A DNA stretch of 64,000 nucleotides, taken from Patescibacteria group bacterium (GTDB lineage Bacteria; Patescibacteriota; Patescibacteriia; JAXHNJ01). The position numbers were made by a program, and so were the translations under genes. This document shows positions 1 to 64,000 of the stretch, piece after piece. The stretch spans positions 608,660 to 672,659 of the forward strand of contig JAXHNJ010000002.1 in the NCBI GenBank assembly GCA_034520665.1. Direction: 5' to 3'. The notes beneath the pieces were generated by a model. That model saw only the letters and a list, made by a program, of their open reading frames with translations. It searched no databases and was not told the DNA's origin. Every line of letters starts with the position of its first letter. Position 1 is the first letter of the stretch.

Positions 1-415
1 TTTTAATATATTCTTCAAAATGTGGTTTTTTTTGGTAAAATCTATCAGTATAATTTTTGGCGCACTCTTCAATTGAATGGCAAATGGGCTGATTTTCCTC
101 ATAGGATTGATCAATAGTTATATTAATATAAGAAAAATAATTATTTTCATCAATTATTTCTTCTTTGTCTTTTGGCAGTAGTCTTAGTTGTACTAATAAA
201 TTATCATCAATTTCCCAGTCTTTTTCGGGATATTTAAAGCTAAAATTACCAAAATCGGATTTATAAGTTAATAAATTTTGCTCTTCTGTAATATTTGTAT
301 TATTGTTTTCTTCTTTAATTGGTCGGTAATAAATATATCCAATGATAACAATGCCAATTAAAAGAATTGCTACTATGAGCAGTAATACTATTTGTTTGTT
401 ACTTTTTTCCTTCAT
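1..415 (-). CDS. hypothetical membrane-anchored protein (partial, continues past window start)
   Basis: Minus-strand frame from ATG (plus 413-415) open to the window edge; begins MKEKSNKQIVLLLIVAILLIGIVIIGYIYY (single N-terminal TM) followed by an N/E-rich soluble region; absent from the ORF track because it is truncated. Confidence 0.4.
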   Translation of the reverse strand, partial: MKEKSNKQIVLLLIVAILLIGIVIIGYIYYRPIKEENNNTNITEEQNLLTYKSDFGNFSFKYPEKDWEIDDNLLVQLRLLPKDKEEIIDENNYFSYINITIDQSYEENQPICHSIEECAKNYTDRFYQKKPHFEEYIK

Positions 416-475
416 AGGTTTATTATAACAAAAGACCGTCTTTGTAGCGATTTTTAATTTATATTTTATATTTTA

Positions 476-757
476 CTAAATATTGTAATAGTACAGAGTA
501 ATTAAGATAATAATTAATAAAATAATGGAAAGCCAAATTCTCCGAATTTTTAATAAATTTTTAAAATCTTTTTTGCTTTTCTTTTTTGCTTTATAAATGC
601 TATAAATAAACCCTATAACTGAACCTATTAATAAACTATTCCAATAAAGAGACATTCGCCCCCATTTTGTACATTGATAATAGCCTAAGGTTATAATAAA
701 AAGAATAGGCACCATTTGAGCCAGTAAATTTGATTTTTTGTATTCTGTATTGTTCAT
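476..757 (-). CDS. small integral membrane protein
   Basis: 93-aa ORF with two or three hydrophobic helices; no recognisable family. Confidence 0.35.
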   Translation of the reverse strand: MNNTEYKKSNLLAQMVPILFIITLGYYQCTKWGRMSLYWNSLLIGSVIGFIYSIYKAKKKSKKDFKNLLKIRRIWLSIILLIIILITLYYYNI

Positions 758-809
758 TTTTATTTATAAATAAAGAAAGTAGTTTTTATAATTTTATTTA
801 TTTAATTCT

Positions 810-1070
810 TTAATAATTTTTTAGAGGTCTATTATCACATATATTATGTTCACAAAATGCTTCTTGTGACAAAGATGGTTTGCATAACGTTTTATCTGTT
901 TTTTCTTTTATTTTTTTCATCTCATTATTATACCAATCTGCATATTTAACATTAATAGAATGTGCATCATAGATAGTACCCTGGGTGATATCACCATAGA
1001 CTACAGTGCAGTCTGAATCTTTTTGGCAACTATACAAATTATAAGGCAGGTTAGCTCTGTCAATTAACAT
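810..1070 (-). CDS. hypothetical Cys-containing small protein
   Basis: 86-aa ORF with 5 Cys, no signal peptide recognised. Confidence 0.3.
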   Translation of the reverse strand: MLIDRANLPYNLYSCQKDSDCTVVYGDITQGTIYDAHSINVKYADWYNNEMKKIKEKTDKTLCKPSLSQEAFCEHNICDNRPLKNY

Positions 1071-1123
1071 TTTCCCCCAGTCTCTTGTATATGTTATTTT
1101 ACCATTACTAATATAAAGAAAAG

Positions 1124-1513
1124 TTATTTTTTTTTATTTCTTTTTTTAATTATAATCAATATCATTAAAATTAGACCTAAGATAACGGCAGCCATAATAA
1201 CTCGTGACCAGAAATAATAAAAAGTATAATTAGAACCACTGTACCCGGGCCATAAACAGAACATACGCCAAACTGGCTTGCCTTTTAATTTAAGATTTAT
1301 TTTATTATATCCGGCTGGACATTTTACCTCACCCAATTCGCCTATTATTTGCCAGTCTTCAGGTACTTCATAAATTACACATTCATCGCCAGCAAAAAAT
1401 TCGGCACACTGTTTTGTATCACTATTAATTATGTATTGTTGTGGTATTGGCCCGGCTAAAGACATCTTTGGTAGTAACAGTAAGGTAAATAGAAATAATA
1501 ATATTTTTTTCAT
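1124..1513 (-). CDS. small secreted/surface protein (signal peptide + C-terminal TM anchor)
   Basis: N-terminal MKKILLFLFTLLLLPKMSLAG signal-like segment and C-terminal hydrophobic stretch followed by KKRNKKK. Confidence 0.45.
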   Translation of the reverse strand: MKKILLFLFTLLLLPKMSLAGPIPQQYIINSDTKQCAEFFAGDECVIYEVPEDWQIIGELGEVKCPAGYNKINLKLKGKPVWRMFCLWPGYSGSNYTFYYFWSRVIMAAVILGLILMILIIIKKRNKKK

Positions 1514-1531
1514 ATTTATATTAAAAATAGT

Positions 1532-2830
1532 TTAATTACAACTTCCTTCTGAATCAATTCTTTGGCACTGGTTATCAATACAGTCACATGCTTCTTTACC
1601 TGTTGTTAGACATTCCCATACATAATCTTGTGACTGAGGGTTATTGTTCCATTCTTCATTCCAGTCTTTATTAACGCAAGTAGCAAAACCTTCAGGATCA
1701 CGGCTTGATAATACACAATCTGATTTTGTAGTGCAATGATGTTGTTTATAATCTGAGAAATACACTCCAAACCATTGATCGCTAGAAGTTATGATTTGAG
1801 AATTAGTATCTTTTACATCAGCTTTAATAATAAATCTTCCTATCTCTAACGAATTATCTAAATTCAATGACAATTCTTTTTTATTACCTCCCTCAATATT
1901 AAATTTTTTACTTTTATAAATATCTATTTTATTATCTAGTTCATCTATATATTTTACATCTAGATAAATATTATTAATAGAATTTAAACCCAAATTTTTG
2001 AGTCCTACATCAACTACAATAGGCTCACCAATATTATATGTATCTTTGCTAGTGCTGAAATTATTAATAATTAAATTAGAATTTTGTTTACTGGTAACTT
2101 TAATTTGAGCTTTATTAACAATATAACTTTGTTTGATACTTGGATTATATCTCATCAAAGGTAAAAATACTTGATATAAAGTATTTTTTTTATCAATATT
2201 ATTTTCATTATCCTTAATAGATATATTTTTGGGATAATATTCATCTGTTGTTGGATAATCATTACATTCCCCACATCCATAAGATGTACAATTAATACAC
2301 GGTATAATATTATAATTATCGGTTGTTAAATTTTCTTGATAATCTATTAACTCACTTGATATTTTAGCCTCATTCGGTAATTTCATTGCCATAATTAGTA
2401 CAGGTAACATAGGTTTACAATCAGGGCAAGATTTAGTTATTTCTACATTTGTTATAACTGAATTGGCATTATAATTAAAAGAAGAAGGAGTTAAAACTTG
2501 AAGATATCCATTATATCTTTTTAGATTTTCTACTTCAGCGACATTATAATTATTAAAAGAAATATTAAAAAGATATGTAATTTGATTATTTTCTTCTTTT
2601 TTTGTTACATCAATACAATTATTTTTTTTACAAAATTCAATTCTACTATTTTTATTATTTATTTCCTGGTTATTTTTTAAATTAGATGAATTATTTTTTA
2701 TTTGATTTCGCGAACTGTCTTTTTGCCAAATAAAAAATCCAGCAGCAATAATTATAATTCCTATTATAGCACTAAGAGCAATTATTAAGGTTAATTTTTT
2801 GACTCCTTTTTGATTCTTAATAAATTTCAT
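1532..2830 (-). CDS. membrane-anchored Cys-rich extracellular protein
   Basis: 432 aa; N-terminal TM (LTLIIALSAIIGIIIIAAGFFIW); many Cys motifs (CPDCKP, CINCTSYGCGEC, C-terminal CVNKDW...CDCIDNQCQ). Confidence 0.5.
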   Translation of the reverse strand: MKFIKNQKGVKKLTLIIALSAIIGIIIIAAGFFIWQKDSSRNQIKNNSSNLKNNQEINNKNSRIEFCKKNNCIDVTKKEENNQITYLFNISFNNYNVAEVENLKRYNGYLQVLTPSSFNYNANSVITNVEITKSCPDCKPMLPVLIMAMKLPNEAKISSELIDYQENLTTDNYNIIPCINCTSYGCGECNDYPTTDEYYPKNISIKDNENNIDKKNTLYQVFLPLMRYNPSIKQSYIVNKAQIKVTSKQNSNLIINNFSTSKDTYNIGEPIVVDVGLKNLGLNSINNIYLDVKYIDELDNKIDIYKSKKFNIEGGNKKELSLNLDNSLEIGRFIIKADVKDTNSQIITSSDQWFGVYFSDYKQHHCTTKSDCVLSSRDPEGFATCVNKDWNEEWNNNPQSQDYVWECLTTGKEACDCIDNQCQRIDSEGSCN

Positions 2831-2842
2831 ATTTTTTTACCC

Positions 2843-3163
2843 TTAATTCCGAAAATATTTACTATTTTTTATTATTTTTATCATAAATAAAGTTAACCAG
2901 GTTAATAAATAGGGTATTATTAATATAAAAATAAACTGTAAAATTGTTTTTAAAAAAATATTTTTTACACCTAATATATAAACGCTTCCTTCAGTATGCA
3001 TACAGGGTATTAATGACGGCTGGCATAATTTCCATTGACACCAATGGGTTGGTTCAAGAGTATTAGCATTAACTCCATACCAGCAGTCTTTTACCGGGGC
3101 ATAAGGTATAAGATTTAACAGGATAAAATAAATAGGATACAGAATTTTTTTATTTATCTTCAT
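2843..3163 (-). CDS. hypothetical membrane protein
   Basis: 106-aa ORF, hydrophobic N and C termini. Confidence 0.3.
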   Translation of the reverse strand: MKINKKILYPIYFILLNLIPYAPVKDCWYGVNANTLEPTHWCQWKLCQPSLIPCMHTEGSVYILGVKNIFLKTILQFIFILIIPYLLTWLTLFMIKIIKNSKYFRN

Positions 3164-3324
3164 AATTTTAGTCTACCAAAAAACCGCTCTTAAGGCGATT
3201 TTGTTATTAAGTTAAAATAAGTTAAGACTGAGGTCCCAAGAGTGCGGTTGTTTCCCTGCTAAAAATAATATTTCTAACAGGGTTTTAATCCCGTGACGAA
3301 GTAAACTAATTTGACGTGTCGCGC

Positions 3325-3924
3325 TTAGCGCGATAAGGGTTCTTTGGGTTCAGTATGAATAATCTTATCTTTTTTTGACTTTTTTTTAAGAATTATGATC
3401 AATAATATTATTCCGGCTATTAATACTACTGCGATTGCTATTGTTAAGTATAAATTGCTAATAAGATAATAAGAATAATAATTATATAATAACTTATTTC
3501 CTTTCTTTATCTCGCCCAGTTGATTGCTCTCAAAAACGTTTGAGGTATATATGTCACCAACTGATAGCACGTTTTCATCTTCAGGTTCCCATATTTCATT
3601 ATGAAATTCATAATTTTTACCAATTTCTAAATTATTACATAACTCTCTTGATAGTTCGTTATTATAATTTTTTTTATCAATGAGCTTTGTGTCAAATTGC
3701 ATTAAATATTCGGCACCACCCAGAGGAACATAACCGTTATCTCCGCAAAAACCCTCGGGGTCCCAATCAAATGTTTTCTCGCACCAGTTGTATTTTTCCA
3801 CTTTTATTACTTCGCCCACTATCAAACAAGAATCCTCGTGTCTATAAGCAACACTTGATTCGGCAATGTTATATGAAAAAAGAAATATACAAACTGATAA
3901 TATAATAATTTTTGTGTATCTCAT
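3325..3924 (-). CDS. secreted protein with signal peptide and C-terminal TM anchor
   Basis: N-terminal MRYTKIIILSVCIFLFSYNIAES, C-terminal hydrophobic helix followed by KKKSKKDK. Confidence 0.45.
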   Translation of the reverse strand: MRYTKIIILSVCIFLFSYNIAESSVAYRHEDSCLIVGEVIKVEKYNWCEKTFDWDPEGFCGDNGYVPLGGAEYLMQFDTKLIDKKNYNNELSRELCNNLEIGKNYEFHNEIWEPEDENVLSVGDIYTSNVFESNQLGEIKKGNKLLYNYYSYYLISNLYLTIAIAVVLIAGIILLIIILKKKSKKDKIIHTEPKEPLSR

Positions 3925-3994
3925 ATAATTATAATATCATAAAACTGCTCTTTTGTAAGGAAAGAGTTGTGGCCCCGTTATTCAACCGGGGTAA

Positions 3995-4120
3995 AGGGGT
4001 GGCTAGATCCGCCTTCGTCTTTCTGCTAGGCGACTTTGGCGAACAAGGTATTTTATTATTTTTTTATATTTAAGGTCAATAAAACTCGCCATTAAATGTA
4101 TTAAAAAAGACGCAAAGGGG
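3995..4120. repeat. direct repeat aaaggggtggctaga (3995-4010 and 4106-4120) within a GC-rich structured intergenic island
   Basis: Identical 15-mer twice, about 110 nt apart, in a GC-rich patch of an AT-rich genome; hairpins gccccgcggagcggggc and gccaaaggc-agatgc-gcctttggc nearby. Confidence 0.6.
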
Positions 4121-4215
4121 TGGCTAGAGGCCCCGCGGAGCGGGGCAAGGAATTTCAGCCAAAGGCAGATGCGCCTTTGGCGCAGAACCCTCGTCACCCC
4201 GCACCATGATTCATT
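4100..4215 (+). ncRNA. candidate small SRP RNA (4.5S-like) or other structured GC-rich RNA
   Basis: Segment GGAAUUUCAGCCAAAGGCAGAUG closely resembles the conserved domain-IV strand of bacterial 4.5S RNA (GGAAGCAGCCAAGGCAGAUG, from memory); flanking ggggtg...cacccc can close a long hairpin; ends not determinable by eye. Confidence 0.25.
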
Positions 4216-4320
4216 TCATTCATCAGCTTAAGAGATAAAGCTCCCTTGTCATAGTTCGGGGCAAGCTGGTGCCACTTTGGTTTGTTAAAGAAAAAGATTT
4301 TTAATTTTGAGAGATTCAGA

Positions 4321-4395
4321 GGGGTGACCTACGGGAATCGAACCCGTATCACTGGTGCCACAGACCAGTGCACTAACCGTTGTGCTAAGGTCACC
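4321..4395 (-). tRNA. tRNA-His (anticodon GTG) with G-1
   Basis: Reverse complement folds as G-1 + GTGACCT acceptor / TA / GCAC-AACGGTTA-GTGC D-arm / CTGGT-CTGTGGC-ACCAG anticodon arm (GTG) / TGAT / ACGGG-TTCGATT-CCCGT T-arm / AGGTCAC + C73 pairing G-1. Confidence 0.8.
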
Positions 4396-4511
4396 CCTCT
4401 GAATCACTTTATTATTATATATTTATAAAAAATATTATGATTATTTTTCAATCTTCTTTGGCAAGTAAGCCAATAACCACTGCTTGCCCTGAGCGGAGTC
4501 GAAGGGTGCTA

Positions 4512-4622
4512 TAGCCATTCCTTTGCGTCCTATATTTATATATTTTTTAAAGAATTTATTAAAATGATGCACCCCGCCCGACTCGCTTCGCTGTTTTGAA
4601 GCGGGCCATTCCTTTGCGTCCT
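4512..4622. repeat. direct repeat gccattcctttgcgtcct (4512-4530 and 4604-4622)
   Basis: Two identical 18-mers about 90 nt apart between tRNA-His and the downstream gene; adjacent motif caccccgcccgactcgc recurs at 5367-5386 (inverted) and 5270-5288. Confidence 0.6.
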
Positions 4623-4628
4623 GTTTTT

Positions 4629-5213
4629 TTAAATATTTGTTTTTCTTTCTTTATTTTTATAAATTTGCGAAATTTTTTTAGGAATTTCTTCTGGCAGATT
4701 ATTATGATCGGGATTATCTTTTTCATAAAGATTAGCTTCATATAAATCTTCGGCCAGGTTTCTCAAACCATACAAAACCGAAACCATGGCTTCGTTAAGA
4801 ATTTCCATACCTTCTTTATTTTCAACTTTAATATTAGCAGCGTCTTTTTCAATAGCTTCTGACTCTTCGGCTAGATTAATCAAAAAATTTTCAGTATTTT
4901 TTGCTTCCTCTTCTGGCAGAGTAGTTAAGTACGATCTTAATTTTTCAAATATCTGAGCAGTAATGTCTTTAAAAGTTTTACTTCTTTCAACTAATAATTT
5001 TTTATCTATAACTTCTTCAGTATTAAATTCTCTCTGGGCTATTCGGGAAATATCAGTATAGATTTTTATTAGTTCCTTAGCCTTGGGCTCCAATTTTTCA
5101 CTTTTTTCTTTAACAAAATTATAAAGCTCTTCATCTTTTTCATCAATTTTTTCCAGAGTATTTTCAACAGCTGATAATTGGTTTAAAAAATTTTCGGATG
5201 ATTTTTCTTTCAT
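4629..5213 (-). CDS. hypothetical acidic coiled-coil-like protein
   Basis: ORF-track frame 4629..5246; likely true start MKEKSSENF at 5213 because the upstream extension overlaps the tRNA fragment. Confidence 0.45.
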   Translation of the reverse strand: MKEKSSENFLNQLSAVENTLEKIDEKDEELYNFVKEKSEKLEPKAKELIKIYTDISRIAQREFNTEEVIDKKLLVERSKTFKDITAQIFEKLRSYLTTLPEEEAKNTENFLINLAEESEAIEKDAANIKVENKEGMEILNEAMVSVLYGLRNLAEDLYEANLYEKDNPDHNNLPEEIPKKISQIYKNKERKTNI

Positions 5214-5231
5214 ATAATTATTATTATTTTC

Positions 5232-5291
5232 TGGTGCCCCAGGCACGATTCGAACGTGCGACCTACTGCTTACCCGCCCGCCTGACTCGTC
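5232..5291 (-). other. tRNA 3'-half fragment (variable loop, T-arm, acceptor 3' strand and encoded CCA) with no contiguous 5' half
   Basis: Reverse complement ...AGGTC GCACG TTCGAAT CGTGC CTGGGGC A CCA; the matching 5' strand GCCCCTG TA GTTC AACGGATAGAC lies about 180 nt away at 5471-5500. Confidence 0.5.
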
Positions 5292-5366
5292 TGGTGTCCC
5301 CAGTAGGAATCGAACCTACATCTAGGGCTTAGAAGGCCCTCGTTCTATCCATTGAACTATAGGGAC
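5292..5366 (-). tRNA. tRNA-Arg (anticodon TCT)
   Basis: RC = GTCCCTA TA GTTC AATGGATA GAAC G AGGGC CTTCTAA GCCCT AGATG TAGG TTCGATT CCTA CTGGGGAC A CCA; canonical cloverleaf, anticodon UCU. Confidence 0.85.
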
Positions 5367-5470
5367 GTCAGGCGAGTCGGGCGGGGAAGGCCGCTGTCCC
5401 GCCTGCCTTCGCCTTTGGCGACCAGCCCGACTTCGTATCGACGAAGTCGATGCGGGCGGGAGCCAATGGC

Positions 5471-5568
5471 GGGCAGGTCTATCCGTTGAACTACAGGGGC
5501 GTAGGTAATGGCGGAATATCGATTGCTTGTCCGCCGTAGCTTTAGGCGAAGACGGAAACTACAGGGAC
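5471..5568 (-). repeat. tRNA 5'-end-like fragments (5471-5500 GCCCCTGTAGTTCAACGGATAGAC; 5557-5568 GTCCCTGTAGTT)
   Basis: Two partial copies of the 5' acceptor/D-arm region resembling tRNA-Arg, separated by GC-rich hairpins (cgacttcgt-atcg-acgaagtcg; tcgcc-ttt-ggcga). Confidence 0.5.
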
Positions 5569-5607
5569 AAAAGTATAAATAAATCTAACATAAAAATTTG
5601 CTCTTTG

Positions 5608-6306
5608 TCAATGCTGACGAAATGATTCCGGGGTAATATTTTTGTTTATATTAGCCTTTTTTGTGTAGCGCTCGACCATTCTTTGAATGGAGCGGGCAGT
5701 TAAAGGGGGCAAGTCTTTTTTGGCGGCATGGTCATGACGAACAAATAAATATTTAGAATCATCTTTTCTTTTATCCAGATAATTTTTTAGAGCAAAAAGA
5801 GCTTGATTAGATAAATGAATTTTTTTATAAGCAAAATCATTTCTGGTCAAATTAGAAATTTCTGAAACTTTTAAATTAGTTGAGAGTAAAACTTCTAAAA
5901 GAGCCAGGTCGCGATATTTTATAATTAAGTGAGAGGACGTTTTTTTAACGGCTGAAAAGATTTGGTTGATTTCATTTTTTTCTAACAGCGGCTGATAGCT
6001 GGTTTGGTGTTTGAACAATTTTATTTCTTTATAATTAAGACTTTTAATATTATTTTTTTCTAAAAATTTTAAGAAATTACGCAGAGTGATTAAATAGTAA
6101 TTTTGCGTGTTTGTTAAATAGTTATTTTTTTCATGAGCTAAAAAGCCTTGGAACTTTCTTATAATAAGACGGTTTATTTCTTTGGGTCTTTTTACTTTGG
6201 TAATTTCTAGGAATTTTTCCAAACGTTGTTTATATTGATTAATAGTAGCGGAATAAATTCCTTTTTCTTTTAAATAATTTATGTATTGGTTAATATATTT
6301 ATCCAT
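5608..6306 (-). pseudogene. tyrosine recombinase (XerC/XerD/phage-integrase family), C-terminally truncated before the catalytic Tyr
   Basis: N-terminal SAM-like domain plus catalytic-domain motifs (RDLALLEVLLSTNLKVSEIS, LTARSIQRMV, ITPESFRQH = HxxR box), but the ORF stops right after the H of the LRH box; the expected ~35 residues carrying the catalytic tyrosine are absent. Confidence 0.6.
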
Positions 6307-6500
6307 ATTATATATTTTACGACACTTTTTTGTTTTAAGCAAAGCTAAATTAGTGAAGTAATTTTTATTGACAAAAAAAGCTTAATATGTTAGTTTTAAT
6401 TTACTAATTTTTATTAATAATTAAGTGCGTGTTCTTGGCTAAGGCCTGAAAATTAAATGGCCAAAGACCTTTGACTCGGAACGCGTGGAGAAAATGACTT

Positions 6501-6770
6501 ATGCCATTAAGCAAAACTAAAAAAGACCGGATTATTAAAAAATTTGCTACTCATAAAGATGACACCGGTTCATCGGAAGTGCAAATTGCTATTTTAACTG
6601 AAGAAATTAAAGAATTAACCCAGCATTTGCGTACTCATAAAAAAGATTTTTCCTCTCGCCGGGGGTTGCTCCGTAAAGTCGGACTGCGTCGCCGGCTTTT
6701 AAAGTATCTCAAAAAAGAGGATTCTAAAAGTTATGAGAGTTTAATTAAGAAACTTGGTTTGAAGAAGTAA
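6501..6770 (+). CDS. rpsO: 30S ribosomal protein S15
   Basis: 89 aa; [50 protein letters not shown] matches the S15 signature. Confidence 0.95.
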
Positions 6771-6897
6771 GTTTTTAAGATTTTATAAACTAATTGCTTT
6801 TGAAAAATCGTTGATTGGCAGAGGCTCTTGATTAATTAAGTATTTTATAATAACGTTTCAATGATTTTTACGAGCGAAAGCGATAGAACAAAAATAT

Positions 6898-7434
6898 ATG
6901 GAAAATATTGATCAGCGTGTTGGTTTGTTTGTTGATGTTTCTAACATGTACCATTCAGCCAAACACTTATATAAAAGTAAAGTTAATTTCGGGCGCATAT
7001 TAAAAGAGGCCGTTGGCCGGCGCAAATTAATCCGGGCTATTGCTTATGTTATTAAAGCTAAAAGTTTAGATGAAGAAAATTTTTTTGAGGCTTTGGCTAA
7101 ACAGGGCTTTGAAATAAAAGCTAAGGACTTGCAGATTTTTTTTGGCGGTCAGAAAAAAGGCGACTGGGATATTGGTCTGACTATTGATACTATTATTTTG
7201 GCTGATAAATTAGACACAGTAGTTTTAGTCACTGGTGACGGTGATTTTGCTGATCTAGTTAAATATTTAAAAATTAACAAGGGTTGTTTTGTTGAAATTA
7301 TGGCTTTTGGCGAATCCTGCTCTTCTAAACTCAAAGAAGAAGCCGATCGTTTTATTGATTTGTCAAAAGATAAAAGAAAATTTCTTTTATCAAACCGCTC
7401 AAGATCAAAAATAAAAAAAAGAAGGAGAAAATAA
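6898..7434 (+). CDS. NYN-domain (LabA-like) protein
   Basis: VGLFVDVSNMYHS ... VLVTGDGDFADLV motifs typical of NYN/LabA-like PIN-fold nucleases. Confidence 0.7.
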   Translation: MENIDQRVGLFVDVSNMYHSAKHLYKSKVNFGRILKEAVGRRKLIRAIAYVIKAKSLDEENFFEALAKQGFEIKAKDLQIFFGGQKKGDWDIGLTIDTIILADKLDTVVLVTGDGDFADLVKYLKINKGCFVEIMAFGESCSSKLKEEADRFIDLSKDKRKFLLSNRSRSKIKKRRRK

Positions 7435-7435
7435 T

Positions 7436-8140
7436 ATGGCCGAAAAAATGCCCGAGCTGGGCAAAGAAGTGCCTTTACCAGAGGAAAAAAACAATTTAAA
7501 TCAAATTGAAATGCGTACTGAAAATGGAGTCGAACGTTTTTCTTTCGCGGCTGGTTTAAAAAGTCAGATGGAAGAAGCGGAAAATTTACCACCTTTAGAA
7601 TTTCAGGAAAATGAAGTGGCTCAAGCCAAAGATAAAGAAATATTGAATTTTGTTATTAATGAAACCCTGAAAAAAATTAAAAACAACAGTGAAATTAGAA
7701 AATTAAGAAAAAAGGTAATAGAAGAAGAAAATATAAATGTTTTAACTAAAACTGAAAGAAAAAAGATGGTTGAAGCTTTTGATAAAGCTCGTAATCAGGC
7801 CTTTGAAGCGGCTCAGAAAAAATTTGACCAAAAACTTTCATCCGAACATTTAAGAAAAATAAAAAAAGCCACGGTTAGTCAGCTTAATTATTCTCTGCGC
7901 CAGAAAATTATTGATGGGGGTGAGCCCAAATCTTGGATGCTACTGGAGCCAAAATTAAGAAAAGTTCACCTGATGGACAGAAAAACTCTAACCCGTTATT
8001 TACGTAACTCACTTAATAAGTCGGCTGACGTTAAATTTATTAAGCAGCAAGAAGAAGCTAATCAGGCTACTGATGAAATGACCGAAGCGCTGGAAGAAGT
8101 AGCCCCGGACGAAGAACTAAAAAAGGCGGCTAAAAAATAA
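7436..8140 (+). CDS. hypothetical charged protein
   Basis: 234-aa K/E-rich ORF, start 2 nt after the NYN gene. Confidence 0.45.
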   Translation: MAEKMPELGKEVPLPEEKNNLNQIEMRTENGVERFSFAAGLKSQMEEAENLPPLEFQENEVAQAKDKEILNFVINETLKKIKNNSEIRKLRKKVIEEENINVLTKTERKKMVEAFDKARNQAFEAAQKKFDQKLSSEHLRKIKKATVSQLNYSLRQKIIDGGEPKSWMLLEPKLRKVHLMDRKTLTRYLRNSLNKSADVKFIKQQEEANQATDEMTEALEEVAPDEELKKAAKK

Positions 8141-8259
8141 TAATAGATAAATACTAATTAAAAACTAAAAAAATAATTAACAGCTGAAAAGCAGACAAGT
8201 AGACTACCAGGAAATACCTTTATATCTTTATTTTCCGTAGTCTAAAGCCTGCTGTTCAG

Positions 8260-10500
8260 TTGTCAAAACGAAAGGATTTTAAATTTATGTCTGTAAAAAG
8301 TTTTTCTACAGAAATTGCCGGTAAAAAATTAATTATCGAAACCGGAAAATTGGCTGATCAGGCCAATGGCTCCTGTACTGTACGCTACGGTGATACGGTG
8401 GTTTTAGCTACTGCTGTCATGAGCCAAACTATCCGCGAGGGTATTGATTACTTTCCTCTGATGGTTGATTACGAAGAGAAGTTATACGCGGCTGGTAAAA
8501 TTAAAGGCTCGCGCTTTATCAAACGCGAGGGCCGGCCTTCAGATGAGGCTATCTTAACCGCTCGTCTGGTAGACCGAGCTTTAAGGCCGTTTTTTGACGA
8601 AAAAATGAGAAATGATGTGCAAGTGGTTATTACAGTTTTATCCATTGATGATGAAAATGATCCGGACATTATTTCTTTGATTGCTGCTTCCTGTGCCGTT
8701 TATATGTCTAATATTCCTTGGCAGGGCCCGGTCGGGTGTTTAAGAGTCGGTCGTGTTAATGGTGAATGGGTGCTTAATCCTTCTAACGAAGCCCGTGAAA
8801 AATCAGAGTTTGACTTAGTCATGGCTGGTACTGGGGAGAAAGTAGCTATGATGGAGGCCGAAGCAGAAGAAACAGCCGAAGGAGTAATTTTAGAAGCCAT
8901 TGAATTTGGCCAGAAACACATGAAAAAAATTACTAAACTAATTGAAGAAGTAAGAAGTGAAGTGGGAGCTGAGAAAATTAAGGGTGATACTGAAGAAATA
9001 GATAAAGAAGAAAAAGAAGAAATAGAAAATTTAGAAAAAAAAGTTAAAGATTTTACCAAAGATAAATTAAAAGAATCATTAAATATAAAAGATAAACTTG
9101 AACGTGAAGAAGCGATTACCAAGATTAAAGACGAATTAAATATAAGTTTGAAAGAGGATAATGAAATCAGTAAGGAGAGGCGAGAAAGAGCGGCTATGAT
9201 TCTACAGGAAATGCTGGATAAAGAAGCCAAGCGTTTGATGTTAGAAGAAGAAGAAAGAGTAGACGGCCGAAAACTGGATGAAGTGCGGCCGGTCAGCTGC
9301 CAAGTGGGGCTTTTGCCGCGTACACACGGCTCGGGTCTTTTTAACCGCGGTGAAACTCAAGTGCTTTCTATAGTTACTTTGGGTTCTCCGGGAGATGAAC
9401 AATTAATTGACACTATGGAAGAGTCGGGTAAAAAACATTACATGCATCATTATAATTTTCCTGGCTTTTCTGTGGGAGAGGTTATTCCTATGCGCGGGCC
9501 AAAAAGAAGAGAAATTGGACACGGTGCTTTAGCTGAAAAAGCTGTCATGCCGCTTTTACCGGACAAAGAAGATTTTCCCTACACTATTCGTGTGGTTTCA
9601 GAAGTTTTATCCTCTAATGGCTCTTCTTCTCAGGCCTCGGTTTGCGGCTCTTCTCTGGCTCTGATGGATGCTGGCGTGCCTTTGAAAAAAGCTGTGGCTG
9701 GTATTGCTATGGGTATAATTATGGATGATCAGGAAAAAGAATATAAAATATTAACCGATATACAAGGTATTGAAGACCACTCGGGTGGTATGGACTTTAA
9801 AGTAGCCGGGACCAGAGACGGCATTACCGCTATTCAACTAGACGTAAAAATCAGCGGCTTAACTCTAGAAATTTGCCGGGAAACTCTGGAAAAAGCTAAA
9901 CAGGCTCGTTTGAAAATTTTAGAAACCATGAATAAGATAATACCCGAACCCAGAAAAGAACTTTCTGAGTATTCTCCGCGTATTGAAACCTTAAAAATCG
10001 ATCCGGAAAAAATAAGAGATGTAATAGGTCGGGGTGGTGAAACCATTAATGAAATCATTGAAGAGTGCGGCGGAAGAGATATTACCAAAATTGATATTGA
10101 GGATGATGGTTTAGTTTTGATAACCTCCAGTGACGCCAAAATGTCCGAAAAAGCCCTTGAATGGGTTAAACAAATAACTCGTGAAATAGAAGTGGGAGAA
10201 ATTTATGAAGGTGATGTTATTCAGATTATTAAAGACCGTAACAATCCCAATAAAGAAATTGGAGCCATTGTAGAAATTTTACCCGAAAAAGACGGTATGG
10301 TGCATATTTCAGAATTTTCTCACAAACACATTAACAAAGTCTCAGATTTAGTGGATGTGGGAGACCATATTAAAGTTAAAGTAATGGAAGTTGATAAAGA
10401 AAGAGGGCGTATTGGCTTATCAGTTAAAGCTTTAACTGAATCAAAAGATAAAAATTATCACCAGAAAAAACGTGATAAAAAAGATTTTAGAAAAAAGTAG
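8260..10500 (+). CDS. pnp: polynucleotide phosphorylase (PNPase)
   Basis: Two RNase PH-like domains, KH and S1 domains (…GEIYEGDVIQII…); classic rpsO-pnp neighbourhood; true start may be the internal M at 8287. Confidence 0.95.
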   Translation: MSKRKDFKFMSVKSFSTEIAGKKLIIETGKLADQANGSCTVRYGDTVVLATAVMSQTIREGIDYFPLMVDYEEKLYAAGKIKGSRFIKREGRPSDEAILTARLVDRALRPFFDEKMRNDVQVVITVLSIDDENDPDIISLIAASCAVYMSNIPWQGPVGCLRVGRVNGEWVLNPSNEAREKSEFDLVMAGTGEKVAMMEAEAEETAEGVILEAIEFGQKHMKKITKLIEEVRSEVGAEKIKGDTEEIDKEEKEEIENLEKKVKDFTKDKLKESLNIKDKLEREEAITKIKDELNISLKEDNEISKERRERAAMILQEMLDKEAKRLMLEEEERVDGRKLDEVRPVSCQVGLLPRTHGSGLFNRGETQVLSIVTLGSPGDEQLIDTMEESGKKHYMHHYNFPGFSVGEVIPMRGPKRREIGHGALAEKAVMPLLPDKEDFPYTIRVVSEVLSSNGSSSQASVCGSSLALMDAGVPLKKAVAGIAMGIIMDDQEKEYKILTDIQGIEDHSGGMDFKVAGTRDGITAIQLDVKISGLTLEICRETLEKAKQARLKILETMNKIIPEPRKELSEYSPRIETLKIDPEKIRDVIGRGGETINEIIEECGGRDITKIDIEDDGLVLITSSDAKMSEKALEWVKQITREIEVGEIYEGDVIQIIKDRNNPNKEIGAIVEILPEKDGMVHISEFSHKHINKVSDLVDVGDHIKVKVMEVDKERGRIGLSVKALTESKDKNYHQKKRDKKDFRKK

Positions 10501-11067
10501 ATGATAATTTCTATTTCTGGCAAACCCGGTTCAGGCAAGTCAACAGTGGCTAAAAAAATAGCCGAAAAATTAAATTATGAGCGTTACTATATGGGCGGTC
10601 TGCGACGGCAGGCCGCCAGAGAAAAAGGCATGACTCTGGCTGAGTATAATCGCTTGGGAGAAAAAGATTTTTCTACTGATAAAGAAGTTGATGAGTATTT
10701 AAAAAAATTGGGCCAAAAGGAAGATAACTTTATAATTGAAGGCCGAACCGCTTTTCATTTTATTCCCCATTCTTATAAAATTTTTCTTGATGTTGAAGCC
10801 GAGGAGGGGGCTAGAAGAATATTTAAAGATATAAAAAAGGGTGGAGCTCAAAGAAATGAAGCTAAAAATCTGGAATCTTTAGAAGATGTTTTAAAAGCTA
10901 ACCAAGAAAGGATGCGTAGTGATGATTTTCGCTATAAAAAATATTATGATTTAGATATTTTTAACCCCAAACACTATGACTTATATTTAGATACCACTAA
11001 TTTAAGTCAAAAAAATGAATTTAAAAAAGTATTTGAAGCGGTTAAAAGAACTATAAACAAGCAATAA
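10501..11067 (+). CDS. cmk: cytidylate kinase-like P-loop NMP kinase
   Basis: MIISISGKPGSGKSTVAKKIAEKL P-loop and overall archaeal/CPR-type CMP kinase layout. Confidence 0.65.
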   Translation: MIISISGKPGSGKSTVAKKIAEKLNYERYYMGGLRRQAAREKGMTLAEYNRLGEKDFSTDKEVDEYLKKLGQKEDNFIIEGRTAFHFIPHSYKIFLDVEAEEGARRIFKDIKKGGAQRNEAKNLESLEDVLKANQERMRSDDFRYKKYYDLDIFNPKHYDLYLDTTNLSQKNEFKKVFEAVKRTINKQ

Positions 11068-11133
11068 TTAAATTGTGGAAAACTAATTAATAAATTTGGC
11101 TAAATTAAGCCAAATTTTTAAATATTTGTAAAC

Positions 11134-11162
11134 TTGACAAAAACAAAATGCTCTGCTATACT
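11134..11162 (+). promoter_or_regulatory. consensus sigma70-type promoter (TTGACA-17-TATACT)
   Basis: TTGACA at 11134-11139, 17-nt spacer, TATACT at 11157-11162. Confidence 0.5.
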
Positions 11163-11169
11163 AGGAGTA

Positions 11170-11560
11170 TCAGTACCTTTATAAATATCAGTTGAGAGAA
11201 GTTTTTACCTAATATTAGTTAAATTTGGATAAAGAGCTTTCTCAACTGTTTCTCAAGGGTGACTAGGCACCCGCTTGAAAAATTTCAAATAAAAACAAAA
11301 AGGGATTTCTTTCCTTATTAAGTAAGAGAGAAATTACCATAAGATGGTTGAGAATTTTGTTTTCTGTAGTTCCTAGTCTGAGAAAACCAAAAGTCTTTTT
11401 AAGACATCATGATTTTCTTTGCCTATCCATTAGGCGAATAAAATCTGGTCATAAAGACTTATCAAAGGGCGTGCTTGCCCTCTAAAGTAATTATTATCAG
11501 GGAGAAAAAGTACGCCCTCTTTAGTTTGTTTAAAATTATTTTAAATATGGCTAATATTAA
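11170..11560 (+). ncRNA. candidate structured untranslated RNA / long leader between two consensus promoters
   Basis: No ORF; long-range complementarity (cagttgagag...ctctcaactg; caagggtg-actagg-cacccgcttg; agggcgtgcttgccct) downstream of a perfect promoter; class not identifiable by eye. Confidence 0.2.
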
Positions 11561-11570
11561 ATACTAGTTC

Positions 11571-11599
11571 TTGACAAAAGTGAAAAATTAGTATATAAT
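11571..11599 (+). promoter_or_regulatory. consensus sigma70-type promoter (TTGACA-17-TATAAT)
   Basis: TTGACA 11571-11576, 17-nt spacer, TATAAT 11594-11599; about 230 nt upstream of the 1333-aa gene. Confidence 0.5.
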
Positions 11600-11831
11600 A
11601 AGTATAGGAGCTGTATATAGATTAAAAAAAATCTTAATTATTAGAAAAGTTTGATTACTTTTCTTCGATGTTATATATAAAAACAAAAATTAGCAGCTGT
11701 ATCTTTTTGGAGGGTAAATAGATCCGCGTTTTTTGCGGTCTTTTTTTATTTAAAATAACACCTTAATATATAAGAAAAACTTATGGTCGATAAGTTTAAA
11801 TAAAAAAATTATAATTAAAAAAGGAAAAATT

Positions 11832-14800
11832 ATGAAAAAAATATTTAGATCGATTATTTGCTCGCTCGCTATTTTTGGTCTTTTGTTTTCGTATTCTTCA
11901 CTGGGTTTTGTTCTAGAGGCAAAAGCGACTACGGCCTCAATTAGTGTGAGTCCAGCTGATACTAGTTTAGATGTTTCTACTAGCTATAACTATTCATTTA
12001 ATATTAGTTCTGAATTATCATCACCTAATCCAAGTACGCCTATAGTGATGAGAATTCAACATTGGTATGGTGGACCGCCAAGTGATGGTGCAGAAATTGA
12101 TTTTACTAATACCTCGGTTAGTTGGTTTAAAGATGATGGTACAGCCATTTCTGGAGTCTCCGGTCAAATAGACCCAACCAGTGGTGAATTTCGAGTTGAT
12201 ATTCCTGGAGATAATACTTTAGCAGCCGGTAGTACTTTATCTATAAAACTAAATGATGTTGGTAACGCCTCAGTAGCTGGTAATTATTCAGTACGGGTTA
12301 ATACAGCTAGTGGCGGTATGCAAACTGAAAATGCTTTTAGTTTAGGTATTGATAAATATATCGAAGGTTATGTTACTTATGATTCTGGCGGTAGAGTTTC
12401 CACTTGTTCGGTTAACGCTAATCTTGAAAGCGGACAAGCCTGGGCCAATGCTAATTGTGATAGCAATGGTTATTATAAATTAGCTTTGACTCAAACTGGC
12501 AACTGGCGGTTGCATTTAGACGCGAAGCATGAAGACGGACAAAGAGTAACCACAGACTGGATTTATAATAGTATGGACCCAACAGTTAGTGTTAGCGGAG
12601 CTGGTACGATTACAAAAAACTTTACCGTAGAAAAAGCCACCTCTACTGTTACTGGTAAAATAGTTAATCTTGACGGCAGCACTTTATCTGATCCTATGCA
12701 GTTTCATCTTGATTTAAGAAATGAACAAGGCCGGGGCTCTGGTACCGGACTTTCTGAAAATGGATCTTTTTCTATTCCTATTAAAGCCGGTACTTATAAA
12801 TTATCTCTTCATTCGCAAGATCCAAAGTATTATGTAGAGGCCAAGAAAGTTCAGGTTGATGAAAATGAAACTAAAAAATTAGGTAATATAAATTTAAAAG
12901 AAAAAACAGCTCAAATTAAAGGCCGCGTAGTTAATAGTAGTGGTAGCCCTATTTCAAATTTACGGATGAATATGTGGGGCCAGCAAGGCTGGGGTGAAGC
13001 CATTACAGATGCTGACGGATATTATACTATGTGGGGTTATCCAGGAGAATGGGAGGTTAGACCGGATGACTGGGATGCTTCTAATAAAGGACTTTTATTA
13101 AGTGGTCCTCCATCCAGGGTTACTATTAGTTCAACCAATCAAACAATTACTGGTATTAATTTTACACTTTTAGCTTCTGATGCCAGTGTTACTTTAAATT
13201 TAGTCGATTCAAGCGGTTCAGCTGTTGAAAATGTCTTTGGTTGGGCTTTTTGCCGCAAAGCTGGACAAATGCCCGGACCAGGCAATGAATTTGGTACTGG
13301 TATTCAGGGATCCAGCGCTCAGATTCCTTTAATTGGCGGTAATTCCTATATTTGTGGCGTTCATATGCCTCCGGAAGTAAATATGTCAGTTGATGATGAA
13401 GTAGAAGTGACTCTGTCCAGTGGTCAAAATAAAACAGCTAATATTACGCTTCTTAATAATGACGCGGTTATAACTGGTTTTTTAAGAGATGCTTCAACTG
13501 GTGAGGTAATTACCGGAGTTGAGGGTGAAGTCTTTGCTCACGGTGAAAGTATGGGTATGGGTTATCATTCAAGAATAAATTCTGACGGTAGTTACCGTCT
13601 TTCAGTCAGACACGGCACTTACTTTATCGGCTATAAATTACATTCATCCGGCTTTATGCAGGGTGATTCAGACCATTCTCCAGTAACTGTTTCAGCTAAT
13701 GGTCAGACCGTTAAAACAATTAGAGTTCATCGGGCTAATGCACAGATTAAAGCCAAGGTCTATGATCCCAAAGGTAATCCTGTGCCTTGGGCCTGGGTCT
13801 GGTGTGATAATATGAAACAAAAAGAGCAGGAAGTAGAAGGGCCTTTTGAAGGCGGCGACGTTCTTCACACCGGAGGCGAAACTAATGGCAGTGGGGTGGC
13901 TAATTTAGGGGTAGTAGCCGGCTCATATTCTTGTTCAGCTGGTTTGCCCCCTGAAATGTCCAGTTATATGCCACCGGATATGGTAGACGTGACAGCTACT
14001 GCTAATACTGATACTAATATAACTTTGCGCTTTAAAGAGTCAGAAGGTAATGTTACTGGTTCAGTTACTATGACTGATGGATCTAGTGTTAATATGGGCT
14101 TTTGCCATGCTTGGAATCCAGACGGCGGTTTTTCCGGCAGTCCGGTTATGGGTGGCCAGTTTAATATTCCTTTAACTAAAGGTACCTGGTATGTTGGTTG
14201 TGATTCAAAAGACGGCAAAAAGTTTTACCGCTCAGAAGAAACTTCAATAACTTTAAGTACGGTTGGAGATACCTTAAATAAAAACTTTGTTTTAAGAAAA
14301 GCCAGCTTTGAACTGCCGGATGCTATCAGTAAAACTTTTGATGCGGCTCAGATGACAGTAATAGATTTACCCGATCAATCAACTATTAGTATTCCGGCCA
14401 ATGCTATAGCCAACAGCGGTAATTATACTTTAACCGCTACCCCCAATACCGACCTTTATCACACTCCAGAAGCTAAACCGGCTTTGGGTTTTGCCTGGAG
14501 TTTGGAATTAACTGATTCTTCTGGACAAAGTGTTACCTCCAGTTTTAACAGTGATATTACTTTGACTGTTAAATATGATGATGAATATTTGGTCTCTGAA
14601 GGTATTGATGAAACCAAAATAATTGGCCGCTATTGGGACGAGAGTTCATCCACCTGGAAATTACCGGAAAATGTAATTCAGGATTCAGTCAATAATACCA
14701 TTAGTATTTATGTCAATCACTTTACCGACTTTGCCGTGACTACTGGTTCAAGCCAAACTGGCTCCCGGGCAGCTAAAAATATAGTTACCGGAGCCAAAAC

Positions 14801-15833
14801 TGGTGCTGGCCCGCATGTTACTATGTGGGATGCCCAAGGTAATAATCAAGCTAATTTTATGGCTTATGCCACTAATTTTCGCGGCGGGGTTAGAGCCGTT
14901 TCTGATGATTTAGACGGTGATGGTATTAAAGAAATAGTCACCGTGCCTTACTCAGCTGGCGGACCGCATGTCAGAGTCTTTAATAGTGACGGTGAAAACT
15001 TAGCTAATGTTTTTCCTTATACCACCGCTTTCCGCGGCGGCCTTTCTCTGGCTACTGGTGATGTTGACGGTGATGGCGGAGCTGAAATAATCGTGGCTCC
15101 GAGTAGTAACGGTGGTCCTCACGTCAGAGTTTATAAGTATGCTGAAGGAGAATTAAGCCATTATGCTTCCTGGTTTGCTTATCCAGAGGATTTAAGAACA
15201 GGTATGGAAGTTTATGCTGGTGATGTTGACGGAGACGGCCAGGACGAAGTAGTAACGGCTACCAAGTCCGGCGCTACGCCTCATGTCAGAGTGTTTGAAG
15301 GAGACTCAACTTTTATTAACCATTTCTTTGCCTTTCCAACAGCCTTTCGCGGCGGAGTTAATGTGACTTTAGGTGATTATGATGGTGACGGTAGTAAAGA
15401 TATTGTTACTTCTCCAGCTTCTAGTGGTGGCCCTCAATATAGAGTCTTTAATAGTGAAGGCGGACTTTTAACTTCCGGCTTTGCTTATAATGAAAACTGG
15501 CGTTTGGGTATGAAGACCGAAGTCGGTGATGTTGACGGAGATGGTGAAATTGAAATTATCACAGCTCCTTCCAATGGCGGACCTCATGTTAAAGTATTTA
15601 ATTCTGATGGACTAGAGTCTCAATTTATGGCTTACAACTCAACTTTCCGCGGTGGTTTGGAATTAGCAGTATCAGATATTGATGCTGACGGCACGGCTGA
15701 TATTGTGACTGTGCCCATGGGTCAAGGCGGACCTCATGTTAAGGTTCAAAATTCAACCGGCGGATTAGTTGATCACTTTATGAGTCATCACCAAGCTTTC
15801 CGTGGCGGGGTTAATCTGACTATTAGCCAGTAA
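11832..15833 (+). CDS. giant secreted surface protein with Ig-like/carboxypeptidase-regulatory-like repeats and C-terminal FG-GAP/integrin-alpha-type beta-propeller repeats
   Basis: Signal peptide MKKIFRSIICSLAIFGLLFSYSSLGFVLEAKA; about 7 C-terminal repeats of GGPHVRVF...F..FRGG...GDVDGDG..EIV. Confidence 0.85.
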   Translation: MKKIFRSIICSLAIFGLLFSYSSLGFVLEAKATTASISVSPADTSLDVSTSYNYSFNISSELSSPNPSTPIVMRIQHWYGGPPSDGAEIDFTNTSVSWFKDDGTAISGVSGQIDPTSGEFRVDIPGDNTLAAGSTLSIKLNDVGNASVAGNYSVRVNTASGGMQTENAFSLGIDKYIEGYVTYDSGGRVSTCSVNANLESGQAWANANCDSNGYYKLALTQTGNWRLHLDAKHEDGQRVTTDWIYNSMDPTVSVSGAGTITKNFTVEKATSTVTGKIVNLDGSTLSDPMQFHLDLRNEQGRGSGTGLSENGSFSIPIKAGTYKLSLHSQDPKYYVEAKKVQVDENETKKLGNINLKEKTAQIKGRVVNSSGSPISNLRMNMWGQQGWGEAITDADGYYTMWGYPGEWEVRPDDWDASNKGLLLSGPPSRVTISSTNQTITGINFTLLASDASVTLNLVDSSGSAVENVFGWAFCRKAGQMPGPGNEFGTGIQGSSAQIPLIGGNSYICGVHMPPEVNMSVDDEVEVTLSSGQNKTANITLLNNDAVITGFLRDASTGEVITGVEGEVFAHGESMGMGYHSRINSDGSYRLSVRHGTYFIGYKLHSSGFMQGDSDHSPVTVSANGQTVKTIRVHRANAQIKAKVYDPKGNPVPWAWVWCDNMKQKEQEVEGPFEGGDVLHTGGETNGSGVANLGVVAGSYSCSAGLPPEMSSYMPPDMVDVTATANTDTNITLRFKESEGNVTGSVTMTDGSSVNMGFCHAWNPDGGFSGSPVMGGQFNIPLTKGTWYVGCDSKDGKKFYRSEETSITLSTVGDTLNKNFVLRKASFELPDAISKTFDAAQMTVIDLPDQSTISIPANAIANSGNYTLTATPNTDLYHTPEAKPALGFAWSLELTDSSGQSVTSSFNSDITLTVKYDDEYLVSEGIDETKIIGRYWDESSSTWKLPENVIQDSVNNTISIYVNHFTDFAVTTGSSQTGSRAAKNIVTGAKTGAGPHVTMWDAQGNNQANFMAYATNFRGGVRAVSDDLDGDGIKEIVTVPYSAGGPHVRVFNSDGENLANVFPYTTAFRGGLSLATGDVDGDGGAEIIVAPSSNGGPHVRVYKYAEGELSHYASWFAYPEDLRTGMEVYAGDVDGDGQDEVVTATKSGATPHVRVFEGDSTFINHFFAFPTAFRGGVNVTLGDYDGDGSKDIVTSPASSGGPQYRVFNSEGGLLTSGFAYNENWRLGMKTEVGDVDGDGEIEIITAPSNGGPHVKVFNSDGLESQFMAYNSTFRGGLELAVSDIDADGTADIVTVPMGQGGPHVKVQNSTGGLVDHFMSHHQAFRGGVNLTISQ

Positions 15834-15875
15834 AAAAATAACAACTGAATATAGTCAAAAACAAAAAAATCAAAA

Positions 15876-15898
15876 AGCTCCTTAAAAAGGGGCTTTTT
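15876..15898 (+). terminator. rho-independent terminator-like hairpin plus T-run
   Basis: agctcctt-aaaa-aggggct followed by ttttt just after the stop of the giant gene. Confidence 0.45.
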
Positions 15899-16129
15899 GA
15901 ATATACTAATATTTAATCAAAACAATTGAAAAATCTTTATTTCTTTGTAAGCCGGATTCCAATATTCTTCAGCCTAGTCAAAGTCATTTGCGGTTTCCAA
16001 TATCAATACGGCTAATGTTTTTGCTGATAATTTTAAAAAATTAATTAAGTATTTGATCTCTCTCTGCGGTAAGTTCTAATACTTGTCTGCTCGCCAAACT
16101 TTTAAGATAGGTGAGAATAGGGGAATTTT

Positions 16130-16260
16130 TGTCCAATCCACGATGATATTCAGCAGGCGGACCGAATGTCAGAATTTACAAATGGAATACTTTAACTGAA
16201 AATATGGCAATTGATTATTGGTTTATGGGCTATCTTTCTTCTTATCGCCTAGGACTAGAA
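16130..16260 (+). pseudogene. remnant of an FG-GAP-repeat gene
   Basis: cagcaggcggaccgaatgtcagaatttacaaatgg encodes SAGGPNVRIYKW..., homologous to the SAGGPHVRVFNS repeat of the upstream gene, but with no intact ORF. Confidence 0.35.
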
Positions 16261-16390
16261 GTAAAGAAATTTATTAAAATTTTGCTAATCTAAAATAAGA
16301 AAATCAGCTCCAAAAATAATCCACAGGGGCTGGTTTTCATATATTGACTATAGTGATATAATGTAAACCCTAATTATTAATATTATTTTT

Positions 16391-16738
16391 ATGGATCAAG
16401 AATTTATTCAAAAAATGAAAAGAAATTTAGAATTAGAAAAGTATGAAATCAGAAAGAGATTGGGTCATTTTGGCCAGGAAGACGCTCATGTTAAGGATGA
16501 TTTTCACACAGATTTTCCAGAATTTGGAAATAAGGATGAAGATAATGCCACCGAAGTAGCGGAATATATGAATAATCTTTCTCTAGAAGGAAATTTAGAA
16601 AGCCGCATAAAAGAAATTGATGAAGCTTTAGAGAGTATTGAAAAAGGTACTTATGGTTATTGTAAAAATTGCCAAAAAGAAATTAACCCCGAAAGACTAA
16701 AAATAAATCCGGCGGCCAAAACCTGTGTTCAATGTTAA
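16391..16738 (+). CDS. DksA/TraR-family C4 zinc-finger protein
   Basis: C-terminal CKNC-x17-CVQC zinc finger with a coiled-coil N-terminus. Confidence 0.7.
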   Translation: MDQEFIQKMKRNLELEKYEIRKRLGHFGQEDAHVKDDFHTDFPEFGNKDEDNATEVAEYMNNLSLEGNLESRIKEIDEALESIEKGTYGYCKNCQKEINPERLKINPAAKTCVQC

Positions 16739-17214
16739 ATTCAAGACCTGTTTTTAAAAATAAATATTTTATTTTTATAATAATTTTTTTTACTTTTCTT
16801 CTGGATCGTTTAATAAAATTGATGATTATTAAGAAAGAAAGTTTTTTTATTATCCAGGATTTTTTAAAAATAAATTATTATGCCAACTGGGGTATTGCCT
16901 TGAGTCTGCCGGTTAGTCAGTACATAATCTATCCTTTAGTAGTACTGATTATGCTGATTATTTTTTATTATTTTTACCTTTCTCTGAAAAAAAATAATTA
17001 TCTTATGATTTGGTCTTTTGGTTTAATTTTTGTCGGCGCTTTTTCTAATCTTCTTGACCGTTTCCGTTTTGGCCATGTAATTGATTATGTAAATTTTGTC
17101 GGACGTTTTCCGGTCTTTAACTTAGCTGATGTGATGATAGTTTGTGGGATATTTTTATTTTTAGTAAATGAAATTAATAAAAACCGAAGAAAAAAAATTT
17201 ATAAAAAAACTTGA
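16732..17214 (+). CDS. lspA: lipoprotein signal peptidase (signal peptidase II)
   Basis: Four TM layout with NYYANWGIALSL, FVGAFSNLLDR and FNLADVMI motifs. Confidence 0.85.
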   Translation: MLNSRPVFKNKYFIFIIIFFTFLLDRLIKLMIIKKESFFIIQDFLKINYYANWGIALSLPVSQYIIYPLVVLIMLIIFYYFYLSLKKNNYLMIWSFGLIFVGAFSNLLDRFRFGHVIDYVNFVGRFPVFNLADVMIVCGIFLFLVNEINKNRRKKIYKKT

Positions 17215-17275
17215 CTAATAAGATCTTGTTTGATAGTTTTAAGTAAGGTGGCTTAAAAGAAAGCGACCTTTTTTT

Positions 17276-18790
17276 ATGTCTACAAAAATTTATTCAGCCA
17301 GTATAATCGGCCTTGACTCGGTTTTAGTCGAGGTTGAGGCTGATATTAATAATGGTCTACCGCGTACTCATATAGTTGGTTTACCGGATAAGGCTTGTCA
17401 AGAAGCAGCTGAGAGAGTGCGTTCAGCGGTTAAAAACAGCGGTTTTTATTTTCCGGTGAGAAAATTAACAGTTAACCTGGCCCCGGCTGATGTCCGCAAA
17501 GAAGGGCCTTCCTTTGATTTATCTATGGCTATAGCCGTGCTTTGTATTTCCGGTCAGCTGGAAAAAGATTTAAGTCAATCAATTTTTATTGGTGAATTAT
17601 CTTTGGGCGGTGAATTAAGACCAGTTAACGGTATTTTGCCAGTAGTACAACTAGCAAGAAAAAAGAATATTAAAAATATTTTTTTACCGGAAAAAAACGC
17701 TAATGAAGCTTGTTTAGTGCCGGGGCCTAATATCTATCCTTGCCAAAGCCTGTATCAATTAATGCGTCACTTAAAGAAAAAAGAATTAATAAAAGCGCAC
17801 AAATATGTTCATAAGAAAAAAAATAAAATTGATAAATCTCGAGATATGGCTTTTATTAAGGGTCAGGAACACGCCAAGCGAGCTTTGGAAGTAGCGGCTG
17901 CTGGCCATCATAATATTCTAATGACTGGACCGCCGGGTTCTGGTAAAACTCTTTTGTCAAAATCCCTAACCACTATTTTACCGCAAATGAAGCTGGATAA
18001 CTCCCTGGAAGTAACCAAAATTTATTCAGTGGCTGGTATGGTTAAGTCAAATAACCCCTTAATTACTAAAAGGCCTTTTCGCTCGCCTCATCATACGGCT
18101 TCAGCCGCCTCCATCATCGGCGGTGGCCGTGTGCCCCGGCCGGGCGAGGTCTCTTTGGCCCACCGAGGAGTTTTATTTTTAGATGAGTTGCCGGAGTTTC
18201 AAAGGCAGGTTTTAGAAAGCCTGCGCCAGCCTTTAGAAGACGGGGAAGTAACAGTGGCCAGAGTTTCTGGCAGCATGACTTTTCCGGCGAATTTTATGCT
18301 AGTGGCGGCTTTGAACCCTTGTCCTTGCGGCTATTACTCTGATCCTTCTCATGAATGCACTTGTTCACCCTCTCAAATTATTCGCTATCGTAAAAAGATT
18401 TCCGGGCCATTGCTTGATCGGATTGATATTCATATTGAAGTGCCGCGACTCAAAACAGAAAAGATATTAAAAAAAGCTAAAGGTGAGTCTTCAGCGGCCA
18501 TTAAAAAAAGAGTAAAAAAAGCGCAAAGTACTCAGCGTCAAAGATTTAAAAAGATAAAGATAAAAAATAATTCAGAAATTCCAGCCCGCAATATTGACCA
18601 ATTTTGCTCTTTGAATGAAAAAGGTCGCCAACTAATAAAAAATTCCACTATTCAGCTTAATTTATCCGTGCGTTCTTACCATAAGGTTCTAAAAATTGCT
18701 CGTACTATTGCTGATTTAGATGTTTCAGAAAAGGTTGAAGTAAAGCATTTGGCCGAAGCCTTGCAGTACCGGCCTAAAATGGATAATTAA
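17276..18790 (+). CDS. comM: YifB/ComM-family Mg-chelatase-like AAA+ ATPase
   Basis: N-terminal Lon-protease-like S5 domain, Walker A GPPGSGKT, ChlI-type AAA core, C-terminal Mg-chelatase domain. Confidence 0.9.
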   Translation: MSTKIYSASIIGLDSVLVEVEADINNGLPRTHIVGLPDKACQEAAERVRSAVKNSGFYFPVRKLTVNLAPADVRKEGPSFDLSMAIAVLCISGQLEKDLSQSIFIGELSLGGELRPVNGILPVVQLARKKNIKNIFLPEKNANEACLVPGPNIYPCQSLYQLMRHLKKKELIKAHKYVHKKKNKIDKSRDMAFIKGQEHAKRALEVAAAGHHNILMTGPPGSGKTLLSKSLTTILPQMKLDNSLEVTKIYSVAGMVKSNNPLITKRPFRSPHHTASAASIIGGGRVPRPGEVSLAHRGVLFLDELPEFQRQVLESLRQPLEDGEVTVARVSGSMTFPANFMLVAALNPCPCGYYSDPSHECTCSPSQIIRYRKKISGPLLDRIDIHIEVPRLKTEKILKKAKGESSAAIKKRVKKAQSTQRQRFKKIKIKNNSEIPARNIDQFCSLNEKGRQLIKNSTIQLNLSVRSYHKVLKIARTIADLDVSEKVEVKHLAEALQYRPKMDN

Positions 18791-19111
18791 ATCAGGGCTA
18801 GATTAAAAAGAATTTATGGTAAGCATTTATGCTATTTTGTGACTGTAAAAACTTATAGAAATAAAAAGTTTTTTTGTAATGACAAAAAGACTAAGTTACT
18901 TGTAAGATGTATGGATTTTCTTGTAGAAAAAAATATTTTAACCTTTTTGCTTGGGTCGTATTATATATAATGGATCAAAAAACAAAATTATTCGATCTCC
19001 ATAACTTTTTCAATCTGTAAAACTTTTGCCATCCTTTAAAATTACTCCAATCTATAGAACGGGCTTTTGGGCCTGTTCTAGTACATACTCTTGATCAGAA
19101 ATGATTAGATA

Positions 19112-19120
19112 GAAAAGCTG
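19112..19120 (+). promoter_or_regulatory. extended -10 promoter element (TGaTATAAT)
   Basis: tgatataat about 17 nt upstream of the ATG at 19137. Confidence 0.3.
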
Positions 19121-19136
19121 TGATATAATATAAAAT

Positions 19137-20765
19137 ATGACTTTGAATAAACTTATAAATTCAGTAAAAAAACGAGAATGGAAAATGGTGTTATTATTGG
19201 GTTTTCTGGTAGTTTTGATAACGGTTTTGCCTTATCTCTATGGTTATTTTTCTAGGCCCGCCAATACTGTCTATACCGGAATTCATAATTTGACACCAGG
19301 AGACACCAACGCGGTTTTATCTCTAATGGAGCAGGTTAAACAGGGTAATTTTATTTTTAAAAATTTATATACAGCTGAACCGCAAGATCGTATTTATACT
19401 AACCCTTTTTGGCTAAGTGCTGGTTTAATAGCTAAAGTTTTTAAGCTGCCAAATTTGTTTACCCTTCACTTTATACGTTCAGTGCTAATTATTGTTTTTG
19501 TTGTGGTGCTCTATTTATTTTTGCGGTATTTTATTGAAAAAAAGCGTTTAAGAATTTGGTCATTTGTGGTTATACTTTTTTCTTCGGGGCTGGGTCTGTT
19601 TTTTAATCCTTTTTTTATTAATTCTGAAGATATTTTAAATCACCCAACAGATATTTGGGTGCCGGAAAGTATTACCTTTTTAACACTTTACAATCTTCCT
19701 CATCAGATTGCTTCTTTAATATTAATTATTTTGGTCTTTTTGTTTATGTTTTTAGCTTTTGAAAATAATAGGTATAAATATAGCTTAATGGCCGGAATAT
19801 TTTCTTTCTTATTACTTTGGTTTCATCCTTTTAATGGACCGACAATTTACGGAGTTTTAGGAGTATATTTATTAGCAATATTTTTCTATAAAAAAAAGAT
19901 AATTTGGTCGTATATTAAACATTATATTATATTATGTTTAATACCTTTACCGGTGCTTCTCTATTTTTTTCTTATAAACCAAGCTGATTGGGTTATTAAA
20001 AACTGGGCCAAACAGAATATCTTGCTTTCACCTAGTTTATGGATGTATTTAATTGGTTATGGCTTTTTAGTGCCTTTAGCTGTGTATGGCTTGTATAAAC
20101 TTTCACAAAAAAAAGACAAAAAAAATATTTTTATTATTTCTTGGTTTATCACTTCTTCTCTGCTTCTTTATAGTCCCTTGTCTTTTCAAAGACGCTTATC
20201 AGAAGGCTTGCATATACCTTTGACAATATTAGCTATGGCCGGAGTTTTTTATTTAACAAAAAAATGGCATTCAAAAGAAAAAGGATATAATTTAAAAGCT
20301 TATGCTATTTTTATTTTTTTATTAATATTTTTACCATTAACTAATATACAAATTGTCAGTCAGGATATTTATATATATAAAACTGATCCAGAATTTCCTT
20401 ATTATTTAGGTCAAGAAGAGGTTTTAGCTATGCAGTGGATTAAAAAAAATTCTAGTGATCAATCAATAATTTTTTCAAGTTATCTCATTGGTAATTTTAT
20501 TCCGGCCTACAGCGGTCGCCGGGTATGGATAGGCCATGGCCCTCAGACCATAAACTTAGAGAAAAAAAAGGAGATAAATAAATGGTTTTGGCAAGAAGAT
20601 AATTTAGCAAAAGAAAAGTATAAACTCTTAAAAAAAGATAATATTGACTATCTTTGGTATGGTCAAAGAGAAAAAGAAATGGGTACTTTTAATCCCAAGA
20701 CAAAGGATTATCTGAAAAAGATTTATAATAATGGAAAAGTAGATATATATCAGGTAATAAATTAA
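19137..20765 (+). CDS. polytopic integral membrane protein (possible glycosyltransferase-type membrane enzyme)
   Basis: 542 aa with at least 10 hydrophobic helices and a C-terminal soluble domain; no motif assigned confidently. Confidence 0.55.
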   Translation: MTLNKLINSVKKREWKMVLLLGFLVVLITVLPYLYGYFSRPANTVYTGIHNLTPGDTNAVLSLMEQVKQGNFIFKNLYTAEPQDRIYTNPFWLSAGLIAKVFKLPNLFTLHFIRSVLIIVFVVVLYLFLRYFIEKKRLRIWSFVVILFSSGLGLFFNPFFINSEDILNHPTDIWVPESITFLTLYNLPHQIASLILIILVFLFMFLAFENNRYKYSLMAGIFSFLLLWFHPFNGPTIYGVLGVYLLAIFFYKKKIIWSYIKHYIILCLIPLPVLLYFFLINQADWVIKNWAKQNILLSPSLWMYLIGYGFLVPLAVYGLYKLSQKKDKKNIFIISWFITSSLLLYSPLSFQRRLSEGLHIPLTILAMAGVFYLTKKWHSKEKGYNLKAYAIFIFLLIFLPLTNIQIVSQDIYIYKTDPEFPYYLGQEEVLAMQWIKKNSSDQSIIFSSYLIGNFIPAYSGRRVWIGHGPQTINLEKKKEINKWFWQEDNLAKEKYKLLKKDNIDYLWYGQREKEMGTFNPKTKDYLKKIYNNGKVDIYQVIN

Positions 20766-20823
20766 AAGTTACATTTTTTTATTGACTTTTTTTAAAAAGT
20801 ATGCTAATATTAGTATATAAGAG

Positions 20824-21075
20824 GTGAAAAACACCTCTTTTTATCTATTTAAGATAAAAACAAAAATAAAAAAAATGCTGGTGACTAAAAAAACATTAAT
20901 AAAAATGGTCCTTTTTTTACGACGTAAGCTCGGCTTAAATGAGGATAAATACTGGAGAATTTTTGTTAGTCAGTCTGAAGTTGAAGATATAATGGAAATT
21001 TATCAGGGTTTATTTGAGCTTTGGCTTTTAAGAAAAAAGGTAGGACGGCTGGAATTTGCTTATAGTCTGGTTTAA
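20824..21075 (+). CDS. hypothetical small protein
   Basis: 83-aa ORF only. Confidence 0.25.
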   Translation: MKNTSFYLFKIKTKIKKMLVTKKTLIKMVLFLRRKLGLNEDKYWRIFVSQSEVEDIMEIYQGLFELWLLRKKVGRLEFAYSLV

Positions 21076-21167
21076 AATTTTTGATATTGAAGCTTTTAAA
21101 AAGACCCTTAGTTTTTAGGCGCCTTTTTTTATTATTATAATTATTATAAAATTAATTTATGAATAAA

Positions 21168-21285
21168 GAAAAAAAATAAGATTGATAAATCTCGAGATAC
21201 GGCTTTTATTAAAGGCCAAGAACACGCCAAGCGAGCTTTGGAGGTAGCGGCGGCTGGGCATCACAATATTCTTAAGTTATGAACA
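21168..21285 (+). repeat. duplicated fragment of comM (about 90% identical to 17811-17930), ending in a stop
   Basis: ataaagaaaaaaaataagattgataaatctcgagatacggcttttattaaaggccaagaacacgccaagcgagctttggaggtagcggcggctgggcatcacaatattct aligns base-for-base with comM codons KIDKSRDMAFIKGQEHAKRALEVAAAGHHNIL. Confidence 0.8.
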
Positions 21286-21581
21286 CAATACACCATTTAT
21301 AGAGTTTGAGTTAGCTAAAAAGATGCCAAAGGTTTATAATAAAAATATATGAAGGGGGGTATGCATGTAGGGGGTTACTAGTCAATCCAATAACTATACT
21401 TAACTGGGGTAATAGATTGGTCATGGTGATGGACTGTACTTGCTATAGCAATTGATTCTGAGGGCATACGTCAAATACAGGAACATAGAGCAGGCAACGA
21501 TGAGGACGAGAATAGATTGGGTATATAAACACCCCGCTTTCTCCTGGAAATTTTAATAGATTAATTAGTTAATCTGAATAT

Positions 21582-22439
21582 ATGAATGAAGCTAAATTAA
21601 AAGGAATAATTTATTTATTAATCATTGCCTATATCGGTAGTGGCGTGGGTGTTGGTTTTTTTTGGTGTGCTTCACAATTTAATTCTGAAGTAAATAATTA
21701 TAAAATAGTACACAATAAACCATCTGTACCGGATGAAGAAATTATAAAGAATTTTGTAAAAGAAGATGTCACACAGCCTGCGCCGACACCTACTCCTGAA
21801 TCAGTGTCAGAACCAGAACCGACTCCTGAACCAGAACCAACTCCTGAACCAGAACCGACTCCTGAACCAGAACCGACTCCTGAACCAGAACCGACTCCTG
21901 AACCAGAACCGACTCCTGAACCAGAACCGACTCCTGAACCAGAGTCAACTTCTGAATCAGAACCAACTCCTGAACCAGAGTCAACTCCTGAACCAGAAGC
22001 AACTCCTGAAAACAACTATACCTTTGATGATTATTTCCCAATTATTTTGTCTCTTTGTGATTCTGATGGAAATTGTTATACACGATCGGAAAAAAATGAA
22101 AGTAAAGAGCCATGGTCTGGTAATTGTTTTGAATATACACTTAAGGCTGGGGATGAAATTAACTTAAAGGTTGAAGCAAGTGACCCTAAAAATAGGCCAT
22201 TATTATATGATTGGTGGTGTGGTACTTGTGGTTCAACGCATCCTGAGCTCAAACCCAATACAGAAGTAATATGGACAACAAATAAAGAACTTAGGTATAC
22301 AATAACTGATGAAGATATACAAAATAGTGGTGAAAGTATTAGAATTGGCGTTTATATTAAATCAGAAAAAGAATATTACAGAACAGGTATACATGGTTAT
22401 GATGATGGAATTTATAATGATTTTAAAACATCATTCTAA
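21582..22439 (+). CDS. membrane-anchored or secreted protein with (PEPEPT)n linker and Cys-containing C-terminal domain
   Basis: N-terminal hydrophobic segment; about 14 tandem [12 protein letters not shown] units; C-terminal domain with [16 protein letters not shown]. Confidence 0.55.
21823..21965 (+). repeat. 18-bp tandem DNA repeat (cctgaaccagaaccgact)n encoding PEPEPT
   Basis: Near-perfect head-to-tail copies visible in the sequence. Confidence 0.8.
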
Positions 22440-22508
22440 TTAATAGAGATAAAGTTGGAATGTATACCAATTTTGCTACAGAAATTCTAAATTATTAATA
22501 AAAAATAT

Positions 22509-22988
22509 ATGGCAGGTTTTTCAAAATTTATAAACAATCTTAAAAGTTACGGGATTTCAAAAAAAGACTTTGAGAAAGAGAGAGTAAGTTTATCAAAGAA
22601 GTTTAATAAGCCAGCAGAAGATAATGATGTTTTGTGGTCAATTTATAATAAGATTGTTAGTCAAAGCAACAATTTACGAAAACTACATGGTGTTTATTAT
22701 GAAATGGCATTGTTTTTAAATAAAGAGGGAAAAGATTGTACAAAAATCTCTCAACAATCTCAAAAAATGTATCTACTTTCATTAAAAGAATCAGGAGTTG
22801 TGAAAGGTGTTGAAATATTGGCTGATATTGGTTGTAAAGAGTGTAAAAAATTGCATGGTAATAAATATACTCTTGATGAAGCGTTGGAAAAAATGCCAAT
22901 TCCTAATCCTAATTGTACCCACACCTTTACTAAAAAGGGCAAGCCATTTTGCAGGTGTACATATTTATCAGTAACTAAATCTATTTAG
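22509..22988 (+). CDS. hypothetical protein with C-terminal Cys cluster
   Basis: 159 aa; CKECKKLHG ... CTHTF...CRC. Confidence 0.4.
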   Translation: MAGFSKFINNLKSYGISKKDFEKERVSLSKKFNKPAEDNDVLWSIYNKIVSQSNNLRKLHGVYYEMALFLNKEGKDCTKISQQSQKMYLLSLKESGVVKGVEILADIGCKECKKLHGNKYTLDEALEKMPIPNPNCTHTFTKKGKPFCRCTYLSVTKSI

Positions 22989-23061
22989 CACCCCCATACA
23001 CCCCCTTTTTTAGAATTTGATTTATTTATATTACTCGTCTCTAAATTTTGGGTAAAATTTT

Positions 23062-23955
23062 ATGATTAAAGAAAAGAAATTTTTATTAATATTTAATCCA
23101 GCTGCCAATATGGGCCGAGCGGCTAAAATGATACCTTTGGTAGAGGAATTTTTTAATAAATGGAAAATTAATTACCATTTAGCAGTAACAAAAAGACCTT
23201 ATGAGGCTGAAAATATTGCCCGGGAAAAAGCCAATAAGTATGATATTATAGTAGTTCTTGGTGGAGACGGTACAATTAATGAAGTGGTAAATGGATTAAT
23301 CGGTAAAAATGTAGTTTTAGCTATTGTCCCTTTAGGTTCAGGCAATGATTTTGCTAAGGCTTTGGGGTTGAAAAAAAAGTTAAAAGATAATTTGGAAATT
23401 ATTTTAATGGGTCAGGAAAAGAAGGTTGATATCGGTCAGGTTAATCAGCGCTATTTTGTTAATGTTTTAGGTATTGGTTTTGACGCTTTAGTGGCCCAGG
23501 AAATGTTTGCCCGTCCAAGATTTTTAAAGGGATTGCCAGTTTATTTTTACAGTTTATTAAAAGCTTTAAAGAAATATAATTTTATAAATGTGAAAATTAT
23601 TTCTGAAAAAAATATCAAGAAGGAAAAAGAATTATTAATGCTGGCTATAGCCAACGGTAATTTTTTTGGCGGTGGTTTTAAAATTACTCCCAGAGCTTCT
23701 ATAGTGGATGGATTTTTTGATATTTGTTTAGTGGAAAAAATGACCAGAGGTTATCTTTTGAAAAATATTAGCAAATTAATAAAAGGCATTCACCATGAAT
23801 TACCGGAGGTTAATTTTTTCCAAAGTAAAAACTTAGTTATTGAATCAAAAAAAGAGTTACCAGTTGAATATGACGGCGAGATATTAAAGGGACAAAAAAA
23901 GCTTGAGATCAAAATATTACCTCAAGCACTTAAAGTAATTACTTTAAAAGAATAA
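23062..23955 (+). CDS. diacylglycerol-kinase-family lipid kinase (YegS/BmrU-like)
   Basis: VVLGGDGTINEVVNGL catalytic-domain motif and overall DAGK_cat layout. Confidence 0.8.
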   Translation: MIKEKKFLLIFNPAANMGRAAKMIPLVEEFFNKWKINYHLAVTKRPYEAENIAREKANKYDIIVVLGGDGTINEVVNGLIGKNVVLAIVPLGSGNDFAKALGLKKKLKDNLEIILMGQEKKVDIGQVNQRYFVNVLGIGFDALVAQEMFARPRFLKGLPVYFYSLLKALKKYNFINVKIISEKNIKKEKELLMLAIANGNFFGGGFKITPRASIVDGFFDICLVEKMTRGYLLKNISKLIKGIHHELPEVNFFQSKNLVIESKKELPVEYDGEILKGQKKLEIKILPQALKVITLKE

Positions 23956-23957
23956 TT

Positions 23958-24962
23958 TTATAAATAACTCAAAGGATTGACTTTACTGCCATTGACCAAG
24001 ACTTCAAAATGAACGTGAGTGCCGGTGCACCAGCCAGTACAACCCATCATACCAATAGTTTGACCCTTAGATACCTGCTGACCGTTTCTCACGTAAAATT
24101 TACTCAAGTGAGCGTAGAGCGTTTGTTTACCGCCGCCATGACTGATAGTAACAACATTACCATAACCCCTTCCCCAGCCTACGCGAGTAATAGTGCCGGC
24201 TTCAGAAGCATAAATCGGAGAGGAATAATTGCCAGTAATATCAATAGCCCGATGACCCCATTTATAATACTGGCTGATTTTTCGGCCAGTCGTGGGCCAA
24301 AGGAGTCGTGAAGTAGCCGGTACTCGGGCTGAAGGCGGAGCTGAAGAAGAAAATACCGAAGCGAAAGTAGAGGTGGTTGTTGGTTTTGGTTTGGGGGGCT
24401 CAATATAGCCGCCGGGAATCATAATTTGTTGACCCTCTTCAATAGCGGAAGCATCAGCTAATTGATTGTATTCCAAAATCTTGCTTTCGTTAGCTTCATA
24501 TTTTTTAGCCAAAGAAGCCACAGTATCACCGCTTTTTACTTTATATAAAACGCCGGAAGTAGGCGGGATAGTTAGGGTTTGGCCCGGCTTAATATAATCA
24601 CTGGAAGAGAGGTCATTGGCCCAGAGAATCGTATTGGTGGATATACCAAATTTAGCAGCAATAGTAGAAACTGTATCTCCGCCTTTGACTTGATAATGAT
24701 CCACTTTTTTCCGAGGTGTGCCAGTAGCGGTAGTGTCAGGGAGAGTAGATTTAACTAAAGCCGTCCCTCCTTCAGCGGTGGATATTTTTGCTTCAGTTTC
24801 TACATTATCTTTATCAGCAAAAATAGGTCCGGCTTTAAGAACGCCAATTTCCTGGCGGTATTCTTTATAACGTGAAATTGTTTCGACCCCTTCTACGGTA
24901 TCACGGTTTATATCTGGTGAAACTAATTTTGAAAAAAGTGTTTTTTCTCCAAATTCCTGCAA
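23958..24962 (-). CDS. LysM-domain M23 family metallopeptidase
   Basis: Two LysM repeats (GDTVSTIAAKFGIS..., GDTVASLAKKYEAN...) and a C-terminal M23 domain (HRAIDI..., GCTGWCTGTHVHFEV); listed start is TTG. Confidence 0.85.
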   Translation of the reverse strand: MQEFGEKTLFSKLVSPDINRDTVEGVETISRYKEYRQEIGVLKAGPIFADKDNVETEAKISTAEGGTALVKSTLPDTTATGTPRKKVDHYQVKGGDTVSTIAAKFGISTNTILWANDLSSSDYIKPGQTLTIPPTSGVLYKVKSGDTVASLAKKYEANESKILEYNQLADASAIEEGQQIMIPGGYIEPPKPKPTTTSTFASVFSSSAPPSARVPATSRLLWPTTGRKISQYYKWGHRAIDITGNYSSPIYASEAGTITRVGWGRGYGNVVTISHGGGKQTLYAHLSKFYVRNGQQVSKGQTIGMMGCTGWCTGTHVHFEVLVNGSKVNPLSYL

Positions 24963-25412
24963 TTTGACTTCACTGGCACTGAGGTTATTAGTAGTTATAA
25001 TAATAGTCAGTAAAATAACTATAAAATGGATAATGTATTTTGAACTAAAAGGATAAAGCAGTTTTCTTTTTAGAGGTAAGTCTAACTGATTAAATTCTTT
25101 TTTTACTATACGGTAAAGTTTATAAAGACCAACTAAAAAAGGTCTAATAATTTTTTTGGTAATAAAAATAAGAGGTTTAAATAGACCAATCTTAAAAAAT
25201 ATAAGCAGGCTTTTAAAAGACCAACCGAAGATTTTTAATATTTTGGCAAAGGTAATTATTAAGTATTTTTTAAGTTTGAATTTGATAGGCTAATTTCCTT
25301 AATTTATTAAATCAAAGATTTCTTCTACTTTATATAAGATAGCCAAAAATATAACAAATAGCAAATTTTCTGTCAATATAGTTATTTGTGAAAAAGCCAA
25401 AATAATGATAAA

Positions 25413-28400
25413 ATGGCTTATATGAGCCAAAAATATGATTTTAGAAAAATAGAAAAAAAGTGGCCACAAAAATGGGCCAAAGAAAAGCTTTTTTCGGCTG
25501 ATGATAAGGCTGATAATAAATATTATTGCCTAATTGAGTTTCCCTATCCTTCAGCTGATGGACTTCATGTCGGCCATCTTCGCAGTTATACGGCTTTAGA
25601 TATTATTGCTCGTAAAAAAAGAATGGAAGGCAAAAATGTTTTGTTTCCGATTGGCTTTGATTCTTTTGGTTTACCCACAGAAAACTACGCCATCAAAGTC
25701 AAAAAGCAGCCGCAAGAGATTACCAGGGAAAATATAAAAAATTTCACCCGACAGCTTAAATCTATGGGTTTTTCTTTTGACTGGGATAGATGTGTTGATA
25801 CCTCTGACCCCGATTATTATAAATGGACCCAGTGGCTGTTTTTAAAATTATACGAAGCTGGCCTGGTTTATCAAAAAGAAAGGCCCATTAACTGGTGTCC
25901 GGCTTGCAAAACCGGACTGGCTAATGAAGAGGTAGTCGGGGGAAAATGTGAAAGATGCGGCGCCGAGGTGAGTAAAAAAAACCAAAAACAATGGCTTTTT
26001 AAAATTACCCAATACGCTGACCGTTTGATTAAAGACCTAGACAAGGTTGATTATCTGGAAAAAATTAAAAAACAGCAGATTGACTGGATTGGCAAAAGCG
26101 AAGGAGCAGAGATAAAATTCCCCGTCTTCGCTAAAGCTTCGACGGGCAAGCAAATTCAAAGTAAAAAATCCCCTTCGGCCTCGAGCTCAGGGCCGAGAGG
26201 CAAAACAAATTCTCAGCCAGAGGCTGATCTGTCTTTGGCGGAAAATAACAAAATTCAAAATTCAACACAGGAAATAAAAGTTTTTACAACCAGACCCGAC
26301 ACTCTTTACGGGGTCACTTATTTGGTTCTCTCGCCGGAACATGAATTTTTGGCTAATGGCTTGTCGCATATTGCTAATCAGAAGGAGGTAGAGCAATATA
26401 TTAAAAAGGCCAAGGCCAAGTCAGATTTGGAAAGGACAGAAAATAAAGAAAAAACCGGTGTAGAATTAAAAGGACTAAAGGCCGTCAATCCGGTTAATCA
26501 AGAAGAGATTCCTATTTTTATCGCTGACTATGTTTTAATGGATTACGGCACCGGAGCCATTATGGCGGTGCCGGCTCATGATCAGCGAGATTTTGAATTT
26601 GCTAAGAAATATAATTTGTCAATAAAAAATGTTATTGAGCCTGAATTCGGAATGAAAAAACCAAATGAAAAATTTAGTCATAGGATAGTGGCAATAGTTA
26701 GAGATCCAAAAAATGATAAGTTGCTTTCATTAAATTGGGCAAAGTATAAAATAGGTCATTTATTTATCGGTGGCGGCATGGAAGAAGGTGAAGATATCAT
26801 AAAAACTGCTATTCGTGAAATTAAAGAAGAAACTGGTTATACTCAGGTAAAACATATAGCGACAGCGGAAAAAGTACGCCATCATTATTACGCTTGGAAT
26901 AAAGGATTTAATAGAGATTCCGAAGCAAGGGGTTTATTATTTGAATTGGTAGGCAGGGAAAGAGTGGAACAAAAATTAGAAGATAATGAAAAAGGAGGAT
27001 TTACAGTTGAATGGATTACTAAAGAAGAGGCCAGTAAAAATGTGATTGATCCTATGCATCATTACTATTTAGATAAATTTATTTTTGGAAAAATTTATAC
27101 TGGTGAGGGTTTAGCCATTAATTCAGGTGAATACAACGATTTAAGCACCAAAGAATTTAAAAAGAAAATTACCCAGTGGCTGAAAAAAAACAAATTAGGC
27201 GGACCGGCCGTTAATTACAAGCTAAGAGACTGGATTTTTTCCCGCCAGCACTACTGGGGTGAGCCAATTCCCTTGATTCACTGTCAAAAATGCGGCGTAG
27301 TTAAAGTGCCGGAAAAAGATTTGCCGGTAAAATTGCCCGAAGTTAAAAATTATGAACCGACTGATACGGGAGAATCACCTTTAGCTAAAATTTCCGATTG
27401 GGTTAATGTTAGATGTCCAAAATGTGGCGAATCCGCAAAACGCGAAACTGACACTATGCCCAACTGGGCCGGTTCCAACTGGTATTTTATTCGTTATTGT
27501 GATCCGCATAACGAAAAAGAATTTGCTTCATGGAAAAAAATGAAAAAATGGCTACCCGTGGATTTATATAACGGCGGTATGGAACACACTACTTTGCATT
27601 TACTTTATTCCAGATTTTGGTATAAAGCTTTAAGTGATTTAAAGTTAGTCCCGGGTGATGAGCCTTACAAAAAACGAGTCTCGCACGGCATGGTTTTAGC
27701 CCAAGATGGGCAAAAAATGTCCAAATCCCGAGGCAATGTGGTTAATCCGGATGAAGTGGTGGATAAGTTTGGAGCTGATGCGCTCCGGCTTTACGAAATG
27801 TTTATGGGACCCTTTGACCAGGCTATTAATTGGAGGGAGGATGGGCTTCAGGGCCTGTTTAGATTTTTAGATAGAGTTAATAAGGTTTTTATAAATATTT
27901 TTTCCATTAAAGATAATTTAAAAGAAAAAAAATCCAGATTAATTCATAAAACTATAAAAAAAGTTGGGCAAGATATAGAAAATATGCGTTTTAATACAGC
28001 TATAAGCACTATGATGGAATATTTTAATGAAAGAGATTTTGCTTCTAAAATAAATGAACAGGGAGAACTTGAGGGAAATGAAATTGATATAAAAGCTATT
28101 CAAAAGTTTTTAATTATTCTCTCTCCCTTTGCTCCGCATTTAGCGGAAGAGCTTTGGCAGAAATTAGGTCATAAAGACTCAATCTTTAAAGAAAAATGGC
28201 CTTCTTATGATAAATCAAAAATAAAAGAAGAAGAAATAGAATTTGTTATTCAGGTTAACGGCAAGGTCAGAGATAAGATTCAAGCCTCGCCAGATATTTC
28301 AGAGAAAGAGGCCCGGGAAAAAGCCTTGGCTTCCAAAAAGGTAAAGAAATTTTTAAAAGACGAACCCAAAAAAGTAATATTTGTTAAGGGTAAGTTGATT

Positions 28401-28415
28401 AATCTAGTAATTTAA
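25413..28415 (+). CDS. leuS: leucyl-tRNA synthetase with an inserted NUDIX hydrolase domain
   Basis: HIGH (PYPSADGLHVGHL) and KMSKS motifs, CP1/editing and anticodon-binding regions; about 140-aa insertion with a perfect Nudix box GGGMEEGEDIIKTAIREIKEETGY between the AVPAHDQRDFEFAKKY and LAINSGEY blocks. Confidence 0.95.
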   Translation: MAYMSQKYDFRKIEKKWPQKWAKEKLFSADDKADNKYYCLIEFPYPSADGLHVGHLRSYTALDIIARKKRMEGKNVLFPIGFDSFGLPTENYAIKVKKQPQEITRENIKNFTRQLKSMGFSFDWDRCVDTSDPDYYKWTQWLFLKLYEAGLVYQKERPINWCPACKTGLANEEVVGGKCERCGAEVSKKNQKQWLFKITQYADRLIKDLDKVDYLEKIKKQQIDWIGKSEGAEIKFPVFAKASTGKQIQSKKSPSASSSGPRGKTNSQPEADLSLAENNKIQNSTQEIKVFTTRPDTLYGVTYLVLSPEHEFLANGLSHIANQKEVEQYIKKAKAKSDLERTENKEKTGVELKGLKAVNPVNQEEIPIFIADYVLMDYGTGAIMAVPAHDQRDFEFAKKYNLSIKNVIEPEFGMKKPNEKFSHRIVAIVRDPKNDKLLSLNWAKYKIGHLFIGGGMEEGEDIIKTAIREIKEETGYTQVKHIATAEKVRHHYYAWNKGFNRDSEARGLLFELVGRERVEQKLEDNEKGGFTVEWITKEEASKNVIDPMHHYYLDKFIFGKIYTGEGLAINSGEYNDLSTKEFKKKITQWLKKNKLGGPAVNYKLRDWIFSRQHYWGEPIPLIHCQKCGVVKVPEKDLPVKLPEVKNYEPTDTGESPLAKISDWVNVRCPKCGESAKRETDTMPNWAGSNWYFIRYCDPHNEKEFASWKKMKKWLPVDLYNGGMEHTTLHLLYSRFWYKALSDLKLVPGDEPYKKRVSHGMVLAQDGQKMSKSRGNVVNPDEVVDKFGADALRLYEMFMGPFDQAINWREDGLQGLFRFLDRVNKVFINIFSIKDNLKEKKSRLIHKTIKKVGQDIENMRFNTAISTMMEYFNERDFASKINEQGELEGNEIDIKAIQKFLIILSPFAPHLAEELWQKLGHKDSIFKEKWPSYDKSKIKEEEIEFVIQVNGKVRDKIQASPDISEKEAREKALASKKVKKFLKDEPKKVIFVKGKLINLVI

Positions 28416-28591
28416 TATTTTTATTTTTATAATAAACCAGGCCAGGCTTTCCAGCCTGGCCGGCAAAATTGGCGAGTAGTATCGCCGAGACTAGAAAGTC
28501 TTGGCTGGAGGATGGACAGCAAGATACGATTAAAGGACTACCTGAAGAATAATATGGAATTTTTTGAAAATAATTAAACAAATTTTAAAAA

Positions 28592-29224
28592 ATGACAATC
28601 TGGGATAAGATATACAAAAATTATCTAAAAGGCGGACCAGCCTGGAAATCATTATCGGAAAAGATAAGGCCTGAGTTTAAAAGCTTTGTTAAAGAAACTA
28701 AGTTTGCCTACAAAAAAGCTCTTGATATTGGTTGTGGCGACGGGCGTTACTTAAAATATCTTGAAGAAAGAGGCTTTACAGTGAGTGGACTTGACTCCAG
28801 TCAAACCTCGGTAAATATCTGTCGGAAAAAGTTAGGCAAAGAAGCCAAAGTAGAGAAAGCCGATATGTTTAAATATAATATTCCTGACAACCAATATGAT
28901 TTTATTTATTCTATAAACACCTTGCAGCATGGTTATAAAGAACAGTCTAGAGAGTTGATAAAAAAAATTTATCAAGCTTTAATAAAATCAGGAAGAATAT
29001 TTATTACCTTACCCGATGAAAGTGGAGCTGATAAATGGCAGACTTTTAAAAAAAGTAAAAAAATGGCTGAAGGCACTTTTATTCCTTTAATTGGTCCGGA
29101 AAAGGGGCTGCCTCACAGTTTTTTTAAAAAAAAAGAAATAATGAAATATTTTTCTGATTTTAATAATATCAATAGGGAAATAGACAAAAAAAGAAAAATC
29201 TGGCTAATTACTGGAAAAAAATAA
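28592..29224 (+). CDS. class I SAM-dependent methyltransferase
   Basis: LDIGCGDGRYL motif I and downstream acidic motif. Confidence 0.7.
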   Translation: MTIWDKIYKNYLKGGPAWKSLSEKIRPEFKSFVKETKFAYKKALDIGCGDGRYLKYLEERGFTVSGLDSSQTSVNICRKKLGKEAKVEKADMFKYNIPDNQYDFIYSINTLQHGYKEQSRELIKKIYQALIKSGRIFITLPDESGADKWQTFKKSKKMAEGTFIPLIGPEKGLPHSFFKKKEIMKYFSDFNNINREIDKKRKIWLITGKK

Positions 29225-29243
29225 TTATTAATAAAATAAATAT

Positions 29244-29801
29244 ATGGATTTTTTTGAAACATTATTAAAAAGACATTCAGTTCGGGCTTATCAGACTAGA
29301 GAAGTAGAGGATGAAAAACTGGAAAAAATAATGGGGGCTGGTCTTCATTCAGCCAGTGCCCGCAATCGCCAGCCTTATCAGGTTTATGTGGTTAAAAACC
29401 AAAGCCTAAGAGAAAAAATTGTTCAGGCAAATTTTAAAGCTAATTTCTGGATGAAAGAAGCCCCAGTAATTATGGTAATTTGTATAAATGCTAGTAAATT
29501 ACCGAATCAGGGCACCTATGAACATAATTATCTGGACGCTGGTATTATGACTGGTAATATGATGCTAACCGCCACGGCCCAAGGCTTGGGCTCATGTGCT
29601 TGTGCGGCTTTTGATAAAGACGAGGTCAGGAAAATAATAGATATTCCAAAAGATTTAAAACCAATTTTATGTTTACCGATTGGTTATCCGAGAGAGGACA
29701 AAAAGGGCAAATTTGATTTATCAAAGTCTTATGAAAAGCTGGCTCATTTTTTAACTCATTATAAAAAAAGAAAAATAAATGATATTTTTAAAATTAAATA
29801 A
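29244..29801 (+). CDS. nitroreductase-family protein
   Basis: RHSVRAY...SARNRQPYQVYVV signature. Confidence 0.75.
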   Translation: MDFFETLLKRHSVRAYQTREVEDEKLEKIMGAGLHSASARNRQPYQVYVVKNQSLREKIVQANFKANFWMKEAPVIMVICINASKLPNQGTYEHNYLDAGIMTGNMMLTATAQGLGSCACAAFDKDEVRKIIDIPKDLKPILCLPIGYPREDKKGKFDLSKSYEKLAHFLTHYKKRKINDIFKIK

Positions 29802-29807
29802 AATTAT

Positions 29808-30155
29808 ATGAAAAAATTATTATTATTAGGTTTAATAATTTTACCATTGATAATACTTAGTGGTTGTAGCGAAAAAGCAGAAACAAAGGTTTCCGGAGAT
29901 ATTATACTTTTTGTTTCTCGAACCTGTGGGCATTGCGCCAAAGTCAAGGAATATATTAAACAGAATAACATTAATAATTTGGTTAATTATAGGGAAGTAG
30001 AAGCTTATGACAGTGATGAAAACTATAGTCTTTTTAATCAAAAGGCTGATGAATGTGATTTATCTCAAAGGGGGGTGCCCATGGTTTATGCTGGTGGAGA
30101 GTGCCAGATCGGCTCACCTAATGTCATTAATTTTTTTGAAAATCAAGCCCAATAA
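29808..30155 (+). CDS. thioredoxin-fold (glutaredoxin/NrdH-like) lipoprotein
   Basis: Lipobox ILSGC; CGHC redox motif followed by VPMVYAGGE. Confidence 0.55.
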   Translation: MKKLLLLGLIILPLIILSGCSEKAETKVSGDIILFVSRTCGHCAKVKEYIKQNNINNLVNYREVEAYDSDENYSLFNQKADECDLSQRGVPMVYAGGECQIGSPNVINFFENQAQ

Positions 30156-30162
30156 ATAAAAA

Positions 30163-31335
30163 ATGTCTAATCGTCTTGCCAGTTTTATAGAAAAATTTTA
30201 TCTCAAGGAAAAAATCAGGCCTTCACTTATGGCCTTATATTTAAACCGTATATTACAGGCCGCTTGTTTTGGTTTTTTTAGTATTTTTATTCCTATCTTT
30301 TTATACCAGAAGTTTAATAATTCTCTGGAGATTGTTTTAATTTATTTTATTTTGAGCTACGCCACTTATGCTTTAACTGTTGTTTTTGGGGCTAAAATTA
30401 TGTCCCGTCTGGGTCTTAGAAACTCCATGGTTATTAGTGTTATTTTTCTGATTGGATTTTTTAGTGCCTATTATTTTTTTCAAGCCTCTATAGGATATCT
30501 AATTTTTTTAGTTATTCTAAAAAATTTATTCCGTAACTTTTATTGGGTGCCTTTTCATACCGAGTTTGCCGAGTTTACTGACCGGCGCCACCGCGGCCGG
30601 GAAGTCGGTTTTTTTTACGCCCTTTGGTCAATATTAAAAGTTGGCGTACCGGTGACCGGCGGCTTTATTATCGCCCGCTATGGCTTTGATAATTTATTTA
30701 TTCTAGTCATTATTATAGCTGTTATGTCAATTATTCCTCTTTTTCTGACTCAAAAAGTAAAAGAAAAATTTTCCTGGAGTTATTTTAAAACTATTAAAAA
30801 ACTTTTTTCCAAAGGCTGCCGCCGCTGGGTTTTAGCCTTTTTTGCTGACGGAGTTCAGGATGTAATTGGTTTGGTTATTTGGCCGATTTATATTTTTATA
30901 CTTTTAGAGGAAAAATACACCAGTGTTGGTATTGTTACCAGTTTAATTGTTTTAAGTGTTCTAATTTTATATCTGGTTTTGGGCAATTTTTCGGATCGTT
31001 TTTCTAAACACAAACTTTTGCGCTACAGTAGCTTTTTTTACGCGGTTGGCTGGGTTTTTAAAGCTTTAGTTTATTCAGCCGGCCATATTTTTATTGCTGG
31101 CACTTACCATGATTTTTCTAAAGCGGTTATGCGCACTCCTTTTGACGCGCTACGATACGAAAAAGCGGCTGACCGCGGTCATTACGTTGATGAGTACACG
31201 GTTTTAAGAGAAATTGCTATTTGCAGCGGCCGAGCTTTAATGCTGGTTTTAATTTTAGTTTTAATTCAATTTACTGATTTAAGGATTGCTTTTTATGTGG
31301 CTGCTTTGGCTTCTTTATTTGTTAGTATTTTATAA
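30163..31335 (+). CDS. MFS-type transporter
   Basis: 390 aa, about 10-12 TM helices, basic cytoplasmic loops. Confidence 0.6.
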   Translation: MSNRLASFIEKFYLKEKIRPSLMALYLNRILQAACFGFFSIFIPIFLYQKFNNSLEIVLIYFILSYATYALTVVFGAKIMSRLGLRNSMVISVIFLIGFFSAYYFFQASIGYLIFLVILKNLFRNFYWVPFHTEFAEFTDRRHRGREVGFFYALWSILKVGVPVTGGFIIARYGFDNLFILVIIIAVMSIIPLFLTQKVKEKFSWSYFKTIKKLFSKGCRRWVLAFFADGVQDVIGLVIWPIYIFILLEEKYTSVGIVTSLIVLSVLILYLVLGNFSDRFSKHKLLRYSSFFYAVGWVFKALVYSAGHIFIAGTYHDFSKAVMRTPFDALRYEKAADRGHYVDEYTVLREIAICSGRALMLVLILVLIQFTDLRIAFYVAALASLFVSIL

Positions 31336-31337
31336 TT

Positions 31338-31910
31338 ATGAAAATAGTAAAATCAGAAAGTATTAACTGGCAAAAAATAAATAATATTTTAAAAAATGAT
31401 GGCGTCATTGTTTATCCAACCGATACAGCTTATGGTCTGGCTGCTGATTTCTTTTCGGAAAAAGCTTTAAAAAAAGTTTATCGGATAAAACAAAGACCTC
31501 TTTCAAAAAAAATAGCTTTAATCGCTTCAAGTTTGGCGCCGGTTAAAAAATATTTTTGCTTAAACAAAAAAGAATTGTCTCTGGCTAAAAAGTATTGGCC
31601 TGGTCCCTTAACTTTAATATTAAAGTTAAAAAATAAAGAAAAAAAAGTAGGGGTGAGAGTGCCTGATTTTAAAATGGCTAGGGAATTGGCCAAAAATTTT
31701 GAAAAACCAATTACCGCTACCTCAGCCAATTTATCGGGCCAACCAAATCCTTATTCAGCTAGCCAGGTTGTCAGGCAGTTTAAAAATAAAAAAAATCAGC
31801 CTGACTTGATTATTGACGCTGGCCGTTTGAAGAAAATAAAACCCTCAACCGTGGCTGAGATAATAAATGATAAAATAAAAATTATCAGAAAAGGACCAAT
31901 AAATTTATGA
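31338..31910 (+). CDS. tsaC: L-threonylcarbamoyladenylate synthase (TsaC/YrdC)
   Basis: VYPTDTAYGLAAD and KQRP motifs of the YrdC/Sua5 domain. Confidence 0.8.
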   Translation: MKIVKSESINWQKINNILKNDGVIVYPTDTAYGLAADFFSEKALKKVYRIKQRPLSKKIALIASSLAPVKKYFCLNKKELSLAKKYWPGPLTLILKLKNKEKKVGVRVPDFKMARELAKNFEKPITATSANLSGQPNPYSASQVVRQFKNKKNQPDLIIDAGRLKKIKPSTVAEIINDKIKIIRKGPINL

Positions 31911-33073
31911 AAAAATGGCCCGGTATTAGCTATAATCTCACCCATTATTTTTCCCATAAATTAAATCGGCAACTAAGCGAACTTTATGCTTCAGTCGCCT
32001 TGAAAGATTTTGCCGTCGCCGCTATTGCTATTTTTGAACCGATTTATCTCTGGACTCTTGGTTTTTCTTTACAGAATATTGTTTTGTTTTATTTATTAGT
32101 TTACGGTCTTTATATATTTACTATGCCTCTGGGCGGTAAGTTTGCCTCTCAGGTGGGTTATGAAAAAACTATTTTTATCAGCAGTTTCTTTTTGATTTTT
32201 CTTTATCTTTGTCTATTTTTAATTCCCTATCATCCAGTCTTTATTATTTTAGCTGTGGCCATGTATGTTATGCGAAAAACGCTTTATTGGCCGGCTTTTC
32301 ACGGTGATTTTGCCCAGTCTTCGGATGAATCAGACCGTGGGCGGGAAACAGCCAGTATTGAAACTATTTCCATGTTTGTCTATGTTTTGGGCCCTTTGGC
32401 TGGCGGTTTTATTATTAAATTTTTTGGTTTTAATGTTCTCTTTTTTGTGGTTTCCATAATTATATTGTTGTCTAATATCCCTATGTTAATTACCAAGGAA
32501 AAAGTTAAAAAGTTTAAGTATAATTACTTAGCCAGTTTTAAAATGATAACCAAGAAAGAGAATCTAAGAAGTTTTATGGCTTACCTCGGTTTTGGTGAGG
32601 AGTTAGTAGTCATGGTTGTCTGGCCGATATTTATTTATATGGTGGTAAAAGATTTTTTTAATGTCGGTGGTTTGGTAGCCTTAGCTACTTTTGTGACTGG
32701 AGTTGTTTTGCTTTTTATTGGCCGCAGCACAGATAAAAGAAAAAATAAAAATAAGATAGTTAAAACCGGTGCTATCTTTTATTCCATTACCTGGTTGATG
32801 CGACTTTTAGCCTCAACCGGTTTGCACGTCTTTTTTATTGATTCTTTTTCACGGGTTTTTAAAAATGTTATTTATGTACCGGTTATGGCTTTGACTTATG
32901 ACCGGGCTTCAAAAAAGGAGATATTAAAATCGGTAATTTTCTTTGAACAGGGACTGGCCTTTGGTAAGTTTTTAGCTGCTCTGAGCATTTATATTTTATT
33001 ATTTTTCTTTAGTGGCCCGGCCGCGGCTTTTATTATCGCGGCTGGCATGACTTTTTTATATATTTTTATTTAA
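31907..33073 (+). CDS. MFS-type transporter (paralog of 30163..31335)
   Basis: Similar length and topology; shared motifs (YWPAFH, ...SDxxxRGRE...). Confidence 0.6.
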   Translation: MKKWPGISYNLTHYFSHKLNRQLSELYASVALKDFAVAAIAIFEPIYLWTLGFSLQNIVLFYLLVYGLYIFTMPLGGKFASQVGYEKTIFISSFFLIFLYLCLFLIPYHPVFIILAVAMYVMRKTLYWPAFHGDFAQSSDESDRGRETASIETISMFVYVLGPLAGGFIIKFFGFNVLFFVVSIIILLSNIPMLITKEKVKKFKYNYLASFKMITKKENLRSFMAYLGFGEELVVMVVWPIFIYMVVKDFFNVGGLVALATFVTGVVLLFIGRSTDKRKNKNKIVKTGAIFYSITWLMRLLASTGLHVFFIDSFSRVFKNVIYVPVMALTYDRASKKEILKSVIFFEQGLAFGKFLAALSIYILLFFFSGPAAAFIIAAGMTFLYIFI

Positions 33074-33082
33074 ATATAAATA

Positions 33083-33916
33083 ATGGAAAATATTTCTAAA
33101 AAAAAGGTAAAAAAAATATGCCAGGATATTGGTTTGCGACCGCGACGACAAAGCGGGCAGCACTTTTTATATAAAAAAGAAATAATTAATCAAATAATTG
33201 GGACCAGCCAGCCGCTGATTAATGAATCTATTTTAGAGATTGGCCCTGGTTTAGGCTTTTTAACTGAAGAAATTTTAAAAAAGTCAAAAAAATTACTAGC
33301 CGTTGAAATAGATAAGCGAATGGCTGAGTATTTAAAAAATAAATTTCAAGGTGAAAACAAATTAAAAATTATTAGAGAAAATATTTTTGATGTTAACTTA
33401 AAAAAATATTTTAATGACTTAAATTATAAACTAATTTCTAATTTACCTTATAATATTACTTCTTTAGTTTTAAGAAATTTTTTATCAGAAAAACCCCGCC
33501 CAAAAGAAATGATTTTAACTATTCAAAAAGAAGTAGCCCTGAGGATAATAGCTAAACCCCCGAATATGAGTATTCTTTCCGTGGTTTGTCAGTTTTATGC
33601 TCAACCAAAAATTATAAAAATAATAAATCCAGATAGTTTTTGGCCCCGGCCAAAAGTAGACTCGGCCGTTATAAAATTTTATAGTATCGGAGAAAATAAG
33701 CGTGAAGTCAATGAAGAGAATTTTCTAAAAGTAGTCAAAGGGGGCTTTTCAGCCAAAAGAAAAAAATTAACCAATAATTTAAAGCATGTTTTAGGTATTT
33801 TACCTAATAATAGCCAAAAAATACTAAAAGATTTAGGCATAAAAAAAGATATTAGAGCTCAAAATCTAACTCTTGAAGATTGGGTGGCTTTAAGTAAAAA
33901 ATTGTTTGACGTATAA
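33083..33916 (+). CDS. rsmA: 16S rRNA (adenine1518/1519-N6)-dimethyltransferase
   Basis: GQHFL, EIGPGLGFLT, NLPYNI motifs of KsgA/RsmA. Confidence 0.85.
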   Translation: MENISKKKVKKICQDIGLRPRRQSGQHFLYKKEIINQIIGTSQPLINESILEIGPGLGFLTEEILKKSKKLLAVEIDKRMAEYLKNKFQGENKLKIIRENIFDVNLKKYFNDLNYKLISNLPYNITSLVLRNFLSEKPRPKEMILTIQKEVALRIIAKPPNMSILSVVCQFYAQPKIIKIINPDSFWPRPKVDSAVIKFYSIGENKREVNEENFLKVVKGGFSAKRKKLTNNLKHVLGILPNNSQKILKDLGIKKDIRAQNLTLEDWVALSKKLFDV

Positions 33917-34847
33917 TGATAAATGTGATATAATGAAATTAGTTAATTTATTGTTTTTCTTTTATAATAAAATGGCTGATAATAATAGTGAAATTAATTT
34001 TCTAAAAAAAGGAAAAGAAAGAAATAAGGCAGATAAAAGTCAATCAGATGAATCTTCAAATGCCAAAAAACCATTTATTTTTATCGGAATAATAAGTCTT
34101 GTTGCTCTTTTTCTCGGTTTTTTTCAAATATATAAGAATATCTATTCTCCATTTCAAACTAAATTAAGTATAAACAGTACCTCCAGCTTAAGTGATCAAC
34201 AGCTTAATGAAATTGATTCGCTTAAAACCAAAGATACTGACTCAGACGGACTTTCTGATTATGATGAACTTTATTTTTATAATACTTCGCCTTATCTAAA
34301 AGATTCAGATAGTGATGGGTTTGAAGATAAAGAAGAAATAAATTCAGATAATGATCCCAATTGCCCGGCCGGAATTGATTGCAGTGGAATAAGTGGCCGA
34401 ACTAATACAAATACTTCAAATCAAAACGGAAATACCAATAATACTTTAATAACTGGACAAGCCAATACTGATTCATTAAGGCAGACTTTAAAAAACGCCG
34501 GTGTGCCGCAGTATATGCTGGAAAACATCAGTGATGAGGAATTGATGGAAGTTTATAAGCAAACCATAAATGAAACTAGCCAAACTAATGTTAATGCAAA
34601 TAGCAATTTAAATATAAATAATTCTAATTCTTCAACTTCAGTTTCATCTAACACTAATTTACCTTCTAATATAAACACATCAGAATTACCAGAAGAAGAA
34701 ATCACTAATTATCTAGAGAATTTATCAGCTGATGAAATAAGAAGCTTTTTAATAGAATATGGAATAAGTGAAGAAGAGCTTAGCGGAGTGGATGACGAAA
34801 CTTTAAAAGCAGTATTCCTCAAGGCTTTAGAAGAACAAGAGCTTTAA
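33906..34847 (+). CDS. membrane-anchored protein with thrombospondin-type-3-like Ca-binding Asp repeats
   Basis: TM at FIFIGIISLVALFLGFF; DTDSDGLSDYDE and DSDSDGFEDKEE repeats; N/S/T-rich low-complexity tail; probable start at internal MADNN. Confidence 0.5.
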   Translation: MTYNDKCDIMKLVNLLFFFYNKMADNNSEINFLKKGKERNKADKSQSDESSNAKKPFIFIGIISLVALFLGFFQIYKNIYSPFQTKLSINSTSSLSDQQLNEIDSLKTKDTDSDGLSDYDELYFYNTSPYLKDSDSDGFEDKEEINSDNDPNCPAGIDCSGISGRTNTNTSNQNGNTNNTLITGQANTDSLRQTLKNAGVPQYMLENISDEELMEVYKQTINETSQTNVNANSNLNINNSNSSTSVSSNTNLPSNINTSELPEEEITNYLENLSADEIRSFLIEYGISEEELSGVDDETLKAVFLKALEEQEL

Positions 34848-34859
34848 ATAAATTTTAGG

Positions 34860-37800
34860 ATGGGATTTAAACAAAATAATAATTTAAATAAGAAAATAAT
34901 CAACAGCTTTTTTTTACTGCTGTTTTTGTTTTCTTTTTTATTTATAGCTATAAAAGCCAATAAAGCTAAAGCACAATTTGGAGGACTAGTATTTGATCCA
35001 AGTGTTTATCAAGCTATAAGTACAGAGAGTGTTAGAGAAGCAGCGGATGATGTAAGAGAAGCAGCGGATGATACTAAAACAAGCATATGGGATAAAATTA
35101 AGGATAGATTGCAAGTAGCCGGTGATGTGGCTTATAAAAATGCTTTAAGAGTATACGTAGGCCGGTTAGCTCAAGACACAGCTACTTGGCTGGCTTCAGC
35201 CGGTACCGGCCAGAAGCCGCTTTTTATTACAGACCCTAATTACTGGAAAGATTTGACAGATGCGGCCGCTGGGGACGCCCTTTATACCTTAGGGGCTAAT
35301 GTTTTTGGTGTTAATATGTGTGAGCCAAATATCGGTGTTAAAATGAATATTACCTTCGGCTTGGGCCGAATTTTTAATCCCAATACCTGGTGTGAAGACA
35401 GTTGTGAGTGGGCCTATAACAGTAAAATTAGTAGTGTAGGAGAAAAATTTAATGAGGATAAAGTAGAATTTATTGATGACACTAAGGTGCCTAAAACAGG
35501 TATTTTAAACTATTACCAACAGTTTGCTTCAGATGCCAAGAGAGATGATAAAACTTCAACAAGATTTGATGAATTTAAAAAAATGTATGGTGATAATTTT
35601 CCTTGCCCGGTTAAATGTGTAGGAGAAGAAACCGTTGGTCCTCCGTCTCCGGGTATGCTTTGTATGGAGGCTGAGTATGAAGATAATCCGGATAATATGG
35701 AGAAACTCCCAACCACCTTGGAAAATTTAAGAGCTTGTATCTATACTTTACAAAATATATCAATTGAAGAAAGTCAGGAAGCCACTAGTGACCGGACTAA
35801 ATGTATGAGAAATTGTAATAATTATGAGCCGAGAAAAGCCCAGTGTAAGGCTAGTGATATTTGGACTAATGTAGAAACTATGGCTGATGAAACCGGTGGT
35901 AAATTAATTGGTGACACAGTTGATATATTTCTCAAACCAGAAGAAAATGATATTGGCCAATTACTGCTTACTTATGAACATATTAATGAAAAAACGCAGG
36001 CAGAATTATCAAGAGAAAAGACTCTTGCAGAAGGACAGATTAAGCCGGTAACGGCTACTGTTAGTAAAAGTATTTTATCTCCCCTGGAATTTGTTCACGC
36101 CCGCGGTAATCTTGCTTTAGATAAAGGGACTGAACCGGCGGTAGCCTATACTGGTTCCTGGTATGCTGACTCTATTACTATTTTTACTAATACTTTAATC
36201 AATAAATTAATAGAAAGAATTTTTGGCGGGTGCGGCTTAAATCAGGCGGCTTGTGAAAGTAGTCCGAGTGGCGGCTCAAAACTTAGTCAGCTTATGTTTG
36301 GCTCTGGCGGGCCAGTCGGTACAGCCGCGGCCAAACTGCGTTTCTCTTCTATTGCCAAAGTAGAATATAGCCGGGGCAGTCCCGGGCAAGACCCGATAAA
36401 TAGCGGGAATTTAACTTCAGAAGGCATTATTGATTCTGGTTTTGGAACAGCCATAAATGAGAAGATGACCGTTAAAAAGGCTCTTGAAGAAGGATTAATT
36501 GGCGGTATTTTTGGTTTTGATATTGAAGGACGCCAGCCCTCTATTGATTCTGGTATCTCTTACCGAACTATATTATATTTAAGAAAGTACCGGGTAGTGC
36601 CCGTGGGCTGGGAGTTGGCCGCTGAGTGGATAAGAGAAAATCCGCAGAGTATTTCTTTAAAACAAATAATGAACGAATATAATAATTGTGAACCAGGCGG
36701 AGAAAGTACCTGTAGCCATTCTGAAGAGACCTGTGTTAATAATAGCGATTGTTATGACGATTCCATTTATCCTACTTGTAATAACAGTGGAGACTGTACT
36801 GGAGTATGTAGTGGTACCTTTTGTATAAACGAACCATCGGTTTCATGTACCAGTGATACCGATTGTAACCAGGTCTGTGCTCATGAGACTAGCGATGATA
36901 CTTCTCATTGTTATTATTTTTGTAATGATGACAGTGATTGCGGCCCTAGTGAAATGTGTGTTGATAATTTTGGCGGTACTTCCGGTCATTGCGTCAGCGA
37001 AAACGAAGCTTATTGCCAATATCAGTCATCAGCTTCTCCCTTTTGCGGTTTAATTGATCCTAACTGGGTTTTAAAACTGTCGGCTACTTATTGTGAAAAA
37101 AGCGGAGCCGGAAATGAAATTATAAGCCGGGATTATATTTGTGCTGATGATACTAACAGTGACGGAGAAGCAAATTGTTATTCTGGCCGTGAAGGAGATT
37201 ACGCCGATGATATTGGCCAATGGCAGATTATGAGGGATTCTAATACTTGTATTGACGAAATTTCTTGTTTAAAAGAGGATGATCAGGGTAAATGTATTAA
37301 ATATGGTTATTGTTTTGAAGAAAGGCCAATCTGGGGTTTCAACGGAGAGGAATGCCCGCGCCAATATGCTTCCTGCCAAACCTTTGCTGTTCAATCAGGC
37401 GAGGAATATTCCTATTTAACCAATACTGTGGATACAAACGGTTGTGATTCCACTAATGCCGGCTGCCAATGGTATTGCCAGGATTATGATCAAGCAAACA
37501 GCACCTGGACTTGCCCCAGTACCGGCAATAAAATATATTTAGACCGAGATGTGGCCGAATGTGAAGAGTCTGATAAAGGCTGCCAGGAATTTATCCGCAT
37601 GTCTCAAGGAACAAACTTAGAAAATAGTTCAAGTTTTGAATATTATGAGGCTTGGCCAGCTGCGATTGTTCCTAATTCCGGAGAAATTGATGATGGAATA
37701 GAAGATGAAATTTATGGAGTATATTATAAAAACCCCAGTCTAAATTGTGGCGTTGAAGTAGAAGCAGTTAGCGAGGCTCATAGCGGTTCAGTCGCTATAA

Positions 37801-40721
37801 AATTACTTCATCATAATACTGATTGTACGGGTGGTGATACGGGGCATTATCTAAGTAGTGAGGGTATTAATATGGGATCTTCTGTTTTGAATAGGACTTT
37901 TACTGCTTCTTATTATGCTAAAGCCACAGAACCTGTAAGTAGTATTTTTAGAGTAAAAAATGGTGGATGGGATGACACATTAAGCCCCCCGGCAAATGTT
38001 TTTGTACATCTAGCTAATAAAAATGTTGATTATACTACTGATTGGCGACGTTATAGTGTAACCTTTACTGTTGATGAGTTAGCTCTTAAGAGTGATGGTA
38101 GTCCGGCTAATTCTGATATGTTAGTTTTGCTTATTAACACTAGTGGTGATCCGACTATTGATCTTTTTATTGATGATTTACAAATTGAAGAAGGTGGTAT
38201 AAGCTCTTATAAAAATTATGCTGAATCTAACAAAATTTATTTAAATGGTGAAAGATTTTCTTGTCCTAAAGAAGATGTTGGTTGTGAAGAATATTCGCCG
38301 GTTAGCGGCGGACAATCAATACCAGGGGTAGTTTATGCCAATAATCTTTGTTCAGCCGATGAAGTCGGTTGTCAGGCTTTTCGCGAGAAGGCTATTGAAC
38401 GCATTCCCCAGAGACCAGAAACAGATCCTCTGTATTTTATTTCCGGTACCGGTACTCAGTGTAAAGCCGAAGATGTTGGCTGTGAGGAATACACAAATTT
38501 AGAAAAAGCAGCCAGTGGCGGTGAAGTCAGGGAATATTTTAAGAAAATTAAGCAGTGCGTTAAACCGGATTCAAGCGATATAGTCACTTATTATACTTGG
38601 GTCGGAGATAACGAAAGTGGTTATCAGTTAAAATCATTTTCCCTTAAGCAGAGTAATTTAAATAACTACGATAGTGAAACTGGATCAGCCCCTTGTACTA
38701 ATTTAGATATTTCAGGCGGCGGCGTTGACCCGGCCTGCCGAGATACGGCTCCGACTTCAGATTATGAACCGGCTGTTTGTCAAGCCTCAGAAGTCGGCAC
38801 TAATCCAGATTGCGCTGAGTTTTATGATACCAGCGGAAATGTATTTTACCGTCTGCGTTCCCGGATTATTGAAGCTACTGATAAATGTGTTACCTATAGA
38901 AATTCTATTGATAATTCCCAAAGCTTAGATAACGTCTATTTTATTAATCCTGAAGCCAGTATGACTTGTTCAGCTGACAAAGCCGGCTGTCGGGAATATA
39001 AAGGCAATACCGGTGATGTTACCCGGAAAGTTTTTGAAAGTGATTTTGAAGAAACAAATTTAGCTGCTACTAATTGGACTAATGGCGGCATTAGCAACGA
39101 ATCTTTGAATATTGACGGCCACTCTCTGCGGGTTTTAGATAATTCTACGGCCACTAGTGTTATTAATCCGGAGGTTTTAAAGGAAGCTAAATTAGTTGAG
39201 GGTCAGTATTATGAATTAAGTTTCTGGATGAAGCCAAATAATGCCAATTATATTAATTCCATAGTTATACAAAATGACGCTTATGCCTGCAGTAGTGGCG
39301 GTGATTGTTATAGTGATTCTGGTTGTCCAACTGGGGAAACCTGTGATGATGTCGGAGAGTCTGGAGCTATAAGTTTTGGTAGTTTCCCGGTTAGTTTGAC
39401 CCCGGAGTGGAATCTTTATACTTTTGGTCCGCTTAGGTTTAACCGAGAGGCTCTTGGCTTTGAACAATTAGCTATAGCAGCCGACGGTTCATTTTTTCTG
39501 GATAATATATTATTGGAAGAAGTGGCTGATACTGATTATTTAATAAAAAATACATTTGTTTCCTGTTCAGCTGGTAGTGTTGGTTGCCAGGCCTACAAAG
39601 ACTCTAAAGACGATGTGCATTATATTAAATCTTTTGACCACCTTTGCAGTGAAGAATATATTGGCTGCGAAGCTTTGATTAACACTCAGAATTCAGCTAG
39701 CCCCTTTAAGGAAACAATTAAAGATATAGACATACCAGCCGATACAGTAGAAAGTATAGTTTATGATAATAGTAAATTCTGTCCGGGTTCATCAAAAGGC
39801 TGCCAGATGCTTGGTTCGCCGGTTATGGATAGTCTTGAGCGTATAGTTAAGTGGGAAGATAAATATTTAATTAATAATCCGGATAGATATAATTATCGTG
39901 AAGGTGATCAAGATCTTTCTATAGCTTGTTTGGCTGAGGAAGAAGGTTGTCAGGAATACACTTACGCCGAAGGTTCGGGCCTTATGTGGTTTAAGGATCC
40001 TGGTGGCAAAACTTGTGAATATAAAAATTTATTTGAGGATGAAGAATATAAATGGTACAAGACTAACACTGACCAGTTTTGTCCTTCAATTACGCCACCG
40101 CCCGAGGGGAGACCTACTGGTTTAGCCTGTGTTAATACCTGTGATTCTGGGGGTTATGCGGGTCAGGCTTGTGTGCTTGACGAAGACTGTAAAAGCTGGT
40201 GTGACGCCGCTAGTGATAATACTGGAGAAATGTGTCAAGAGGCGGCGGATTGTCCTAATGGCAGCTGTGTGGCCAGTAATTGCCAGGGAGACACTGATGA
40301 AGTTGGTAAAGCTTGCACTGATTCCACTGATTGCTCGGGAGATAATAAATGTGATTATTGGGTTGGTTTATGTCCGAGAAATGAGAGTGGCTGTAATGAA
40401 TACCGTGATCCCACTGATCCGGCTGGTTGCCGCTCCTCTTGCAGTTTGATGGAAATTGGCGGAGAGCCAGTCCCCTTTAATAATAGCTGCCAAGCCACTG
40501 TTTGTGTAGCTGGTGGGGAGGATGGGGAATATTGCGGTAGTGACGCTGATTGTCCCGGCGGTGCTTGTTCTGGCGTCGGTATTTCTGGTTGCCGCTCCTA
40601 TTATTATATTAGAAACACCATTGAAGAAAACAAAGGAGACTGTAATGGCCAGATTGATCTTGAAACCGGTTGCCGGCCTTTTAATGATGTCTCTAATCCA
40701 GAATTAAATCTAAGAATTTAA
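34860..40721 (+). CDS. giant (1953 aa) secreted Cys-rich repeat protein
   Basis: Signal peptide FLLLFLFSFLFIAIKANKAKAQ; about 12 recurrences of the motif [VKAIE]GC[QER][EAM][YFL] (VGCEEY, VGCQAF, AGCREY, VGCQAY, IGCEAL, EGCQEY, SGCNEY...); many CxxC/Cx4C clusters. Confidence 0.8.
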   Translation: MGFKQNNNLNKKIINSFFLLLFLFSFLFIAIKANKAKAQFGGLVFDPSVYQAISTESVREAADDVREAADDTKTSIWDKIKDRLQVAGDVAYKNALRVYVGRLAQDTATWLASAGTGQKPLFITDPNYWKDLTDAAAGDALYTLGANVFGVNMCEPNIGVKMNITFGLGRIFNPNTWCEDSCEWAYNSKISSVGEKFNEDKVEFIDDTKVPKTGILNYYQQFASDAKRDDKTSTRFDEFKKMYGDNFPCPVKCVGEETVGPPSPGMLCMEAEYEDNPDNMEKLPTTLENLRACIYTLQNISIEESQEATSDRTKCMRNCNNYEPRKAQCKASDIWTNVETMADETGGKLIGDTVDIFLKPEENDIGQLLLTYEHINEKTQAELSREKTLAEGQIKPVTATVSKSILSPLEFVHARGNLALDKGTEPAVAYTGSWYADSITIFTNTLINKLIERIFGGCGLNQAACESSPSGGSKLSQLMFGSGGPVGTAAAKLRFSSIAKVEYSRGSPGQDPINSGNLTSEGIIDSGFGTAINEKMTVKKALEEGLIGGIFGFDIEGRQPSIDSGISYRTILYLRKYRVVPVGWELAAEWIRENPQSISLKQIMNEYNNCEPGGESTCSHSEETCVNNSDCYDDSIYPTCNNSGDCTGVCSGTFCINEPSVSCTSDTDCNQVCAHETSDDTSHCYYFCNDDSDCGPSEMCVDNFGGTSGHCVSENEAYCQYQSSASPFCGLIDPNWVLKLSATYCEKSGAGNEIISRDYICADDTNSDGEANCYSGREGDYADDIGQWQIMRDSNTCIDEISCLKEDDQGKCIKYGYCFEERPIWGFNGEECPRQYASCQTFAVQSGEEYSYLTNTVDTNGCDSTNAGCQWYCQDYDQANSTWTCPSTGNKIYLDRDVAECEESDKGCQEFIRMSQGTNLENSSSFEYYEAWPAAIVPNSGEIDDGIEDEIYGVYYKNPSLNCGVEVEAVSEAHSGSVAIKLLHHNTDCTGGDTGHYLSSEGINMGSSVLNRTFTASYYAKATEPVSSIFRVKNGGWDDTLSPPANVFVHLANKNVDYTTDWRRYSVTFTVDELALKSDGSPANSDMLVLLINTSGDPTIDLFIDDLQIEEGGISSYKNYAESNKIYLNGERFSCPKEDVGCEEYSPVSGGQSIPGVVYANNLCSADEVGCQAFREKAIERIPQRPETDPLYFISGTGTQCKAEDVGCEEYTNLEKAASGGEVREYFKKIKQCVKPDSSDIVTYYTWVGDNESGYQLKSFSLKQSNLNNYDSETGSAPCTNLDISGGGVDPACRDTAPTSDYEPAVCQASEVGTNPDCAEFYDTSGNVFYRLRSRIIEATDKCVTYRNSIDNSQSLDNVYFINPEASMTCSADKAGCREYKGNTGDVTRKVFESDFEETNLAATNWTNGGISNESLNIDGHSLRVLDNSTATSVINPEVLKEAKLVEGQYYELSFWMKPNNANYINSIVIQNDAYACSSGGDCYSDSGCPTGETCDDVGESGAISFGSFPVSLTPEWNLYTFGPLRFNREALGFEQLAIAADGSFFLDNILLEEVADTDYLIKNTFVSCSAGSVGCQAYKDSKDDVHYIKSFDHLCSEEYIGCEALINTQNSASPFKETIKDIDIPADTVESIVYDNSKFCPGSSKGCQMLGSPVMDSLERIVKWEDKYLINNPDRYNYREGDQDLSIACLAEEEGCQEYTYAEGSGLMWFKDPGGKTCEYKNLFEDEEYKWYKTNTDQFCPSITPPPEGRPTGLACVNTCDSGGYAGQACVLDEDCKSWCDAASDNTGEMCQEAADCPNGSCVASNCQGDTDEVGKACTDSTDCSGDNKCDYWVGLCPRNESGCNEYRDPTDPAGCRSSCSLMEIGGEPVPFNNSCQATVCVAGGEDGEYCGSDADCPGGACSGVGISGCRSYYYIRNTIEENKGDCNGQIDLETGCRPFNDVSNPELNLRI

Positions 40722-40725
40722 TAAA

Positions 40726-43700
40726 ATGAAATTTAGAAATAACAAAAAAATAAATAGAAAAACTTTAGTTCTGAGTATTATTGCGATTTGCCTAGTTTTC
40801 TTTGGTAGTTTTATTTTCTCTTTAAATTTTAATTTTGATAGTATAAAAAATATTATTAACCCCTTTTCCAAGGTCCAAGCGCAAACCTCAGCCCTTTATT
40901 TAACCAATATTCATGTCAGCACTATTAACCATGATAATGCGGTTATACATTGGGAAACAAATGAGCCATCTGATTCTTTGGTAAATATAGGCACTACGTC
41001 TGATTATGAAATGCCTAATGTTAGTTCTTCAGTTATGGAGAGAATTCACCGCTTAACAGTTAGTGGCTTGGAAGCAAAGACCACTTATCATTATCAGGTA
41101 GTTTCCCAGTCAGAAGACGGAGAAGTAAAGACGAGTGTTGACCGGACTTTTACCACTAGCGAAGAGTCTTCAACCACCTCTACCACTGCTCTTACTGTGG
41201 AATCAATGCAGGTGGAAGCAAATTATGACCGGGCCCAAGTTAGTCTAACGGCTTCTTCACCCAGTCAGGTTACTATATTTTATGACACTTCTTCACAGAC
41301 TGATTCCAGTGGCTATACTCATGCTCAAAGCACAGCTTCTTACGCTATTTCCTCAACTATATATTTATCCGGTCTTTTTTCGGATACAGATTATTATTAC
41401 CGAGCTCGTATAGAAGATGCCAGTGGCAGCAGCTTTGTTAGTGGTGAATTTGAGTTTAAGACTAATCCTGAGCCACCACCGGCGACTATGCCAGATAGTA
41501 CTAAGTTTAATGCTGGTTGTGGCGGTGGAATTTTAATTGGTGATTGTTCGGGCACCAGTTATTGTGATCCCGGAGCGGCCGCTTTGATTAAAAGGTGTGA
41601 TAAATGCGGCTACGCTTGCCCCGAGGGAGAAACCTGCCGTACAGACGGCACTTGTGTCAGTGACCCGACTGTTAATGTACTTAATTATTATCAGTGTAAT
41701 TCTCCGCAGTGCTATGATATAAATGGTAATTTCATCAGTCCGGCGGTAGATCCCGGTTGTAACTCAAGCTATCCCCGGTGTAATGCCAACACTGTGCTTA
41801 AAGTAGCCAGAGACCGCGAATGTGCCAAATGGCTCACTTGTGGCACGGCTATTGAACAGACTAACCCGGAAACCGGTCAGTCTGAAGAGCTTTGTATGAA
41901 CTTGGCAGTTTGTACTTCTCTGGGAGAAAGTGGCCAGTGCACTAGTTATGCTAACCTACCCCAGGTTCAGGAAACTTATCGTATGCCCGAAGAAGCTGAT
42001 AAAATTCGCTGGCTGTCTGGCTCAATCAACGCTGGTCTTGACTGGCGCTATGAAAAAGGATCACCGGTTATCTCGGGCTATTATCCCTGGTCCTCTATGT
42101 CAGAAGTGGGCGGTAAATTAAAAATTAAGAACTGGAATTTTGAAGAAACAAAAATTATTCAAGCGGAAATAAATAGTGATAAGCCTGGTCTAGAAGATGT
42201 TAAGACTTATGATATTGCTGAATGGTCCGATAATTTTATAAAATATCCTAATAAAGCGTCAAACAATACTGATTTAGAGAGTGTTTGGGATCCGAGCCAG
42301 CCAAATAAAGAAAACCGTTGTTTGAAAGTTGGGTCTATGGATGGACCGGGTCAGGGTGTGAGTATTTTAGCCCAAGGCAGTACTGCTACGGCTAGTAAAT
42401 ACGTGGCTAATTTGCGTATCAAATCCAGTGATTCTGCCAGTCAAAGAGTGGATATTCGTTTGAGCAGCGGTGGCTCTGACCCGACTATTCATGATTTTGG
42501 CACCTATTTGCTAACCACTGGCTGGCAGCAAATAACCACCCCGGCTATTGACGGCCTTGGCAAGCAGGATACTTATATTCAGGTAGTCTTAAATTCAAAT
42601 TCTGATACCCAGGCCTTTTATATTGACGATCTTAAGTTAGAGCCGGTTTTAGAGGTTAAAGATGACTTTTATTTAAAACGCTCCTGCCGTCTTTATCCAG
42701 AAGAAGACTCTATGTCTTGTGAATATTTTGATGACAACGGTATTTATCACAAGGGCTGGTATGGCTATTGCCTGGACTGGGACCCTAAAAACGAAAATAA
42801 ATGTATTTCCTGGTGGCCGGTGGATATCCTCAAATACGAAGACAATATTTTTGGCCAGAGAGAGTCGGCCGGTTACACTGGCCGCCAGCCGGTTTATATG
42901 TGTATGGAGAGTGAGGGGGGCGATTCGACACTTGAAAGAGTTGTGGATAATTCTACCGATAGTTGGTTGGGTTGGAATGTTAATTATTTAGATGAATGTG
43001 CTAGTGGTCAAGAGTATGGAATAGATTCGGAAGATGATTTGCCTACATACCCACAATTTGATTCTTCTGATTATGATTTTGCTATTTGTAATCAGACAGG
43101 CGGTGTTGAACAGGGATATTCACTTACTGGTAGTGAGATTGCAGTTTTACCAATTGGCGAAGAGTGGGCCCCTGATGATGCTAGCTGTGATCATCTTGCT
43201 GCAATTGATGGTGATGAAACTCCTGCAGGTTATTGCTACGGGGTTATTGAATATATGGAAACTAAACATCCCGAATATCATTACTTATCTGAAAATGTAA
43301 TTTCATATCTTTCATTAGATACTATCGCAAATTGGGATGAGGGTATTTTGTGGTCGTTTATTTCTTCGGGTGGTGAATGGCCAGTAGGCGGACTTACGTT
43401 TGATGGAGATAAGATGTATGGTGACTATTATGATAGTGAAGTTAAGGGTCCTACGAACAAGAGATATCGGAAGAGATTTGTTGATGACGGAAAAATATAT
43501 TGGAGATTGAGGGCACATGATGAAAATGATTTAGTGTTTTTTCTAATTTTTGAATGTTTAGATAACAGTGGTGTTGTGAGAAGCTGTAGTATAGATGATA
43601 GAGGTCAGCTTACTGCGATGGCTATGTGGGGTGACGATAATACTCCCTCCGACGCCGAAGTTTCTTCTTATAGAGTAAATATAGAGTTACGTGAGAGATG

Positions 43701-45060
43701 TAATAAATTAGCTAAAGTTGTAACGGATGGAGGAGGTAATATGGCTTGGGCTGAAACTATAAATTCTAGTAACTATAAAGTTTCAGATCTAAATTATTTG
43801 CAAAGCACTGACTTAAACCCTTATGGCGGAGCTGTTATGACTAACCCGGAAAATTTAAGACAACATCTTTTGGTAGAAGAGCCCAATAGAACAGACTTTT
43901 CCTTTCCTTTCCAGGAAAGAGCTGGTAAACCTTATGCTTGTGTTGGTGATTGTAATAATCGTCGATGTTATGGTGGTGGAGCTCTTGATGGAAATCCTTG
44001 TCGAAGTAATTTGGATTGTGTAGATGATACTGATCTTACTCAGATAAAGTATGGGACTTGTGTCGGGGTTGGCATATGCAAAAAAAGTGATGAAAATTGT
44101 TATACTGATGATGATTGTGGCGGGGAAGATTATTGTATTGGTGGAGCTGCTAGCAATCGCGGTGAGCAGGAAGTTATGCTTTGGCCAACGACAGGTCGGT
44201 GTGATGGTGACCGGCTAGGAAAAGAATGTAATACAGATGATGATTGTAATGTTGGAGAAGAATGTTATCACACATATTTTGCCGAAAATAGAATCAGGAG
44301 TTTATTTGCCTTAAGTTATGGTATATATGAATGGGATCAGACCAACGGCCGTTACTCCTCTATTAGTGATAGTGATTCGCCTTTGGTATATCATTCTAAA
44401 CCAGGCTGGGGTCCGCCTAATCGGGTTTGTGCAGACGGTATCAGGCCGGATTATGATCCTTTAAATCCGGACACTTACTGCGGATTCCCACCCAAGATTA
44501 CTAATATTAAACTGGGGGATGGCACTTCCAATACAGCTAAATTAGGTAAAGACGGCGGTAAAGTAAAGCTAAGCTTTAATACTGAAGTTGACCGCCAACA
44601 GCAGCCCTTAAAAAATATCTGGATTGATTGGGGCGATGACACTATAGATCAAGTAAATTACGGTTATAAATCAAAATCAGACCCAAACAATCCCCATATC
44701 TACACCCATGCTTATCAAGCTGAGCCTTCTGGCGTCAAATATAATATAAAAATCGCCATTGAAGATAATTGGGGCTGGTGTTCTTCTGCTCAAGATACTA
44801 ATTATATCTATTACGGCACTTGTGATGGCGGTTCAAGAGACGGCTTGATTTGTGATGAAATACCGATTTGGCCTTTTGATGCTGTACCTGATTGTCCTTA
44901 CGGTAATTGCACGGGTGTTTATACTTGTGATTTGCATCCGACTTCAACCTGGACTCCGATCAGTACCTGTCAAGGTGGTACTTGCCAAGATGGAATATGT
45001 TCAGGCGGTCTGGATGACGGACGCTCCTGCACGCCTTTAATTGTTGATTTAACCGATTAA
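40726..45060 (+). CDS. giant (1444 aa) membrane-anchored Cys-rich protein with tandem FN3-like domains
   Basis: N-terminal TM; two fibronectin-III/PAP-N-like modules (HWETNEPSDSLVNIGTT...YHYQV; ...YYYRARIED); dense Cys clusters to the C-terminus; starts 5 nt after the previous gene. Confidence 0.8.
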   Translation: MKFRNNKKINRKTLVLSIIAICLVFFGSFIFSLNFNFDSIKNIINPFSKVQAQTSALYLTNIHVSTINHDNAVIHWETNEPSDSLVNIGTTSDYEMPNVSSSVMERIHRLTVSGLEAKTTYHYQVVSQSEDGEVKTSVDRTFTTSEESSTTSTTALTVESMQVEANYDRAQVSLTASSPSQVTIFYDTSSQTDSSGYTHAQSTASYAISSTIYLSGLFSDTDYYYRARIEDASGSSFVSGEFEFKTNPEPPPATMPDSTKFNAGCGGGILIGDCSGTSYCDPGAAALIKRCDKCGYACPEGETCRTDGTCVSDPTVNVLNYYQCNSPQCYDINGNFISPAVDPGCNSSYPRCNANTVLKVARDRECAKWLTCGTAIEQTNPETGQSEELCMNLAVCTSLGESGQCTSYANLPQVQETYRMPEEADKIRWLSGSINAGLDWRYEKGSPVISGYYPWSSMSEVGGKLKIKNWNFEETKIIQAEINSDKPGLEDVKTYDIAEWSDNFIKYPNKASNNTDLESVWDPSQPNKENRCLKVGSMDGPGQGVSILAQGSTATASKYVANLRIKSSDSASQRVDIRLSSGGSDPTIHDFGTYLLTTGWQQITTPAIDGLGKQDTYIQVVLNSNSDTQAFYIDDLKLEPVLEVKDDFYLKRSCRLYPEEDSMSCEYFDDNGIYHKGWYGYCLDWDPKNENKCISWWPVDILKYEDNIFGQRESAGYTGRQPVYMCMESEGGDSTLERVVDNSTDSWLGWNVNYLDECASGQEYGIDSEDDLPTYPQFDSSDYDFAICNQTGGVEQGYSLTGSEIAVLPIGEEWAPDDASCDHLAAIDGDETPAGYCYGVIEYMETKHPEYHYLSENVISYLSLDTIANWDEGILWSFISSGGEWPVGGLTFDGDKMYGDYYDSEVKGPTNKRYRKRFVDDGKIYWRLRAHDENDLVFFLIFECLDNSGVVRSCSIDDRGQLTAMAMWGDDNTPSDAEVSSYRVNIELRERCNKLAKVVTDGGGNMAWAETINSSNYKVSDLNYLQSTDLNPYGGAVMTNPENLRQHLLVEEPNRTDFSFPFQERAGKPYACVGDCNNRRCYGGGALDGNPCRSNLDCVDDTDLTQIKYGTCVGVGICKKSDENCYTDDDCGGEDYCIGGAASNRGEQEVMLWPTTGRCDGDRLGKECNTDDDCNVGEECYHTYFAENRIRSLFALSYGIYEWDQTNGRYSSISDSDSPLVYHSKPGWGPPNRVCADGIRPDYDPLNPDTYCGFPPKITNIKLGDGTSNTAKLGKDGGKVKLSFNTEVDRQQQPLKNIWIDWGDDTIDQVNYGYKSKSDPNNPHIYTHAYQAEPSGVKYNIKIAIEDNWGWCSSAQDTNYIYYGTCDGGSRDGLICDEIPIWPFDAVPDCPYGNCTGVYTCDLHPTSTWTPISTCQGGTCQDGICSGGLDDGRSCTPLIVDLTD

Positions 45061-45061
45061 A

Positions 45062-48000
45062 ATGCTATTTAACTTAAAAAACAAAAAAGTTAAATACACT
45101 CTAACCAGTCTCAGCCTTGTTTTTATACTGGTGTCTTTTGGTATTTTCTGGCCCCAGGCCGCTAACGCTGGAGCGGTTGAACTTTTTACCGAATTACTTG
45201 GTCATCTGCTTTATGAGGTGGCTGGGCTTTTAGGTAAAATTTTAGTGGCTGTTATCCAGATGTTGATTGCTATTGTGCAATATAATGATTTTGGCCAGGC
45301 CACAGCCGTGCAAAAAGGCTGGGTGATTATTCGCGATGTTTGTAATATGTTTTTTGTAGCCGTGCTTTTGATGATTGCTTTTGGCACCATATTTAAATGG
45401 GAAACCTACCGCTATAATAAGCTTTTGGGCCGATTTATTTTGATGGCTTTTTTGATTAATTTTTCCAAGTTTATTGCTTTATTTTTAATTGATGTTTCCC
45501 AGGTAATTATGATGACTTTTGTTAATGCTTTTTCCGATATTGCGGCTGGTAATTTAATCTCAGCTTTTGGACTGGAGGAAATGTTCAAATTTATGGAAAG
45601 CGGCGGGCAGGATTTAGAATTTTCCGGCGTAATCGGAGCTCTACTTCTAGCTATTATACTCTTAACCATAGCGGTAGTTACTGTTTTGGTACTTACTATG
45701 GTTTTACTCATGAGAATACTGGTTTTATGGCTGTTAATCGTTCTCTCTCCTCTGGCTTATTTTCTGCGTACTTGGCCGGGCTCGGGCGAGAAAGCCTCTT
45801 CTATGTGGTGGAAGGAATTTGGTAAAAATTTAATTAACGGTCCTTTAATTGCTTTTTTCTTATGGCTTTCTTTGAGTATTATTTCTACCTCTGGTGGCGA
45901 CAAATTAGCCCAAGAAGAACTTAACTATGGCGACCGTAAAATTACCACTGAACAGGCTATTGAATACGAAGAGGACACTGGTATGCAGGACCTTGGCGCA
46001 TCGGTGGGGGGTAAATTTTACACGACCATTAGTAATATTTCTTCTTCAGATCGGCTGCTTAGTTTTATTATTTCCATTTCTCTGCTTATGGGTTCTTTAT
46101 TGGTAGCCCAAAAAATGTCCTCGGCCGGCGGACAAGCGGCTGGCACGGTTTTGGGCAAGGTGAAAACCGGTCTGACTAAAGCCGCTAAACTGGGAGCGGC
46201 TGGAGTGACTTTTGGAGCTGGAAGAACAGGACTTGGTTTACTGGCTCGCACTAAACCGGTTAAAAGAGCAGCTAAGGGCGTAGGTAAGTGGGCTTTGGGA
46301 GAAACTATGGCTAGGACCGGTTTTGAATTGCGTCCCTCTGAATGGGGGAAGGGTATTGAAAGAGGTGGCGAAAGGAAGTTACAAGAACGCGAAGACAGAA
46401 TGAGGGCTAAGTCCCAAAAAAGAAGAGAAAAAGGTTATCATTTGGCAGCCTCTTTAAGTAATCCCGAACACGCTTTTTATGAATATTGGCGTTTGTCAAC
46501 ACCTGGAAAAATGTTAAGGCACCCCCTTCAATTTTTTGGCAAAGGTACAAAAAAAATGCACGACGCTTCTTTAGAGCAAAAAGCTAAATTAGATAAGATC
46601 AAAGAACGCGATAGTGAAGTATACGATGATGAAAAAGGAGAGTACAAGGATGTAACTAAAATTCAAGAAGAAAAGATGATCGAAAAAGAGAAAGAAAAAG
46701 TAATTAAAGAAAAAACTGAAGAAGTGGCACAAAAAAGAGAAGATTTAAAACCGGAAAAATCCTGGCCAGAACTAGAAAAAGAACTTAAAGCTGATGGCGC
46801 TACTGAAAATGACCTGGCTGAATTTAAGAAAGATTTTCAGACAGTTAATGAGGAATGGATGCGCTATGCTTCTGTCGGAGAGGTTATTAAAAATGAAAAA
46901 GGAAAAAAAATAGGTACGCAGAGGATAACTTTTGATGAAAAATGGGAGAAAATGAGAACGAGATTAGAAAAAAAGGGTTTAACTGATGAAGAAATTAAAG
47001 AAGAAGAAAAAAAGTTTAATAAAGAATGGAATAGAAACAAAGCAGAAAATATGTTAAATCCACATGAGCTGAATAAAGAAGCCAGAAAAAAATTTGAAGA
47101 CAAAAATTACAGTGATGGCGATTTAAGAAAGGCTTATTTTAATAATAAAGAAGAGGAAATAGAAAAACTAAAAAAAGAAAAAAATGAAATAAAAGATCCT
47201 GATTTTATAATGGAAGAAGACCAAAAGCAAAGAGAAAAAAAACTGCAAGCTATTAATGATGAGTTAAAAAAAATTGATAGGGATATTAAAGCAAAAGAAG
47301 AGGAAGGCAAGAAAAAGAATATAAAAATTGATCTTTCTAAAGAAAAGAATCTAAAAAAAGACCTAGAAAAAAGAAAAGAAGAAATAGAAAAGGCTCCTTT
47401 GAGTGATAAAGAGAAAGAAAGAAAAGAAAATAAAATAAATGAGATAAATGAGAAAATTGAAAATAAAGAATTCGAAAAAGATTTTACTGATATGACGGAA
47501 ATAGATAGACGGGAATTATTAAGGCAGCGCGAAGCCCAGAAAAAGGAATATGAAAAGGCTAGAAAAAAAGAAATTGATAGAATGCCGGCTATTGATTACT
47601 CGACCCGTAAAAATCAGCGTTTGGCTATTCAGAAAGAAAAAAATGAATTGACCACTGACAGTTGGCAGGAAATTGCCAGTTTTATTGAAGACGCTAAGAA
47701 AAAAAATAATTTAACTCGGGTGGCGGCCGGTTATCTTAAGGCGGCTGAATATGGCAATGAAAACGAAATACAAAATTATTATGGTTATGATAGTGATGCT
47801 AAAGGGTTAAAACAATTTGTCATGGGTGAATTAGTCGGTGAAAAAGGTTTGGGCAAGAATTTTAGAGAAGAAACAGAAAAAGCCGGTTTATCTTGGGAAA
47901 GTTACATTGATAAATTTGGTCATTATGTTGAGGGTATGAAGGGTAAAAAGGGGATGGGCATGTCTATGGAACAAGCCTTGAGTATAGCTAACGATGTTTC

Positions 48001-48508
48001 TTATACAGCTGAAAGAATGAATCACTGGGGGGCGGCCCGGGCTGTAGGCGTACAAGACGGCCGACAAGTTTGGCAAAAAGAAAAAGATCGTTTAACCGAA
48101 GTAATGGCTGAGGTGAGAAAACTTGATTTTGAAAATACTATGAGAAGATTTAACCGATTAGCTTTTGGCTCAGAAAGAATTAAAGATAAATGGGATTTCC
48201 GTGGTGGAGGCGGAAGAGATTTTATGATGAATGATTTTGCCTTGGCTTTTATGATGGAAAACTGGAAAAAGTTTCCCACACTTTTAGAGCGGGGACGTTT
48301 TGGGGTTAACTTGGCTATTAATTTAAGTAAAGAAAATAATATTGATCTTCTTCAAGAATTATCCACAGAAATACCGGCTGAAGAAAGAGATCGTTATTTA
48401 AAAGTTGTTGATGGTATACAAAATTTTGCGGCTACTGGTGGAGAAAGCGAATTTGATGATTTAGAAAGAATGCATCAAAGAAATTTGGGAGGATGGGAAA
48501 ATTATTAA
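45062..48508 (+). CDS. VirB6/TrbL-like polytopic membrane protein with a long (~800 aa) charged coiled-coil cytoplasmic extension
   Basis: Signal/TM then 6-7 TM helices in the first ~350 aa (…VAVLLMIAFGTIF…ILMAFLINFSKFIALFLIDVSQVIMMTFVNAFSDIAAG…) as in TrbL/VirB6; remainder K/E-rich heptad-like; 2 nt after the previous gene. Confidence 0.5.
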   Translation: MLFNLKNKKVKYTLTSLSLVFILVSFGIFWPQAANAGAVELFTELLGHLLYEVAGLLGKILVAVIQMLIAIVQYNDFGQATAVQKGWVIIRDVCNMFFVAVLLMIAFGTIFKWETYRYNKLLGRFILMAFLINFSKFIALFLIDVSQVIMMTFVNAFSDIAAGNLISAFGLEEMFKFMESGGQDLEFSGVIGALLLAIILLTIAVVTVLVLTMVLLMRILVLWLLIVLSPLAYFLRTWPGSGEKASSMWWKEFGKNLINGPLIAFFLWLSLSIISTSGGDKLAQEELNYGDRKITTEQAIEYEEDTGMQDLGASVGGKFYTTISNISSSDRLLSFIISISLLMGSLLVAQKMSSAGGQAAGTVLGKVKTGLTKAAKLGAAGVTFGAGRTGLGLLARTKPVKRAAKGVGKWALGETMARTGFELRPSEWGKGIERGGERKLQEREDRMRAKSQKRREKGYHLAASLSNPEHAFYEYWRLSTPGKMLRHPLQFFGKGTKKMHDASLEQKAKLDKIKERDSEVYDDEKGEYKDVTKIQEEKMIEKEKEKVIKEKTEEVAQKREDLKPEKSWPELEKELKADGATENDLAEFKKDFQTVNEEWMRYASVGEVIKNEKGKKIGTQRITFDEKWEKMRTRLEKKGLTDEEIKEEEKKFNKEWNRNKAENMLNPHELNKEARKKFEDKNYSDGDLRKAYFNNKEEEIEKLKKEKNEIKDPDFIMEEDQKQREKKLQAINDELKKIDRDIKAKEEEGKKKNIKIDLSKEKNLKKDLEKRKEEIEKAPLSDKEKERKENKINEINEKIENKEFEKDFTDMTEIDRRELLRQREAQKKEYEKARKKEIDRMPAIDYSTRKNQRLAIQKEKNELTTDSWQEIASFIEDAKKKNNLTRVAAGYLKAAEYGNENEIQNYYGYDSDAKGLKQFVMGELVGEKGLGKNFREETEKAGLSWESYIDKFGHYVEGMKGKKGMGMSMEQALSIANDVSYTAERMNHWGAARAVGVQDGRQVWQKEKDRLTEVMAEVRKLDFENTMRRFNRLAFGSERIKDKWDFRGGGGRDFMMNDFALAFMMENWKKFPTLLERGRFGVNLAINLSKENNIDLLQELSTEIPAEERDRYLKVVDGIQNFAATGGESEFDDLERMHQRNLGGWENY

Positions 48509-48519
48509 AATAAGTTAAT

Positions 48520-49956
48520 ATGGTAAAAGAACCAATAAAAAATATAGATTATACAAAAAAAGAAACCTTAAAAAAATACCAGGATTATTTAGAGTATCTA
48601 TATACTTTTGATAAATATAAAGATGCTTATGCTATGGCCAGGGCTTTGCCTAATATATTGAGTAAAATTGATAATTTTAAAGAAAAATATCAGAGTTTTT
48701 ATAAATCTTATCAGGAAGTAATAAAATATGCCAAAATATTATCCATAAATTTTCTGAAAGAAGAAGAAATTATTGAATTATTTCGTAATAACCTCTTTGA
48801 AATATTAGATATTGACTTTCCTGAAATATATGAAAAAGTTAAAACGAAAATATCTACGCTCATGTTTTTTGAAGATAGAGATGCTTTAAAGAAAAAATTA
48901 ATTGCTGCTATACAGGAAAATAATCAGAAAGTAGGAGAAGAAGAGATAGTAGTTAATGAAAAGAGTACAGAGCCGACTATAAAAGACTGGTTAAGAGACT
49001 GCCAAATAAATATGGATTTGAAAAAAAATGATGCTTTAAGTTTAGCTGCATTTATTAATAACAGTAAAAATATCCAAAATCTAAAAAAGGAAAGGGATAA
49101 AATAATAATCTCTAAACTTTATGAAATCTACAATAATTTACACATTTCATCTAGTTCAATGGAAGGCTTGGAAAGAAAAATTACAGTTATTGATAAAAAT
49201 GGGGTAAAGAGGGTTTTTAATAATGGCAGAATGGAAAAAATTAACGTTGATGAAAAAACAAAAAAGGAATTTGATATTGCTGAAAAAATACTTATAAAAT
49301 ACGGTTATAAAAGAAAAGAGGAAAGCAATGAACCAGAAGCTAAAACTTCCTTAAAAAAGGAAACAGAAAAAACAGATAGGGAAAAAGATAAAGCTTTAAA
49401 AAAAGAGACAAAAAACATTCAAGATAAAGTAAAAAGATCTTTAGGCAAATATCAAGAGCTAATGAGGGGGATAAATAATGAGGAAGCTAATATTATTAAA
49501 TCTTCCGGCCAGAATAGTGAAAAAATAAAATTAGAATTATTTGATAACATAAAAGAAAATAATGGAGAAAATTTATCCGCCTACCTTTTTATCCTATCAC
49601 GTTTAAGAGAGCTAAAAAATATAAACAAAGAAGAGAAATTTAAAGATATTTTCAAACAAGAGATTATACTTCTTCTAAAAAAACAAATGCCGGAACTAGA
49701 CGAACAAAAACAGATTAGTAAATTTGAAGAAAATTTTAATCATCCAATTTATACTAAAATATTTATTAAATACTTATTATCCAAAGCCTTCTCTTCCGAT
49801 AAATCAGCCGGGTCTTTTGTAGCTACGCAATTGGAGAATATATTCATGGCCTTGAATCAAAAAGAGCTTTTGGGTTTGGCTTACTTTGACTTAAAAACTG
49901 AAAACTATAAATGGGCTGAGACCAGTTTAGAAAATGGTCAACTTGTTCTAAGATAA
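48520..49956 (+). CDS. hypothetical cytoplasmic protein
   Basis: 478 aa, K/E-rich, no TM; co-oriented and 12 nt after the VirB6-like gene. Confidence 0.45.
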   Translation: MVKEPIKNIDYTKKETLKKYQDYLEYLYTFDKYKDAYAMARALPNILSKIDNFKEKYQSFYKSYQEVIKYAKILSINFLKEEEIIELFRNNLFEILDIDFPEIYEKVKTKISTLMFFEDRDALKKKLIAAIQENNQKVGEEEIVVNEKSTEPTIKDWLRDCQINMDLKKNDALSLAAFINNSKNIQNLKKERDKIIISKLYEIYNNLHISSSSMEGLERKITVIDKNGVKRVFNNGRMEKINVDEKTKKEFDIAEKILIKYGYKRKEESNEPEAKTSLKKETEKTDREKDKALKKETKNIQDKVKRSLGKYQELMRGINNEEANIIKSSGQNSEKIKLELFDNIKENNGENLSAYLFILSRLRELKNINKEEKFKDIFKQEIILLLKKQMPELDEQKQISKFEENFNHPIYTKIFIKYLLSKAFSSDKSAGSFVATQLENIFMALNQKELLGLAYFDLKTENYKWAETSLENGQLVLR

Positions 49957-50038
49957 TTAAATTTTAACCAAAAACCAGGCTTTTAATAAACTGGTTTTTT
50001 TATTTGATTTTAGCCAAAAAATAAGCTAAAATAATTAT

Positions 50039-50347
50039 ATGCGTTTTACTCTAAATAAAAATAATATCCGTCTAAATACACCGACTTTACTCAAGAAGTG
50101 TGGTTATCATTATACGGGTATGTTTCGGGGTGAGCCTGGTTTTGCTCGGCGGGCCGGGAGAAGCCGCTATCCCCAGTTTCATATTTATGTTAATGAAGAG
50201 AGTCAGGATAAATTGGTTTTAAATTTACATCTGGACGCTAAAAAGGCCAGCTATGCTGGCAGCAAAATGCACGCCGGGGAGTATGATACCGAGGTTGTGA
50301 AACAGGAGATTCAAAGAATAGACGATATTATTAATAATCTTTCATGA
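50039..50347 (+). CDS. hypothetical protein
   Basis: 102-aa ORF. Confidence 0.35.
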   Translation: MRFTLNKNNIRLNTPTLLKKCGYHYTGMFRGEPGFARRAGRSRYPQFHIYVNEESQDKLVLNLHLDAKKASYAGSKMHAGEYDTEVVKQEIQRIDDIINNLS

Positions 50348-50680
50348 AAAAATATAATCTTAAGAACCAAGTTCATTTCATCACTATTAATACATATAAA
50401 AAATACTGGCTTTTTAAGAAAGAAAATCTTTGCCAAATAGTAATTGATAATCTAAATTTTTACCGCCGTAAATTTAGTTTTAAATTATTGGGTTACGTAA
50501 TTATGCCTAATCATCTACATTTATTAATTCAATTAAATAAAAAATATAATGATATTTCAAAGGTAATGAGGGATTTTAAGAAATTTACAAGTGTTCAAAT
50601 TATAAAGCAGTTAATAAAAGAAAATGAAAAAGATTTACTTAAAACATTTTCTATGACTGGTAAAATTTTTAATTATCCCT
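50344..50680 (+). mobile_element. IS200/IS605-family (HUH, Y1) transposase or RAYT-like remnant, truncated
   Basis: HFITINTYKKYW...LLGYVIMPNHLHLLIQ (HuH motif) ...ISKVMRDFKKFTS; the C-terminal catalytic-Tyr region is not recognisable; reading frame runs in-frame through REP-like palindromes into nnr. Confidence 0.6.
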
Positions 50681-50870
50681 CTACTCTGGGTACTGCCCGA
50701 TCCTCAGATCGGGCTAGTCTCTCGGCCGAATCTGAGGATTCGGCCTACCCGACTAGTTTTAGAAAGAAAAGAAAATATTCAGTCTGGATGAATGATTTTT
50801 ACGACTTTAACATCTATTCCGAGAATCTTCTACTCTGGGTACTGCCCGATCCTCAGATCGGGCTAGTCTC
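50681..50870. repeat. REP/BIME-like palindromic repeats (41-bp direct repeat at 50681-50721 and 50830-50870, plus inverted variant 50724-50747)
   Basis: ctactctgggtactgcccgatcctcagatcgggctagtctc occurs twice; core hairpin gcccgatc-ctca-gatcgggc; between them ggccgaatc-tgag-gattcggcc is the same palindrome type in inverted loop orientation. Confidence 0.75.
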
Positions 50871-50886
50871 TAAAAAATTTATCTAT

Positions 50887-51672
50887 ATGAAAAAAATAAA
50901 TAAATTAATTTTTAAAAAACTCTATCAACCACCCAAAAATTCCCACAAAGGCGACAACGGTGTTTTATTGATTTTAGCCGGTTCAAAAAAGTACCACGGG
51001 GCTCCTTGGTATGCTATTGAAGCGGCTTCAAAAATTGTTGATTTGATTTATTTTCATTCAGATCCAATGGCTATGCGCTTAATGGAAGAAATAAAAAAGA
51101 AAACTCCGTCTTTCATTGTAGTCAGTAAAAAAGAATTATCGAAAACAATTCAAAAATCAGATTGTCTTTTAATTGGTCCGGGTTGGGGTAAAAATGAAGC
51201 TAATAAAAAATTAATAAATAATTTATTAAAAAAGCATAAAAATAAAAAATTCGTTTTAGATGCTGATGCTCTGGCTTTAGTTAATTTAAAGCAGTTAAAT
51301 AAAAATATTCTGATTACTCCCCACAGCAGCGAGTTTAAAAAATTATTTAACATAAAAGCCAATCAGGAAAATCTCAAAAAAATGGCTAAAAAGTATCGGG
51401 TCAATATATTATTAAAAGGAAAAAAAGATATTATTTGCTCGCCCCAGGCATGTTTTTTCAATACTCGAGGTAATCAAGGTATGACCAAAGGCGGCACCGG
51501 TGATGTTCTGGCCGGTTTAATTAGCGCTTTGGCTTGTAAAAATGATTTATTAACCGCCACTAAAGCTGGCTGTTTAGTTAATGGCTTAGCCGGAGATAAA
51601 TTATATAAAAAATACAAAGTTTATTATAACGCTCGGGATTTGATTAAAGAAATACCTAAAATTTTAAAATAA
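50887..51672 (+). CDS. nnr: ADP-dependent NAD(P)H-hydrate dehydratase (YjeF C-terminal domain)
   Basis: HKGDNGVLLILAGSKKYHGAPWYA, LIGPGWG, VLDADAL, GGTGDVLAGLI motifs; probable own ATG at 50887 although the ORF track fuses it to the transposase remnant. Confidence 0.8.
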   Translation: MKKINKLIFKKLYQPPKNSHKGDNGVLLILAGSKKYHGAPWYAIEAASKIVDLIYFHSDPMAMRLMEEIKKKTPSFIVVSKKELSKTIQKSDCLLIGPGWGKNEANKKLINNLLKKHKNKKFVLDADALALVNLKQLNKNILITPHSSEFKKLFNIKANQENLKKMAKKYRVNILLKGKKDIICSPQACFFNTRGNQGMTKGGTGDVLAGLISALACKNDLLTATKAGCLVNGLAGDKLYKKYKVYYNARDLIKEIPKILK

Positions 51673-51872
51673 TGGAAATATACCGCAACTAAAGGGAATC
51701 AAGAAACATAGAAATTTTGATCATTGGATCATTTGAATTTGAAATTTGAAATTTGTTTTTAGTACTTGGGTCTAAAATACATCTAAAATCAAGACACTGA
51801 CCCCTCAAAAAAGCCTATTAAACTTTCTTTGTCTAAACAAACATTATATGGTATAATAAACAAGTAAAATAT

Positions 51873-52817
51873 ATGCCTAATTTTGTCTTACCTTTTTCAA
51901 AAATAAGCAAAAAAGACGTGAAAAAAGCCGGTGGTAAGGGCGCTTCTTTGGGTGAAATGACAGGCATAAAATTACCAGTACCACCTGGATTTGTAGTTTT
52001 AGCCAATGCTTTTGAAAAATATTTAAAAGATACGGATATTAATGTAGAAATTGAAGCAGCTTTGGATAAAGTAAGTGTTAAAGATGTTAACAGTGTGGAA
52101 AGAACTTCAAGCAAAATTAGAGATTTAATCCATGATTTTAAAGTTTCTTTAGACATAAAAAAACAAATTGAAAAAGCCTTTGATAATTTAAAAAGTAAAT
52201 TTGTAGCGGTCCGCAGTTCAGCTACAGCTGAAGATTCAAAAATAGCTTCTTGGGCTGGTGAATTGGAAACTTATCTCTTTGTTGATAAAAAGAATTTAAT
52301 GGATAAAGTAAGAACTTGCTGGTCTTCCTTATACACTCCTCGGGCTATTTTTTACCGCTTTGAAAAGGGGCTACATAAAAGAAAGGTGGGAGTAGCTGTA
52401 GTAGTTCAGGATATGATTGATTCAGAAGTTTCCGGGGTGGCTTTTACCGTTCATCCGGTTACCCGCGATAAAAACCAAATGGTGATTGAAGCGGTCTTAG
52501 GCCAGGGTGAAGCCATTGTCTCCGGTCAAGTGACTCCTGACACTTATGTTATTGATAAAGAAGATGATTATATTGTTGATATAAATATTTCTGAACAAAA
52601 AGAAAAAATAGCTTATAAAAAAAATGGCGGGACTAAGAAAGTAAAAATAGTAAATAAAGATATTGGAAAACAAAAATTAAGCGGCCAAGAAATAATAGGG
52701 CTGAGTAAAATCTGCAGCCAGATAGAAAAGCATTACCGCCATCCACAGGATATTGAATGGGCTCGGGCAAAAAATAAATTTTATATAACCCAATCAAGAC
52801 CAATAACTACCTTATAA
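51873..52817 (+). CDS. stand-alone PEP-utilising-enzyme N-terminal (PPDK_N/PEP synthase ATP-grasp-like) domain protein
   Basis: AGGKGASLGEMTGIKLPVPPGFVV ... VAVRSSATAEDS ... typical of PEP synthase/PPDK/rifampin-phosphotransferase N-domains; no phosphohistidine or PEP/pyruvate domains follow. Confidence 0.7.
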   Translation: MPNFVLPFSKISKKDVKKAGGKGASLGEMTGIKLPVPPGFVVLANAFEKYLKDTDINVEIEAALDKVSVKDVNSVERTSSKIRDLIHDFKVSLDIKKQIEKAFDNLKSKFVAVRSSATAEDSKIASWAGELETYLFVDKKNLMDKVRTCWSSLYTPRAIFYRFEKGLHKRKVGVAVVVQDMIDSEVSGVAFTVHPVTRDKNQMVIEAVLGQGEAIVSGQVTPDTYVIDKEDDYIVDINISEQKEKIAYKKNGGTKKVKIVNKDIGKQKLSGQEIIGLSKICSQIEKHYRHPQDIEWARAKNKFYITQSRPITTL

Positions 52818-52818
52818 T

Positions 52819-54597
52819 ATGACGGAGGGAAAATCCATACAACTGATAAGTGAAGAAGATTTATTTGAAGAAATTCAAACTAATCTCTTAGAATTAATTT
52901 CCGACAGTGATTTTGTTTTAGAGTTTAAGCTAAGGCTTATTTCCTGGCTTCCCTCAGACCGCCAGAAATTTATTAATCAAATAGTTGAAGCTCTTAAAAA
53001 TAATAATCAGTCAGTCGGTACTTTTATGGTTTCAGCCGAAGGCCATAAAATGCCCCCAACTGTTTCTAACTGGCTTAAAGACTTTGAACAAAGTGTTGGT
53101 GAGAATTTTAATCAAAAAAAGAAAGAGGAATATCTTAATTCCCCAGAATTTAAAAAGATAGAACTGGGACCGAGAACACTGCTGCAAAATCTTTTTGAAT
53201 TTTATGAATTAATAAAGTCTTTTCAAAAAGAACCGGAAAAAGTGGAAAAAATGATGGTGCGTGATAAAAAAGGCAATCTTCATGTTATGGATAGAGGAGA
53301 GTTATATGATTTAGAGAAAAAAACTTCATCTTTAGAAAAAGAAAAAGAATCTGACGTGGCTTTTACTTCTGATCCCGTTCCCGATAGATTTTCGGCGGAT
53401 AAAAAATCTACAGCCGATAAGTCTATTTCTTCTAAAGCTACGGTGGATCCGGAAGAAAAAAAGAAAATTAAGCCAGAGGAACCATATGAAAAGAAAAAGC
53501 AAGAATTTCCTAAAGAAAAAGCGACTAAAATTGAAGAAAAGCCTAAAAAAGAGGAAAGCCAACCAGAGGCCAAAAAACCAGAAAAACCGATTGCTTCTTC
53601 CTATATGTATCCTGAGGATGAAGAAGAAATCAGGGCTCAAAAAGATAATCTGTCCTCATATTCTCTGCCTAATATGGTTACATCTAATTCGGTTATTAAG
53701 GAAATAATTGAAAAGAATAATATTAATTTTTCGGATGATAATTTAGAAAAAAGATTTAAATCAATTTGCATTTCATATTTTAAAGGTATCCGCAATGAAA
53801 GAAGAACTAAAGATTTATTAATGCGCTCCACTAAAGTGGGAGGCCTGAATTATTCTGAAGATACAGCTCAAAATATTATTGAAATTCTGGAAAAAAATAA
53901 GGATAAAATTGATAAAATTCCACACGAGGAAGAAAAAAAAGAAGTAAAACAGAAAGTACCTACTCCCAGAGAAGCTTTAGAAAAAGCTATGGCTGATAAA
54001 GAAGTTATAAAGAGTAAAGAAGATATTAAAGCAGAAAAACCAGCCACTGAACAAAAAAGACCCGAACTCAAAAAAAGCAAAAATATTAAACCAAAATTTA
54101 AAGAAGAAAAAAGAAAAAAAACAAAAGAGGAAGAAAAAAAAGAGCCTATTTTACCAAAGACAGAATTATCACCAAAAACTGAAAAAAAGAAAGATATTAA
54201 AGTTGCCCGGCCAACCTCATCAGTCCGTGGAAAGAGGAAAATTGAAGATATAAAAGGTAAAACTAAATTACTGGGTCCTATTGATGAATTAAAGGAAATG
54301 AATCTTCGTGATTTTTCAAGATTGGGCTCTGATAAAAACAGTGCGGCTCAGAAAATTTATGAAAAATTAAATTTATTAAAGGAAGATTCTTTTTCAAAAT
54401 ATTCGAAAGGTGTTAAAGCGTGGCGGGAATCTGAAATTTATAATTTATATCTTGAAATGGGCCGTCAGAGTATGGAAAACCAAAAAACTATTCGGGAAAT
54501 AATTGAACAAAGAAAAAAAGAAAATCAGCCCTATTTAAGTGAACAACAATTTAACGAAATTGTTGATTTAAATAAAAAATTAAGCTTTAGTTTATGA
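52819..54597 (+). CDS. hypothetical K/E-rich protein
   Basis: 592 aa, highly charged low-complexity centre; 2 nt after the previous gene. Confidence 0.45.
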   Translation: MTEGKSIQLISEEDLFEEIQTNLLELISDSDFVLEFKLRLISWLPSDRQKFINQIVEALKNNNQSVGTFMVSAEGHKMPPTVSNWLKDFEQSVGENFNQKKKEEYLNSPEFKKIELGPRTLLQNLFEFYELIKSFQKEPEKVEKMMVRDKKGNLHVMDRGELYDLEKKTSSLEKEKESDVAFTSDPVPDRFSADKKSTADKSISSKATVDPEEKKKIKPEEPYEKKKQEFPKEKATKIEEKPKKEESQPEAKKPEKPIASSYMYPEDEEEIRAQKDNLSSYSLPNMVTSNSVIKEIIEKNNINFSDDNLEKRFKSICISYFKGIRNERRTKDLLMRSTKVGGLNYSEDTAQNIIEILEKNKDKIDKIPHEEEKKEVKQKVPTPREALEKAMADKEVIKSKEDIKAEKPATEQKRPELKKSKNIKPKFKEEKRKKTKEEEKKEPILPKTELSPKTEKKKDIKVARPTSSVRGKRKIEDIKGKTKLLGPIDELKEMNLRDFSRLGSDKNSAAQKIYEKLNLLKEDSFSKYSKGVKAWRESEIYNLYLEMGRQSMENQKTIREIIEQRKKENQPYLSEQQFNEIVDLNKKLSFSL

Positions 54598-55082
54598 GAC
54601 AATACACAGTGCCACAATTTATAGATATTGAAAGTAAAATTATCGGTTCTATTTCAGTGAGGCAATTTATTATTTTATTGGCTGGTGGTATTGTTATTTA
54701 TCTTAATTATGAATTGTTTGGTTCTATAAATTTCTGGTATTTTGGCATAACTTCTTTGTTTATATTTGCCTTTACAGGGACTTTAGCTTTTTTGAAAATA
54801 AATGGACAGTCTTTTCAATATTTTTTACTTAATATCTTTAATATTATTAAAGATCCGAGATTAAGAGTTTGGAATAAGGAATTTAGTAAGAAAGATTTTC
54901 AAGTTAAAAAATCTAAATCACCCGATACAAAAGTAATAGCTAAAAAAGAACCGCTTTCTTTATCGCATTTAAACCGTCTTTCTTTAGTGGTTGATACAGG
55001 CGGGGCTTATAAGGACGAAGACAAAATATTTAAAAAATCAACAGTTAAATATATTAAAAGAAAAAAAGATAATAATGAGTAA
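54594..55082 (+). CDS. VirB3/PrgI-like small two-TM protein
   Basis: 162 aa with two adjacent TM helices (FIILLAGGIVIYLNYELFG; YFGITSLFIFAFTGTLAFL), immediately upstream of VirB4-like genes. Confidence 0.4.
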   Translation: MRQYTVPQFIDIESKIIGSISVRQFIILLAGGIVIYLNYELFGSINFWYFGITSLFIFAFTGTLAFLKINGQSFQYFLLNIFNIIKDPRLRVWNKEFSKKDFQVKKSKSPDTKVIAKKEPLSLSHLNRLSLVVDTGGAYKDEDKIFKKSTVKYIKRKKDNNE

Positions 55083-55764
55083 AAAAAAGAAAGTAAAAAA
55101 AATAAAAAATAAGAAATCTGCTTCTACCCAGAAATATCTAGATATAATGGAAATTAAGGATAATTGTGTTATTCTTAAAGACGGCACTTTAAGAGCAGTT
55201 TTGATTGTTTCTTCTATTAATTTTTCCTTAAAATCAAATGAAGAGCAGGATGCGGTTATACAGAATTATGTACAATTCTTAAATTCTCTTAAATTTAATC
55301 TACAAATAGTAATACAGTCAAGAAAATTAAATATTGAAGGATATTTGAATAGGCTTCTAAAAATAGAAAAAGAACAAACAAATGAACTTTTAAAAATGCA
55401 AACCAAAGAATACAGACAATACATTACTGAATTAGTAGAAATGGCTGATATAATGAGTAAGAAATTCTATGTAGTTATTCCCTATACAGGACAAGGAGAA
55501 AAACCAAAAAAGTTTTGGAATAGATTAACTGAAGCCATTTCTCCCGGAAAAGTTATACATATAAAAAAGAAAAAGTTTAATAAATATAAGACACAGTTAT
55601 TTAAACAAGTGGATTTTGTCAGAGACAATCTCTCCTCAATCGGCTTAAGGGCCGAGCCACTAGATACCCAGAGTTTAATTGAATTGTATTATAATACTTA
55701 CAATCCGGAAACTTATGACCAACAAAAATTAACTGATGTAGAAAAAATAAATTTAGAGAAATAA
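55076..55764 (+). CDS. VirB4/TrbE-like N-terminal domain protein (split VirB4, part 1)
   Basis: DIMEIKDNCVILKDGTLRAVLIVSSINFSLKSNEEQDAVIQNYVQFLNSLKFNLQIVIQSRK matches the CagE/TrbE/VirB4 N-terminal pattern; ends TAA 3 nt before the next ATG. Confidence 0.5.
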
Positions 55765-55767
55765 ATT

Positions 55768-57777
55768 ATGGCTGATATAAATCTATCAAAATTTAAATCA
55801 GAAAAAGAAAAAGAGGTAGCTTCGGAAGAGAGTAAAAAGAAAAATTTGAAACCGGAAGAAGAAAAAGATCTGATTGAAGCCGAAAGAATTTATCAAAAAG
55901 GCGCTGTTTCAGTTAGAGACTTAATAGCTCCGGCGGCTGTTAATATTGAAAAAGATTATATAAATTTAGGTAGTCAATTTGTGCGTACAATATTTGTGGT
56001 TACTTATCCGCGCTATATTTCAGTGGGCTGGTTTGCTCCAGTAATAAACTTAAACTTGACCTTGGATGTTAGTATGTTCTTTTATCCGGTTGAATCAAAA
56101 GTAATTTTAAAACAACTTAAAAATAGAGTCGGTGTTTTAGAAGCTCAGATAATGTCAGATGCGGAAAAAGGAGCCCCCCGTGATCCGGTGAGAGAAACGG
56201 CTTTGAAAGACATTGAAAAATTAAGAGATGGTTTAACTCAAGGGGTAGAAAGATTTTTTCAATTTGCTCTTTATGTCAGTGTTTATGCTGATAGTAAAAA
56301 AGAACTGAATAATATAACAGAAAAAATAGAATCAATTTTTGGCTCGGTTTTGGTTTATACTAAGAGAGTGCTTTTTCAGGCTGAGCAAGGCTTCAATTCC
56401 ACAGTGCCTTTGGGTTTGGATGAACTGCAAATAGCTTTTAATATGAATTCCAGTCCTTGTGCTTCTTCTTTCCCTTTTGTTTCAGCCGATTTAACTTCAG
56501 AAAATGGTATTCTTTACGGCATTAATCGTCATAATAACAGTCTTATTCTTTATGATCGTTTCTCTCTGGAGAATGCTAACTTTAATGTTTTTGCTACCTC
56601 AGGTTCTGGTAAGAGTTATGCTATTAAACTGGAAGTTCTACGCTCACTTATGTTGGGCGCTGATGTTATTATTATTGATCCGGAAATGGAGTATAAATAT
56701 ATTTCAGATGCGGTTGGCGGTACTTATATTAATATTTCCTTAAATTCTGAAAGTAAGATTAACCCCTTTGATTTACCCAAATCAGTATACAGTGGTGAGA
56801 AACCGGCTGATATTATTCGTTCAGCCGTTATTACCTTAAAATCTCTTTTACGTTTAATGCTGGGAGATTTAACTCATGAAGAAGATTCCATTATTGATCG
56901 GGCTTTATTAGAAACTTATTCTACTCATGATATTACAGCTGATTCTGATTTAGAAAAAGTTAAACCTCCTTTAATGAAGGATTTACAAAATGTTCTTGAG
57001 GGTATGGTCGGAGCTGAAGAATTAGTCCAAAGAGTAAAAAAATATACTGAAGGAACATTTTCCGGTCTTTTTAACAGCCCGACAAATGTAGAAGTTGAAA
57101 ATCAATTGGTCATATTTTCGGTCCGTGATTTAGAGGATGAATTAAGACCGATTGGTATCTCTATGATTATTTCTTATGTTTGGAATGTGGTTCGTTCGCA
57201 AATGAAAAAACGTATTTTAGTTATTGATGAAGCTTGGTGGCTTATGCAAAATGAAGACTCCGCCAAATTTATTTACGCTTTAGTAAAACGCTGCCGCAAA
57301 TATTATCTTGGTGTGACTACTATTACCCAGGATGTTAATGACTTTTTACGCTCACCCTATGGGCAGGCTATTGTTAATAATTCGGCTCTTAAACTTTTGA
57401 TGAAACAATCTCCGTCTAGTATTGATATTGTGGCTAAAACTTTTCTTTTAACTCAAGGGGAAAGATACTTGCTTTTAGAGTCGGGCGTGGGAGAAGGTAT
57501 CTTTTTTGCCGGTACCCGGCACGCAGCTATAAAAATCGTCGCTTCCTATGCTGAGGATCAAATTATAACTTCTGACCCCAAGCAACTTTTAGAAATTGAA
57601 GAAGCCAAAAAAGAATTTAAAGATCAGATGGTAGAAGACGACGAAGAACAACAAGAAGAGGGGATAAAAGGAGAAGAGGCAGAAAGCCCGGTTAATAAAA
57701 TTGGCGAAAAACCTGAAGCTAAGGAGGAAAGTATCAGAGGTATAAATATTAGTAAAGACAGCCAAGGTTTAGGTTAA
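55768..57777 (+). CDS. VirB4/TrbE-like conjugal-transfer ATPase, C-terminal ATPase domain (split VirB4, part 2)
   Basis: Walker A FATSGSGKSY, IIIDPEMEY, Walker B RILVIDEAWWLM, C-terminal TTITQDVNDF...ALKLLMKQSP...GEGIFFAG motifs. Confidence 0.85.
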   Translation: MADINLSKFKSEKEKEVASEESKKKNLKPEEEKDLIEAERIYQKGAVSVRDLIAPAAVNIEKDYINLGSQFVRTIFVVTYPRYISVGWFAPVINLNLTLDVSMFFYPVESKVILKQLKNRVGVLEAQIMSDAEKGAPRDPVRETALKDIEKLRDGLTQGVERFFQFALYVSVYADSKKELNNITEKIESIFGSVLVYTKRVLFQAEQGFNSTVPLGLDELQIAFNMNSSPCASSFPFVSADLTSENGILYGINRHNNSLILYDRFSLENANFNVFATSGSGKSYAIKLEVLRSLMLGADVIIIDPEMEYKYISDAVGGTYINISLNSESKINPFDLPKSVYSGEKPADIIRSAVITLKSLLRLMLGDLTHEEDSIIDRALLETYSTHDITADSDLEKVKPPLMKDLQNVLEGMVGAEELVQRVKKYTEGTFSGLFNSPTNVEVENQLVIFSVRDLEDELRPIGISMIISYVWNVVRSQMKKRILVIDEAWWLMQNEDSAKFIYALVKRCRKYYLGVTTITQDVNDFLRSPYGQAIVNNSALKLLMKQSPSSIDIVAKTFLLTQGERYLLLESGVGEGIFFAGTRHAAIKIVASYAEDQIITSDPKQLLEIEEAKKEFKDQMVEDDEEQQEEGIKGEEAESPVNKIGEKPEAKEESIRGINISKDSQGLG

Positions 57778-57792
57778 TTAAAATATAAATAT

Positions 57793-58404
57793 ATGAAAAA
57801 ATTATCTATTATCATTATGGTAGCCGTTATAATTATTTTAGGAGGTCTGGCCTTTGTATTTTTTTATTGGTATGAGGGTAATGGCAATGTGAATGACGAC
57901 AATCTTAATCAAGCAAATACTAATTTTGCTTTAAATTTAAATCAGAATCAAAATCTAAATCTTTCGGTTAATACAAATGCGAATAATAATACTAATTCGG
58001 CTATTGATAAAAGTAAAGAAAAAAATGAAATAATAGGAATGGCCCATACTTTTGCTGAACGTTTCGGCAGTTATTCAAACAAAAATGATTTTGAAAATTT
58101 AGAAAACCTTAAATCATGGATGACTTCTAGCTACCAAAAAGATATAGATAGCTATATTGAAGAACAAGAGAAAATTAGATCTGAAGACGATGATTATAAA
58201 GCTATGGTGAGTAAAGTAATTTCTAATAAAATAACTAATTTTTCCGACGAAAGCGCTAGAGTAGAGTTATTAACTGAAAGAACTGAAGAAGATCTAACAG
58301 ATACTCTGGATAATTATTATCAGAAATTAGTTTTAGAGTTAAAAAAAATTGATAATACATGGAAAATTAATGCTGCTTCCTGGGGTGAAAAGAGTGATCT
58401 ATAA
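57793..58404 (+). CDS. bitopic membrane protein (possible VirB8-like)
   Basis: N-terminal TM, N/Q-rich linker, ~130-aa C-terminal domain; position after VirB4; no motif confirmed. Confidence 0.3.
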   Translation: MKKLSIIIMVAVIIILGGLAFVFFYWYEGNGNVNDDNLNQANTNFALNLNQNQNLNLSVNTNANNNTNSAIDKSKEKNEIIGMAHTFAERFGSYSNKNDFENLENLKSWMTSSYQKDIDSYIEEQEKIRSEDDDYKAMVSKVISNKITNFSDESARVELLTERTEEDLTDTLDNYYQKLVLELKKIDNTWKINAASWGEKSDL

Positions 58405-58414
58405 AATATAAGTT

Positions 58415-58708
58415 ATGAAAGAATTAGATGAAAAAAAAAAGAGTGAAAATAAAGATAGGGAAATTGAAAGAGAGTTAAAAGAAAAACGTTTTAATGAAAG
58501 AAACATTAATCAAGAAAATTTACGTGAAATTCCTGAAACCCAAGCGGATGATGGGGAAACTCCAGAAGAATATAGAAATTCATCCTCTGAAAAAGATGGA
58601 TTAGATTTTAATCAGGAAGATACAAAAAAGGAGGAAGAAGAAGATGAGGAAAGACAAAGAAGAAGAAAATTAGAAAAGAGTAAGAAAAATAGCCAAAGAG
58701 GAGGTTAG
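58415..58708 (+). CDS. hypothetical highly charged small protein
   Basis: 97 aa, E/K/R-rich. Confidence 0.3.
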   Translation: MKELDEKKKSENKDREIERELKEKRFNERNINQENLREIPETQADDGETPEEYRNSSSEKDGLDFNQEDTKKEEEEDEERQRRRKLEKSKKNSQRGG

Positions 58709-59029
58709 AGAAAAAGTCAAAAAGTAGTTAAAAAAGCAGCTAAAAGTTTTTAAAAATACTCATTCAAAAGAATAATGATACCAAATTCTGGGGCTATCGT
58801 CAGTTTTTTTCTGGCTACCTGGTATATTTGGCTTGATTTTGGCAGTAATTATTTTTCTGATTATTTTAGGACATTACATTTATGAAAATCCTAGCGAGAT
58901 TACAAATTTTTTGGATAAAGAAACTTTTGAGGGCTTAAAGGCAATTTTTAAGTCCTGATTATTAAATTATAATATGATAAATAAAAATATAAAAATATTA
59001 ACTAAATTAACTTTAGCTTTTAACAGTAT

Positions 59030-60300
59030 TATTTTTTTACTCTTTCCTTTTATAATACTTTAGCTCAAGAAGGAGGCGTCAGCGAACGAAATCCGGAGAA
59101 AAAGGAAATACCAGTAAGATTTGAAAATACCAAAAATCGACTAAAACCCTGTGATGAAAACGGGAAAATTTGCTGGTAGTTACTGTGCTCAATAACTTTG
59201 GCGAATTGCTGTGTCAGTTTTTCTGACGGGTTTGCTGGAGCAGTGTGTTTGCCGCTGTCATGATTGTCTTTGCTGGTTTGAAATCGATTACTGCAGCGGC
59301 AATGTCCACCAAAATAGAAAAAGCCAAAGCCACTTTAAACGGCGCTTTAATAGGTCTGGTTTTAACCTTAGGGGCTTTTGTTTTACTTGATCTAGCCCGG
59401 CCTTGGTCCGCTTTAAACTTTTGCCCTTGATCTAATATATCAAAAAATGTTTTAGATACTTTTTATTGCAGGGTCTACAAATCGAGATAGATAGATCACA
59501 CCACATTTTGCTTGCTGGTACAAGTTATGGTATTCCTAAAAGTGTCCAGGATGAAGTGGGTTATAATAAATATTATTGTTGTGGTAGTGTCTGTAGTGAC
59601 TGTTTGATGAGGAGGGTAACCCACGAATTTGCGCTAATGATGTAACTATGGTGGGTGAAGATTGTCCTTCTTTATTGTTCTGACCCACAAAAATCATGTG
59701 AGGAAGCTAATAAAGATGAGCGTCAGAAAATTGAACTCGACATATTGGAAAAAAATAAAATAACTGATTATAAATGTAGTAAGGATAGACCGGTATTTCC
59801 TCCGACTCCTGTGCTTATGTTGAAAATAGTAGAAAATCCTTGTGAAGGAAATTGGAAAAGAATAAATTGTAGTTTTAAAGGTAGAATATTCTGGAGAAGT
59901 AGAAACAGCTTGTTGGGATAGAGTGGAAGGATTATTGTACAACGATGAAAGAGTATAGATATCGATAATGGTGTTGCGTTTTATTGAAAGAAAATACATT
60001 TTTTGCCAAGAAGAGTTATGTATGGAGATGTTTGAAGAAAAGATATTATACAGATAGATTGCTATAATAGTTGTATAATACAATGGAGAAAGTTATACAG
60101 TATGTCAGGGACGACTATGGAAAATTGTAGTTCAATATTACGCACTAATTTATTGTGGAAAAAATTTAAAGATAAAAAGTAAATATTATTAATAGGAACC
60201 TAAGTTAAAAAGAAATTCACCACTTTATGTGGAGAAAATCCTTGTGGATCAAGTACATCTGCCAGTGCGCCAATGGATATTTGGCTGTATGGATGTTAAC
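59030..60300 (+). pseudogene. degraded copy (a) of the pilin-like/Cys-rich gene family (d-type paralog)
   Basis: Multiple frameshifts; fragments LAQEGG..., FGELL..., MFAAVMIVFAGLKSITAAAMSTKIEKAKATLNGALIGLVLTLGAFVLL (ORF 59245..59430), CEEANKDE...ILEKNKITDYKCSKDRP...IVENPCEGNWKRINCSFKG (ORF 59655..59921) and LCGENPCGSSTSASA align to the minus-strand copy at 62840-64000. Confidence 0.6.
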
Positions 60301-60339
60301 TTATATGTTAAAAAAATACAATTTTTCCTAATTTAAATA

Positions 60340-61470
60340 CAAGATGAAAAATAGCTAAATAATTTTTACCCATCAATTTTCCGTTTTGTTATTTATTCAG
60401 ATTTTTAGTCAGGAAGAAGGAGCTGATACAGAAGTGGTTAAAAGGATATTAGAGTCTACAAATTCCTGGTTAACCAAAAAAATGTATCCCATACTTCGAC
60501 CCGCTGATTATTGTGTCAATAACTTTGGCCATCACACTATAGAATTTCACCAGCTCGCAGCGGCGCACCCCCTTTGCCGGCACTGCCAGTGCACGCCACT
60601 CGAAAAGTGAGAAAAAGCCAAACTTGATTTTAAACGGCGCTTTAATGGGTTCGCTTTAGGGCTTTCGTTTTACTTACACTTACCCCAGCCTCTGGTCCAA
60701 CTTTTGCCCTTGTCTAATATATCAAAAAATGTTTTAGATAATTTCATTGCAAAAATAATTCCCGCATAACTCAATATAGTTACCCATATTTTGCTTGTGG
60801 GCAAGATACTATATTCCTAAAAGTGTCAATATAAAAAAGCAGTTATGGTAATTCATATTGTCGTAGTGAATGCGATTCCGACTGTAAGAAAATAACTTTG
60901 GGGAGAACGGCAAAAAATTGAAAAGGATTGTCCTTTTAAAATTGTTGAATCTTATATTTATGCGATGAAGCTGATGATGAAAAAATGCGAAGGATGCTGT
61001 TATCGGCTAAAAAATCAGGAAATAAAATCAAGCTGCCGTAGTAATTACAAGGGTTTTGGAAATAATGGACTGCCGAATTTTCAAAAACACGTGGTACGAG
61101 GATAACCTAATATTTGAAGTTACCTTTTACAAGATTGATGGAAAAGTTGTGAAAGAAGTTACTGATATAAGAATAGATTGTGAGTGGTGGTACCAAATGC
61201 TTGACTCTGATAATAATAAATCACAAGATAATTTATAATTCTGACAAAATTTTTGTACTATTTTTGTATAGCTCAATACTATTTGTCGTATGAAAAAAAA
61301 AAAAAACAGTAAATTGATTGTTGATCTGGAATGGTTATAGTAAAAAATGAATTTGAGACGCGCGACACCTATATAATCTGAATTTACCACACGAAATACC
61401 AGGTGGCGGCGAGGATTGTTGATTGATATGAATGTCTTTGCTTCAGTCATCATATCAACTATCTTCATTA
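60340..61470 (+). pseudogene. degraded copy (b) of the pilin-like/Cys-rich gene family (c-type paralog)
   Basis: Broken signal peptide; SQEEGADTEVVKRI...ADYCVNNFGHH... (ORF 60386..60610); degenerate IEKAKATLNGAL segment; ...CDEADDEK...; EVTDIRIDCE (ORF 61056..61238); in-frame stops and frameshifts throughout. Confidence 0.6.
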
Positions 61471-61655
61471 AAATTCTTTATATCGTCAAATTATTAGCTG
61501 TATTTAGATATAAAAAAATATTTCTCGAATAATTTGACGATATAATCAAGTAAAATTTTAATGAAGATAAGGTCCGAGCACAACAAATATGATCAGCTGG
61601 ACAAAAACATTCATTATTATCAATACAAGCAAGATCCTCGCCGCCACCTTGGTAT
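61393..61655. repeat. 24-bp inverted repeat gaaataccaggtggcggcgaggat (61393-61416) / atcctcgccgccaccttggtatttc (61631-61655) at the convergent 3' ends of paralogs b and c
   Basis: Near-perfect inverted match (one extra a in the right copy) visible directly; part of a longer stretch of inverted homology between the 3' ends of the plus- and minus-strand copies. Confidence 0.8.
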
Positions 61656-62743
61656 TTCATATCATTAAATTCCGGGCTATTATAGGTGTCACAGTCTACC
61701 TCAATTTCATTTTTACTATCACATTTCCCAGGATCCCGACAATCAATTTCTGTTTTTAAGGCTTTCATACAACAAATAGTGTCAGCTTCTACGTTAGCCC
61801 GGGAATCACTGCTACAAAAAATTTTGCTAGGAGCTATGAGATATCTTGGTTCATTATTATCAGAGTCCCAACATTGGGTACCGCCACGTTCACAATCTAT
61901 TCTTATATCAGTAACTTCTTCACAGACTTTTTCAGTCAACTCATCTTGTAAAAGATTAACTTCAAATATTCCATTACTACTAGTACCACGTATTTTTGCA
62001 AAACGGCAGTCCATATTCCCAAAACCCTTATTAATTCTACGGCAGCTTGATTTTATTTCTGGATTTTTAGCAATAACAGCATCCACTTCTTGGCATTTTT
62101 CATCATCAGCTTCATCGCATAAATCCTTGGGGTCAAAACAATTTAAAGGACAATCCTTTTTAGAAGTAACGTCATTGGCGCAAATTTTTGGTTCTCCGGA
62201 TTTAGTTTCTACAGTCGGATCACATTCACTACCACAACAATATGATTCACCATAAGCTGCTTTATCCTGGGCACTTTTAGGAATATCATATCTTGTACCA
62301 CAAGCAAAATATGGGTAACTATCTATTGATTCTTTATCCGGGAAATCTTTGCAATAAAAAGTATCTAAAACATTTTTTGATATATTAGACAAGGGCAAAA
62401 GTTTAAAGCGGACCAAGGCTGGGTTAATAGTATTAAGTAAAACAAAAGCCCCTAAGGTTAAAACCAGACCCATTAAAGCGCCGTTTAAAGTGGCTTTGGC
62501 TTTTTCTATTTTGGTGGCATTGCCGCTGGCAGTAATCCACTGGAAACCAGCAAAGACAATCATGACAGCGGCAAAGATACCGGCCGCTCGAGCAAACCAT
62601 TGGTAAAACTGTATAATATAATCGCCAAAGTTATTGACACAATAATCACAGGTAGAGGTATTACAATCGGGATCACATTTTTTGGTTAAGCCGGGAATTT
62701 GTAAATTTACTTTAATCTGTTTTTCACCCAACTTCTGTATCAC
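61478..62743 (-). CDS. VirB2/TrbC-pilin-like protein fused to a ~300-aa Cys-rich C-terminal domain (paralog c)
   Basis: ...DYCVNNFGDYIIQFYQW then two hydrophobic helices separated by TASGNATKIEKAKATLNG (TrbC/VirB2 topology), then about 40 Cys in CxC/CC clusters; start is GTG; the signal peptide lies upstream in another frame. Confidence 0.65.
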   Translation of the reverse strand: MIQKLGEKQIKVNLQIPGLTKKCDPDCNTSTCDYCVNNFGDYIIQFYQWFARAAGIFAAVMIVFAGFQWITASGNATKIEKAKATLNGALMGLVLTLGAFVLLNTINPALVRFKLLPLSNISKNVLDTFYCKDFPDKESIDSYPYFACGTRYDIPKSAQDKAAYGESYCCGSECDPTVETKSGEPKICANDVTSKKDCPLNCFDPKDLCDEADDEKCQEVDAVIAKNPEIKSSCRRINKGFGNMDCRFAKIRGTSSNGIFEVNLLQDELTEKVCEEVTDIRIDCERGGTQCWDSDNNEPRYLIAPSKIFCSSDSRANVEADTICCMKALKTEIDCRDPGKCDSKNEIEVDCDTYNSPEFNDMKYQGGGEDLACIDNNECFCPADHICCARTLSSLKFYLIISSNYSRNIFLYLNTANNLTI

Positions 62744-62835
62744 TTCCTTCTTCCTGAGCTAAAACTTGCCCTGAATAAAATAACAAAACGGAAAAAATTG
62801 ATAGGATTAAGATTATTTTAGCTATTTTTTTCATC
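62726..62835 (-). CDS. signal-peptide exon of paralog c (MKKIAKIILILSIFSVLLFYSGQVLAQEEGSDTEVG*), separated from the main ORF by a -1/+1 frameshift
   Basis: ATG at 62833-62835 (minus), typical signal peptide, stop after 36 codons overlapping the GTG start of 61478..62743; homolog 60386.. reads through (SQEEGADTEVVKRI). Confidence 0.55.
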
Positions 62836-62839
62836 TTAT

Positions 62840-64000
62840 TATTTAATTAGGAAAAATATTATTTTCATTTTTAACATATAAGTTAACATCCATACAGCAA
62901 TGTCCATTAGGCACAATACTGCAATCAGTAGCACTGGCAGATGCACTTGATCCACAAGGATTTTCTCCACATAAAGCCGATAATGAGTAAAATTCTTTTT
63001 AATTTTGGGTTCATATTAATAATATTTACTTATATTTTAATTTTTCCACAATAAATTAGTGCGCATCCAACAATTTGAACTACAATTTTCAGTAGTGTTG
63101 TCGTAATAGGTACCTGACATACTATTATAACTTTCTCCATTGTCTAAAATATCACTATCACAATCTATCTGTATAATATCTTTTTCTTCCCAAACATCTC
63201 CCATACTCGAGTAAGGTTTTTCTTCTTGGCAAAATATATTTTCTTTAGGAAATAGAGCGCAACACCATTTATCAATATCTCCTACTCTTTCATCATTTGT
63301 ACAATAATCCCTTGGCTCATCTTTATCCCAACAAGCTGTTTCTACTTCTCCAGAATATTCTCCTTTAAAACTACAATTTATTCTTTTCCAATTTCCTTCA
63401 CAAGGATTTTCTACTATTTCAACATAAGCACAGGAGTCAAAGGAAAGACCGGGTCTATCCTTACTACATTTATAATCAGTTATTTTATTTTTTTCCAATA
63501 TGTCGTCAATTTTATAACACTCATCTTTATTAGCTTCCTCACATAATTTTTGTGGGTCAAAACAATTTAAAGGACAATCTTCACCCACCATAGTTACATC
63601 ATTAGCACAAATTTGTGGGTTACCCTCCTCATCAACATCACTACAGACACTACCACAACAATAAGATTCACCATAACCCACTTCATCCTGGACACTTTTA
63701 GGAATATCATAACTTGTACCACAAGCAAAATGTGGTATTATCTATCGATCTCGATCCGGAAACCCTGCAATAAAAGTATCTAAAACATTTTTTTATATAT
63801 TAGACAAGGCAAAAGTTTAAAGCGGACCAAGGCCGGGTTAATAGTATTAAGTAAAACAAAAGCCCCTAAGGTTAAAACCAGACCGATTAAAGCGCCGTTT
63901 AAAGTGGCTTTGGCTTTTTCTATTTTGGTGGCATTGCCGCTGGCAGTAATCCACTGGAAACCAGCAAAGACAATCATGACAGCGGCAAAGATACCGGCCG
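62840..64000 (-). pseudogene. paralog d of the pilin-like/Cys-rich family, frameshifted, running off the window
   Basis: ORFs 63037..63681 (Cys-rich domain) and 63780..63977 (MIVFAGFQWITASGNATKIEKAKATLNGALIGLVLTLGAFVLLNTINPALVRFKLLP) are separated by indels relative to paralog c; C-terminal ALCGENPCGSSASASATDCS... in a third frame at 62880-63000. Confidence 0.6.

Follow-up and report, generated by a model that had tools for sequence, protein, structure and literature searches.

How does one complete tRNA gene come to lie inside another? In the 64-kb stretch of DNA analysed here (the window), which belongs to a small metagenome-assembled Patescibacteria genome of 35% GC, a tRNA-Arg(UCU) gene on the minus strand is nested between the two halves of a second tRNA-like gene, next to a truncated tyrosine recombinase gene (Table 1). 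The initial annotation of this DNA had proposed that a tRNA was disrupted in its anticodon region by an insert carrying its own replacement tRNA, and it had offered an integrative-element scar, an unusual intron and a permuted or split tRNA as possible explanations. With moderate confidence, we regard the nested arrangement as a gene-replacement scar, in which a 113-bp unit would have been inserted into the resident tRNA-Arg(UCU) gene, probably in a manner like that of tRNA-dependent lysogeny, and we regard such replacement as recurrent in the lineage.

Table 1. Features of the nested tRNA-Arg locus on the minus strand (positions in the 64-kb window)
Feature	Positions	Strand	Details
Truncated Xer-like tyrosine recombinase ORF	5608..6306	-	232 aa from ATG; upstream TTG at 6342 possible; ends ...TPESFRQH*
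Predicted locus promoter	5582..5611	-	TTGACA, 18 nt, TAGATT, with TG extension
Stub GTCCCTGTAGTT, first 12 positions of a tRNA-Arg similar to the inner gene	5557..5568	-	Sequence; same in L052 and L019
Spacer, stub to relic	5501..5556	-	Imperfect inverted stub copy AAAGCTACGGCGGAC and leader CCGCCATTACCTAC; alignable with L052
Relic of old tRNA-Arg(UCU), positions 1-23 GCCCCTGTAGTTCAACGGATAGA	5478..5500	-	23/23 identical to L052 live tRNA-Arg(tct)
80-nt GC-rich palindrome in relic D-arm, at 23|24	5398..5477	-	Single long hairpin on folding
Relic of old tRNA-Arg(UCU), positions 24-35 ACAGCGGCCTTC, last base anticodon C35	5386..5397	-	12/12 identical to L052 live tRNA and L017 relic
Leader of inserted unit CCCGCCCGACTCGCCTGAC, complementary to trailer	5367..5385	-	Folding; homologous in L012
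Intact tRNA-Arg(UCU), CCA encoded (live gene)	5292..5366	-	ARAGORN, Rfam
Trailer of inserted unit GACGAGTCAGGCGGGCGGG	5273..5291	-	Folding; same trailer in L052
Relic of old tRNA-Arg(UCU), positions 36-76 TAAGCAGT...CTGGGGCACCA, first base anticodon U36, CCA end at 5232	5232..5272	-	39/41 identical to L053 live tRNA-Arg(tct)

All the elements of the initial annotation were recovered on the minus strand, and several of their boundaries were corrected. The 5' stub is present, and its junction TAGTT|TCCG is identical in the window, L052 and L019; the spacer that follows aligns with that of L052 except for a 30-nt indel. The 5' half had been placed at 5500-5471, but only its first 23 positions are tRNA, and the CCTGCCCGCC that follows them is the start of the 80-nt palindrome. 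Nor is this half a single piece, since the tRNA resumes at 5397-5386 (positions 24-35), a stretch that had been missed. What had been described as about 130 nt of GC-rich hairpins is actually the palindrome, followed by 12 nt of tRNA and then by a 19-nt leader. The 3' half is tRNA-derived from TAAGCAGT to its CCA end, but the preceding GGCGGGCGGG, which had been assigned to it, is part of the trailer of the inner tRNA. The proposed pairing of the two outer acceptor strands holds for six of the seven base pairs, with U6.U67 mismatched.

The inner gene proved to be complete, as had been claimed. ARAGORN identified it as tRNA-Arg(tct), and at 5366-5292 it scored 74 bits with Rfam RF00005, against a gathering score of 29. 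It is 98.7% identical to the tRNA of a similar locus, L017. Together with its 19-nt GC-rich inverted-repeat flanks, the complete tRNA-Arg(UCU) makes up a unit of 113 bp whose terminal inverted repeats read CCCGCCCG.../...CGGGCGGG. The flanks had been said to pair and enclose the tRNA in a stem, and the calculation agreed: their duplex energy is -29.9 kcal/mol, the strongest among 173 tRNAs tested (5th percentile of the control, -15.5 kcal/mol), and the 113-nt unit folded into a cloverleaf closed by the leader-trailer stem (z = -5.35). An enclosing stem as a general trait of tRNA genes was rejected, because only 7.5% of the 173 tRNAs from the fetched loci fell below the control 5th percentile. 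A strong stem was found at every intact tRNA of the three lineages that have the gene order in common, and also in L012, an unrelated contig in which a tRNA-Arg(GCG) has homologues of both the leader and the trailer. The inner and outer genes are distinct alleles, with three differences in the first 23 positions and unrelated T-arms.

The outer pieces part exactly at 35|36, after the second base of the anticodon and before the third, and zero bases are lost or duplicated. The claim that a tRNA was disrupted in its anticodon region by an insert with its own replacement tRNA is upheld: both pieces are tRNA-Arg(UCU), and each is contained in an intact gene of a relative with the same gene order. 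In-silico removal of both inserts gave a complete 76-nt tRNA-Arg(tct) that ARAGORN accepted, with mismatches at U6.U67 and G29.A41. Comparison with the homologous loci provided intact counterparts of both pieces. Positions 1-35 are identical to the live gene of L052 (35/35), and 39 of the 41 bases of the 3' piece agree with the live gene of L053. These matches exceed chance: with blastn-short in a 1.2-kb region, the 3' piece matched the L053 tRNA with E = 1e-15, and the two 5' pieces matched the L052 tRNA with E = 1e-9 and 0.004. The outer 5' half is near-universal, and its matches in viral contigs are generic tRNA-Arg genes. The D-arm palindrome (5477-5398) ends in an inverted repeat, CCTGCCCGCC.../...GGCAGGCGGG, and folded into a hairpin of -45.5 kcal/mol (z = -4.85). 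Neither 23|24 nor 35|36 has a target-site duplication, and the two junctions of the insert share no base or direct repeat, the 5' piece ending in C35 and the 3' piece starting with U36.

As encoded, the outer gene escaped detection. Within 5200-5620, ARAGORN (with and without its intron mode) and Rfam reported the inner tRNA only; when the D-arm palindrome was retained in the outer gene, plain ARAGORN gave nothing and intron mode gave only a spurious 'tRNA-Glu'. Judged by its sequence, the outer 'tRNA' is the remains of a former tRNA-Arg(UCU) gene at this locus. With its D-arm palindrome, its two stem mismatches and a further decayed counterpart in L017, it looks dead.

The best promoter-like site in 3900-5700 is the TTGACA/TAGATT site, which matches at 10 of 12 positions and whose -35 box overlaps the TGA stop codon of the integrase gene. 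The promoter block CATTGACAAAG..TTATACTTTTG is nearly invariant among the window, L052 and L053. No further promoter was predicted between this site and the tRNA, nor inside the GC-rich block. The newcomer tRNA, having no predicted promoter of its own, would depend on the promoter of the old gene, which lies about 215 nt upstream, and its transcription would pass through the old 5' half. Within the resulting RNA, the tRNA would form the 'loop' of a 14-bp leader-trailer helix, and ordinary 5' and 3' end-processing would be expected to release it. The old halves would never be rejoined; they would persist as leader and trailer debris that is being colonised by GC-rich palindromes.

The locus was compared with its counterparts in other contigs. 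L017 has the same nesting, the same site for the D-arm palindrome, the junctions CTTC|CCCCGC and GGCGGGA|TAAGCC, and the same combination of 5' and 3' types in its outer gene, while its neighbouring genes differ from those of the window and its GC content is higher. Positions 1-23 of its relic differ from the window at one base. Its D-arm insert is 41 nt long, and the window copy consists of this 41-nt version with a palindrome nested within it. The outer acceptor strands of L017 pair at 7/7 positions, both partners of the C5-G68 pair of the window being changed to give U5-A68. In the 3' half of its outer gene, which is degenerate, there is another insert, and the T-arm is destroyed; the outer gene is therefore dispensable there.

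L052 displays the opposite nesting: the relic type of the window is intact, with a 5' stub of the window's live type on one side and, on the other, a 3' fragment-plus-trailer of that live type, in which the trailer GACGAGTTAGGCAGG comes after the 3' fragment. In L053, the gene of the outer 3' type is intact, and a 3' fragment of the other type comes after it; L053 also has a T-arm insert. Synonymous sites between the genomes of the window, L052 and L053 are saturated (dS 1.3-2.6). A homologue search with the downstream 194-aa ORF returned the same three lineages only and gave no denser sampling of the locus.

A comparable pattern was observed at the tRNA-His locus 1 kb away, where an intact tRNA, equipped with a leader and trailer of its own, is flanked by 5' and 3' pieces of a His allele, namely the one found intact in L052. 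In L052 itself, the leader of tRNA-His (GACGCAAAGG) pairs with its trailer (CCTTGCGTC), after which comes a T-run, and the whole tRNA sits inside a terminator-like stem. Among 45 metagenomic tRNA-Arg loci, about 12 contain fragments at most 300 nt from the gene, 5' pieces upstream and 3' pieces downstream, beside GC-rich hairpins. Across genomes the palindromes have common end motifs (CCYGCC / GGCRGG) and a CGCC-NAAG-GCG hairpin. In the 64 kb they occur at the two tRNA loci only, although a further 16 intergenic gaps measure 150 nt or more, and a genome-wide MITE was rejected for the window on account of this confinement. The reciprocal nesting, the tRNA-His pattern and the fragments, present at about one in four of the tRNA-Arg loci sampled, suggest that a process linked to GC-rich palindromes is still under way across the lineage.

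The adjacent integrase had been noted as C-terminally truncated, and this description stands: the protein contains a Pfam SAM-like N-terminal domain and Phage_integrase profile positions 3-134 of 172, lacks positions 135-172, a region that includes the catalytic Tyr, and can be aligned with residues 6-262 of a 318-aa Xer relative. The translations show Lys (NLKVSE) in place of the first catalytic Arg. The gene is not a recent casualty of the insertion. Orthologues in L052 and L053 have 232-240 aa, against about 300-320 aa in distant homologues, and a recent pseudogene was rejected by the dN/dS of 0.11-0.24 among the truncated orthologues of the three lineages. As estimated from these ratios, the truncated integrase is conserved under purifying selection in all three. 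Splitting of the integrase by SSV-type integration was rejected as well, as tblastn with the C-terminal 60 residues of a full-length Xer gave no match in the 64 kb. Truncated, without the region of the catalytic Tyr and with Lys for the first Arg, the predicted protein cannot have been the agent of the insertion.

In the history that we favour, a 113-bp DNA carrying a complete tRNA-Arg(UCU) would have entered the resident gene between bases 35 and 36 of its anticodon. Its likeliest source would be site-specific insertion as in tRNA-dependent lysogeny, in which the element leaves its target unrepaired and brings a tRNA of its own; the remainder of this element would have been deleted later, or the insert would have been a small non-autonomous derivative from the outset. 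Over recurrent rounds, each new tRNA copy would land inside the old one and take over its expression signals, so that fragments would be left in layers, those of 5' ends upstream and those of 3' ends downstream.

Experiments have demonstrated phages that disrupt a tRNA of their host and provide one themselves (Guerrero-Bustamante & Hatfull 2024, mBio; PMC10865867). In those systems, the host tRNA is disrupted, commonly in the anticodon loop, and is not rebuilt, and the incoming complete tRNA of the same isotype is then indispensable. The window agrees in that the outer gene is split and not rebuilt and the insert holds a complete tRNA-Arg(UCU). It differs in that the halves are only 113 bp apart, with no prophage, active integrase, arm sites or repeated core between them or at the junctions; in that the insert is bounded by its own inverted repeat; and in its host, a member of the Patescibacteria for which no such element has been identified. 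Four Bacteroidota viral contigs (L059, L060, L063 and L064) look like further examples of tRNA-dependent lysogeny, as their analysis gave a host promoter, positions 1-38 of the host tRNA-Arg(CCT) ending in the anticodon loop, about 100 nt, an intact tRNA-Arg(CCT) of another allele and an integrase gene; the host 3' half of the far junction was not found in the sequence searched. Scans of viral contigs for the 3' end of the inner tRNA and for the outer 3' half gave zero matches. Among genome contigs, a search with the outer T-arm and acceptor returned only an odd 93-nt tRNA in tRNA arrays of gammaproteobacterial MAGs, which are not relatives.

The fragments were also compared with the scars of classical tRNA-targeting islands and prophages, in which the displaced tRNA fragment is an att scar according to passages of PMC9897764 and PMC4383910 that cite Reiter 1989, Williams 2002 and the Islander database. 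Like these islands, the window has tRNA fragments beside an intact tRNA and a tyrosine-recombinase gene. Integrase crossovers reportedly fall at three sublocations, namely the anticodon loop, the T-loop and the 3' end (a scheme credited to Williams in 2002), and the breakpoints here lie at such sublocations: the anticodon loop in the window, and the T-loop, with GATTCC... fragments, in L052, L053, L016, L033 and L043. In a classical island, the element carries only the 3' part, a hybrid tRNA is rebuilt and the direct-repeat piece lies kilobases away. In contrast, the window contains a whole nested gene, a 5' fragment that was left as well, no direct repeat and distances of tens of nucleotides, and its nearby integrase is truncated and without key catalytic residues. 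The integrative-element scar of the initial annotation fits as a scar of insertion or integration, but the textbook direct repeat at both junctions is absent.

Several points weigh against the integration history. Neither junction has a common core, unlike the products of tyrosine integrases. After an integration, two separate deletions, both ending exactly at a junction, would have been needed, the insert being only 113 bp and bounded by its own inverted repeat. The saturated dS predicts about 38% identity for old junk, whereas 35/35 and 39/41 were observed; the relic is therefore young, imported or constrained. Descent of the relic from a single gene would call for an extra assumption, as its 5' half resembles the L052 gene and its 3' half the L053 gene, although the outer gene of L017 combines the two types in the same way.

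We entertain an alternative tentatively, as unlikely: the 113-bp unit may itself be a miniature mobile element, a tRNA between GC-rich terminal inverted repeats, belonging to the palindrome family seen at 23|24 and 62|63, which homes to the cognate anticodon loop and kills and replaces the resident gene. The clean insertion at 35|36 and the resemblance of the insert ends to those of the D-arm palindrome and of the L053 T-arm insert agree with this idea. So do the same junction position and sequences in L017 amid different neighbours and a higher GC content, although this insert is present in two genomes only and possibly by common descent. The reciprocal nesting of two tRNA types at one locus in the window and L052, the pristine relics, which suggest recent events, and the restriction of the palindromes to two tRNA loci point the same way. 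The leader and trailer accompany this tRNA type in the unrelated L012, but there they flank a tRNA outside any relic, and the inverted repeat may be part of the pre-tRNA. The idea is weakened further by the lack of a linked transposase or active recombinase, of any observed empty-site/filled-site polymorphism, of a target-site duplication and of a common target motif among the palindrome insertion sites.

Short GC-rich palindromes inserted into AT-rich genomes include the Rickettsia palindromic elements, yeast mitochondrial GC clusters and REP/BIME. The palindromes described here resemble them in being short and GC-rich in a 35% GC genome and in inserting into genes and into each other; they differ in being confined to tRNA loci, and one of them carries a whole tRNA gene. 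Of the features of MITE and REP elements, terminal inverted repeats are present, while target-site duplication and many dispersed copies are absent in the 64 kb. We know of no transposase associated with these palindromes. If the unit is mobile, which we consider unlikely, Patescibacteria would harbour an undescribed miniature selfish element, composed of a tRNA gene and GC-rich terminal inverted repeats, that inserts site-specifically into the anticodon loop of the cognate resident gene, disables it, takes over the promoter and becomes essential; cargo-less palindromes would colonise the dead copies, and rival alleles would replace each other repeatedly at one locus, as is suggested by the reciprocal nesting in the window and L052. 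Such an element would be a minimal 'addictive' one, with little beyond a tRNA gene.

A further proposal, compatible with the replacement scar, is co-option of the relic: a 'shell' for expression and processing, under selection, would consist of the old promoter, leader, acceptor strands, trailer and terminator. We consider this improbable. Its support lies in the promoter and stub region, conserved in three lineages despite dS above 1.3, and in the tRNA-His locus, where the window and L052 have about 85% identity over the promoter and leader of the relic and the hairpin next to them, and where the His trailer and T-run of the L052 terminator-like stem survive downstream of the nested tRNA-His of the window. 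Unlike the promoters and leaders, the parts of the relic that derive from the tRNA body have no evident role, and the outer 3' half has decayed in L017.

The locus might also have arisen without mobile DNA, through local tRNA duplication followed by break repair, template switching and deletions in fragile, heavily transcribed tRNA genes, the palindromes being by-products of fold-back repair. Pseudo-tRNA-Arg genes with hairpin inserts do lie upstream of an intact tRNA-Arg in L026, L045 and L007, and small hairpin inserts occur between direct repeats of 10, 17, 19 and 58 nt, some of them of genome-specific upstream sequence (L019, L021, L033). Inverted copies of the adjacent tRNA piece were found in the spacers (AAAGCTACGGCGGAC near the stub in the window; GTCCCTAG...CTAGGGA in L017), and the upstream copies at the tRNA-His locus carry promoter, leader and 5' end duplicated together. 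Deletions in a tandem array, however, cannot put a 3' half downstream of a different complete gene; the exact complementarity at 35|36 needs two independent breakpoints at one nucleotide; and the inner and outer genes are different alleles rather than recent duplicates. We regard this route as more doubtful still.

It is very unlikely that the outer gene is functional, as an intron-containing or split gene whose hairpins are cut at their bases and whose exons are ligated into a second tRNA-Arg(UCU). Its exons do sum exactly to a 76-nt tRNA that ARAGORN accepts, the base of each insert hairpin abuts an exon junction, both halves are unusually well preserved, and the L017 acceptor strands pair fully, with a double change at one pair. 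Bacterial group I introns interrupt the anticodon loops of tRNA-Leu(UAA), tRNA-fMet, tRNA-Arg(CCU) and tRNA-Ile and possess a conserved P3-P8 catalytic core (Rfam RF00028) in about 200 nt or more. The insertion likewise lies inside the anticodon loop, but its flanking exons sum to a complete tRNA only after the second, 80-nt insert is taken out too, and this tRNA has the U6.U67 and G29.A41 mismatches. It differs in comprising 113 nt, 75 of which are tRNA, and in an outer gene with an extra D-arm insert and mismatches. A group I intron or other ribozyme was rejected, as an Rfam search of 3900-5700 with E up to 10 returned only two tRNAs and noise; scans of six related loci at the gathering threshold gave tRNAs only.

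Archaeal intron-containing, split and permuted tRNAs depend on splicing at a bulge-helix-bulge (BHB), and the split tRNAs of Nanoarchaeum have GC-rich complementary flanks. The window is similar in that GC-rich complementary sequences bring the two halves into proximity and inserts occupy non-canonical positions (D-arm, anticodon, T-arm); it differs in being bacterial, without a BHB, with halves that are not co-adapted and with no evident need for a second product, the nested gene having the same anticodon. A BHB intron was rejected by inspection, because the two junctions lie opposite one another on a symmetric CUUC/UAA internal loop from which an 8-bp helix rises, and staggered 3-nt bulges are absent. 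To our knowledge, no tRNA splicing endonuclease has been described in bacteria. The product would bear two stem mismatches, the T-arm of the L017 outer gene is destroyed, and no complete tRNA can be made from the comparable His and L052 relics, which are truncated. The unusual intron is therefore set aside, having neither a group I core nor BHB geometry, and so is the permuted or split tRNA, given the second, 80-nt insert in the D-arm, the stem mismatches and the decay in L017. A tmRNA, which combines a tRNA-like domain of Ala identity with a tag reading frame, was also rejected, two-piece forms included, since ARAGORN found none and the acceptor stem lacks G3.U70.

An assembly artefact, in which strain variants were mis-joined at one tRNA locus of a metagenome-assembled genome through k-mers common to tRNA alleles, is hardly credible, since Logan contig L001 (which may come from the same sample) matches the whole locus with 100% identity, other samples gave analogous architectures when assembled independently (L017, L052; L053-L056 from several runs), and the junctions lie away from shared k-mers.

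A literature search yielded no account of nested tRNAs or of palindromes associated with tRNAs in CPR/Patescibacteria. Fragments of this kind are easily called pseudo, split or intron-bearing tRNAs and are thus a trap for annotation, the live gene being the nested one. If the Bacteroidota contigs are true examples, the reach of tRNA-dependent integration would extend beyond actinophages. Read as a gene-replacement scar, the locus would offer a base-by-base view of how an essential single-copy tRNA gene is swapped in a streamlined genome, with the old halves as a dated record of the exchange.

The initial annotation described an intact tRNA-Arg(UCU) nested between the halves of another tRNA gene and framed by GC-rich palindromes, and we found all of these elements on the minus strand (see table). 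The 5' half was present as described, but it does not end at the palindrome and instead resumes on the far side as a 12-nt piece. The leader of the nested gene is complementary to its trailer (duplex -29.9 kcal/mol, the top of 173 tRNAs compared), and the 113-nt unit comprising leader, tRNA and trailer folds into a cloverleaf closed by the leader-trailer helix (z = -5.35). An ORF of 194 aa has its start codon 19 nt beyond the 41-nt 3' piece. A hairpin upstream of a nearby tRNA-His and the leader of the nested tRNA-Arg share a perfect inverted match of 15 nt (GCGAGTCGGGCGGGG/CCCCGCCCGACTCGC; window 4572-4586 and 5372-5386); from their sequences, the two copies would be complementary if on one transcript strand, and a related motif, GAGTC..GGGCGGG, is present in the tRNA-Arg trailer too.

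Positions of the features at the tRNA-Arg and tRNA-His loci and of comparable features on other contigs
Feature	Contig	Position	Strand	Remarks
Xer-like recombinase ORF	window	6306-5608	minus	C-terminal end ...TPESFRQH*
Recombinase ORF	L052	1013-1711		
Recombinase ORF	L053	5843-6565		
Strong promoter-like site	window	5611-5582	minus	TTGACA-18 nt-TAGATT; recombinase ORF stop codon within -35 box
tRNA 5' stub	window	5568-5557	minus	12 nt, GTCCCTGTAGTT
Spacer	window	5556-5501	minus	56 nt
tRNA 5' sequence	window	5500-5478	minus	23 nt
GC-rich palindrome	window	5477-5398	minus	80 nt; folding -45.5 kcal/mol, z = -4.85
tRNA piece	window	5397-5386	minus	12 nt, ACAGCGGCCTTC
Leader	window	5385-5367	minus	19 nt
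Intact tRNA-Arg(UCU)	window	5366-5292	minus	including CCA; ARAGORN; Rfam 74 bits vs 29
Trailer	window	5291-5273	minus	19 nt
tRNA piece	window	5272-5232	minus	41 nt, TAAGCAGT...CTGGGGCACCA
tRNA-His locus	window	3990-4640	minus	
tRNA-His locus	L052	2760-3240		
tRNA-His locus	L053	7790-8020		
Upstream His 5' pieces	window	4622-4611, 4531-4506, 4482-4474	minus	
Intact tRNA-His	window	4394-4321	minus	own leader and trailer (TTCAGAGG/CCTCTGAA)
Downstream His T-arm/acceptor pieces with trailer	window	4195-4185, 4130-4103, 4007-3995	minus	
Bacteroidota tRNA-Arg(CCT) arrangement	L059	about 10150-10380		
Bacteroidota tRNA-Arg(CCT) arrangement	L060	about 3180-3400		
Bacteroidota tRNA-Arg(CCT) arrangement	L063	10590-10900		
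Bacteroidota tRNA-Arg(CCT) arrangement	L064	about 7260-7460		
Odd 'tRNA-Ile(tat)'	L002	7191-7283		
Odd 'tRNA-Ile(tat)'	L003	4541-4636		
Odd 'tRNA-Ile(tat)'	L004	4994-5086		

The window is AT-rich (35% GC), and the genes adjoining the locus are rpsO, a NYN-domain gene, pnp and cmk. One NCBI contig of 698 kb, labelled Patescibacteria group bacterium, matched the recombinase at 100%, and two more orthologues (76% and 59% identity) lie on L052 and L053-L056, contigs of relatives with the same gene order as the window. In all three lineages (window, L052 and L053), the tRNA locus adjoins a conserved cluster of rpsO, the NYN-domain protein (with a fold predicted to be that of an RNase), a 234-aa ORF and pnp (window 6501-10500, plus strand). 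Comparison with these relatives showed that L053 carries one intact tRNA-Arg(tct), immediately after the conserved promoter, which from anticodon base 36 through CCA matches the 41-nt piece at 39/41 positions, and that the first 35 nt of the intact tRNA-Arg(tct) of L052, which is of another type, match the 23-nt and 12-nt pieces at 35/35, indicating that both window pieces are tRNA-Arg(UCU) sequence. C35 is the last base of the 5' piece and U36 the first of the 3' piece. In silico removal of both the 80-nt palindrome and the 113-nt unit yielded a 76-nt tRNA-Arg(tct) that was accepted by ARAGORN, with mismatches U6.U67 and G29.A41.

As encoded, the outer gene was not detected by tRNA finders (ARAGORN, Rfam). 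It carries the 80-nt D-stem insert on top of the anticodon insert, has two stem mismatches and is probably dead. An intron-containing or split tRNA is not supported: the locus had no Rfam match to a group I intron or ribozyme, and the facing junctions form a symmetric internal loop, not a bulge-helix-bulge; ARAGORN found no tmRNA. The metagenomic contig L017, in which the tRNA-Arg and the window's inner gene share 98.7% identity, showed the same nesting. Its 5' piece is that of the window with one difference, its D-arm palindrome is a 41-nt version at the identical site, and the junction sequences CTTC|CCCCGC and GGCGGGA|TAAGCC are common to both. Compared with the window, additional AT-rich DNA flanks its inner tRNA on both sides. 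Its outer 3' half is degenerate, with a second interruption between positions 62 and 63, and, judged from this contig, the outer gene can evidently decay harmlessly. The neighbouring genes of L017 differ, its GC content is higher and its relic segments are nearly identical, a likeness hinting that the block as a whole may have moved horizontally.

The sole good promoter at the locus is the site upstream of the stub, which is almost invariant in the three lineages, and no promoter-like sequence was found in the GC-rich block. We infer that transcription of the nested gene would start at the old gene's promoter and run through the relic, with ordinary end-processing releasing the tRNA.

The adjacent integrase had been noted as C-terminally truncated, which our analysis confirmed: its match to the Pfam profile spans positions 3-134 of 172, it aligns with residues 6-262 of a 318-aa relative, and the missing part was found nowhere in the 64-kb window. 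The Tyr region is absent, and Lys replaces the first catalytic Arg. The truncated protein has an identical FR-x-H* ending in the three lineages, with dN/dS of 0.11-0.24 and dS of 1.3-2.6. By these sequence features it is an old-established gene that very probably has no recombinase activity, and it looks like a domesticated DNA-binding remnant. Because it is truncated, carries the Arg-to-Lys change and is kept in three lineages, it is no debris of the insertion and cannot have catalysed it.

The tRNA-Arg locus appears to have been overwritten repeatedly. In L052 the roles are exchanged: the live gene there is of the window's relic type, and on either side of it lie remains of the type alive in the window, a 5' stub and a 3' fragment (ATTCCTACTGGGGACA plus trailer GACGAGTTAGGCAGG). 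Between the live gene and this fragment are four GC-rich repeats in tandem, each about 45 nt long (GCCTGCCCGCCAAAGTGAGCGAGAGCGAATGACGGCGGC; L052 1965-2120). In L053, a 3' fragment of the L052 type, split by a palindrome, comes after the live gene. We retrieved 45 metagenomic tRNA-Arg loci with the inner gene's 3' end as query, and about 12 of the 45 had tRNA-Arg pieces at most 300 nt away, with 5' pieces upstream and 3' pieces downstream, the latter usually starting with GATTCC directly after a GC-rich hairpin. Contig L019 (2640-2935, minus) carries stubs of tRNA-Arg and tRNA-Lys, and the direct repeats on either side of its GC-rich inserts are 17 nt long for tRNA-Arg and 10 nt for tRNA-Lys. 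Within the window, CCYGCCYG/CRGGCRGG palindromes occurred only at the two tRNA loci, despite 16 other intergenic gaps.

Small GC-hairpin inserts at tRNA ends in L019, L021, L033 and L016, which are unrelated contigs, lie between direct repeats that vary in length and take in the end of the tRNA (58 nt in L021; about 19 nt, GATTCC...ACA, in L033 and L016), and the hairpin motif CGCC-NAAG-GCG recurs in these contigs and in the window (5420-5410, 4182-4172). Three other contigs (L026, L045, L007) have a near-complete pseudo-tRNA-Arg(TCT) 100-260 nt upstream of an intact tRNA-Arg, in tandem and not nested; its 5' half is of the window relic's type, and hairpin inserts occur in the D-arm or T-arm. 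A 90-aa GIY-YIG nuclease ORF (Pfam E = 1.4e-16) lies just downstream of the tRNA-Arg relic/hairpin block in L053 (6852-7124; also L054), is absent there in the window and L052, and could be a free-standing homing-type nuclease with a role in the tRNA-gene turnover. Gammaproteobacterial MAG tRNA arrays (>20 genes) contain an odd 93-96-nt 'tRNA-Ile(tat)', possibly chimeric or insert-bearing; over its last 41 nt it shares about 95% identity with the window's outer 3' half, and a tRNA-Arg(tct) follows 1 nt after it.

A comparable 'shell' design was found at the tRNA-His locus, 1 kb from the tRNA-Arg locus, where the intact gene is enclosed by two relic sets of another His allele, the one that L052 carries intact. 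Upstream lie a promoter, the leader GACGCAAAGG and 5' pieces of this other allele in two copies, and downstream its T-arm and acceptor pieces with trailer and T-run; GC-rich hairpins interrupt all of the pieces. The relic promoter, leader and hairpin upstream are about 85% identical between the window and L052. In L052 (2937-3046), the same leader pairs with the trailer CCTTGCGTC, directly followed by a T-run, so that tRNA-His forms the 'loop' of an intrinsic-terminator-like stem; the His trailer and T-run persist downstream of the nested tRNA-His in the window (4134-4098, minus).

Since dS between the genomes is saturated, old junk would be expected to be about 38% identical, against the 35/35 and 39/41 matches of the relic pieces to the relatives' live genes. 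This is explained in part by the near-universal tRNA-Arg sequence of the outer 5' half and by promoters and leaders still being used; on the sequence comparison, the relics of the tRNA body itself have to be recent, imported or under constraint.

Insertion of a DNA segment bearing a tRNA best explains the clean break between positions 35 and 36; the segment would have entered the resident tRNA-Arg gene at this point. The closest documented analogue is tRNA-dependent lysogeny (PMC10865867), in which a phage integrates in a tRNA gene, frequently at the anticodon loop and through a core of as little as 3-10 bp, does not rebuild the gene and brings a tRNA of that isotype with it. In the window, likewise, the target tRNA was not rebuilt and the incoming tRNA is of the same isotype. 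By analogy, the locus could be an event of this type reduced to one gene that the host can no longer lose, the element having been pared down to a now indispensable tRNA gene. A textbook integrase origin is disfavoured by the lack of a repeated core at the window junctions, by the tiny size of the insert and by the insert's own terminal inverted repeat, which lies directly against both junctions. The same three features also keep open another reading, in our view an unlikely one, in which the 113-bp unit would itself be a small mobile cassette, kin of the cargo-less palindromes. Deletions in a tandem array were rejected as the source of the break, because the old 3' half cannot end up behind a different complete gene. 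An arrangement that looks like tRNA-dependent integration outside actinophages was found in Bacteroidota viral contigs, where a host-type promoter and positions 1-38 of a host tRNA-Arg(CCT), broken right after the anticodon loop, are followed by about 100 nt, a second tRNA-Arg(CCT), which is intact and of another allele, and a 447-aa tyrosine integrase; the far junction was not found within the viral contig sequence examined.

The finding is real and not an artefact. Independent assemblies show similar architecture. The locus is best read as a gene-replacement scar, with a live tRNA lying exactly within its predecessor's anticodon, and not as an intron-containing or split tRNA. Our literature search (nested tRNAs, CPR/Patescibacteria tRNA-associated palindromes) found no description of lineage-wide tRNA-gene turnover with GC-rich palindromes, the pattern to which this locus belongs. 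The kind of event is known, a tRNA-targeted insertion bringing its own tRNA, and the locus represents a new variant of it.

Follow-up and report, generated by a model that had tools for sequence, protein, structure and literature searches.

A Nudix hydrolase domain nested in the CP1 editing domain of a leucyl-tRNA synthetase from Patescibacteria

Results

The locus carries a gene on the forward strand, at positions 25413..28415 of the window (the whole stretch of 64,000 nucleotides that was analysed), which encodes a protein of 1000 aa and was assigned to leucyl-tRNA synthetase (LeuRS) from the list of open reading frames, the NCBIfam model TIGR00396 and the match to the Thermus thermophilus LeuRS structure 1H3N. 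The TIGR00396 (leuS_bact) score of 989.9 bits, against a cut-off of 548.4, identified the protein as a bacterial-type LeuRS, and 1H3N was matched with an E value of 2.3e-209. Both class I signatures were located on the forward strand by direct reading of the sequence, HIGH as HVGH in the synthetic site (aa 52-55, 25566..25577) and KMSKS (aa 768-772, 27714..27728). The leucine-specific segment is absent, with GMVLA and KMSKS being separated by 'QDGQ' only in the alignment to 1H3N. Rfam and tRNA scans of the window detected a tRNA-His and a tRNA-Arg far upstream and nothing else.

The CP1 editing domain of this synthetase is present in two parts. The N-terminal part (aa 228-410, 26094..26642, forward strand) was delimited with PF13603, an AF2 model, Foldseek and conservation, and contains, as read directly on the same strand, the T-rich motif TTRPDT (aa 292-297, 26286-26303) and AVPAHDQRD (aa 385-393, 26565-26591), that is, both hallmarks by which CP1 is recognized, its T-rich region and the Asp conserved in (A/G)HDxRD. 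The C-terminal part (aa 561-612, 27093..27248, forward strand) runs from YTGEGLAINSGEY to YKLRDW, and was placed by AF2 and by its alignment with Thermus LeuRS from residue 376 onward. The Pfam profile PF13603 matched aa 280-417 with an E value of 5e-60, covering profile positions 15-149 of 185, and was broken at position 149. T297, D390 and D393 were kept in 99/99 insert-bearing homologues, the set of proteins, found among 132 related LeuRS, to which our conservation counts refer. In the AF2 model, pLDDT exceeded 90 in CP1 outside a low-complexity stretch, and in the C-terminal part up to aa 600; when the CP1 part was compared with crystal structures of isolated CP1 domains, Foldseek returned target-normalised TM-scores of 0.76-0.91. 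Taken together, these comparisons indicate that the host is a normal bacterial-type LeuRS, whose motifs for synthesis (HIGH, KMSKS) and for post-transfer editing (TTRPDT, GTG, AVPAHDQRD) are intact.

In the alignment with 1H3N, aa 287-410 of the window protein correspond to Tth 242-364 and aa 561-778 to Tth 376-594, and therefore ~150 aa (~26643-27092) stand in place of 11 aa in T. thermophilus LeuRS. According to the AF2 model, this segment is a Nudix domain nested in a surface beta-hairpin loop of CP1, whose fold is predicted not to be lost. A first-pass annotation of this DNA had reported a Nudix domain inside LeuRS, and the reading frame indeed holds every string that it quoted, namely AVPAHDQRDFEFAKKY (aa 385-400), GGGMEEGEDIIKTAIREIKEETGY (aa 453-476), LAINSGEY (aa 567-574) and YKLRDW (aa 602-607). 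The borders that it gave, 26640-27115, were essentially right, and the insertion is real, although it comprises ~150 aa rather than ~140 aa. Its placement of the insertion at the leucyl-specific segment was wrong, since the interruption of PF13603 puts the site inside CP1 and the segment in question does not exist in this protein. A second, low-complexity insertion that it had pointed out, KQIQSKK...EADLS (aa 246-274), proved to be genuine. This insertion, site A (aa 242-286, 26136..26270, forward strand; 1H3N alignment and AF2), forms the linker between the catalytic core and CP1, has 45 aa compared with 3 aa in Thermus LeuRS, is predicted to be disordered (pLDDT < 50 for aa 246-280) and is ~30 aa shorter in the closest relatives. 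Tandem repeats were searched for in site A and none of note was found; in other CPR LeuRS, site A is occupied by domains of 167-239 aa of the Ham1, serine-hydrolase or Nudix type.

The nested domain (aa 411-560, 26643..27092, forward strand) was recognized by PF00293 (NUDIX) both within the whole protein (aa 426-542, E 3e-11) and, in the profile search that the first-pass annotation had proposed, as the insert alone (E 1.5e-12; 48.1 bits against a gathering cut-off of 21.1). Structure prediction likewise bore out the expectation of a Nudix domain that is complete and folds independently, its predicted fold being the alpha/beta/alpha Nudix fold at a pLDDT of 94.2; the two-domain model of CP1 and Nudix reached a pLDDT of 86.8 and a pTM of 0.81. 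The Nudix box, GGMEEGEDIIKTAIREIKEETGY (aa 454-476, 26772..26840, forward strand), is, as had been claimed, an exact match to Gx5Ex7REUxEExGU, and no further match turned up when all six frames of the window were searched with a relaxed form of the expression. Among the predicted catalytic residues, E469 was kept in 97/99, E472 in 96/99, E473 in 97/99 and R468 in 89/99 of the insert-bearing LeuRS, and the full set including E460 in 87-97/99, with the rest of the domain at ~30-55% identity, a pattern that speaks for selection on the catalytic function. Downstream of the box lies the X-loop HHYYAWNK (aa 490-497, 26880..26903, forward strand), in which Y492 and Y493 occupy positions +16 and +17 from the box (aromatic in 97/99 and 88/99 homologues, respectively) and K497 is nearly invariant (98/99). 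W534 (27012..27014, forward strand), 41 aa past Y493, is present in 97/99 homologues and invariant in the family alignment A4, and by analogy it is a candidate for a second base-stacking residue. The nested domain evolves faster than its host, as identity to the closest homologue (P0126) is 55% for the Nudix domain and 85% for the LeuRS core. Judged by its sequence, the Nudix domain keeps all residues required for Mg2+-dependent pyrophosphohydrolysis. We are almost certain that this LeuRS is genuine and that its CP1 domain harbours a true, folded Nudix domain whose catalytic residues are conserved.

The subfamily was approached through curated models, structural neighbours and the residues that mark known substrate classes. 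None of the curated NCBIfam Nudix subfamilies was reached by the insert, the best scores being ~20-25 bits against cut-offs of 95-245: the RppH and YtkD models gave 23.7 bits (NF001938, cut-off 116) and 21.5 bits (TIGR02705, cut-off 154.4), and those for MutT 8-oxo-dGTPase 19.2 bits (TIGR00586, cut-off 97.9) and 19.3 bits (NF008044, cut-off 148). Downstream of the box, the loop of NADH-type Nudix enzymes carries a SQPWPFPQS motif and that of the ADP-ribose type a conserved Pro (PMC5389931); direct reading of the corresponding loop, TQVKHIATAEKVRHHYYAWNKG, found neither this motif nor a Pro, which does not match NADH diphosphatases of the NudC type or ADP-ribose diphosphatases. Nudix Ap4A hydrolases typically have a Tyr or Phe 17 aa past the box, and this residue stacks the adenine (PMC2425470; PMC5389931), a trait that PMC5389931 attributes to Dunn et al. 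1999; Y493 lies 17 aa past Y476, the last residue of the box. Best PDB sequence matches of the insert were DIPP2/3 and lupin Ap4A hydrolase, and a family profile matched the decapping Nudix AvrM14, lupin Ap4A hydrolase, NudB, Dcp2, DIPP1 and Aquifex Ap4A hydrolase; Ap4A/Ap6A hydrolases, DIPPs and decapping enzymes are among the best PDB neighbours. The +17 aromatic is a weak predictor. Structural neighbours with similar scores also include NDP-sugar, NTP and DHNTP hydrolases, and the best structural match was 2AZW, an uncharacterised Nudix protein of E. faecalis. These features lend modest support to a substrate of the dinucleoside-polyphosphate type, the part of the first-pass proposal of Ap4A or aminoacyl-adenylate clearing that is retained. 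The other part is chemically unlikely, because Nudix enzymes cleave diphosphate bonds and Leu-AMP, an acyl-phosphate mixed anhydride, has none.

The first-pass annotation had also suggested a survey of CPR LeuRS, and the same insertion was found across many of these lineages as well as in a clade of gut Bacilli/Mycoplasmatota. A segment of 148-176 aa occupies the Nudix site in 99 of 132 related LeuRS, and the Nudix domain is present in 86 of the best 120 matches, a count inflated by a query that itself contains the domain. Many close relatives, such as P0130, have no insert at all. The architecture is widespread, already present in nr and UniRef, and not unique to the window. Such genes are mis-annotated: they appear as 'class I tRNA ligase family protein', as 'NUDIX domain-containing protein' and even as 'non-canonical purine NTP pyrophosphatase'. 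In sister LeuRS, four loop sites carry Ham1, Ser_hydrolase, nucleotidyltransferase-like or additional Nudix domains, with some of the foreign hydrolases at the Nudix site itself and some in other loops; these proteins hold as many as three more hydrolase domains and are up to 1524 aa long. Capture of a Nudix domain has happened more than once, in LeuRS at sites A and B and also in an IleRS-like protein. A PADLOC search for a link to defence systems gave a weak generic Nudix match alone (PDC-S07, 20-29 bits).

CP1+Nudix also occurs as a two-domain unit without the synthetase body, in Firmicutes proteins of 276-296 aa that are encoded by separate genes and always carry the Nudix domain. The short proteins of ~284 aa are real stand-alone genes beside a complete leuS; other short matches derive from frameshifted long-read assemblies. 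An alternative genetic code was considered for the first ~284-aa matches and rejected, as tables 11 and 4 gave the same open reading frames or a short upstream extension. In Bacilli MAGs the stand-alone gene lies directly upstream of leuS, and the version found in Lachnospirales is on a mobile island far from leuS. In these proteins the Nudix box is kept but the T-rich editing motif is mostly gone, and the Lachnospirales group lacks the conserved Asp of CP1 too. From these sequences, CP1 looks like a scaffold for the Nudix domain in the Firmicutes proteins, which are probably not deacylases. A search for a phage origin of the stand-alone protein returned only partial CP1-like matches, of which two were to phage genes annotated as leuS. 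Free-standing CPR relatives of the Nudix domain are ordinary small Nudix genes, located near clpB and rpmG and with no link to the leuS neighbourhood.

Discussion

We propose that the gene product is a two-enzyme protein, in which LeuRS carries a rigidly packed Nudix domain of ~150 aa nested in CP1. The reading that we favour, with a probability of about 0.5, is that this domain is active on nucleotide polyphosphates and rides in a permissive CP1 loop in a house-cleaning role, so that the enzyme would probably combine tRNA charging with the clean-up of nucleotide polyphosphates. Its residues point to a catalytically active domain, the substrate of which would be a nucleoside-5'-polyphosphate-X with the purine base stacked by the +16/+17 aromatics and possibly W534; the most likely substrates would be dinucleoside polyphosphates (Ap4A, Ap5A etc.) or related non-canonical nucleotides. 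The domain would most likely be a passenger, with no mechanistic need for it in aminoacylation or editing, and the same status may apply to the Ham1/ITPase, serine-hydrolase and nucleotidyltransferase domains in sister LeuRS of small genomes. A tether to an enzyme capable of making Ap4A might, speculatively, be an added benefit.

A possible but unlikely alternative is that the tethered Nudix domain acts in cis, hydrolysing at source the Ap4A and Ap3A side products that arise when ATP or ADP attacks Leu-AMP, in which case the fusion would amount to local substrate channelling. Aminoacyl-tRNA synthetases do make Ap4A; LeuRS is not known to be among the strong producers. The nearest relatives in sequence and structure include Ap4A/Ap6A hydrolases and DIPPs, the latter also cleaving Ap5A and Ap6A, and the +17 aromatic is that typical of Ap4A hydrolases (PMC2425470). 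The repeated uptake of Nudix domains by class Ia synthetases (LeuRS sites A and B, and the IleRS-like protein) and the stand-alone gene immediately upstream of leuS in Bacilli MAGs are in line with action in cis. However, the domain is carried by CP1, a module that moves away from the synthetic site; a serine hydrolase and a nucleotidyltransferase occupy the same loops without any link to Ap4A; many close relatives dispense with the insert; and the Lachnospirales stand-alone version is distant from leuS. Since unrelated domains are nested in related LeuRS and the free-standing CPR relatives lie away from leuS, a hitch-hiking housekeeping enzyme fits at least as well. There is nevertheless a hint that a pure hitch-hiker model leaves a functional link to class Ia synthetases unexplained, given the repeated capture of Nudix domains, the CP1+Nudix unit and its place upstream of leuS.

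It is improbable, in our view, that CP1, or LeuRS as a whole, serves as a tRNA/RNA platform for the Nudix domain, which would then behave like RppH or a decapping enzyme and attack, on the acceptor end of tRNA-Leu or on another RNA, a 5' triphosphate, Np4 cap or different nucleotide-linked adduct, thereby adding a further layer to tRNA quality control. The best PDB profile match is the decapping Nudix AvrM14 (E 1.5e-9), with Dcp2 and RppH also matched, and the NCBIfam models for RppH and YtkD ('RNA deprotection pyrophosphohydrolase') are weakly similar, but with these two the insert scores 21-24 bits and the stand-alone protein P0002 no more than 31 bits, far below the cut-offs of 116-154. The conservation of the CP1+Nudix unit where the synthetase body is lost, and a pTM of 0.81, suggestive of a fixed CP1-Nudix geometry, agree with such a platform. 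Against it, the loss of most T-rich motifs in the stand-alone proteins, and of the conserved Asp in the Lachnospirales group, makes A76 binding by these proteins doubtful, the free-standing relatives are ordinary small Nudix genes, and CPR tRNAs are not known to keep 5' triphosphates. Equally slight is the chance that CP1+Nudix is a genuine two-domain unit, in which the CP1 pocket or LeuRS body would position the tRNA-Leu acceptor end or an adenylylated ligand from which the Nudix domain would remove the 5' triphosphate, Np4 cap or adduct. If this were true, the unit would represent a new kind of tRNA/RNA quality control, and CP1 would have, in the mini-CP1+Nudix proteins of Firmicutes, its first homologues that stand alone and act in trans, some of which would have been mobilised on genomic islands.

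We consider it very improbable that the Nudix fold is a non-catalytic module, which would regulate editing or aminoacylation as a sensor of nucleotides or as a structural prop and would hydrolyse nothing. Non-hydrolysing Nudix folds exist (CFIm25, NrtR, MRP-L46) and the domain is rigidly packed on CP1 in the AF2 model, but such domains are usually without catalytic residues, and here R468, E469, E472, E473 and E460 have been kept despite divergence elsewhere. That an assembly chimera or frame error put a Nudix gene into leuS, as an insert GC dipping to 0.31-0.35 (~0.41 in flanking CP1) and an imperfect 18-nt direct repeat (26625-26642 and 27036-27053) might suggest, is effectively refuted, since the frame is open across both junctions, an identical 1000-aa protein occurs in a separate Logan assembly (run SRR26473340), MDZ7799035.1 from a Patescibacteria MAG (698-kb contig) at NCBI is 100% identical over 997 aa, the insert recurs at an identical position in ~99 homologous LeuRS, which come from two phyla and from independent samples, and CP1 folds around it with high confidence in the AF2 model; the chimera that the first-pass annotation had named as one of its refuting outcomes did not materialize. 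At the borders of the insert, a search for target-site duplications or mobile-element scars found just short two-copy repeats, probably due to chance and not conserved in P0126.

Editing domains of aminoacyl-tRNA synthetases are regarded as conserved, tightly tuned modules, and here, for a large share of the LeuRS of Patescibacteria and for a gut Bacilli clade, CP1 contains a second enzyme that looks active. The literature that we searched on LeuRS+Nudix, free-standing CP1, synthetase-Nudix fusions and CPR LeuRS held no description of this design, and tRNA and synthetases go unmentioned in a review of the Nudix clan from 2017; the design is apparently undescribed, although common and visible in databases. 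The architecture offers a test bed for whether synthetases couple the turnover of Ap4A and other nucleotide by-products to charging, for the structural load that CP1 tolerates while swinging between synthetic and editing states, and for how minimal-genome bacteria pack housekeeping enzymes into essential proteins.

In comparison with canonical LeuRS (T. thermophilus 1H3N/2BYT; E. coli 4AQ7/4ARI; TIGR00396), the window protein shares the core, HIGH, KMSKS, the CP1 motifs and the anticodon-binding domain, whereas it has a 150-aa Nudix domain for an 11-aa loop (Tth 364-376), a 45-aa linker before CP1 and no leucine-specific domain. The IleRS with an embedded N-acetyltransferase (NF040702, 'ileS_w_GNAT') likewise unites a class Ia synthetase and an unrelated enzyme domain in one polypeptide; the synthetase is a different one, the guest is GNAT rather than Nudix, and the window protein scores 93 bits against a cut-off of 1999, so the likeness is one of analogy only. 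With ApnA hydrolases, DIPPs and enzymes of the RppH-Dcp2 type (lupin 1F3Y, T. thermophilus Ndx1 1VC8, Aquifex 3I7U, NUDT3/4, AvrM14, E. coli RppH), and with 2AZW, the nested domain has in common a compact single-domain fold, a complete box and the +17 aromatic. These are its best neighbours by sequence, profile and structure, yet at only 13-24% identity and below every curated cut-off; they are free-standing, whereas the window domain lies inside another enzyme and its family has invariant residues of its own, W442, K497 and W534. A review of trans-editing treats CP1 as a cis domain only and lists five trans-editing families, none derived from CP1 (PMC11295145). Like the trans-editing factors AlaX, YbaK/ProX, ThrRS-ed and DTD, the mini-CP1+Nudix proteins are homologues of editing domains encoded by separate genes, but they mostly lack the T-rich editing motif and are always accompanied by a Nudix domain.

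Results

The whole feature was contained in a single long ORF, leuS (25413–28415, + strand; 1000 aa), in whose product Pfam recognized a class I LeuRS, with the domains tRNA-synt_1, PF13603 (LeuRS editing; aa 280–417), Anticodon_1 and NUDIX; the product scored 990 bits against the NCBIfam bacterial LeuRS equivalog (cut-off 548). All strings quoted in the first-pass annotation were located at their places in this ORF, and the exact match to the Nudix signature Gx5Ex7REUxEExGU that it had claimed was found at aa 454–476; a relaxed expression gave no second match in the six frames of the 64-kb window. The Pfam NUDIX profile (PF00293) matched aa 426–542 with an E-value of 3e-11 in the whole protein and, when the insert was searched alone, of 1.5e-12 (48 bits, gathering score 21). 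Upstream of leuS lies a gene for a LysM + M23 peptidase (23958–24962, − strand) with a GC content of 0.41–0.48, clearly above its surroundings, followed by 450 nt of very AT-rich intergenic DNA (24963–25412, GC 0.23–0.26), in which no Rfam elements were found.

The borders of the insert were set by phmmer alignment to Thermus thermophilus LeuRS (1H3N), where aa 287–410 corresponded to Tth 242–364 and aa 561–778 to Tth 376–594, so that about 150 residues (aa 411–560; 26643–27092, + strand), slightly more than the ~140 first estimated, stand in for an 11-residue loop. This loop belongs to the CP1 editing domain, where the AVPAHDQRD editing motif and the strand next to it precede the loop and GLAINSGEY comes after. 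The insertion thus does fall between the two conserved LeuRS blocks originally named, but not at the leucine-specific segment, which is absent from this protein: at aa 763–772 (nt ~27699–27728) 'QDGQ' alone stands between GMVLA and KMSKS, where T. thermophilus has ~50 residues. The second, low-complexity insertion reported further upstream was recovered in the same alignment as a Ser/Lys/Gln-rich segment, predicted to be disordered (26136–26270, + strand; aa 242–286), replacing 3 residues in Thermus; its counterparts in the closest relatives (P0126, P0127 and P0130) are shorter by ~30 aa. We also observed an imperfect 18-nt direct repeat (16/18 matches) at the 5′ insert junction (26625–26642, KNVIEP) and near the Nudix end (27036–27053, KNVIDP), which is not shared by the nearest homologue and probably arose by chance, and two copies of an HHYY motif (26880–26890 and 27057–27067).

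AlphaFold2 modelling of aa 228–612 with a 34-sequence alignment gave a pLDDT of 86.8 and a pTM of 0.81, with values above 90 across CP1 and the insert and below 50 solely in the low-complexity segment at aa 246–280. In Foldseek searches the CP1 part of the model superposed on isolated CP1 crystal structures (target-normalised TM 0.76–0.91), so that the insertion is predicted to leave the surrounding CP1 intact. Modelled alone (35-sequence alignment), the insert folded as a Nudix domain with a pLDDT of 94.2 and a pTM of 0.88, its best Foldseek match being 2AZW (E 3.8e-10), followed by RppH, NudB, NudI and Ap4A/Ap6A hydrolases.

Residue conservation was counted over 99 insert-bearing LeuRS. The Nudix box residues were retained in most sequences (G454, 98/99; E460, 87/99; R468, 89/99; E469, 97/99; E472, 96/99; E473, 97/99; G475, 97/99), as were the family-specific W442 (96/99), K497 (98/99) and W534 (97/99). 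The domain nevertheless evolves faster than the synthetase core, with 55 and 85 % identity, respectively, to the closest homologue, P0126; conserved catalytic residues in a fast-evolving domain are what one would expect if the enzyme is active and has constraints of its own. In the alignment, the editing residues T297, D390 and D393 were present in all 99 insert-bearing and all 33 insert-free LeuRS, indicating that editing was not traded away. The window protein thus looks like a functional LeuRS whose CP1 harbours a folded and conserved Nudix domain.

An assembly artefact was excluded, since a separate Logan assembly (run SRR26473340) encodes the identical 1000-aa protein on one of its contigs (28 kb) and many LeuRS carry an insert at this site. 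The NCBI counterpart of the window protein is MDZ7799035.1, a 'class I tRNA ligase family protein' on a 698-kb contig of a Patescibacteria group MAG. Among the best 120 LeuRS matches to the full protein (48–78 % identity; source names including Doudna-, Magasanik-, Uhr-, Kerfeld-, Parcubacteria and Minisyncoccia), PF00293 was detected in 86, a fraction inflated by the Nudix domain of the query itself, and the survey of CPR LeuRS thus showed the insert to recur. When 12 Bacilli-type sequences were aligned with these 120, a segment of 148–176 aa occupied the site in 99/132. A filter-free profile search over 1.84 billion cluster representatives returned 194 proteins at E ≤1e-10; among the best 150, 62 were at least 600 aa long, 49 had a CP1 VPAHD-like motif and 37 had a Nudix box 20–110 residues past it. 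Intact LeuRS of 935–940 aa with a Nudix domain at the same position were found in 10 species-representative genomes (uncultured Bacilli, Mycoplasmatota, Erysipelotrichaceae). Those of the Mycoplasmatota/Erysipelotrichaceae type (loci L007–L010) have HAGH and KMGKR for HIGH and KMSKS, and form a separate branch of the LeuRS core tree. In this rough neighbour-joining tree the CPR and Bacilli clades were apart and insert-free sequences were nested among insert-bearing ones in both, suggesting that the insertion is old and was lost repeatedly. On two long-read metagenome contigs (L053, L054) the Nudix-bearing leuS was broken into 3–4 called ORFs, apparently by frameshift errors; this splitting gives rise to misleading short 'CP1+Nudix' database proteins such as P0110 and P0021.

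Pfam scans and alignment revealed related CPR LeuRS to be mosaics with guest domains at four loop sites: before CP1 (site A; Ham1/ITPase, serine hydrolase or a further Nudix), in the CP1 loop (site B; Nudix, or in P0136 a nucleotidyltransferase-like PF10706), after the HCxxCG hairpin (site C; serine hydrolase) and before the anticodon-binding domain (site D; Ham1). The 1524-aa P0213 combines Ham1, Nudix and serine hydrolase. Such mosaics (P0213, P0134, P0142, P0144, P0170, P0127, P0136, P0269, P0315) have as many as three enzyme domains nested in them, drawn from Ham1/ITPase, PF06821 serine hydrolase, 1–3 Nudix and PF10706, and one is named 'non-canonical purine NTP pyrophosphatase' by NCBI. 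The disordered segment of the window protein sits at exactly the loop that holds Ham1, serine-hydrolase or Nudix domains in other CPR LeuRS. Nudix nesting is not confined to LeuRS, as P0317, a 1345-aa class Ia synthetase with an IleRS-like DUF5915 C-terminus, has a Nudix domain at aa 270–396, together with a histidine phosphatase domain at aa 665–809.

In the first search, the nearest relatives of the insert were not LeuRS but proteins of 276–296 aa consisting of a trimmed CP1 with Nudix at the same site (P0001–P0014). In two Bacilli MAGs (GCA_947626095.1 and GCA_947625535.1; loci L001, 6001–6855, and L004, 6001–6831) the gene is found 15–17 nt upstream of a leuS (806 aa) that lacks the insert; it overlaps a small ORF for a membrane protein. 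Clostridia commonly carry a more distant group, whose member P0075 (284 aa) was seen on 420 contigs as the final gene of a serine-recombinase island inside a Zip-family gene (Lachnospirales metagenome contigs L048–L052, 5001–5855), and the module is therefore horizontally mobile. The island, which is variable and has a large serine recombinase, appears to be inserted in the transporter gene, with Zip-family fragments on both sides in L051. The Nudix box was kept in all of these stand-alone proteins; the T-rich editing motif is gone from most of them, and the conserved Asp is missing as well from the P0075 group. Free-standing Nudix relatives of ~160 aa in CPR genomes lay near clpB and rpmG, not near leuS.

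Searches against the curated NCBIfam Nudix families (NudB, RppH, YtkD, NudE, MutT) gave at best ~20–25 bits, all below the cut-offs of 95–245. Against the PDB, the insert as a single-sequence query matched DIPP2/3 and lupin Ap4A hydrolase (E ~2e-4), and the family profile matched the AvrM14 decapping effector (1.5e-9), lupin Ap4A hydrolase (4.5e-8) and then NudB, 2AZW, Dcp2, Aquifex Ap4A hydrolase and DIPP1. The loop past the Nudix box has the sequence HHYYAWNK, in which Y493 lies exactly 17 residues beyond the box; an aromatic residue was present at +16 in 97/99 and at +17 in 88/99 insert-bearing homologues. Nudix Ap4A hydrolases share a Tyr/Phe 17 residues downstream that stacks the adenine (PMC2425470), and it is in the X-loop that ApnA, NADH and ADP-ribose enzymes have their specificity motifs (PMC5389931); the X-loop of the insert has neither the motif of the NADH enzymes nor the proline of the ADP-ribose enzymes. 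Together, the PDB matches, the aromatics and these absences are suggestive, but not decisive, of a loose grouping with enzymes cutting polyphosphate-bridged nucleotides (ApnA, PP-InsP, caps).

Discussion

We favour, with a probability of about one half, the reading that the domain is a house-cleaning enzyme which, in very small genomes, is carried along in a permissive loop of an essential protein. The Nudix domain would be active as a pyrophosphohydrolase that depends on Mg2+ and whose substrate is a purine nucleoside polyphosphate compound, and the selected function would be this activity itself, with CP1 as host or scaffold, because unrelated hydrolases occupy the same loops, close relatives dispense with the insert, and Nudix proteins without a synthetase body keep just a degenerate CP1. 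Clearance of Ap4A in cis by the tethered domain, as the first-pass annotation proposed, is plausible though clearly less probable; in its favour are the hallmarks shared with ApnA enzymes, the fact that class Ia synthetases have captured Nudix domains repeatedly, and the stand-alone gene adjoining leuS. The other substrate suggested there, aminoacyl-adenylate, is unlikely, since an acyl-phosphate bond, rather than a diphosphate, would have to be cleaved. Somewhat more doubtful still is a role at RNA ends, RppH- or decapping-like, in which CP1/LeuRS would provide a tRNA platform. A non-catalytic module is unlikely because the catalytic residues are conserved.

The architecture is already in public databases, as precomputed Pfam matches and as nr and UniRef entries with generic names. 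Our literature searches returned no paper on a LeuRS with a Nudix domain, on CPR LeuRS with nested hydrolases or on a free-standing homologue of CP1; a comprehensive Nudix review leaves tRNA and synthetases unmentioned, and a 2024 editing review (PMC11295145) describes five trans-editing families, none of them CP1-derived. The trimmed CP1 proteins with Nudix may be the first free-standing CP1 relatives. The finding of Nudix in LeuRS is directly testable. Compared with known systems, LeuRS and Nudix are each familiar, and their combination represents a variant.

Follow-up and report, generated by a model that had tools for sequence, protein, structure and literature searches.

The question raised by this locus is whether a T4SS gene cluster on a Patescibacteria chromosome serves conjugation, DNA uptake or contact with a host cell, and whether the giant Cys-rich proteins encoded beside it belong to the same machine. 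The stretch analysed (hereafter the window) comprises 64,000 nucleotides of a MAG whose NCBI locus tags begin with U5L76_. Few machines have been shown to be indispensable to Patescibacteria living as epibionts, and the T4SS is among them. Although the locus brings no new kind of system, it points to accessory components that can be tested in a large environmental lineage. The G1 family, the VirB8-fold subunit and the pilins with ectodomains or hydrolases are candidates for recognizing the host and for breaching the envelope.

The reading favoured here, to which we assign a probability of about 80%, is that the locus is the known chromosomal, non-conjugative T4SS of the Patescibacteria clade with added surface parts. 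That system has already been described in ultrasmall CPR/Patescibacteria (Wang 2023, PMC10633639; Quiñonero-Coronel 2025, PMC12102498), and therefore the novelty of the system as such is overstated in the first-pass annotation.

Layout and chromosomal setting of the locus

All ORFs named in the first-pass annotation are present on the plus strand (from 33906 to the pilin-Cys ORFs after 58.9 kb; Table 1), and its component assignments (VirB3, split VirB4, VirB6, VirB8-like, VirB2-like) were upheld by profile, homology or fold tests. Missing from its list was the 592-aa ORF, a conserved cluster member (n=58) in a gene-neighbourhood clustering of 86 sources in which neighbours were sampled within 10 kb on either side of VirB4. 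The intergenic gaps from the TSP3 gene onward are 12, 4, 1 and 11 nt, and a sequence match to a promoter-like site (TTGACG-17-TATAAT, 33906-33934) lies ahead of TSP3-G1-G2-VirB6; the true start of the TSP3-repeat protein is probably the ATG at 33972. Contrary to the first-pass annotation the locus is not compact, being interrupted by three ORFs at 50039-52817.

Table 1. Features of the locus in window coordinates
Feature	Position	Strand	Remarks
TSP3-repeat (Ca-binding type) bitopic membrane protein, 313-aa ORF	33906..34847	+	one TM at 57-75
G1, giant secreted or anchored Cys-rich protein, 1953 aa	34860..40721	+	99 Cys (5.1%)
G2, giant Cys-rich protein, 1444 aa	40726..45060	+	57 Cys (3.9%)
Extended VirB6/TrbL-like polytopic protein, 1148 aa	45062..48508	+	TrbL homology via homologues
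Soluble protein, 478 aa	48520..49956	+	no TM, no Pfam match
Interrupting ORF, 102 aa	between 50039 and 52817		
Y1-transposase/NAD(P)HX-dehydratase (IS200-like/NnrD) protein, 442 aa	between 50039 and 52817		Pfam
PPDK_N protein, 314 aa	between 50039 and 52817		Pfam
Soluble protein, 592 aa	52819..54597	+	conserved family between VirB6 and PrgI
PrgI/VirB3-like protein, 162 aa	54594..55082	+	PF12666; two TM segments
TrsD/TraC-like protein, 229 aa (229/257-aa ORF)	55075..55764	+	homologous to N-terminal part of monoderm VirB4
VirB4 ATPase, 669 aa	55768..57777	+	Walker A FATSGSGKSY, Walker B ILVIDEAW
VirB8-like bitopic protein, 203 aa	57793..58404	+	N-terminal TM, low-complexity linker, NTF2-like domain at 74-201
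Acidic protein, 182 aa	58415..58963	+	C-terminal TM at 133-151; frameshifted in window to ORFs of 97 + 41 aa
Pilin-Cys gene A	58974..60182	+	true product P0254, 408 aa; many indels in window
Pilin-Cys gene B	60344..61470	+	true product P0250, 424 aa; noisy window consensus
Copy C, mirror of gene B	61478..62834	-	421-aa ORF from GTG at 62743
Copy D, mirror of gene A	63037..64000	-	leaves window; one frameshift, two stop codons

The cluster is surrounded by housekeeping synteny (LeuRS, MFS, KsgA) that recurs in dozens (80+) of Patescibacteria genomes. Specifically, the order M23/LysM-LeuRS-...-MFS-KsgA-TSP3-G1-(G2)-VirB6-592aa-PrgI-TrsD-VirB4-VirB8L recurs across the related loci L002-L087, and in L085 the same order is uninterrupted. 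The nearest relatives of the locus appear to be Magasanik-, Falkow- and Uhrbacteria-type genomes, of class ABY1 in GTDB. Cytoplasmic and membrane components contain no more than 0.4% Cys, in contrast to 4-7% in G1, G2 and the pilin tails. A replication origin near the locus was considered and rejected, the DnaA-box matches being dispersed and unclustered.

The two soluble proteins of the cluster have paralogous N-terminal domains (BLASTP, 28% identity, E=9e-8), and a counterpart of the 478-aa protein is present in L004. For the 592-aa protein the Pfam scan was empty; its family has a conserved C-terminal region of about 110 aa and a weak GpsB-like motif (E=0.02).

The core secretion machine

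By homology, fold and synteny, the cytoplasmic-membrane machine is of the monoderm (MPF-FATA-like) type. It combines VirB4 and a separate TrsD-like protein with PrgI/VirB3, a VirB6 of extended length and a bitopic protein of VirB8 fold. VirB4 exceeds the cutoff of the CD1110-family VirB4 profile (NCBIfam NF045971, 365.9 bits vs 325) and matches PDB entry 4AG5 (E=1.8e-49) and P-loop_TraG (95 bits). It has 576 relatives in the genome contigs searched; the best 80 are 53-76% identical, and in this identity ranking, as distinct from a tree, all those with informative titles are Patescibacteria MAGs. That VirB4 is split was borne out by the Mbov_0397-family VirB4 (VirB4_plasma) profile, which is covered at positions 89-265 by the upstream ORF and at 258-893 by the 669-aa protein. 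The upstream, TrsD-like ORF matches NF045975 (positions 89-265, E=7.7e-12) and the TrsD/TraD family (NF041427 TrsD, E=2.4e-4), PF26593 is precomputed on an identical protein of L001, and the corresponding gene cluster, adjoining virB4, has 70 members. The VirB3 assignment rests on two TM segments and on Pfam PrgI (29.7 bits vs a gathering threshold of 27), and NCBI names the product 'PrgI family protein'.

The VirB6 claim was supported by a less direct route. Neither Pfam nor a PDB search with its profile gave a direct match to the 1148-aa protein, in which residues 1-350 hold about 6-7 TM segments, residues 400-900 are rich in E and K, and a conserved domain forms the C-terminus. Its homologues (phmmer, E=7.6e-23) do pass the TrbL threshold: PF04610 is matched by 8 of 33, three of them above threshold, and residues 81-371 align with the TrbL region (82-358) of P0031 (E=7e-34). 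The VirB6-like cluster (n=54 members) is found upstream of PrgI-VirB4. Finally, the 203-aa bitopic protein, tentatively called VirB8-like at first, has the N-terminal TM and is predicted to be a VirB8-fold subunit, on a structure model built from an alignment of only 5 sequences; a PDB sequence search with its profile gave nothing relevant. A VirB8-fold gene stands directly 3' of VirB4 in most related loci.

Surface proteins upstream of VirB6

The suggestion that the upstream Ca-binding-repeat protein is part of the locus gained ground, in that it is a kept positional neighbour in relatives. It has weak matches to TSP3_bac and MtsD repeats; PF18884-bearing counterparts lie immediately 3' of KsgA in L002, L003 and L084, and in L085 and L087 an unannotated ORF of 245-264 aa takes the position of the TSP3 gene.

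G1 consists of an N-terminal hydrophobic segment, a helical 'head' module (about 40-600) and two CBM_4_9-like jelly-roll regions, and contains 12 copies of the motif C-x6-GC-x2-[YF] vs 0.19 in shuffles. It has 24 homologues in Patescibacteria (1369-3298 aa), and its gene position is kept in L084, L085 and L087. At least 824 relatives, mostly giant Cys-rich proteins, share the head module and make up a family that is apparently undescribed in the literature searched. An AlphaFold model of residues 1-620 (25 sequences) reached a pLDDT of 62.5 and a pTM of 0.34, and Foldseek returned nothing below E=0.4. G2 begins with FN3/Pur_ac_phosph_N-type domains (PF16656 36.4 bits, fn3 weaker). In L084 and L087, G1 and VirB6 are separated by one or two G2-like genes, and about 14 other loci have G2 tblastn matches or giant ORFs of the c11 cluster immediately 5' of VirB6-like genes. 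PDB sequence searches with G1 and G2 gave nothing relevant. As conserved operon neighbours of VirB6 in related genomes, G1 and G2 are apparently undescribed in the literature searched.

Do these proteins belong to the T4SS? A different explanation, which we hold to be somewhat unlikely, is that G1, G2 and the TSP3 protein act on their own, as surface adhesins or as a layer of the envelope, and share the KsgA-proximal neighbourhood with the T4SS while being neither parts nor substrates of it. It would account for L086, where KsgA and a small ORF are followed by a distant member of the G1 family but by no VirB6, PrgI or VirB4 within 7 kb downstream, for a G1 head module in which no resemblance to a T4SS family or fold was detected, and for the many VirB6 loci that carry other upstream genes (e.g. 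M23 peptidase, Der GTPase). However, TSP3, G1, G2 and VirB6 are joined by gaps of 1-12 nt behind a single promoter-like site, the order G1-(G2)-VirB6 recurs in L084, L085 and L087 and, truncated, in about 15 more loci, and in CPR genomes farther removed TSP3 and a secreted protein still stand immediately before VirB6.

The pilus-tip adhesins VirB5/TrbJ offer a comparison for G1. Like them, it is a secreted protein with long helices at its start and a gene just ahead of VirB6, but it is about 8 times larger than VirB5 and has no profile or structure match. The identification of G1 as VirB5-like was tried and not retained, its N-terminal fragments having no Pfam or NCBIfam match and the model resembling no VirB5 structure. 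Neither BLASTP nor hhalign (5-40% probability) related G1 to the small secreted proteins found at its position in L002, L003 and L077. One G1-family member, with the mature N-terminus AQLGGVVSDPANLAQNIL, matches DUF4141 at 22.4 bits, below the threshold of 30, and TrbJ at E=0.034, likewise sub-threshold. A VirB5-like role of G1 is a matter of speculation.

Pilins and an assembly fold-back

The VirB2-like claim was substantiated by PF18895 (T4SS_pilin), which scores 26.6 bits on copy C, equal to its threshold, and is matched by 19/19 family members (best 3.3e-10); TrbC/VirB2 is matched by two members, and NCBI names these products 'pilin'. The further claim of a multi-copy family of pilin-Cys fusions held in one part and failed in the other: the fusions are real, and the apparent four copies reduce to two genes with a mirrored accession order.

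According to the NCBI accessions, the 698-kb contig carries two mirrored sets of the genes that run from G1 to the bitopic protein, and it ends with G1'. The centre of the palindrome is at window position ~61,470, so that the minus-strand copies C and D mirror B and A, and from ~61,470 to 64,000 the window runs along the mirror arm of a fold-back produced by assembly. Another contig of this MAG also opens with a fold-back in the locus. The sequence before the centre is itself noisy: between 58,670 and 61,470, comparison with the independent short-read contig L001 (overlap to 59,223) gave about 15 differences in 500 nt, each of them a one-base indel in a homopolymer. ORFs that are frameshifted in the window are intact in L001 or the other contig, namely the 182-aa protein (L001; MDZ7799063/MDZ7797998) and the 408- and 424-aa pilins. 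In copy C an extra G in a G-run removes the signal peptide, and the copy is otherwise identical to P0250 apart from such errors.

The damaged copies could be mistaken for pseudogenes or silent cassettes of phase or antigenic variation. This reading was dropped in view of the fold-back order and the intact 408- and 424-aa genes; further points against it are that the frameshifts lie in homopolymers and that an independent assembly has intact versions of the 182-aa gene and of the first part of pilin A. More generally, fold-backs can occur at the contig ends of long-read MAGs, where they inflate gene families and create false pseudogenes, and call for caution.

P0254 has a signal peptide, a T4SS_pilin hairpin and a Cys-rich tail. 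The genes of pilins A and B lie in tandem. The two proteins share about 97% identity in their cores, and the Cys-rich ectodomains that follow, each about 250 aa long, are divergent. In relatives, pilin domains are fused to cell-wall hydrolases instead of Cys-rich domains, and DsbA-like thioredoxin genes lie beside pilin genes. Pilin domains with large ectodomains are common in these lineages and apparently undescribed in the literature searched.

Host contact, DNA uptake or conjugation

In the proposed mechanism, VirB4 would power the insertion and extraction of pilins through VirB3/6/8 to form a surface filament or conduit. The Cys-rich tails would fold oxidatively outside the cell and, together with G1, G2 and the TSP3 protein, could bind glycans or the envelope at the surface of the host cell. 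The machine would thereby mediate contact-dependent exchange with a host cell and not conjugation, because relaxase and coupling protein are missing and because the homologous system of Saccharibacteria is essential for epibiotic growth. In Southlakia epibionticum, whose system is SEML1_0006-0019, such growth requires the T4SS and the pilin array (Wang et al. 2023, PMC10633639). The putative non-conjugative role in host interaction agrees with the published view (PMC10633639, PMC12102498). A point against the mechanism is that housekeeping genes interrupt the cluster in this genome.

An extension of this mechanism, which we consider unlikely, would make the T4SS a display-and-delivery platform for modules that bind or cut the host envelope, with pilins bearing C-terminal cargo and G1-family giants as tip or adhesin subunits; if true, this mode would be undescribed for any T4SS. 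As to the cargo in question, Cys-rich binders are found here and peptidoglycan hydrolases in relatives, and G1-family giants would sometimes begin with a putative TrbJ/VirB5-like motif.

Decidedly unlikely, in our estimate, is that the system serves DNA uptake or exchange, as a competence-type T4SS like ComB or archaeal Ced, instead of host attachment or the exchange of proteins or metabolites. In related loci ComF lies immediately 3' of the VirB8-like gene (n=48 members) and RecG and RadA lie beside pilin genes, as reported for ABY1 too (PMC12102498); competence and recombination genes thus adjoin the cluster in relatives and therefore leave some room for a DNA-related role. ComM is found 16 kb upstream in the window, and VirB4 has a weak match to the CedB family (E=2e-11) that falls far short of the family cutoff. 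Yet comF, recG and radA are absent beside the cluster in the window, competence in Southlakia needs ComEC and type IV pili while the T4SS is essential independently of ComEC (PMC10633639, PMC12857230), and giant CBM/FN3 proteins and Cys-rich pilin tails suit surface binding better.

As had been proposed, relaxase, T4CP and VirB11 are absent from the window in a Pfam scan of its ORFs of at least 100 aa and of the locus ORFs. An ordinary conjugative or integrative element with relaxase and coupling protein just beyond the window is very improbable: VirB4 exceeds the cutoff of a conjugal-transfer family (CD1110), one phage-integrase-family ORF lies elsewhere in the window, and the true sequence 3' of the pilins falls outside the window because the window folds back on itself, but the cluster sits in core-gene synteny kept in dozens of genomes, relaxase and T4CP are lacking both in the window and among the recurring gene clusters sampled in 80 related loci (within 10 kb on either side of VirB4), and a published survey found a relaxase near virB4 in only 15 cases (PMC12102498). 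No VirB1-type cell-wall hydrolase was seen within 33.9-64 kb; an M23/LysM peptidase in conserved synteny is encoded at 23958-24962 on the minus strand, and in some relatives an M23 protein lies immediately 5' of VirB6.

Comparison with known systems

The survey of Patescibacteria T4SSs reports a VirB4 clade, TrsD, PrgI, VirB6, VirB8 mostly in ABY1, pilin arrays and a ksgA/comF/recG/radA context with no relaxase (PMC12102498); an extended VirB6 is reported in PMC12857230. The present locus is alike in its VirB4 with adjoining TrsD, in PrgI/VirB3, VirB6, VirB8-like and VirB2-like pilin components, and in being chromosomal and near ksgA with relaxase and T4CP absent nearby. It differs in the giant Cys-rich G1/G2 and the TSP3 protein that this and related genomes add upstream of VirB6, in the ~250-aa ectodomains of its pilins, in pilin cores that are ~97% identical vs at most 54% within reported arrays (PMC12102498), and in the IS200-like/NnrD and PPDK_N insertion of this genome. 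G1/G2, the TSP3 protein and the pilin ectodomains are unmentioned in PMC12102498.

With the conjugative MPF-FATA systems (pGO1 TrsC/D/E, pIP501 Tra, pCF10 Prg, CTn2 CD1110) the locus shares a CD1110-type VirB4, PrgI, a separate TrsD as in pGO1, a VirB8-fold bitopic protein like PrgL, TraM and TcpC, and the absence of an outer-membrane core. In contrast to them, it lacks a relaxase and a coupling protein, occupies a chromosomal core site and not a mobile element, and has the VirB2-like pilins that monoderm systems lack; a VirB1-type hydrolase was likewise not seen among the cluster genes at 33.9-64 kb, although some relatives have hydrolase domains fused to pilins. The T4SSs of Rickettsiales and Bartonella are diderm MPF-T systems with VirB7/9/10/11 and D4 and with small pilins that carry no ectodomains, but they too have a VirB6 with a large hydrophilic C-terminal extension and duplicated, diverging VirB2 genes, which are thought to vary surface interactions.

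Gene content and layout of the locus

The locus encodes a monoderm-type inner-membrane core of a type IV secretion system (T4SS), consisting of VirB3, VirB4 with TrsD, VirB6 and VirB8, together with VirB2-like pilins. It has a chromosomal core location, with housekeeping genes around it (PNPase, ComM, LeuRS, MFS transporters and KsgA/RsmA), and no conjugation-specific proteins are present in the window. It is the T4SS already described for Patescibacteria. In a survey of 2,474 virB4 genes (Quiñonero-Coronel et al. 2025, PMC12102498), a Patescibacteria VirB4 clade related to MPF-FATA is reported with TrsD, PrgI and VirB6, and these T4SSs have VirB2-like arrays, ksgA nearby and almost no relaxases; VirB4, TrsD, PrgI, VirB6, VirB8, VirB2-like pilins and proximity to ksgA are all common to the published system and the window locus. 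The first-pass annotation, which had proposed a T4SS-like surface locus, is therefore supported in its interpretation, which is right but not new, and partly confirmed in its observations.

Features of the T4SS locus (positions in nucleotides from the window start)
Feature	Position	Strand	Length (aa)	Remark
TSP3-like bitopic protein		+	313	First ORF of the run
G1, giant Cys-rich protein	34860-40721	+	1953	99 Cys (5.1%)
G2, giant Cys-rich protein	40726-45060	+	1444	57 Cys (3.9%)
Polytopic VirB6-like protein		+	1148	After G2
478-aa protein		+	478	After the 1148-aa polytopic protein
102-aa ORF	50039-50347	+	102	Unrelated gene inside the cluster
Y1-transposase (IS200-like) and NAD(P)HX dehydratase in one ORF	50344-51672	+	442	Unrelated gene inside the cluster
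PPDK_N stand-alone domain protein	51873-52817	+	314	Unrelated gene inside the cluster
592-aa protein	52819-54597	+	592	T4SS-associated conserved family
PrgI		+	162	After the 592-aa protein
TrsD-like ORF		+	229	Between PrgI and VirB4
VirB4		+	669	Followed by the 203-aa bitopic protein
Bitopic protein (VirB8-like)		+	203	Last ORF of the run

All ORFs between 33.9 and 58.4 kb are co-directional, and the first genes are separated by gaps of 12, 4, 1 and 11 nt. The locus as a whole is nevertheless not as compact as had been proposed, with three unrelated genes (102, 442 and 314 aa) inserted within it; the transposase/dehydratase ORF and the PPDK_N gene break the cluster only in the source genome (and in L001, an independent short-read contig). 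The PPDK_N gene lies 1 nt from the gene of the 592-aa protein. Promoter-like sites with an extended -10 at 33906-33934 (before the TSP3 gene) and 51829-51857 (before PPDK_N) would fit two transcription units; promoter-like matches show no enrichment over shuffles.

Assignment of the components

PrgI matches Pfam PF12666 above threshold (29.7 versus 27 bits), in line with the original VirB3-like call. VirB4 matches the NCBIfam ‘VirB4-like conjugal transfer ATPase, CD1110 family’ (365.9 bits, cutoff 325) and Pfam P-loop_TraG (95 bits), has Walker A (FATSGSGKSY) and Walker B (ILVIDEAW) motifs, and is closest, among solved structures, to 4AG5, the VirB4 domain from Thermoanaerobacter (E=1.8e-49); TrwK comes next (1.4e-7). 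The suggestion of a split VirB4 is borne out in that the 229-aa and 669-aa ORFs cover positions 89-265 and 258-893, respectively, of one VirB4 profile (Mbov_0397 family), the upstream ORF being of TrsD type. This ORF also has a TrsD/TraD match, PF26593 (TraC-like) is precomputed for an identical protein, and the ORF encodes the TrsD protein of the Patescibacteria T4SS, the most abundant T4SS component reported in that group (PMC12102498).

Direct Pfam, NCBIfam and PDB searches with the 1148-aa polytopic protein gave no match, and its VirB6/TrbL-like character is supported through homologues. Among its 52 matches the named relatives are all Patescibacteria, except for one record labelled Methylomirabilis; TrbL/VirB6 is matched by 8/33 relatives, and three exceed the TrbL threshold of 25.9 bits (31.6, 27.5 and 27.1 bits). 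Residues 81-371 align with residues 82-358 of the TrbL-positive homologue P0031 at 32% identity (E=7e-34), covering the TrbL region of the latter. With its E/K-rich stretch (residues 400-900) and conserved C-terminal domain, the protein is an ‘extended VirB6’ as PMC12857230 uses the term. As first noted, relaxase, coupling protein (VirD4) and VirB11 are absent, according to Pfam scans, from the window ORFs of at least 100 aa and from the locus ORFs.

Probable assembly artefacts in the pilin region

Repeat analysis yielded four apparent pilin copies, A and B on the plus and C and D on the minus strand, A being similar to D and B to C, with many frameshifts. The short-read contig L001, which overlaps the window to 59,223, is identical to it from 50.8 to 58.67 kb, beyond which about 15 single-base homopolymer indels occur in 500 nt; L001 has an intact 182-aa ORF and an intact beginning of pilin A. 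Such dense indels cause false frameshifts in the 182-aa gene and both pilin genes at 58,670-61,470, and copy C is faulty at its start solely through an additional G in a G-run. NCBI lists each protein from G1 through the VirB8-like one under two accessions whose order is mirrored (MDZ7799044-055 and 064-075), KsgA, LeuRS and ComM having one each, and the last gene of the 698-kb source contig is the mirrored G1 (locus tag U5L76_05775). At its end, this contig carries the whole T4SS locus again as an inverted duplication of ~27 kb, centred at window ~61,470, with the mirror arm at 61,478-64,000 and beyond. A second contig of the same MAG (455 kb) starts with another palindrome, in which pilin-424, pilin-408, a 104-aa fragment and the VirB8-like gene face the VirB8-like gene, the 182-aa gene, pilin-408 and pilin-424.

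Given the L001 comparison, the single-G defect of copy C and the mirrored accessions, the simplest reading is that the two fold-backs at adjoining contig ends are long-read assembly artefacts, which need flagging: window ~61,470-64,000 would be a mirror arm and 58,670-61,470 a poorly polished consensus, and the true order would be VirB4, VirB8-like, 182-aa gene, pilin-408, pilin-424 and onward. Thus the fusions of pilins to Cys-rich domains are real but represent two genes (P0254, 408 aa, the true product of A at 58974-60182, and P0250, 424 aa, that of B at 60344-61470) rather than four copies, C and D being mirror images. The 421-aa ORF of copy C matches T4SS_pilin (PF18895) with 26.6 bits, exactly at threshold (fragments 22.4 and 18.7 bits), and the VirB2/TrbC-like assignment is strengthened by the related pilin-domain ORFs, which match PF18895 in 19/19 cases (best 3.3e-10) and TrbC/VirB2 as well in 2/19.

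Conservation among Patescibacteria

A VirB4 alignment scan of species-representative genomes gave 576 relatives, the best 80 of which are 53-76% identical and, where titles are informative, belong to Patescibacteria. The nearest are from Falkow-, Magasanik- and Uhrbacteria-type genomes, which we take to fall in class ABY1 (GTDB). ORFs were called and clustered in 86 sources, resulting in clusters for VirB4 (79), TrsD (70), PrgI (67), the 592-aa family (58), VirB6-like (54), VirB8-like (53) and ComF (48, mostly immediately after the VirB8-like gene). Genes beside large pilin ORFs in several related loci encode RecG and RadA as well as a DsbA-like thioredoxin and a ~400-aa protein without assigned family. 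VirB8 has been reported as rare in Patescibacteria T4SSs and nearly confined to ABY1, where comF/recG/radA are found near the T4SS (PMC12102498).

The order M23/LysM peptidase (minus strand)-LeuRS-...-MFS-KsgA-TSP3-G1-(G2-like)-VirB6-... is common to the related loci L084, L085 and L087, and in L085 the stretch from G1 to VirB4 is uninterrupted. Two more distant CPR loci, L002 and L003, have KsgA-...-TSP3_bac, a secreted 285-338-aa protein, VirB6, an unassigned protein, PrgI, TrsD and VirB4, with pilins farther downstream of VirB4 in L002. This kept position, after KsgA and before G1/VirB6, supports the suggestion that the Ca-binding-repeat (TSP3) protein belongs to the system.

Giant proteins and pilin tails

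The two giant Cys-rich proteins are present as first described, and the extracellular partners of the core are Cys-rich, with CBM/FN3-like domains. Cys content sets the predicted extracellular proteins (G1, G2 and the pilin ORF, the last with 30 Cys, 7.1%) apart from the remainder, the seven cytoplasmic and membrane components having at most 0.4%. G1 has 24 full-length-type homologues (1369-3298 aa, all Patescibacteria), and a search with its N-terminal ~570-aa module gave 824 cluster representatives, 572 of them at E<=1e-10; almost all begin with the module and are 1.3-5.1 thousand residues long, and CBM_4_9 and dockerin domains are present in members that were sampled. The motif C-x6-GC-x2-[YF] occurs 12 times in G1, versus 0.19 expected by shuffling. 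About 15-20 related loci have giant ORFs of the G1/G2 type immediately upstream of VirB6, most of these ORFs being incomplete at the 10-kb flank edge.

G1 could possibly be VirB5-like. Its mature N-terminus AQFGGLVFDPSVYQAI may resemble TrbJ/VirB5, and one family member has sub-threshold matches to DUF4141 (22.4 versus 30 bits) and TrbJ (E=0.034); G1 itself matches neither, hhalign against its positional counterparts was negative, and its predicted model was poor, with no structural match.

Relatives often have pilin-domain ORFs, 185-650 aa long and mostly with Cys-rich tails, and in a few (L026, L002 and others) peptidoglycan hydrolase domains (VanY, M15, Amidase_2, 3D or SLT) occupy the position that the tails have in the window pilins. 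P0254 and P0250 are ~97% identical over residues 66-183, with different leaders and with tails that differ after ~residue 240; this constant core beside variable ectodomains suggests gene conversion. A DsbA-like thioredoxin gene (cluster c24) adjoins large Cys-rich pilin genes in L007, L027, L036, L046 and L058, which fits oxidative folding of the tails; the window contains none.

Giant or Cys-rich proteins, TSP3 proteins and pilin fusions are unmentioned in PMC12102498, and a literature text search returned no relevant match. The G1 family, the giant ORFs beside VirB6, the pilin fusions and the two real pilins of the source genome thus seem to be undescribed, and these accessory features merit a systematic survey.

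Possible function

Wang et al. 2023 (PMC10633639) showed that Southlakia cannot grow as an epibiont without its T4SS, which has a pilin array but neither a relaxase nor a coupling protein that could be recognised. In the window locus, VirB4 would drive pilin extraction and polymerisation through a VirB3/6/8 platform, the Cys-rich pilin tails, G1, G2 and the TSP3 protein would bind the host envelope, and the conduit would support contact-dependent exchange. G1 and G2 may instead be independent adhesins, as a distant G1-like gene adjoins KsgA at a site where the 7 kb downstream contain no T4SS genes. A role in DNA uptake, to which the adjacent ComF, RecG and RadA of relatives would point, is disfavoured by the essentiality of the Southlakia T4SS being independent of ComEC. 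Finally, the synteny of the locus makes an ordinary conjugative element very improbable.

Other features of the window

Within window 1-6,900, at ~4-6.9 kb, the GC skew changes sign together with the gene orientation, with minus-strand genes and tRNAs to the left and plus-strand genes to the right; no DnaA-box cluster that would mark a replication origin was found. Upstream of the T4SS cluster, at a distance of 20 kb, another giant surface-type protein of 1333 aa is encoded (11832-15833, plus strand), which contains CarboxypepD_reg and FG-GAP repeats. LeuRS (25413-28415, plus strand) contains an inserted NUDIX domain (residues 426-542), which is also found in the L085 orthologue, with an alpha/beta-hydrolase insert in its place in L087. 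Midway along the proteins of the 592-aa family, a motif (...VGGLGL...) weakly resembles the GpsB/DivIVA N-terminal domain (E=0.02 versus PDB 4UG3).
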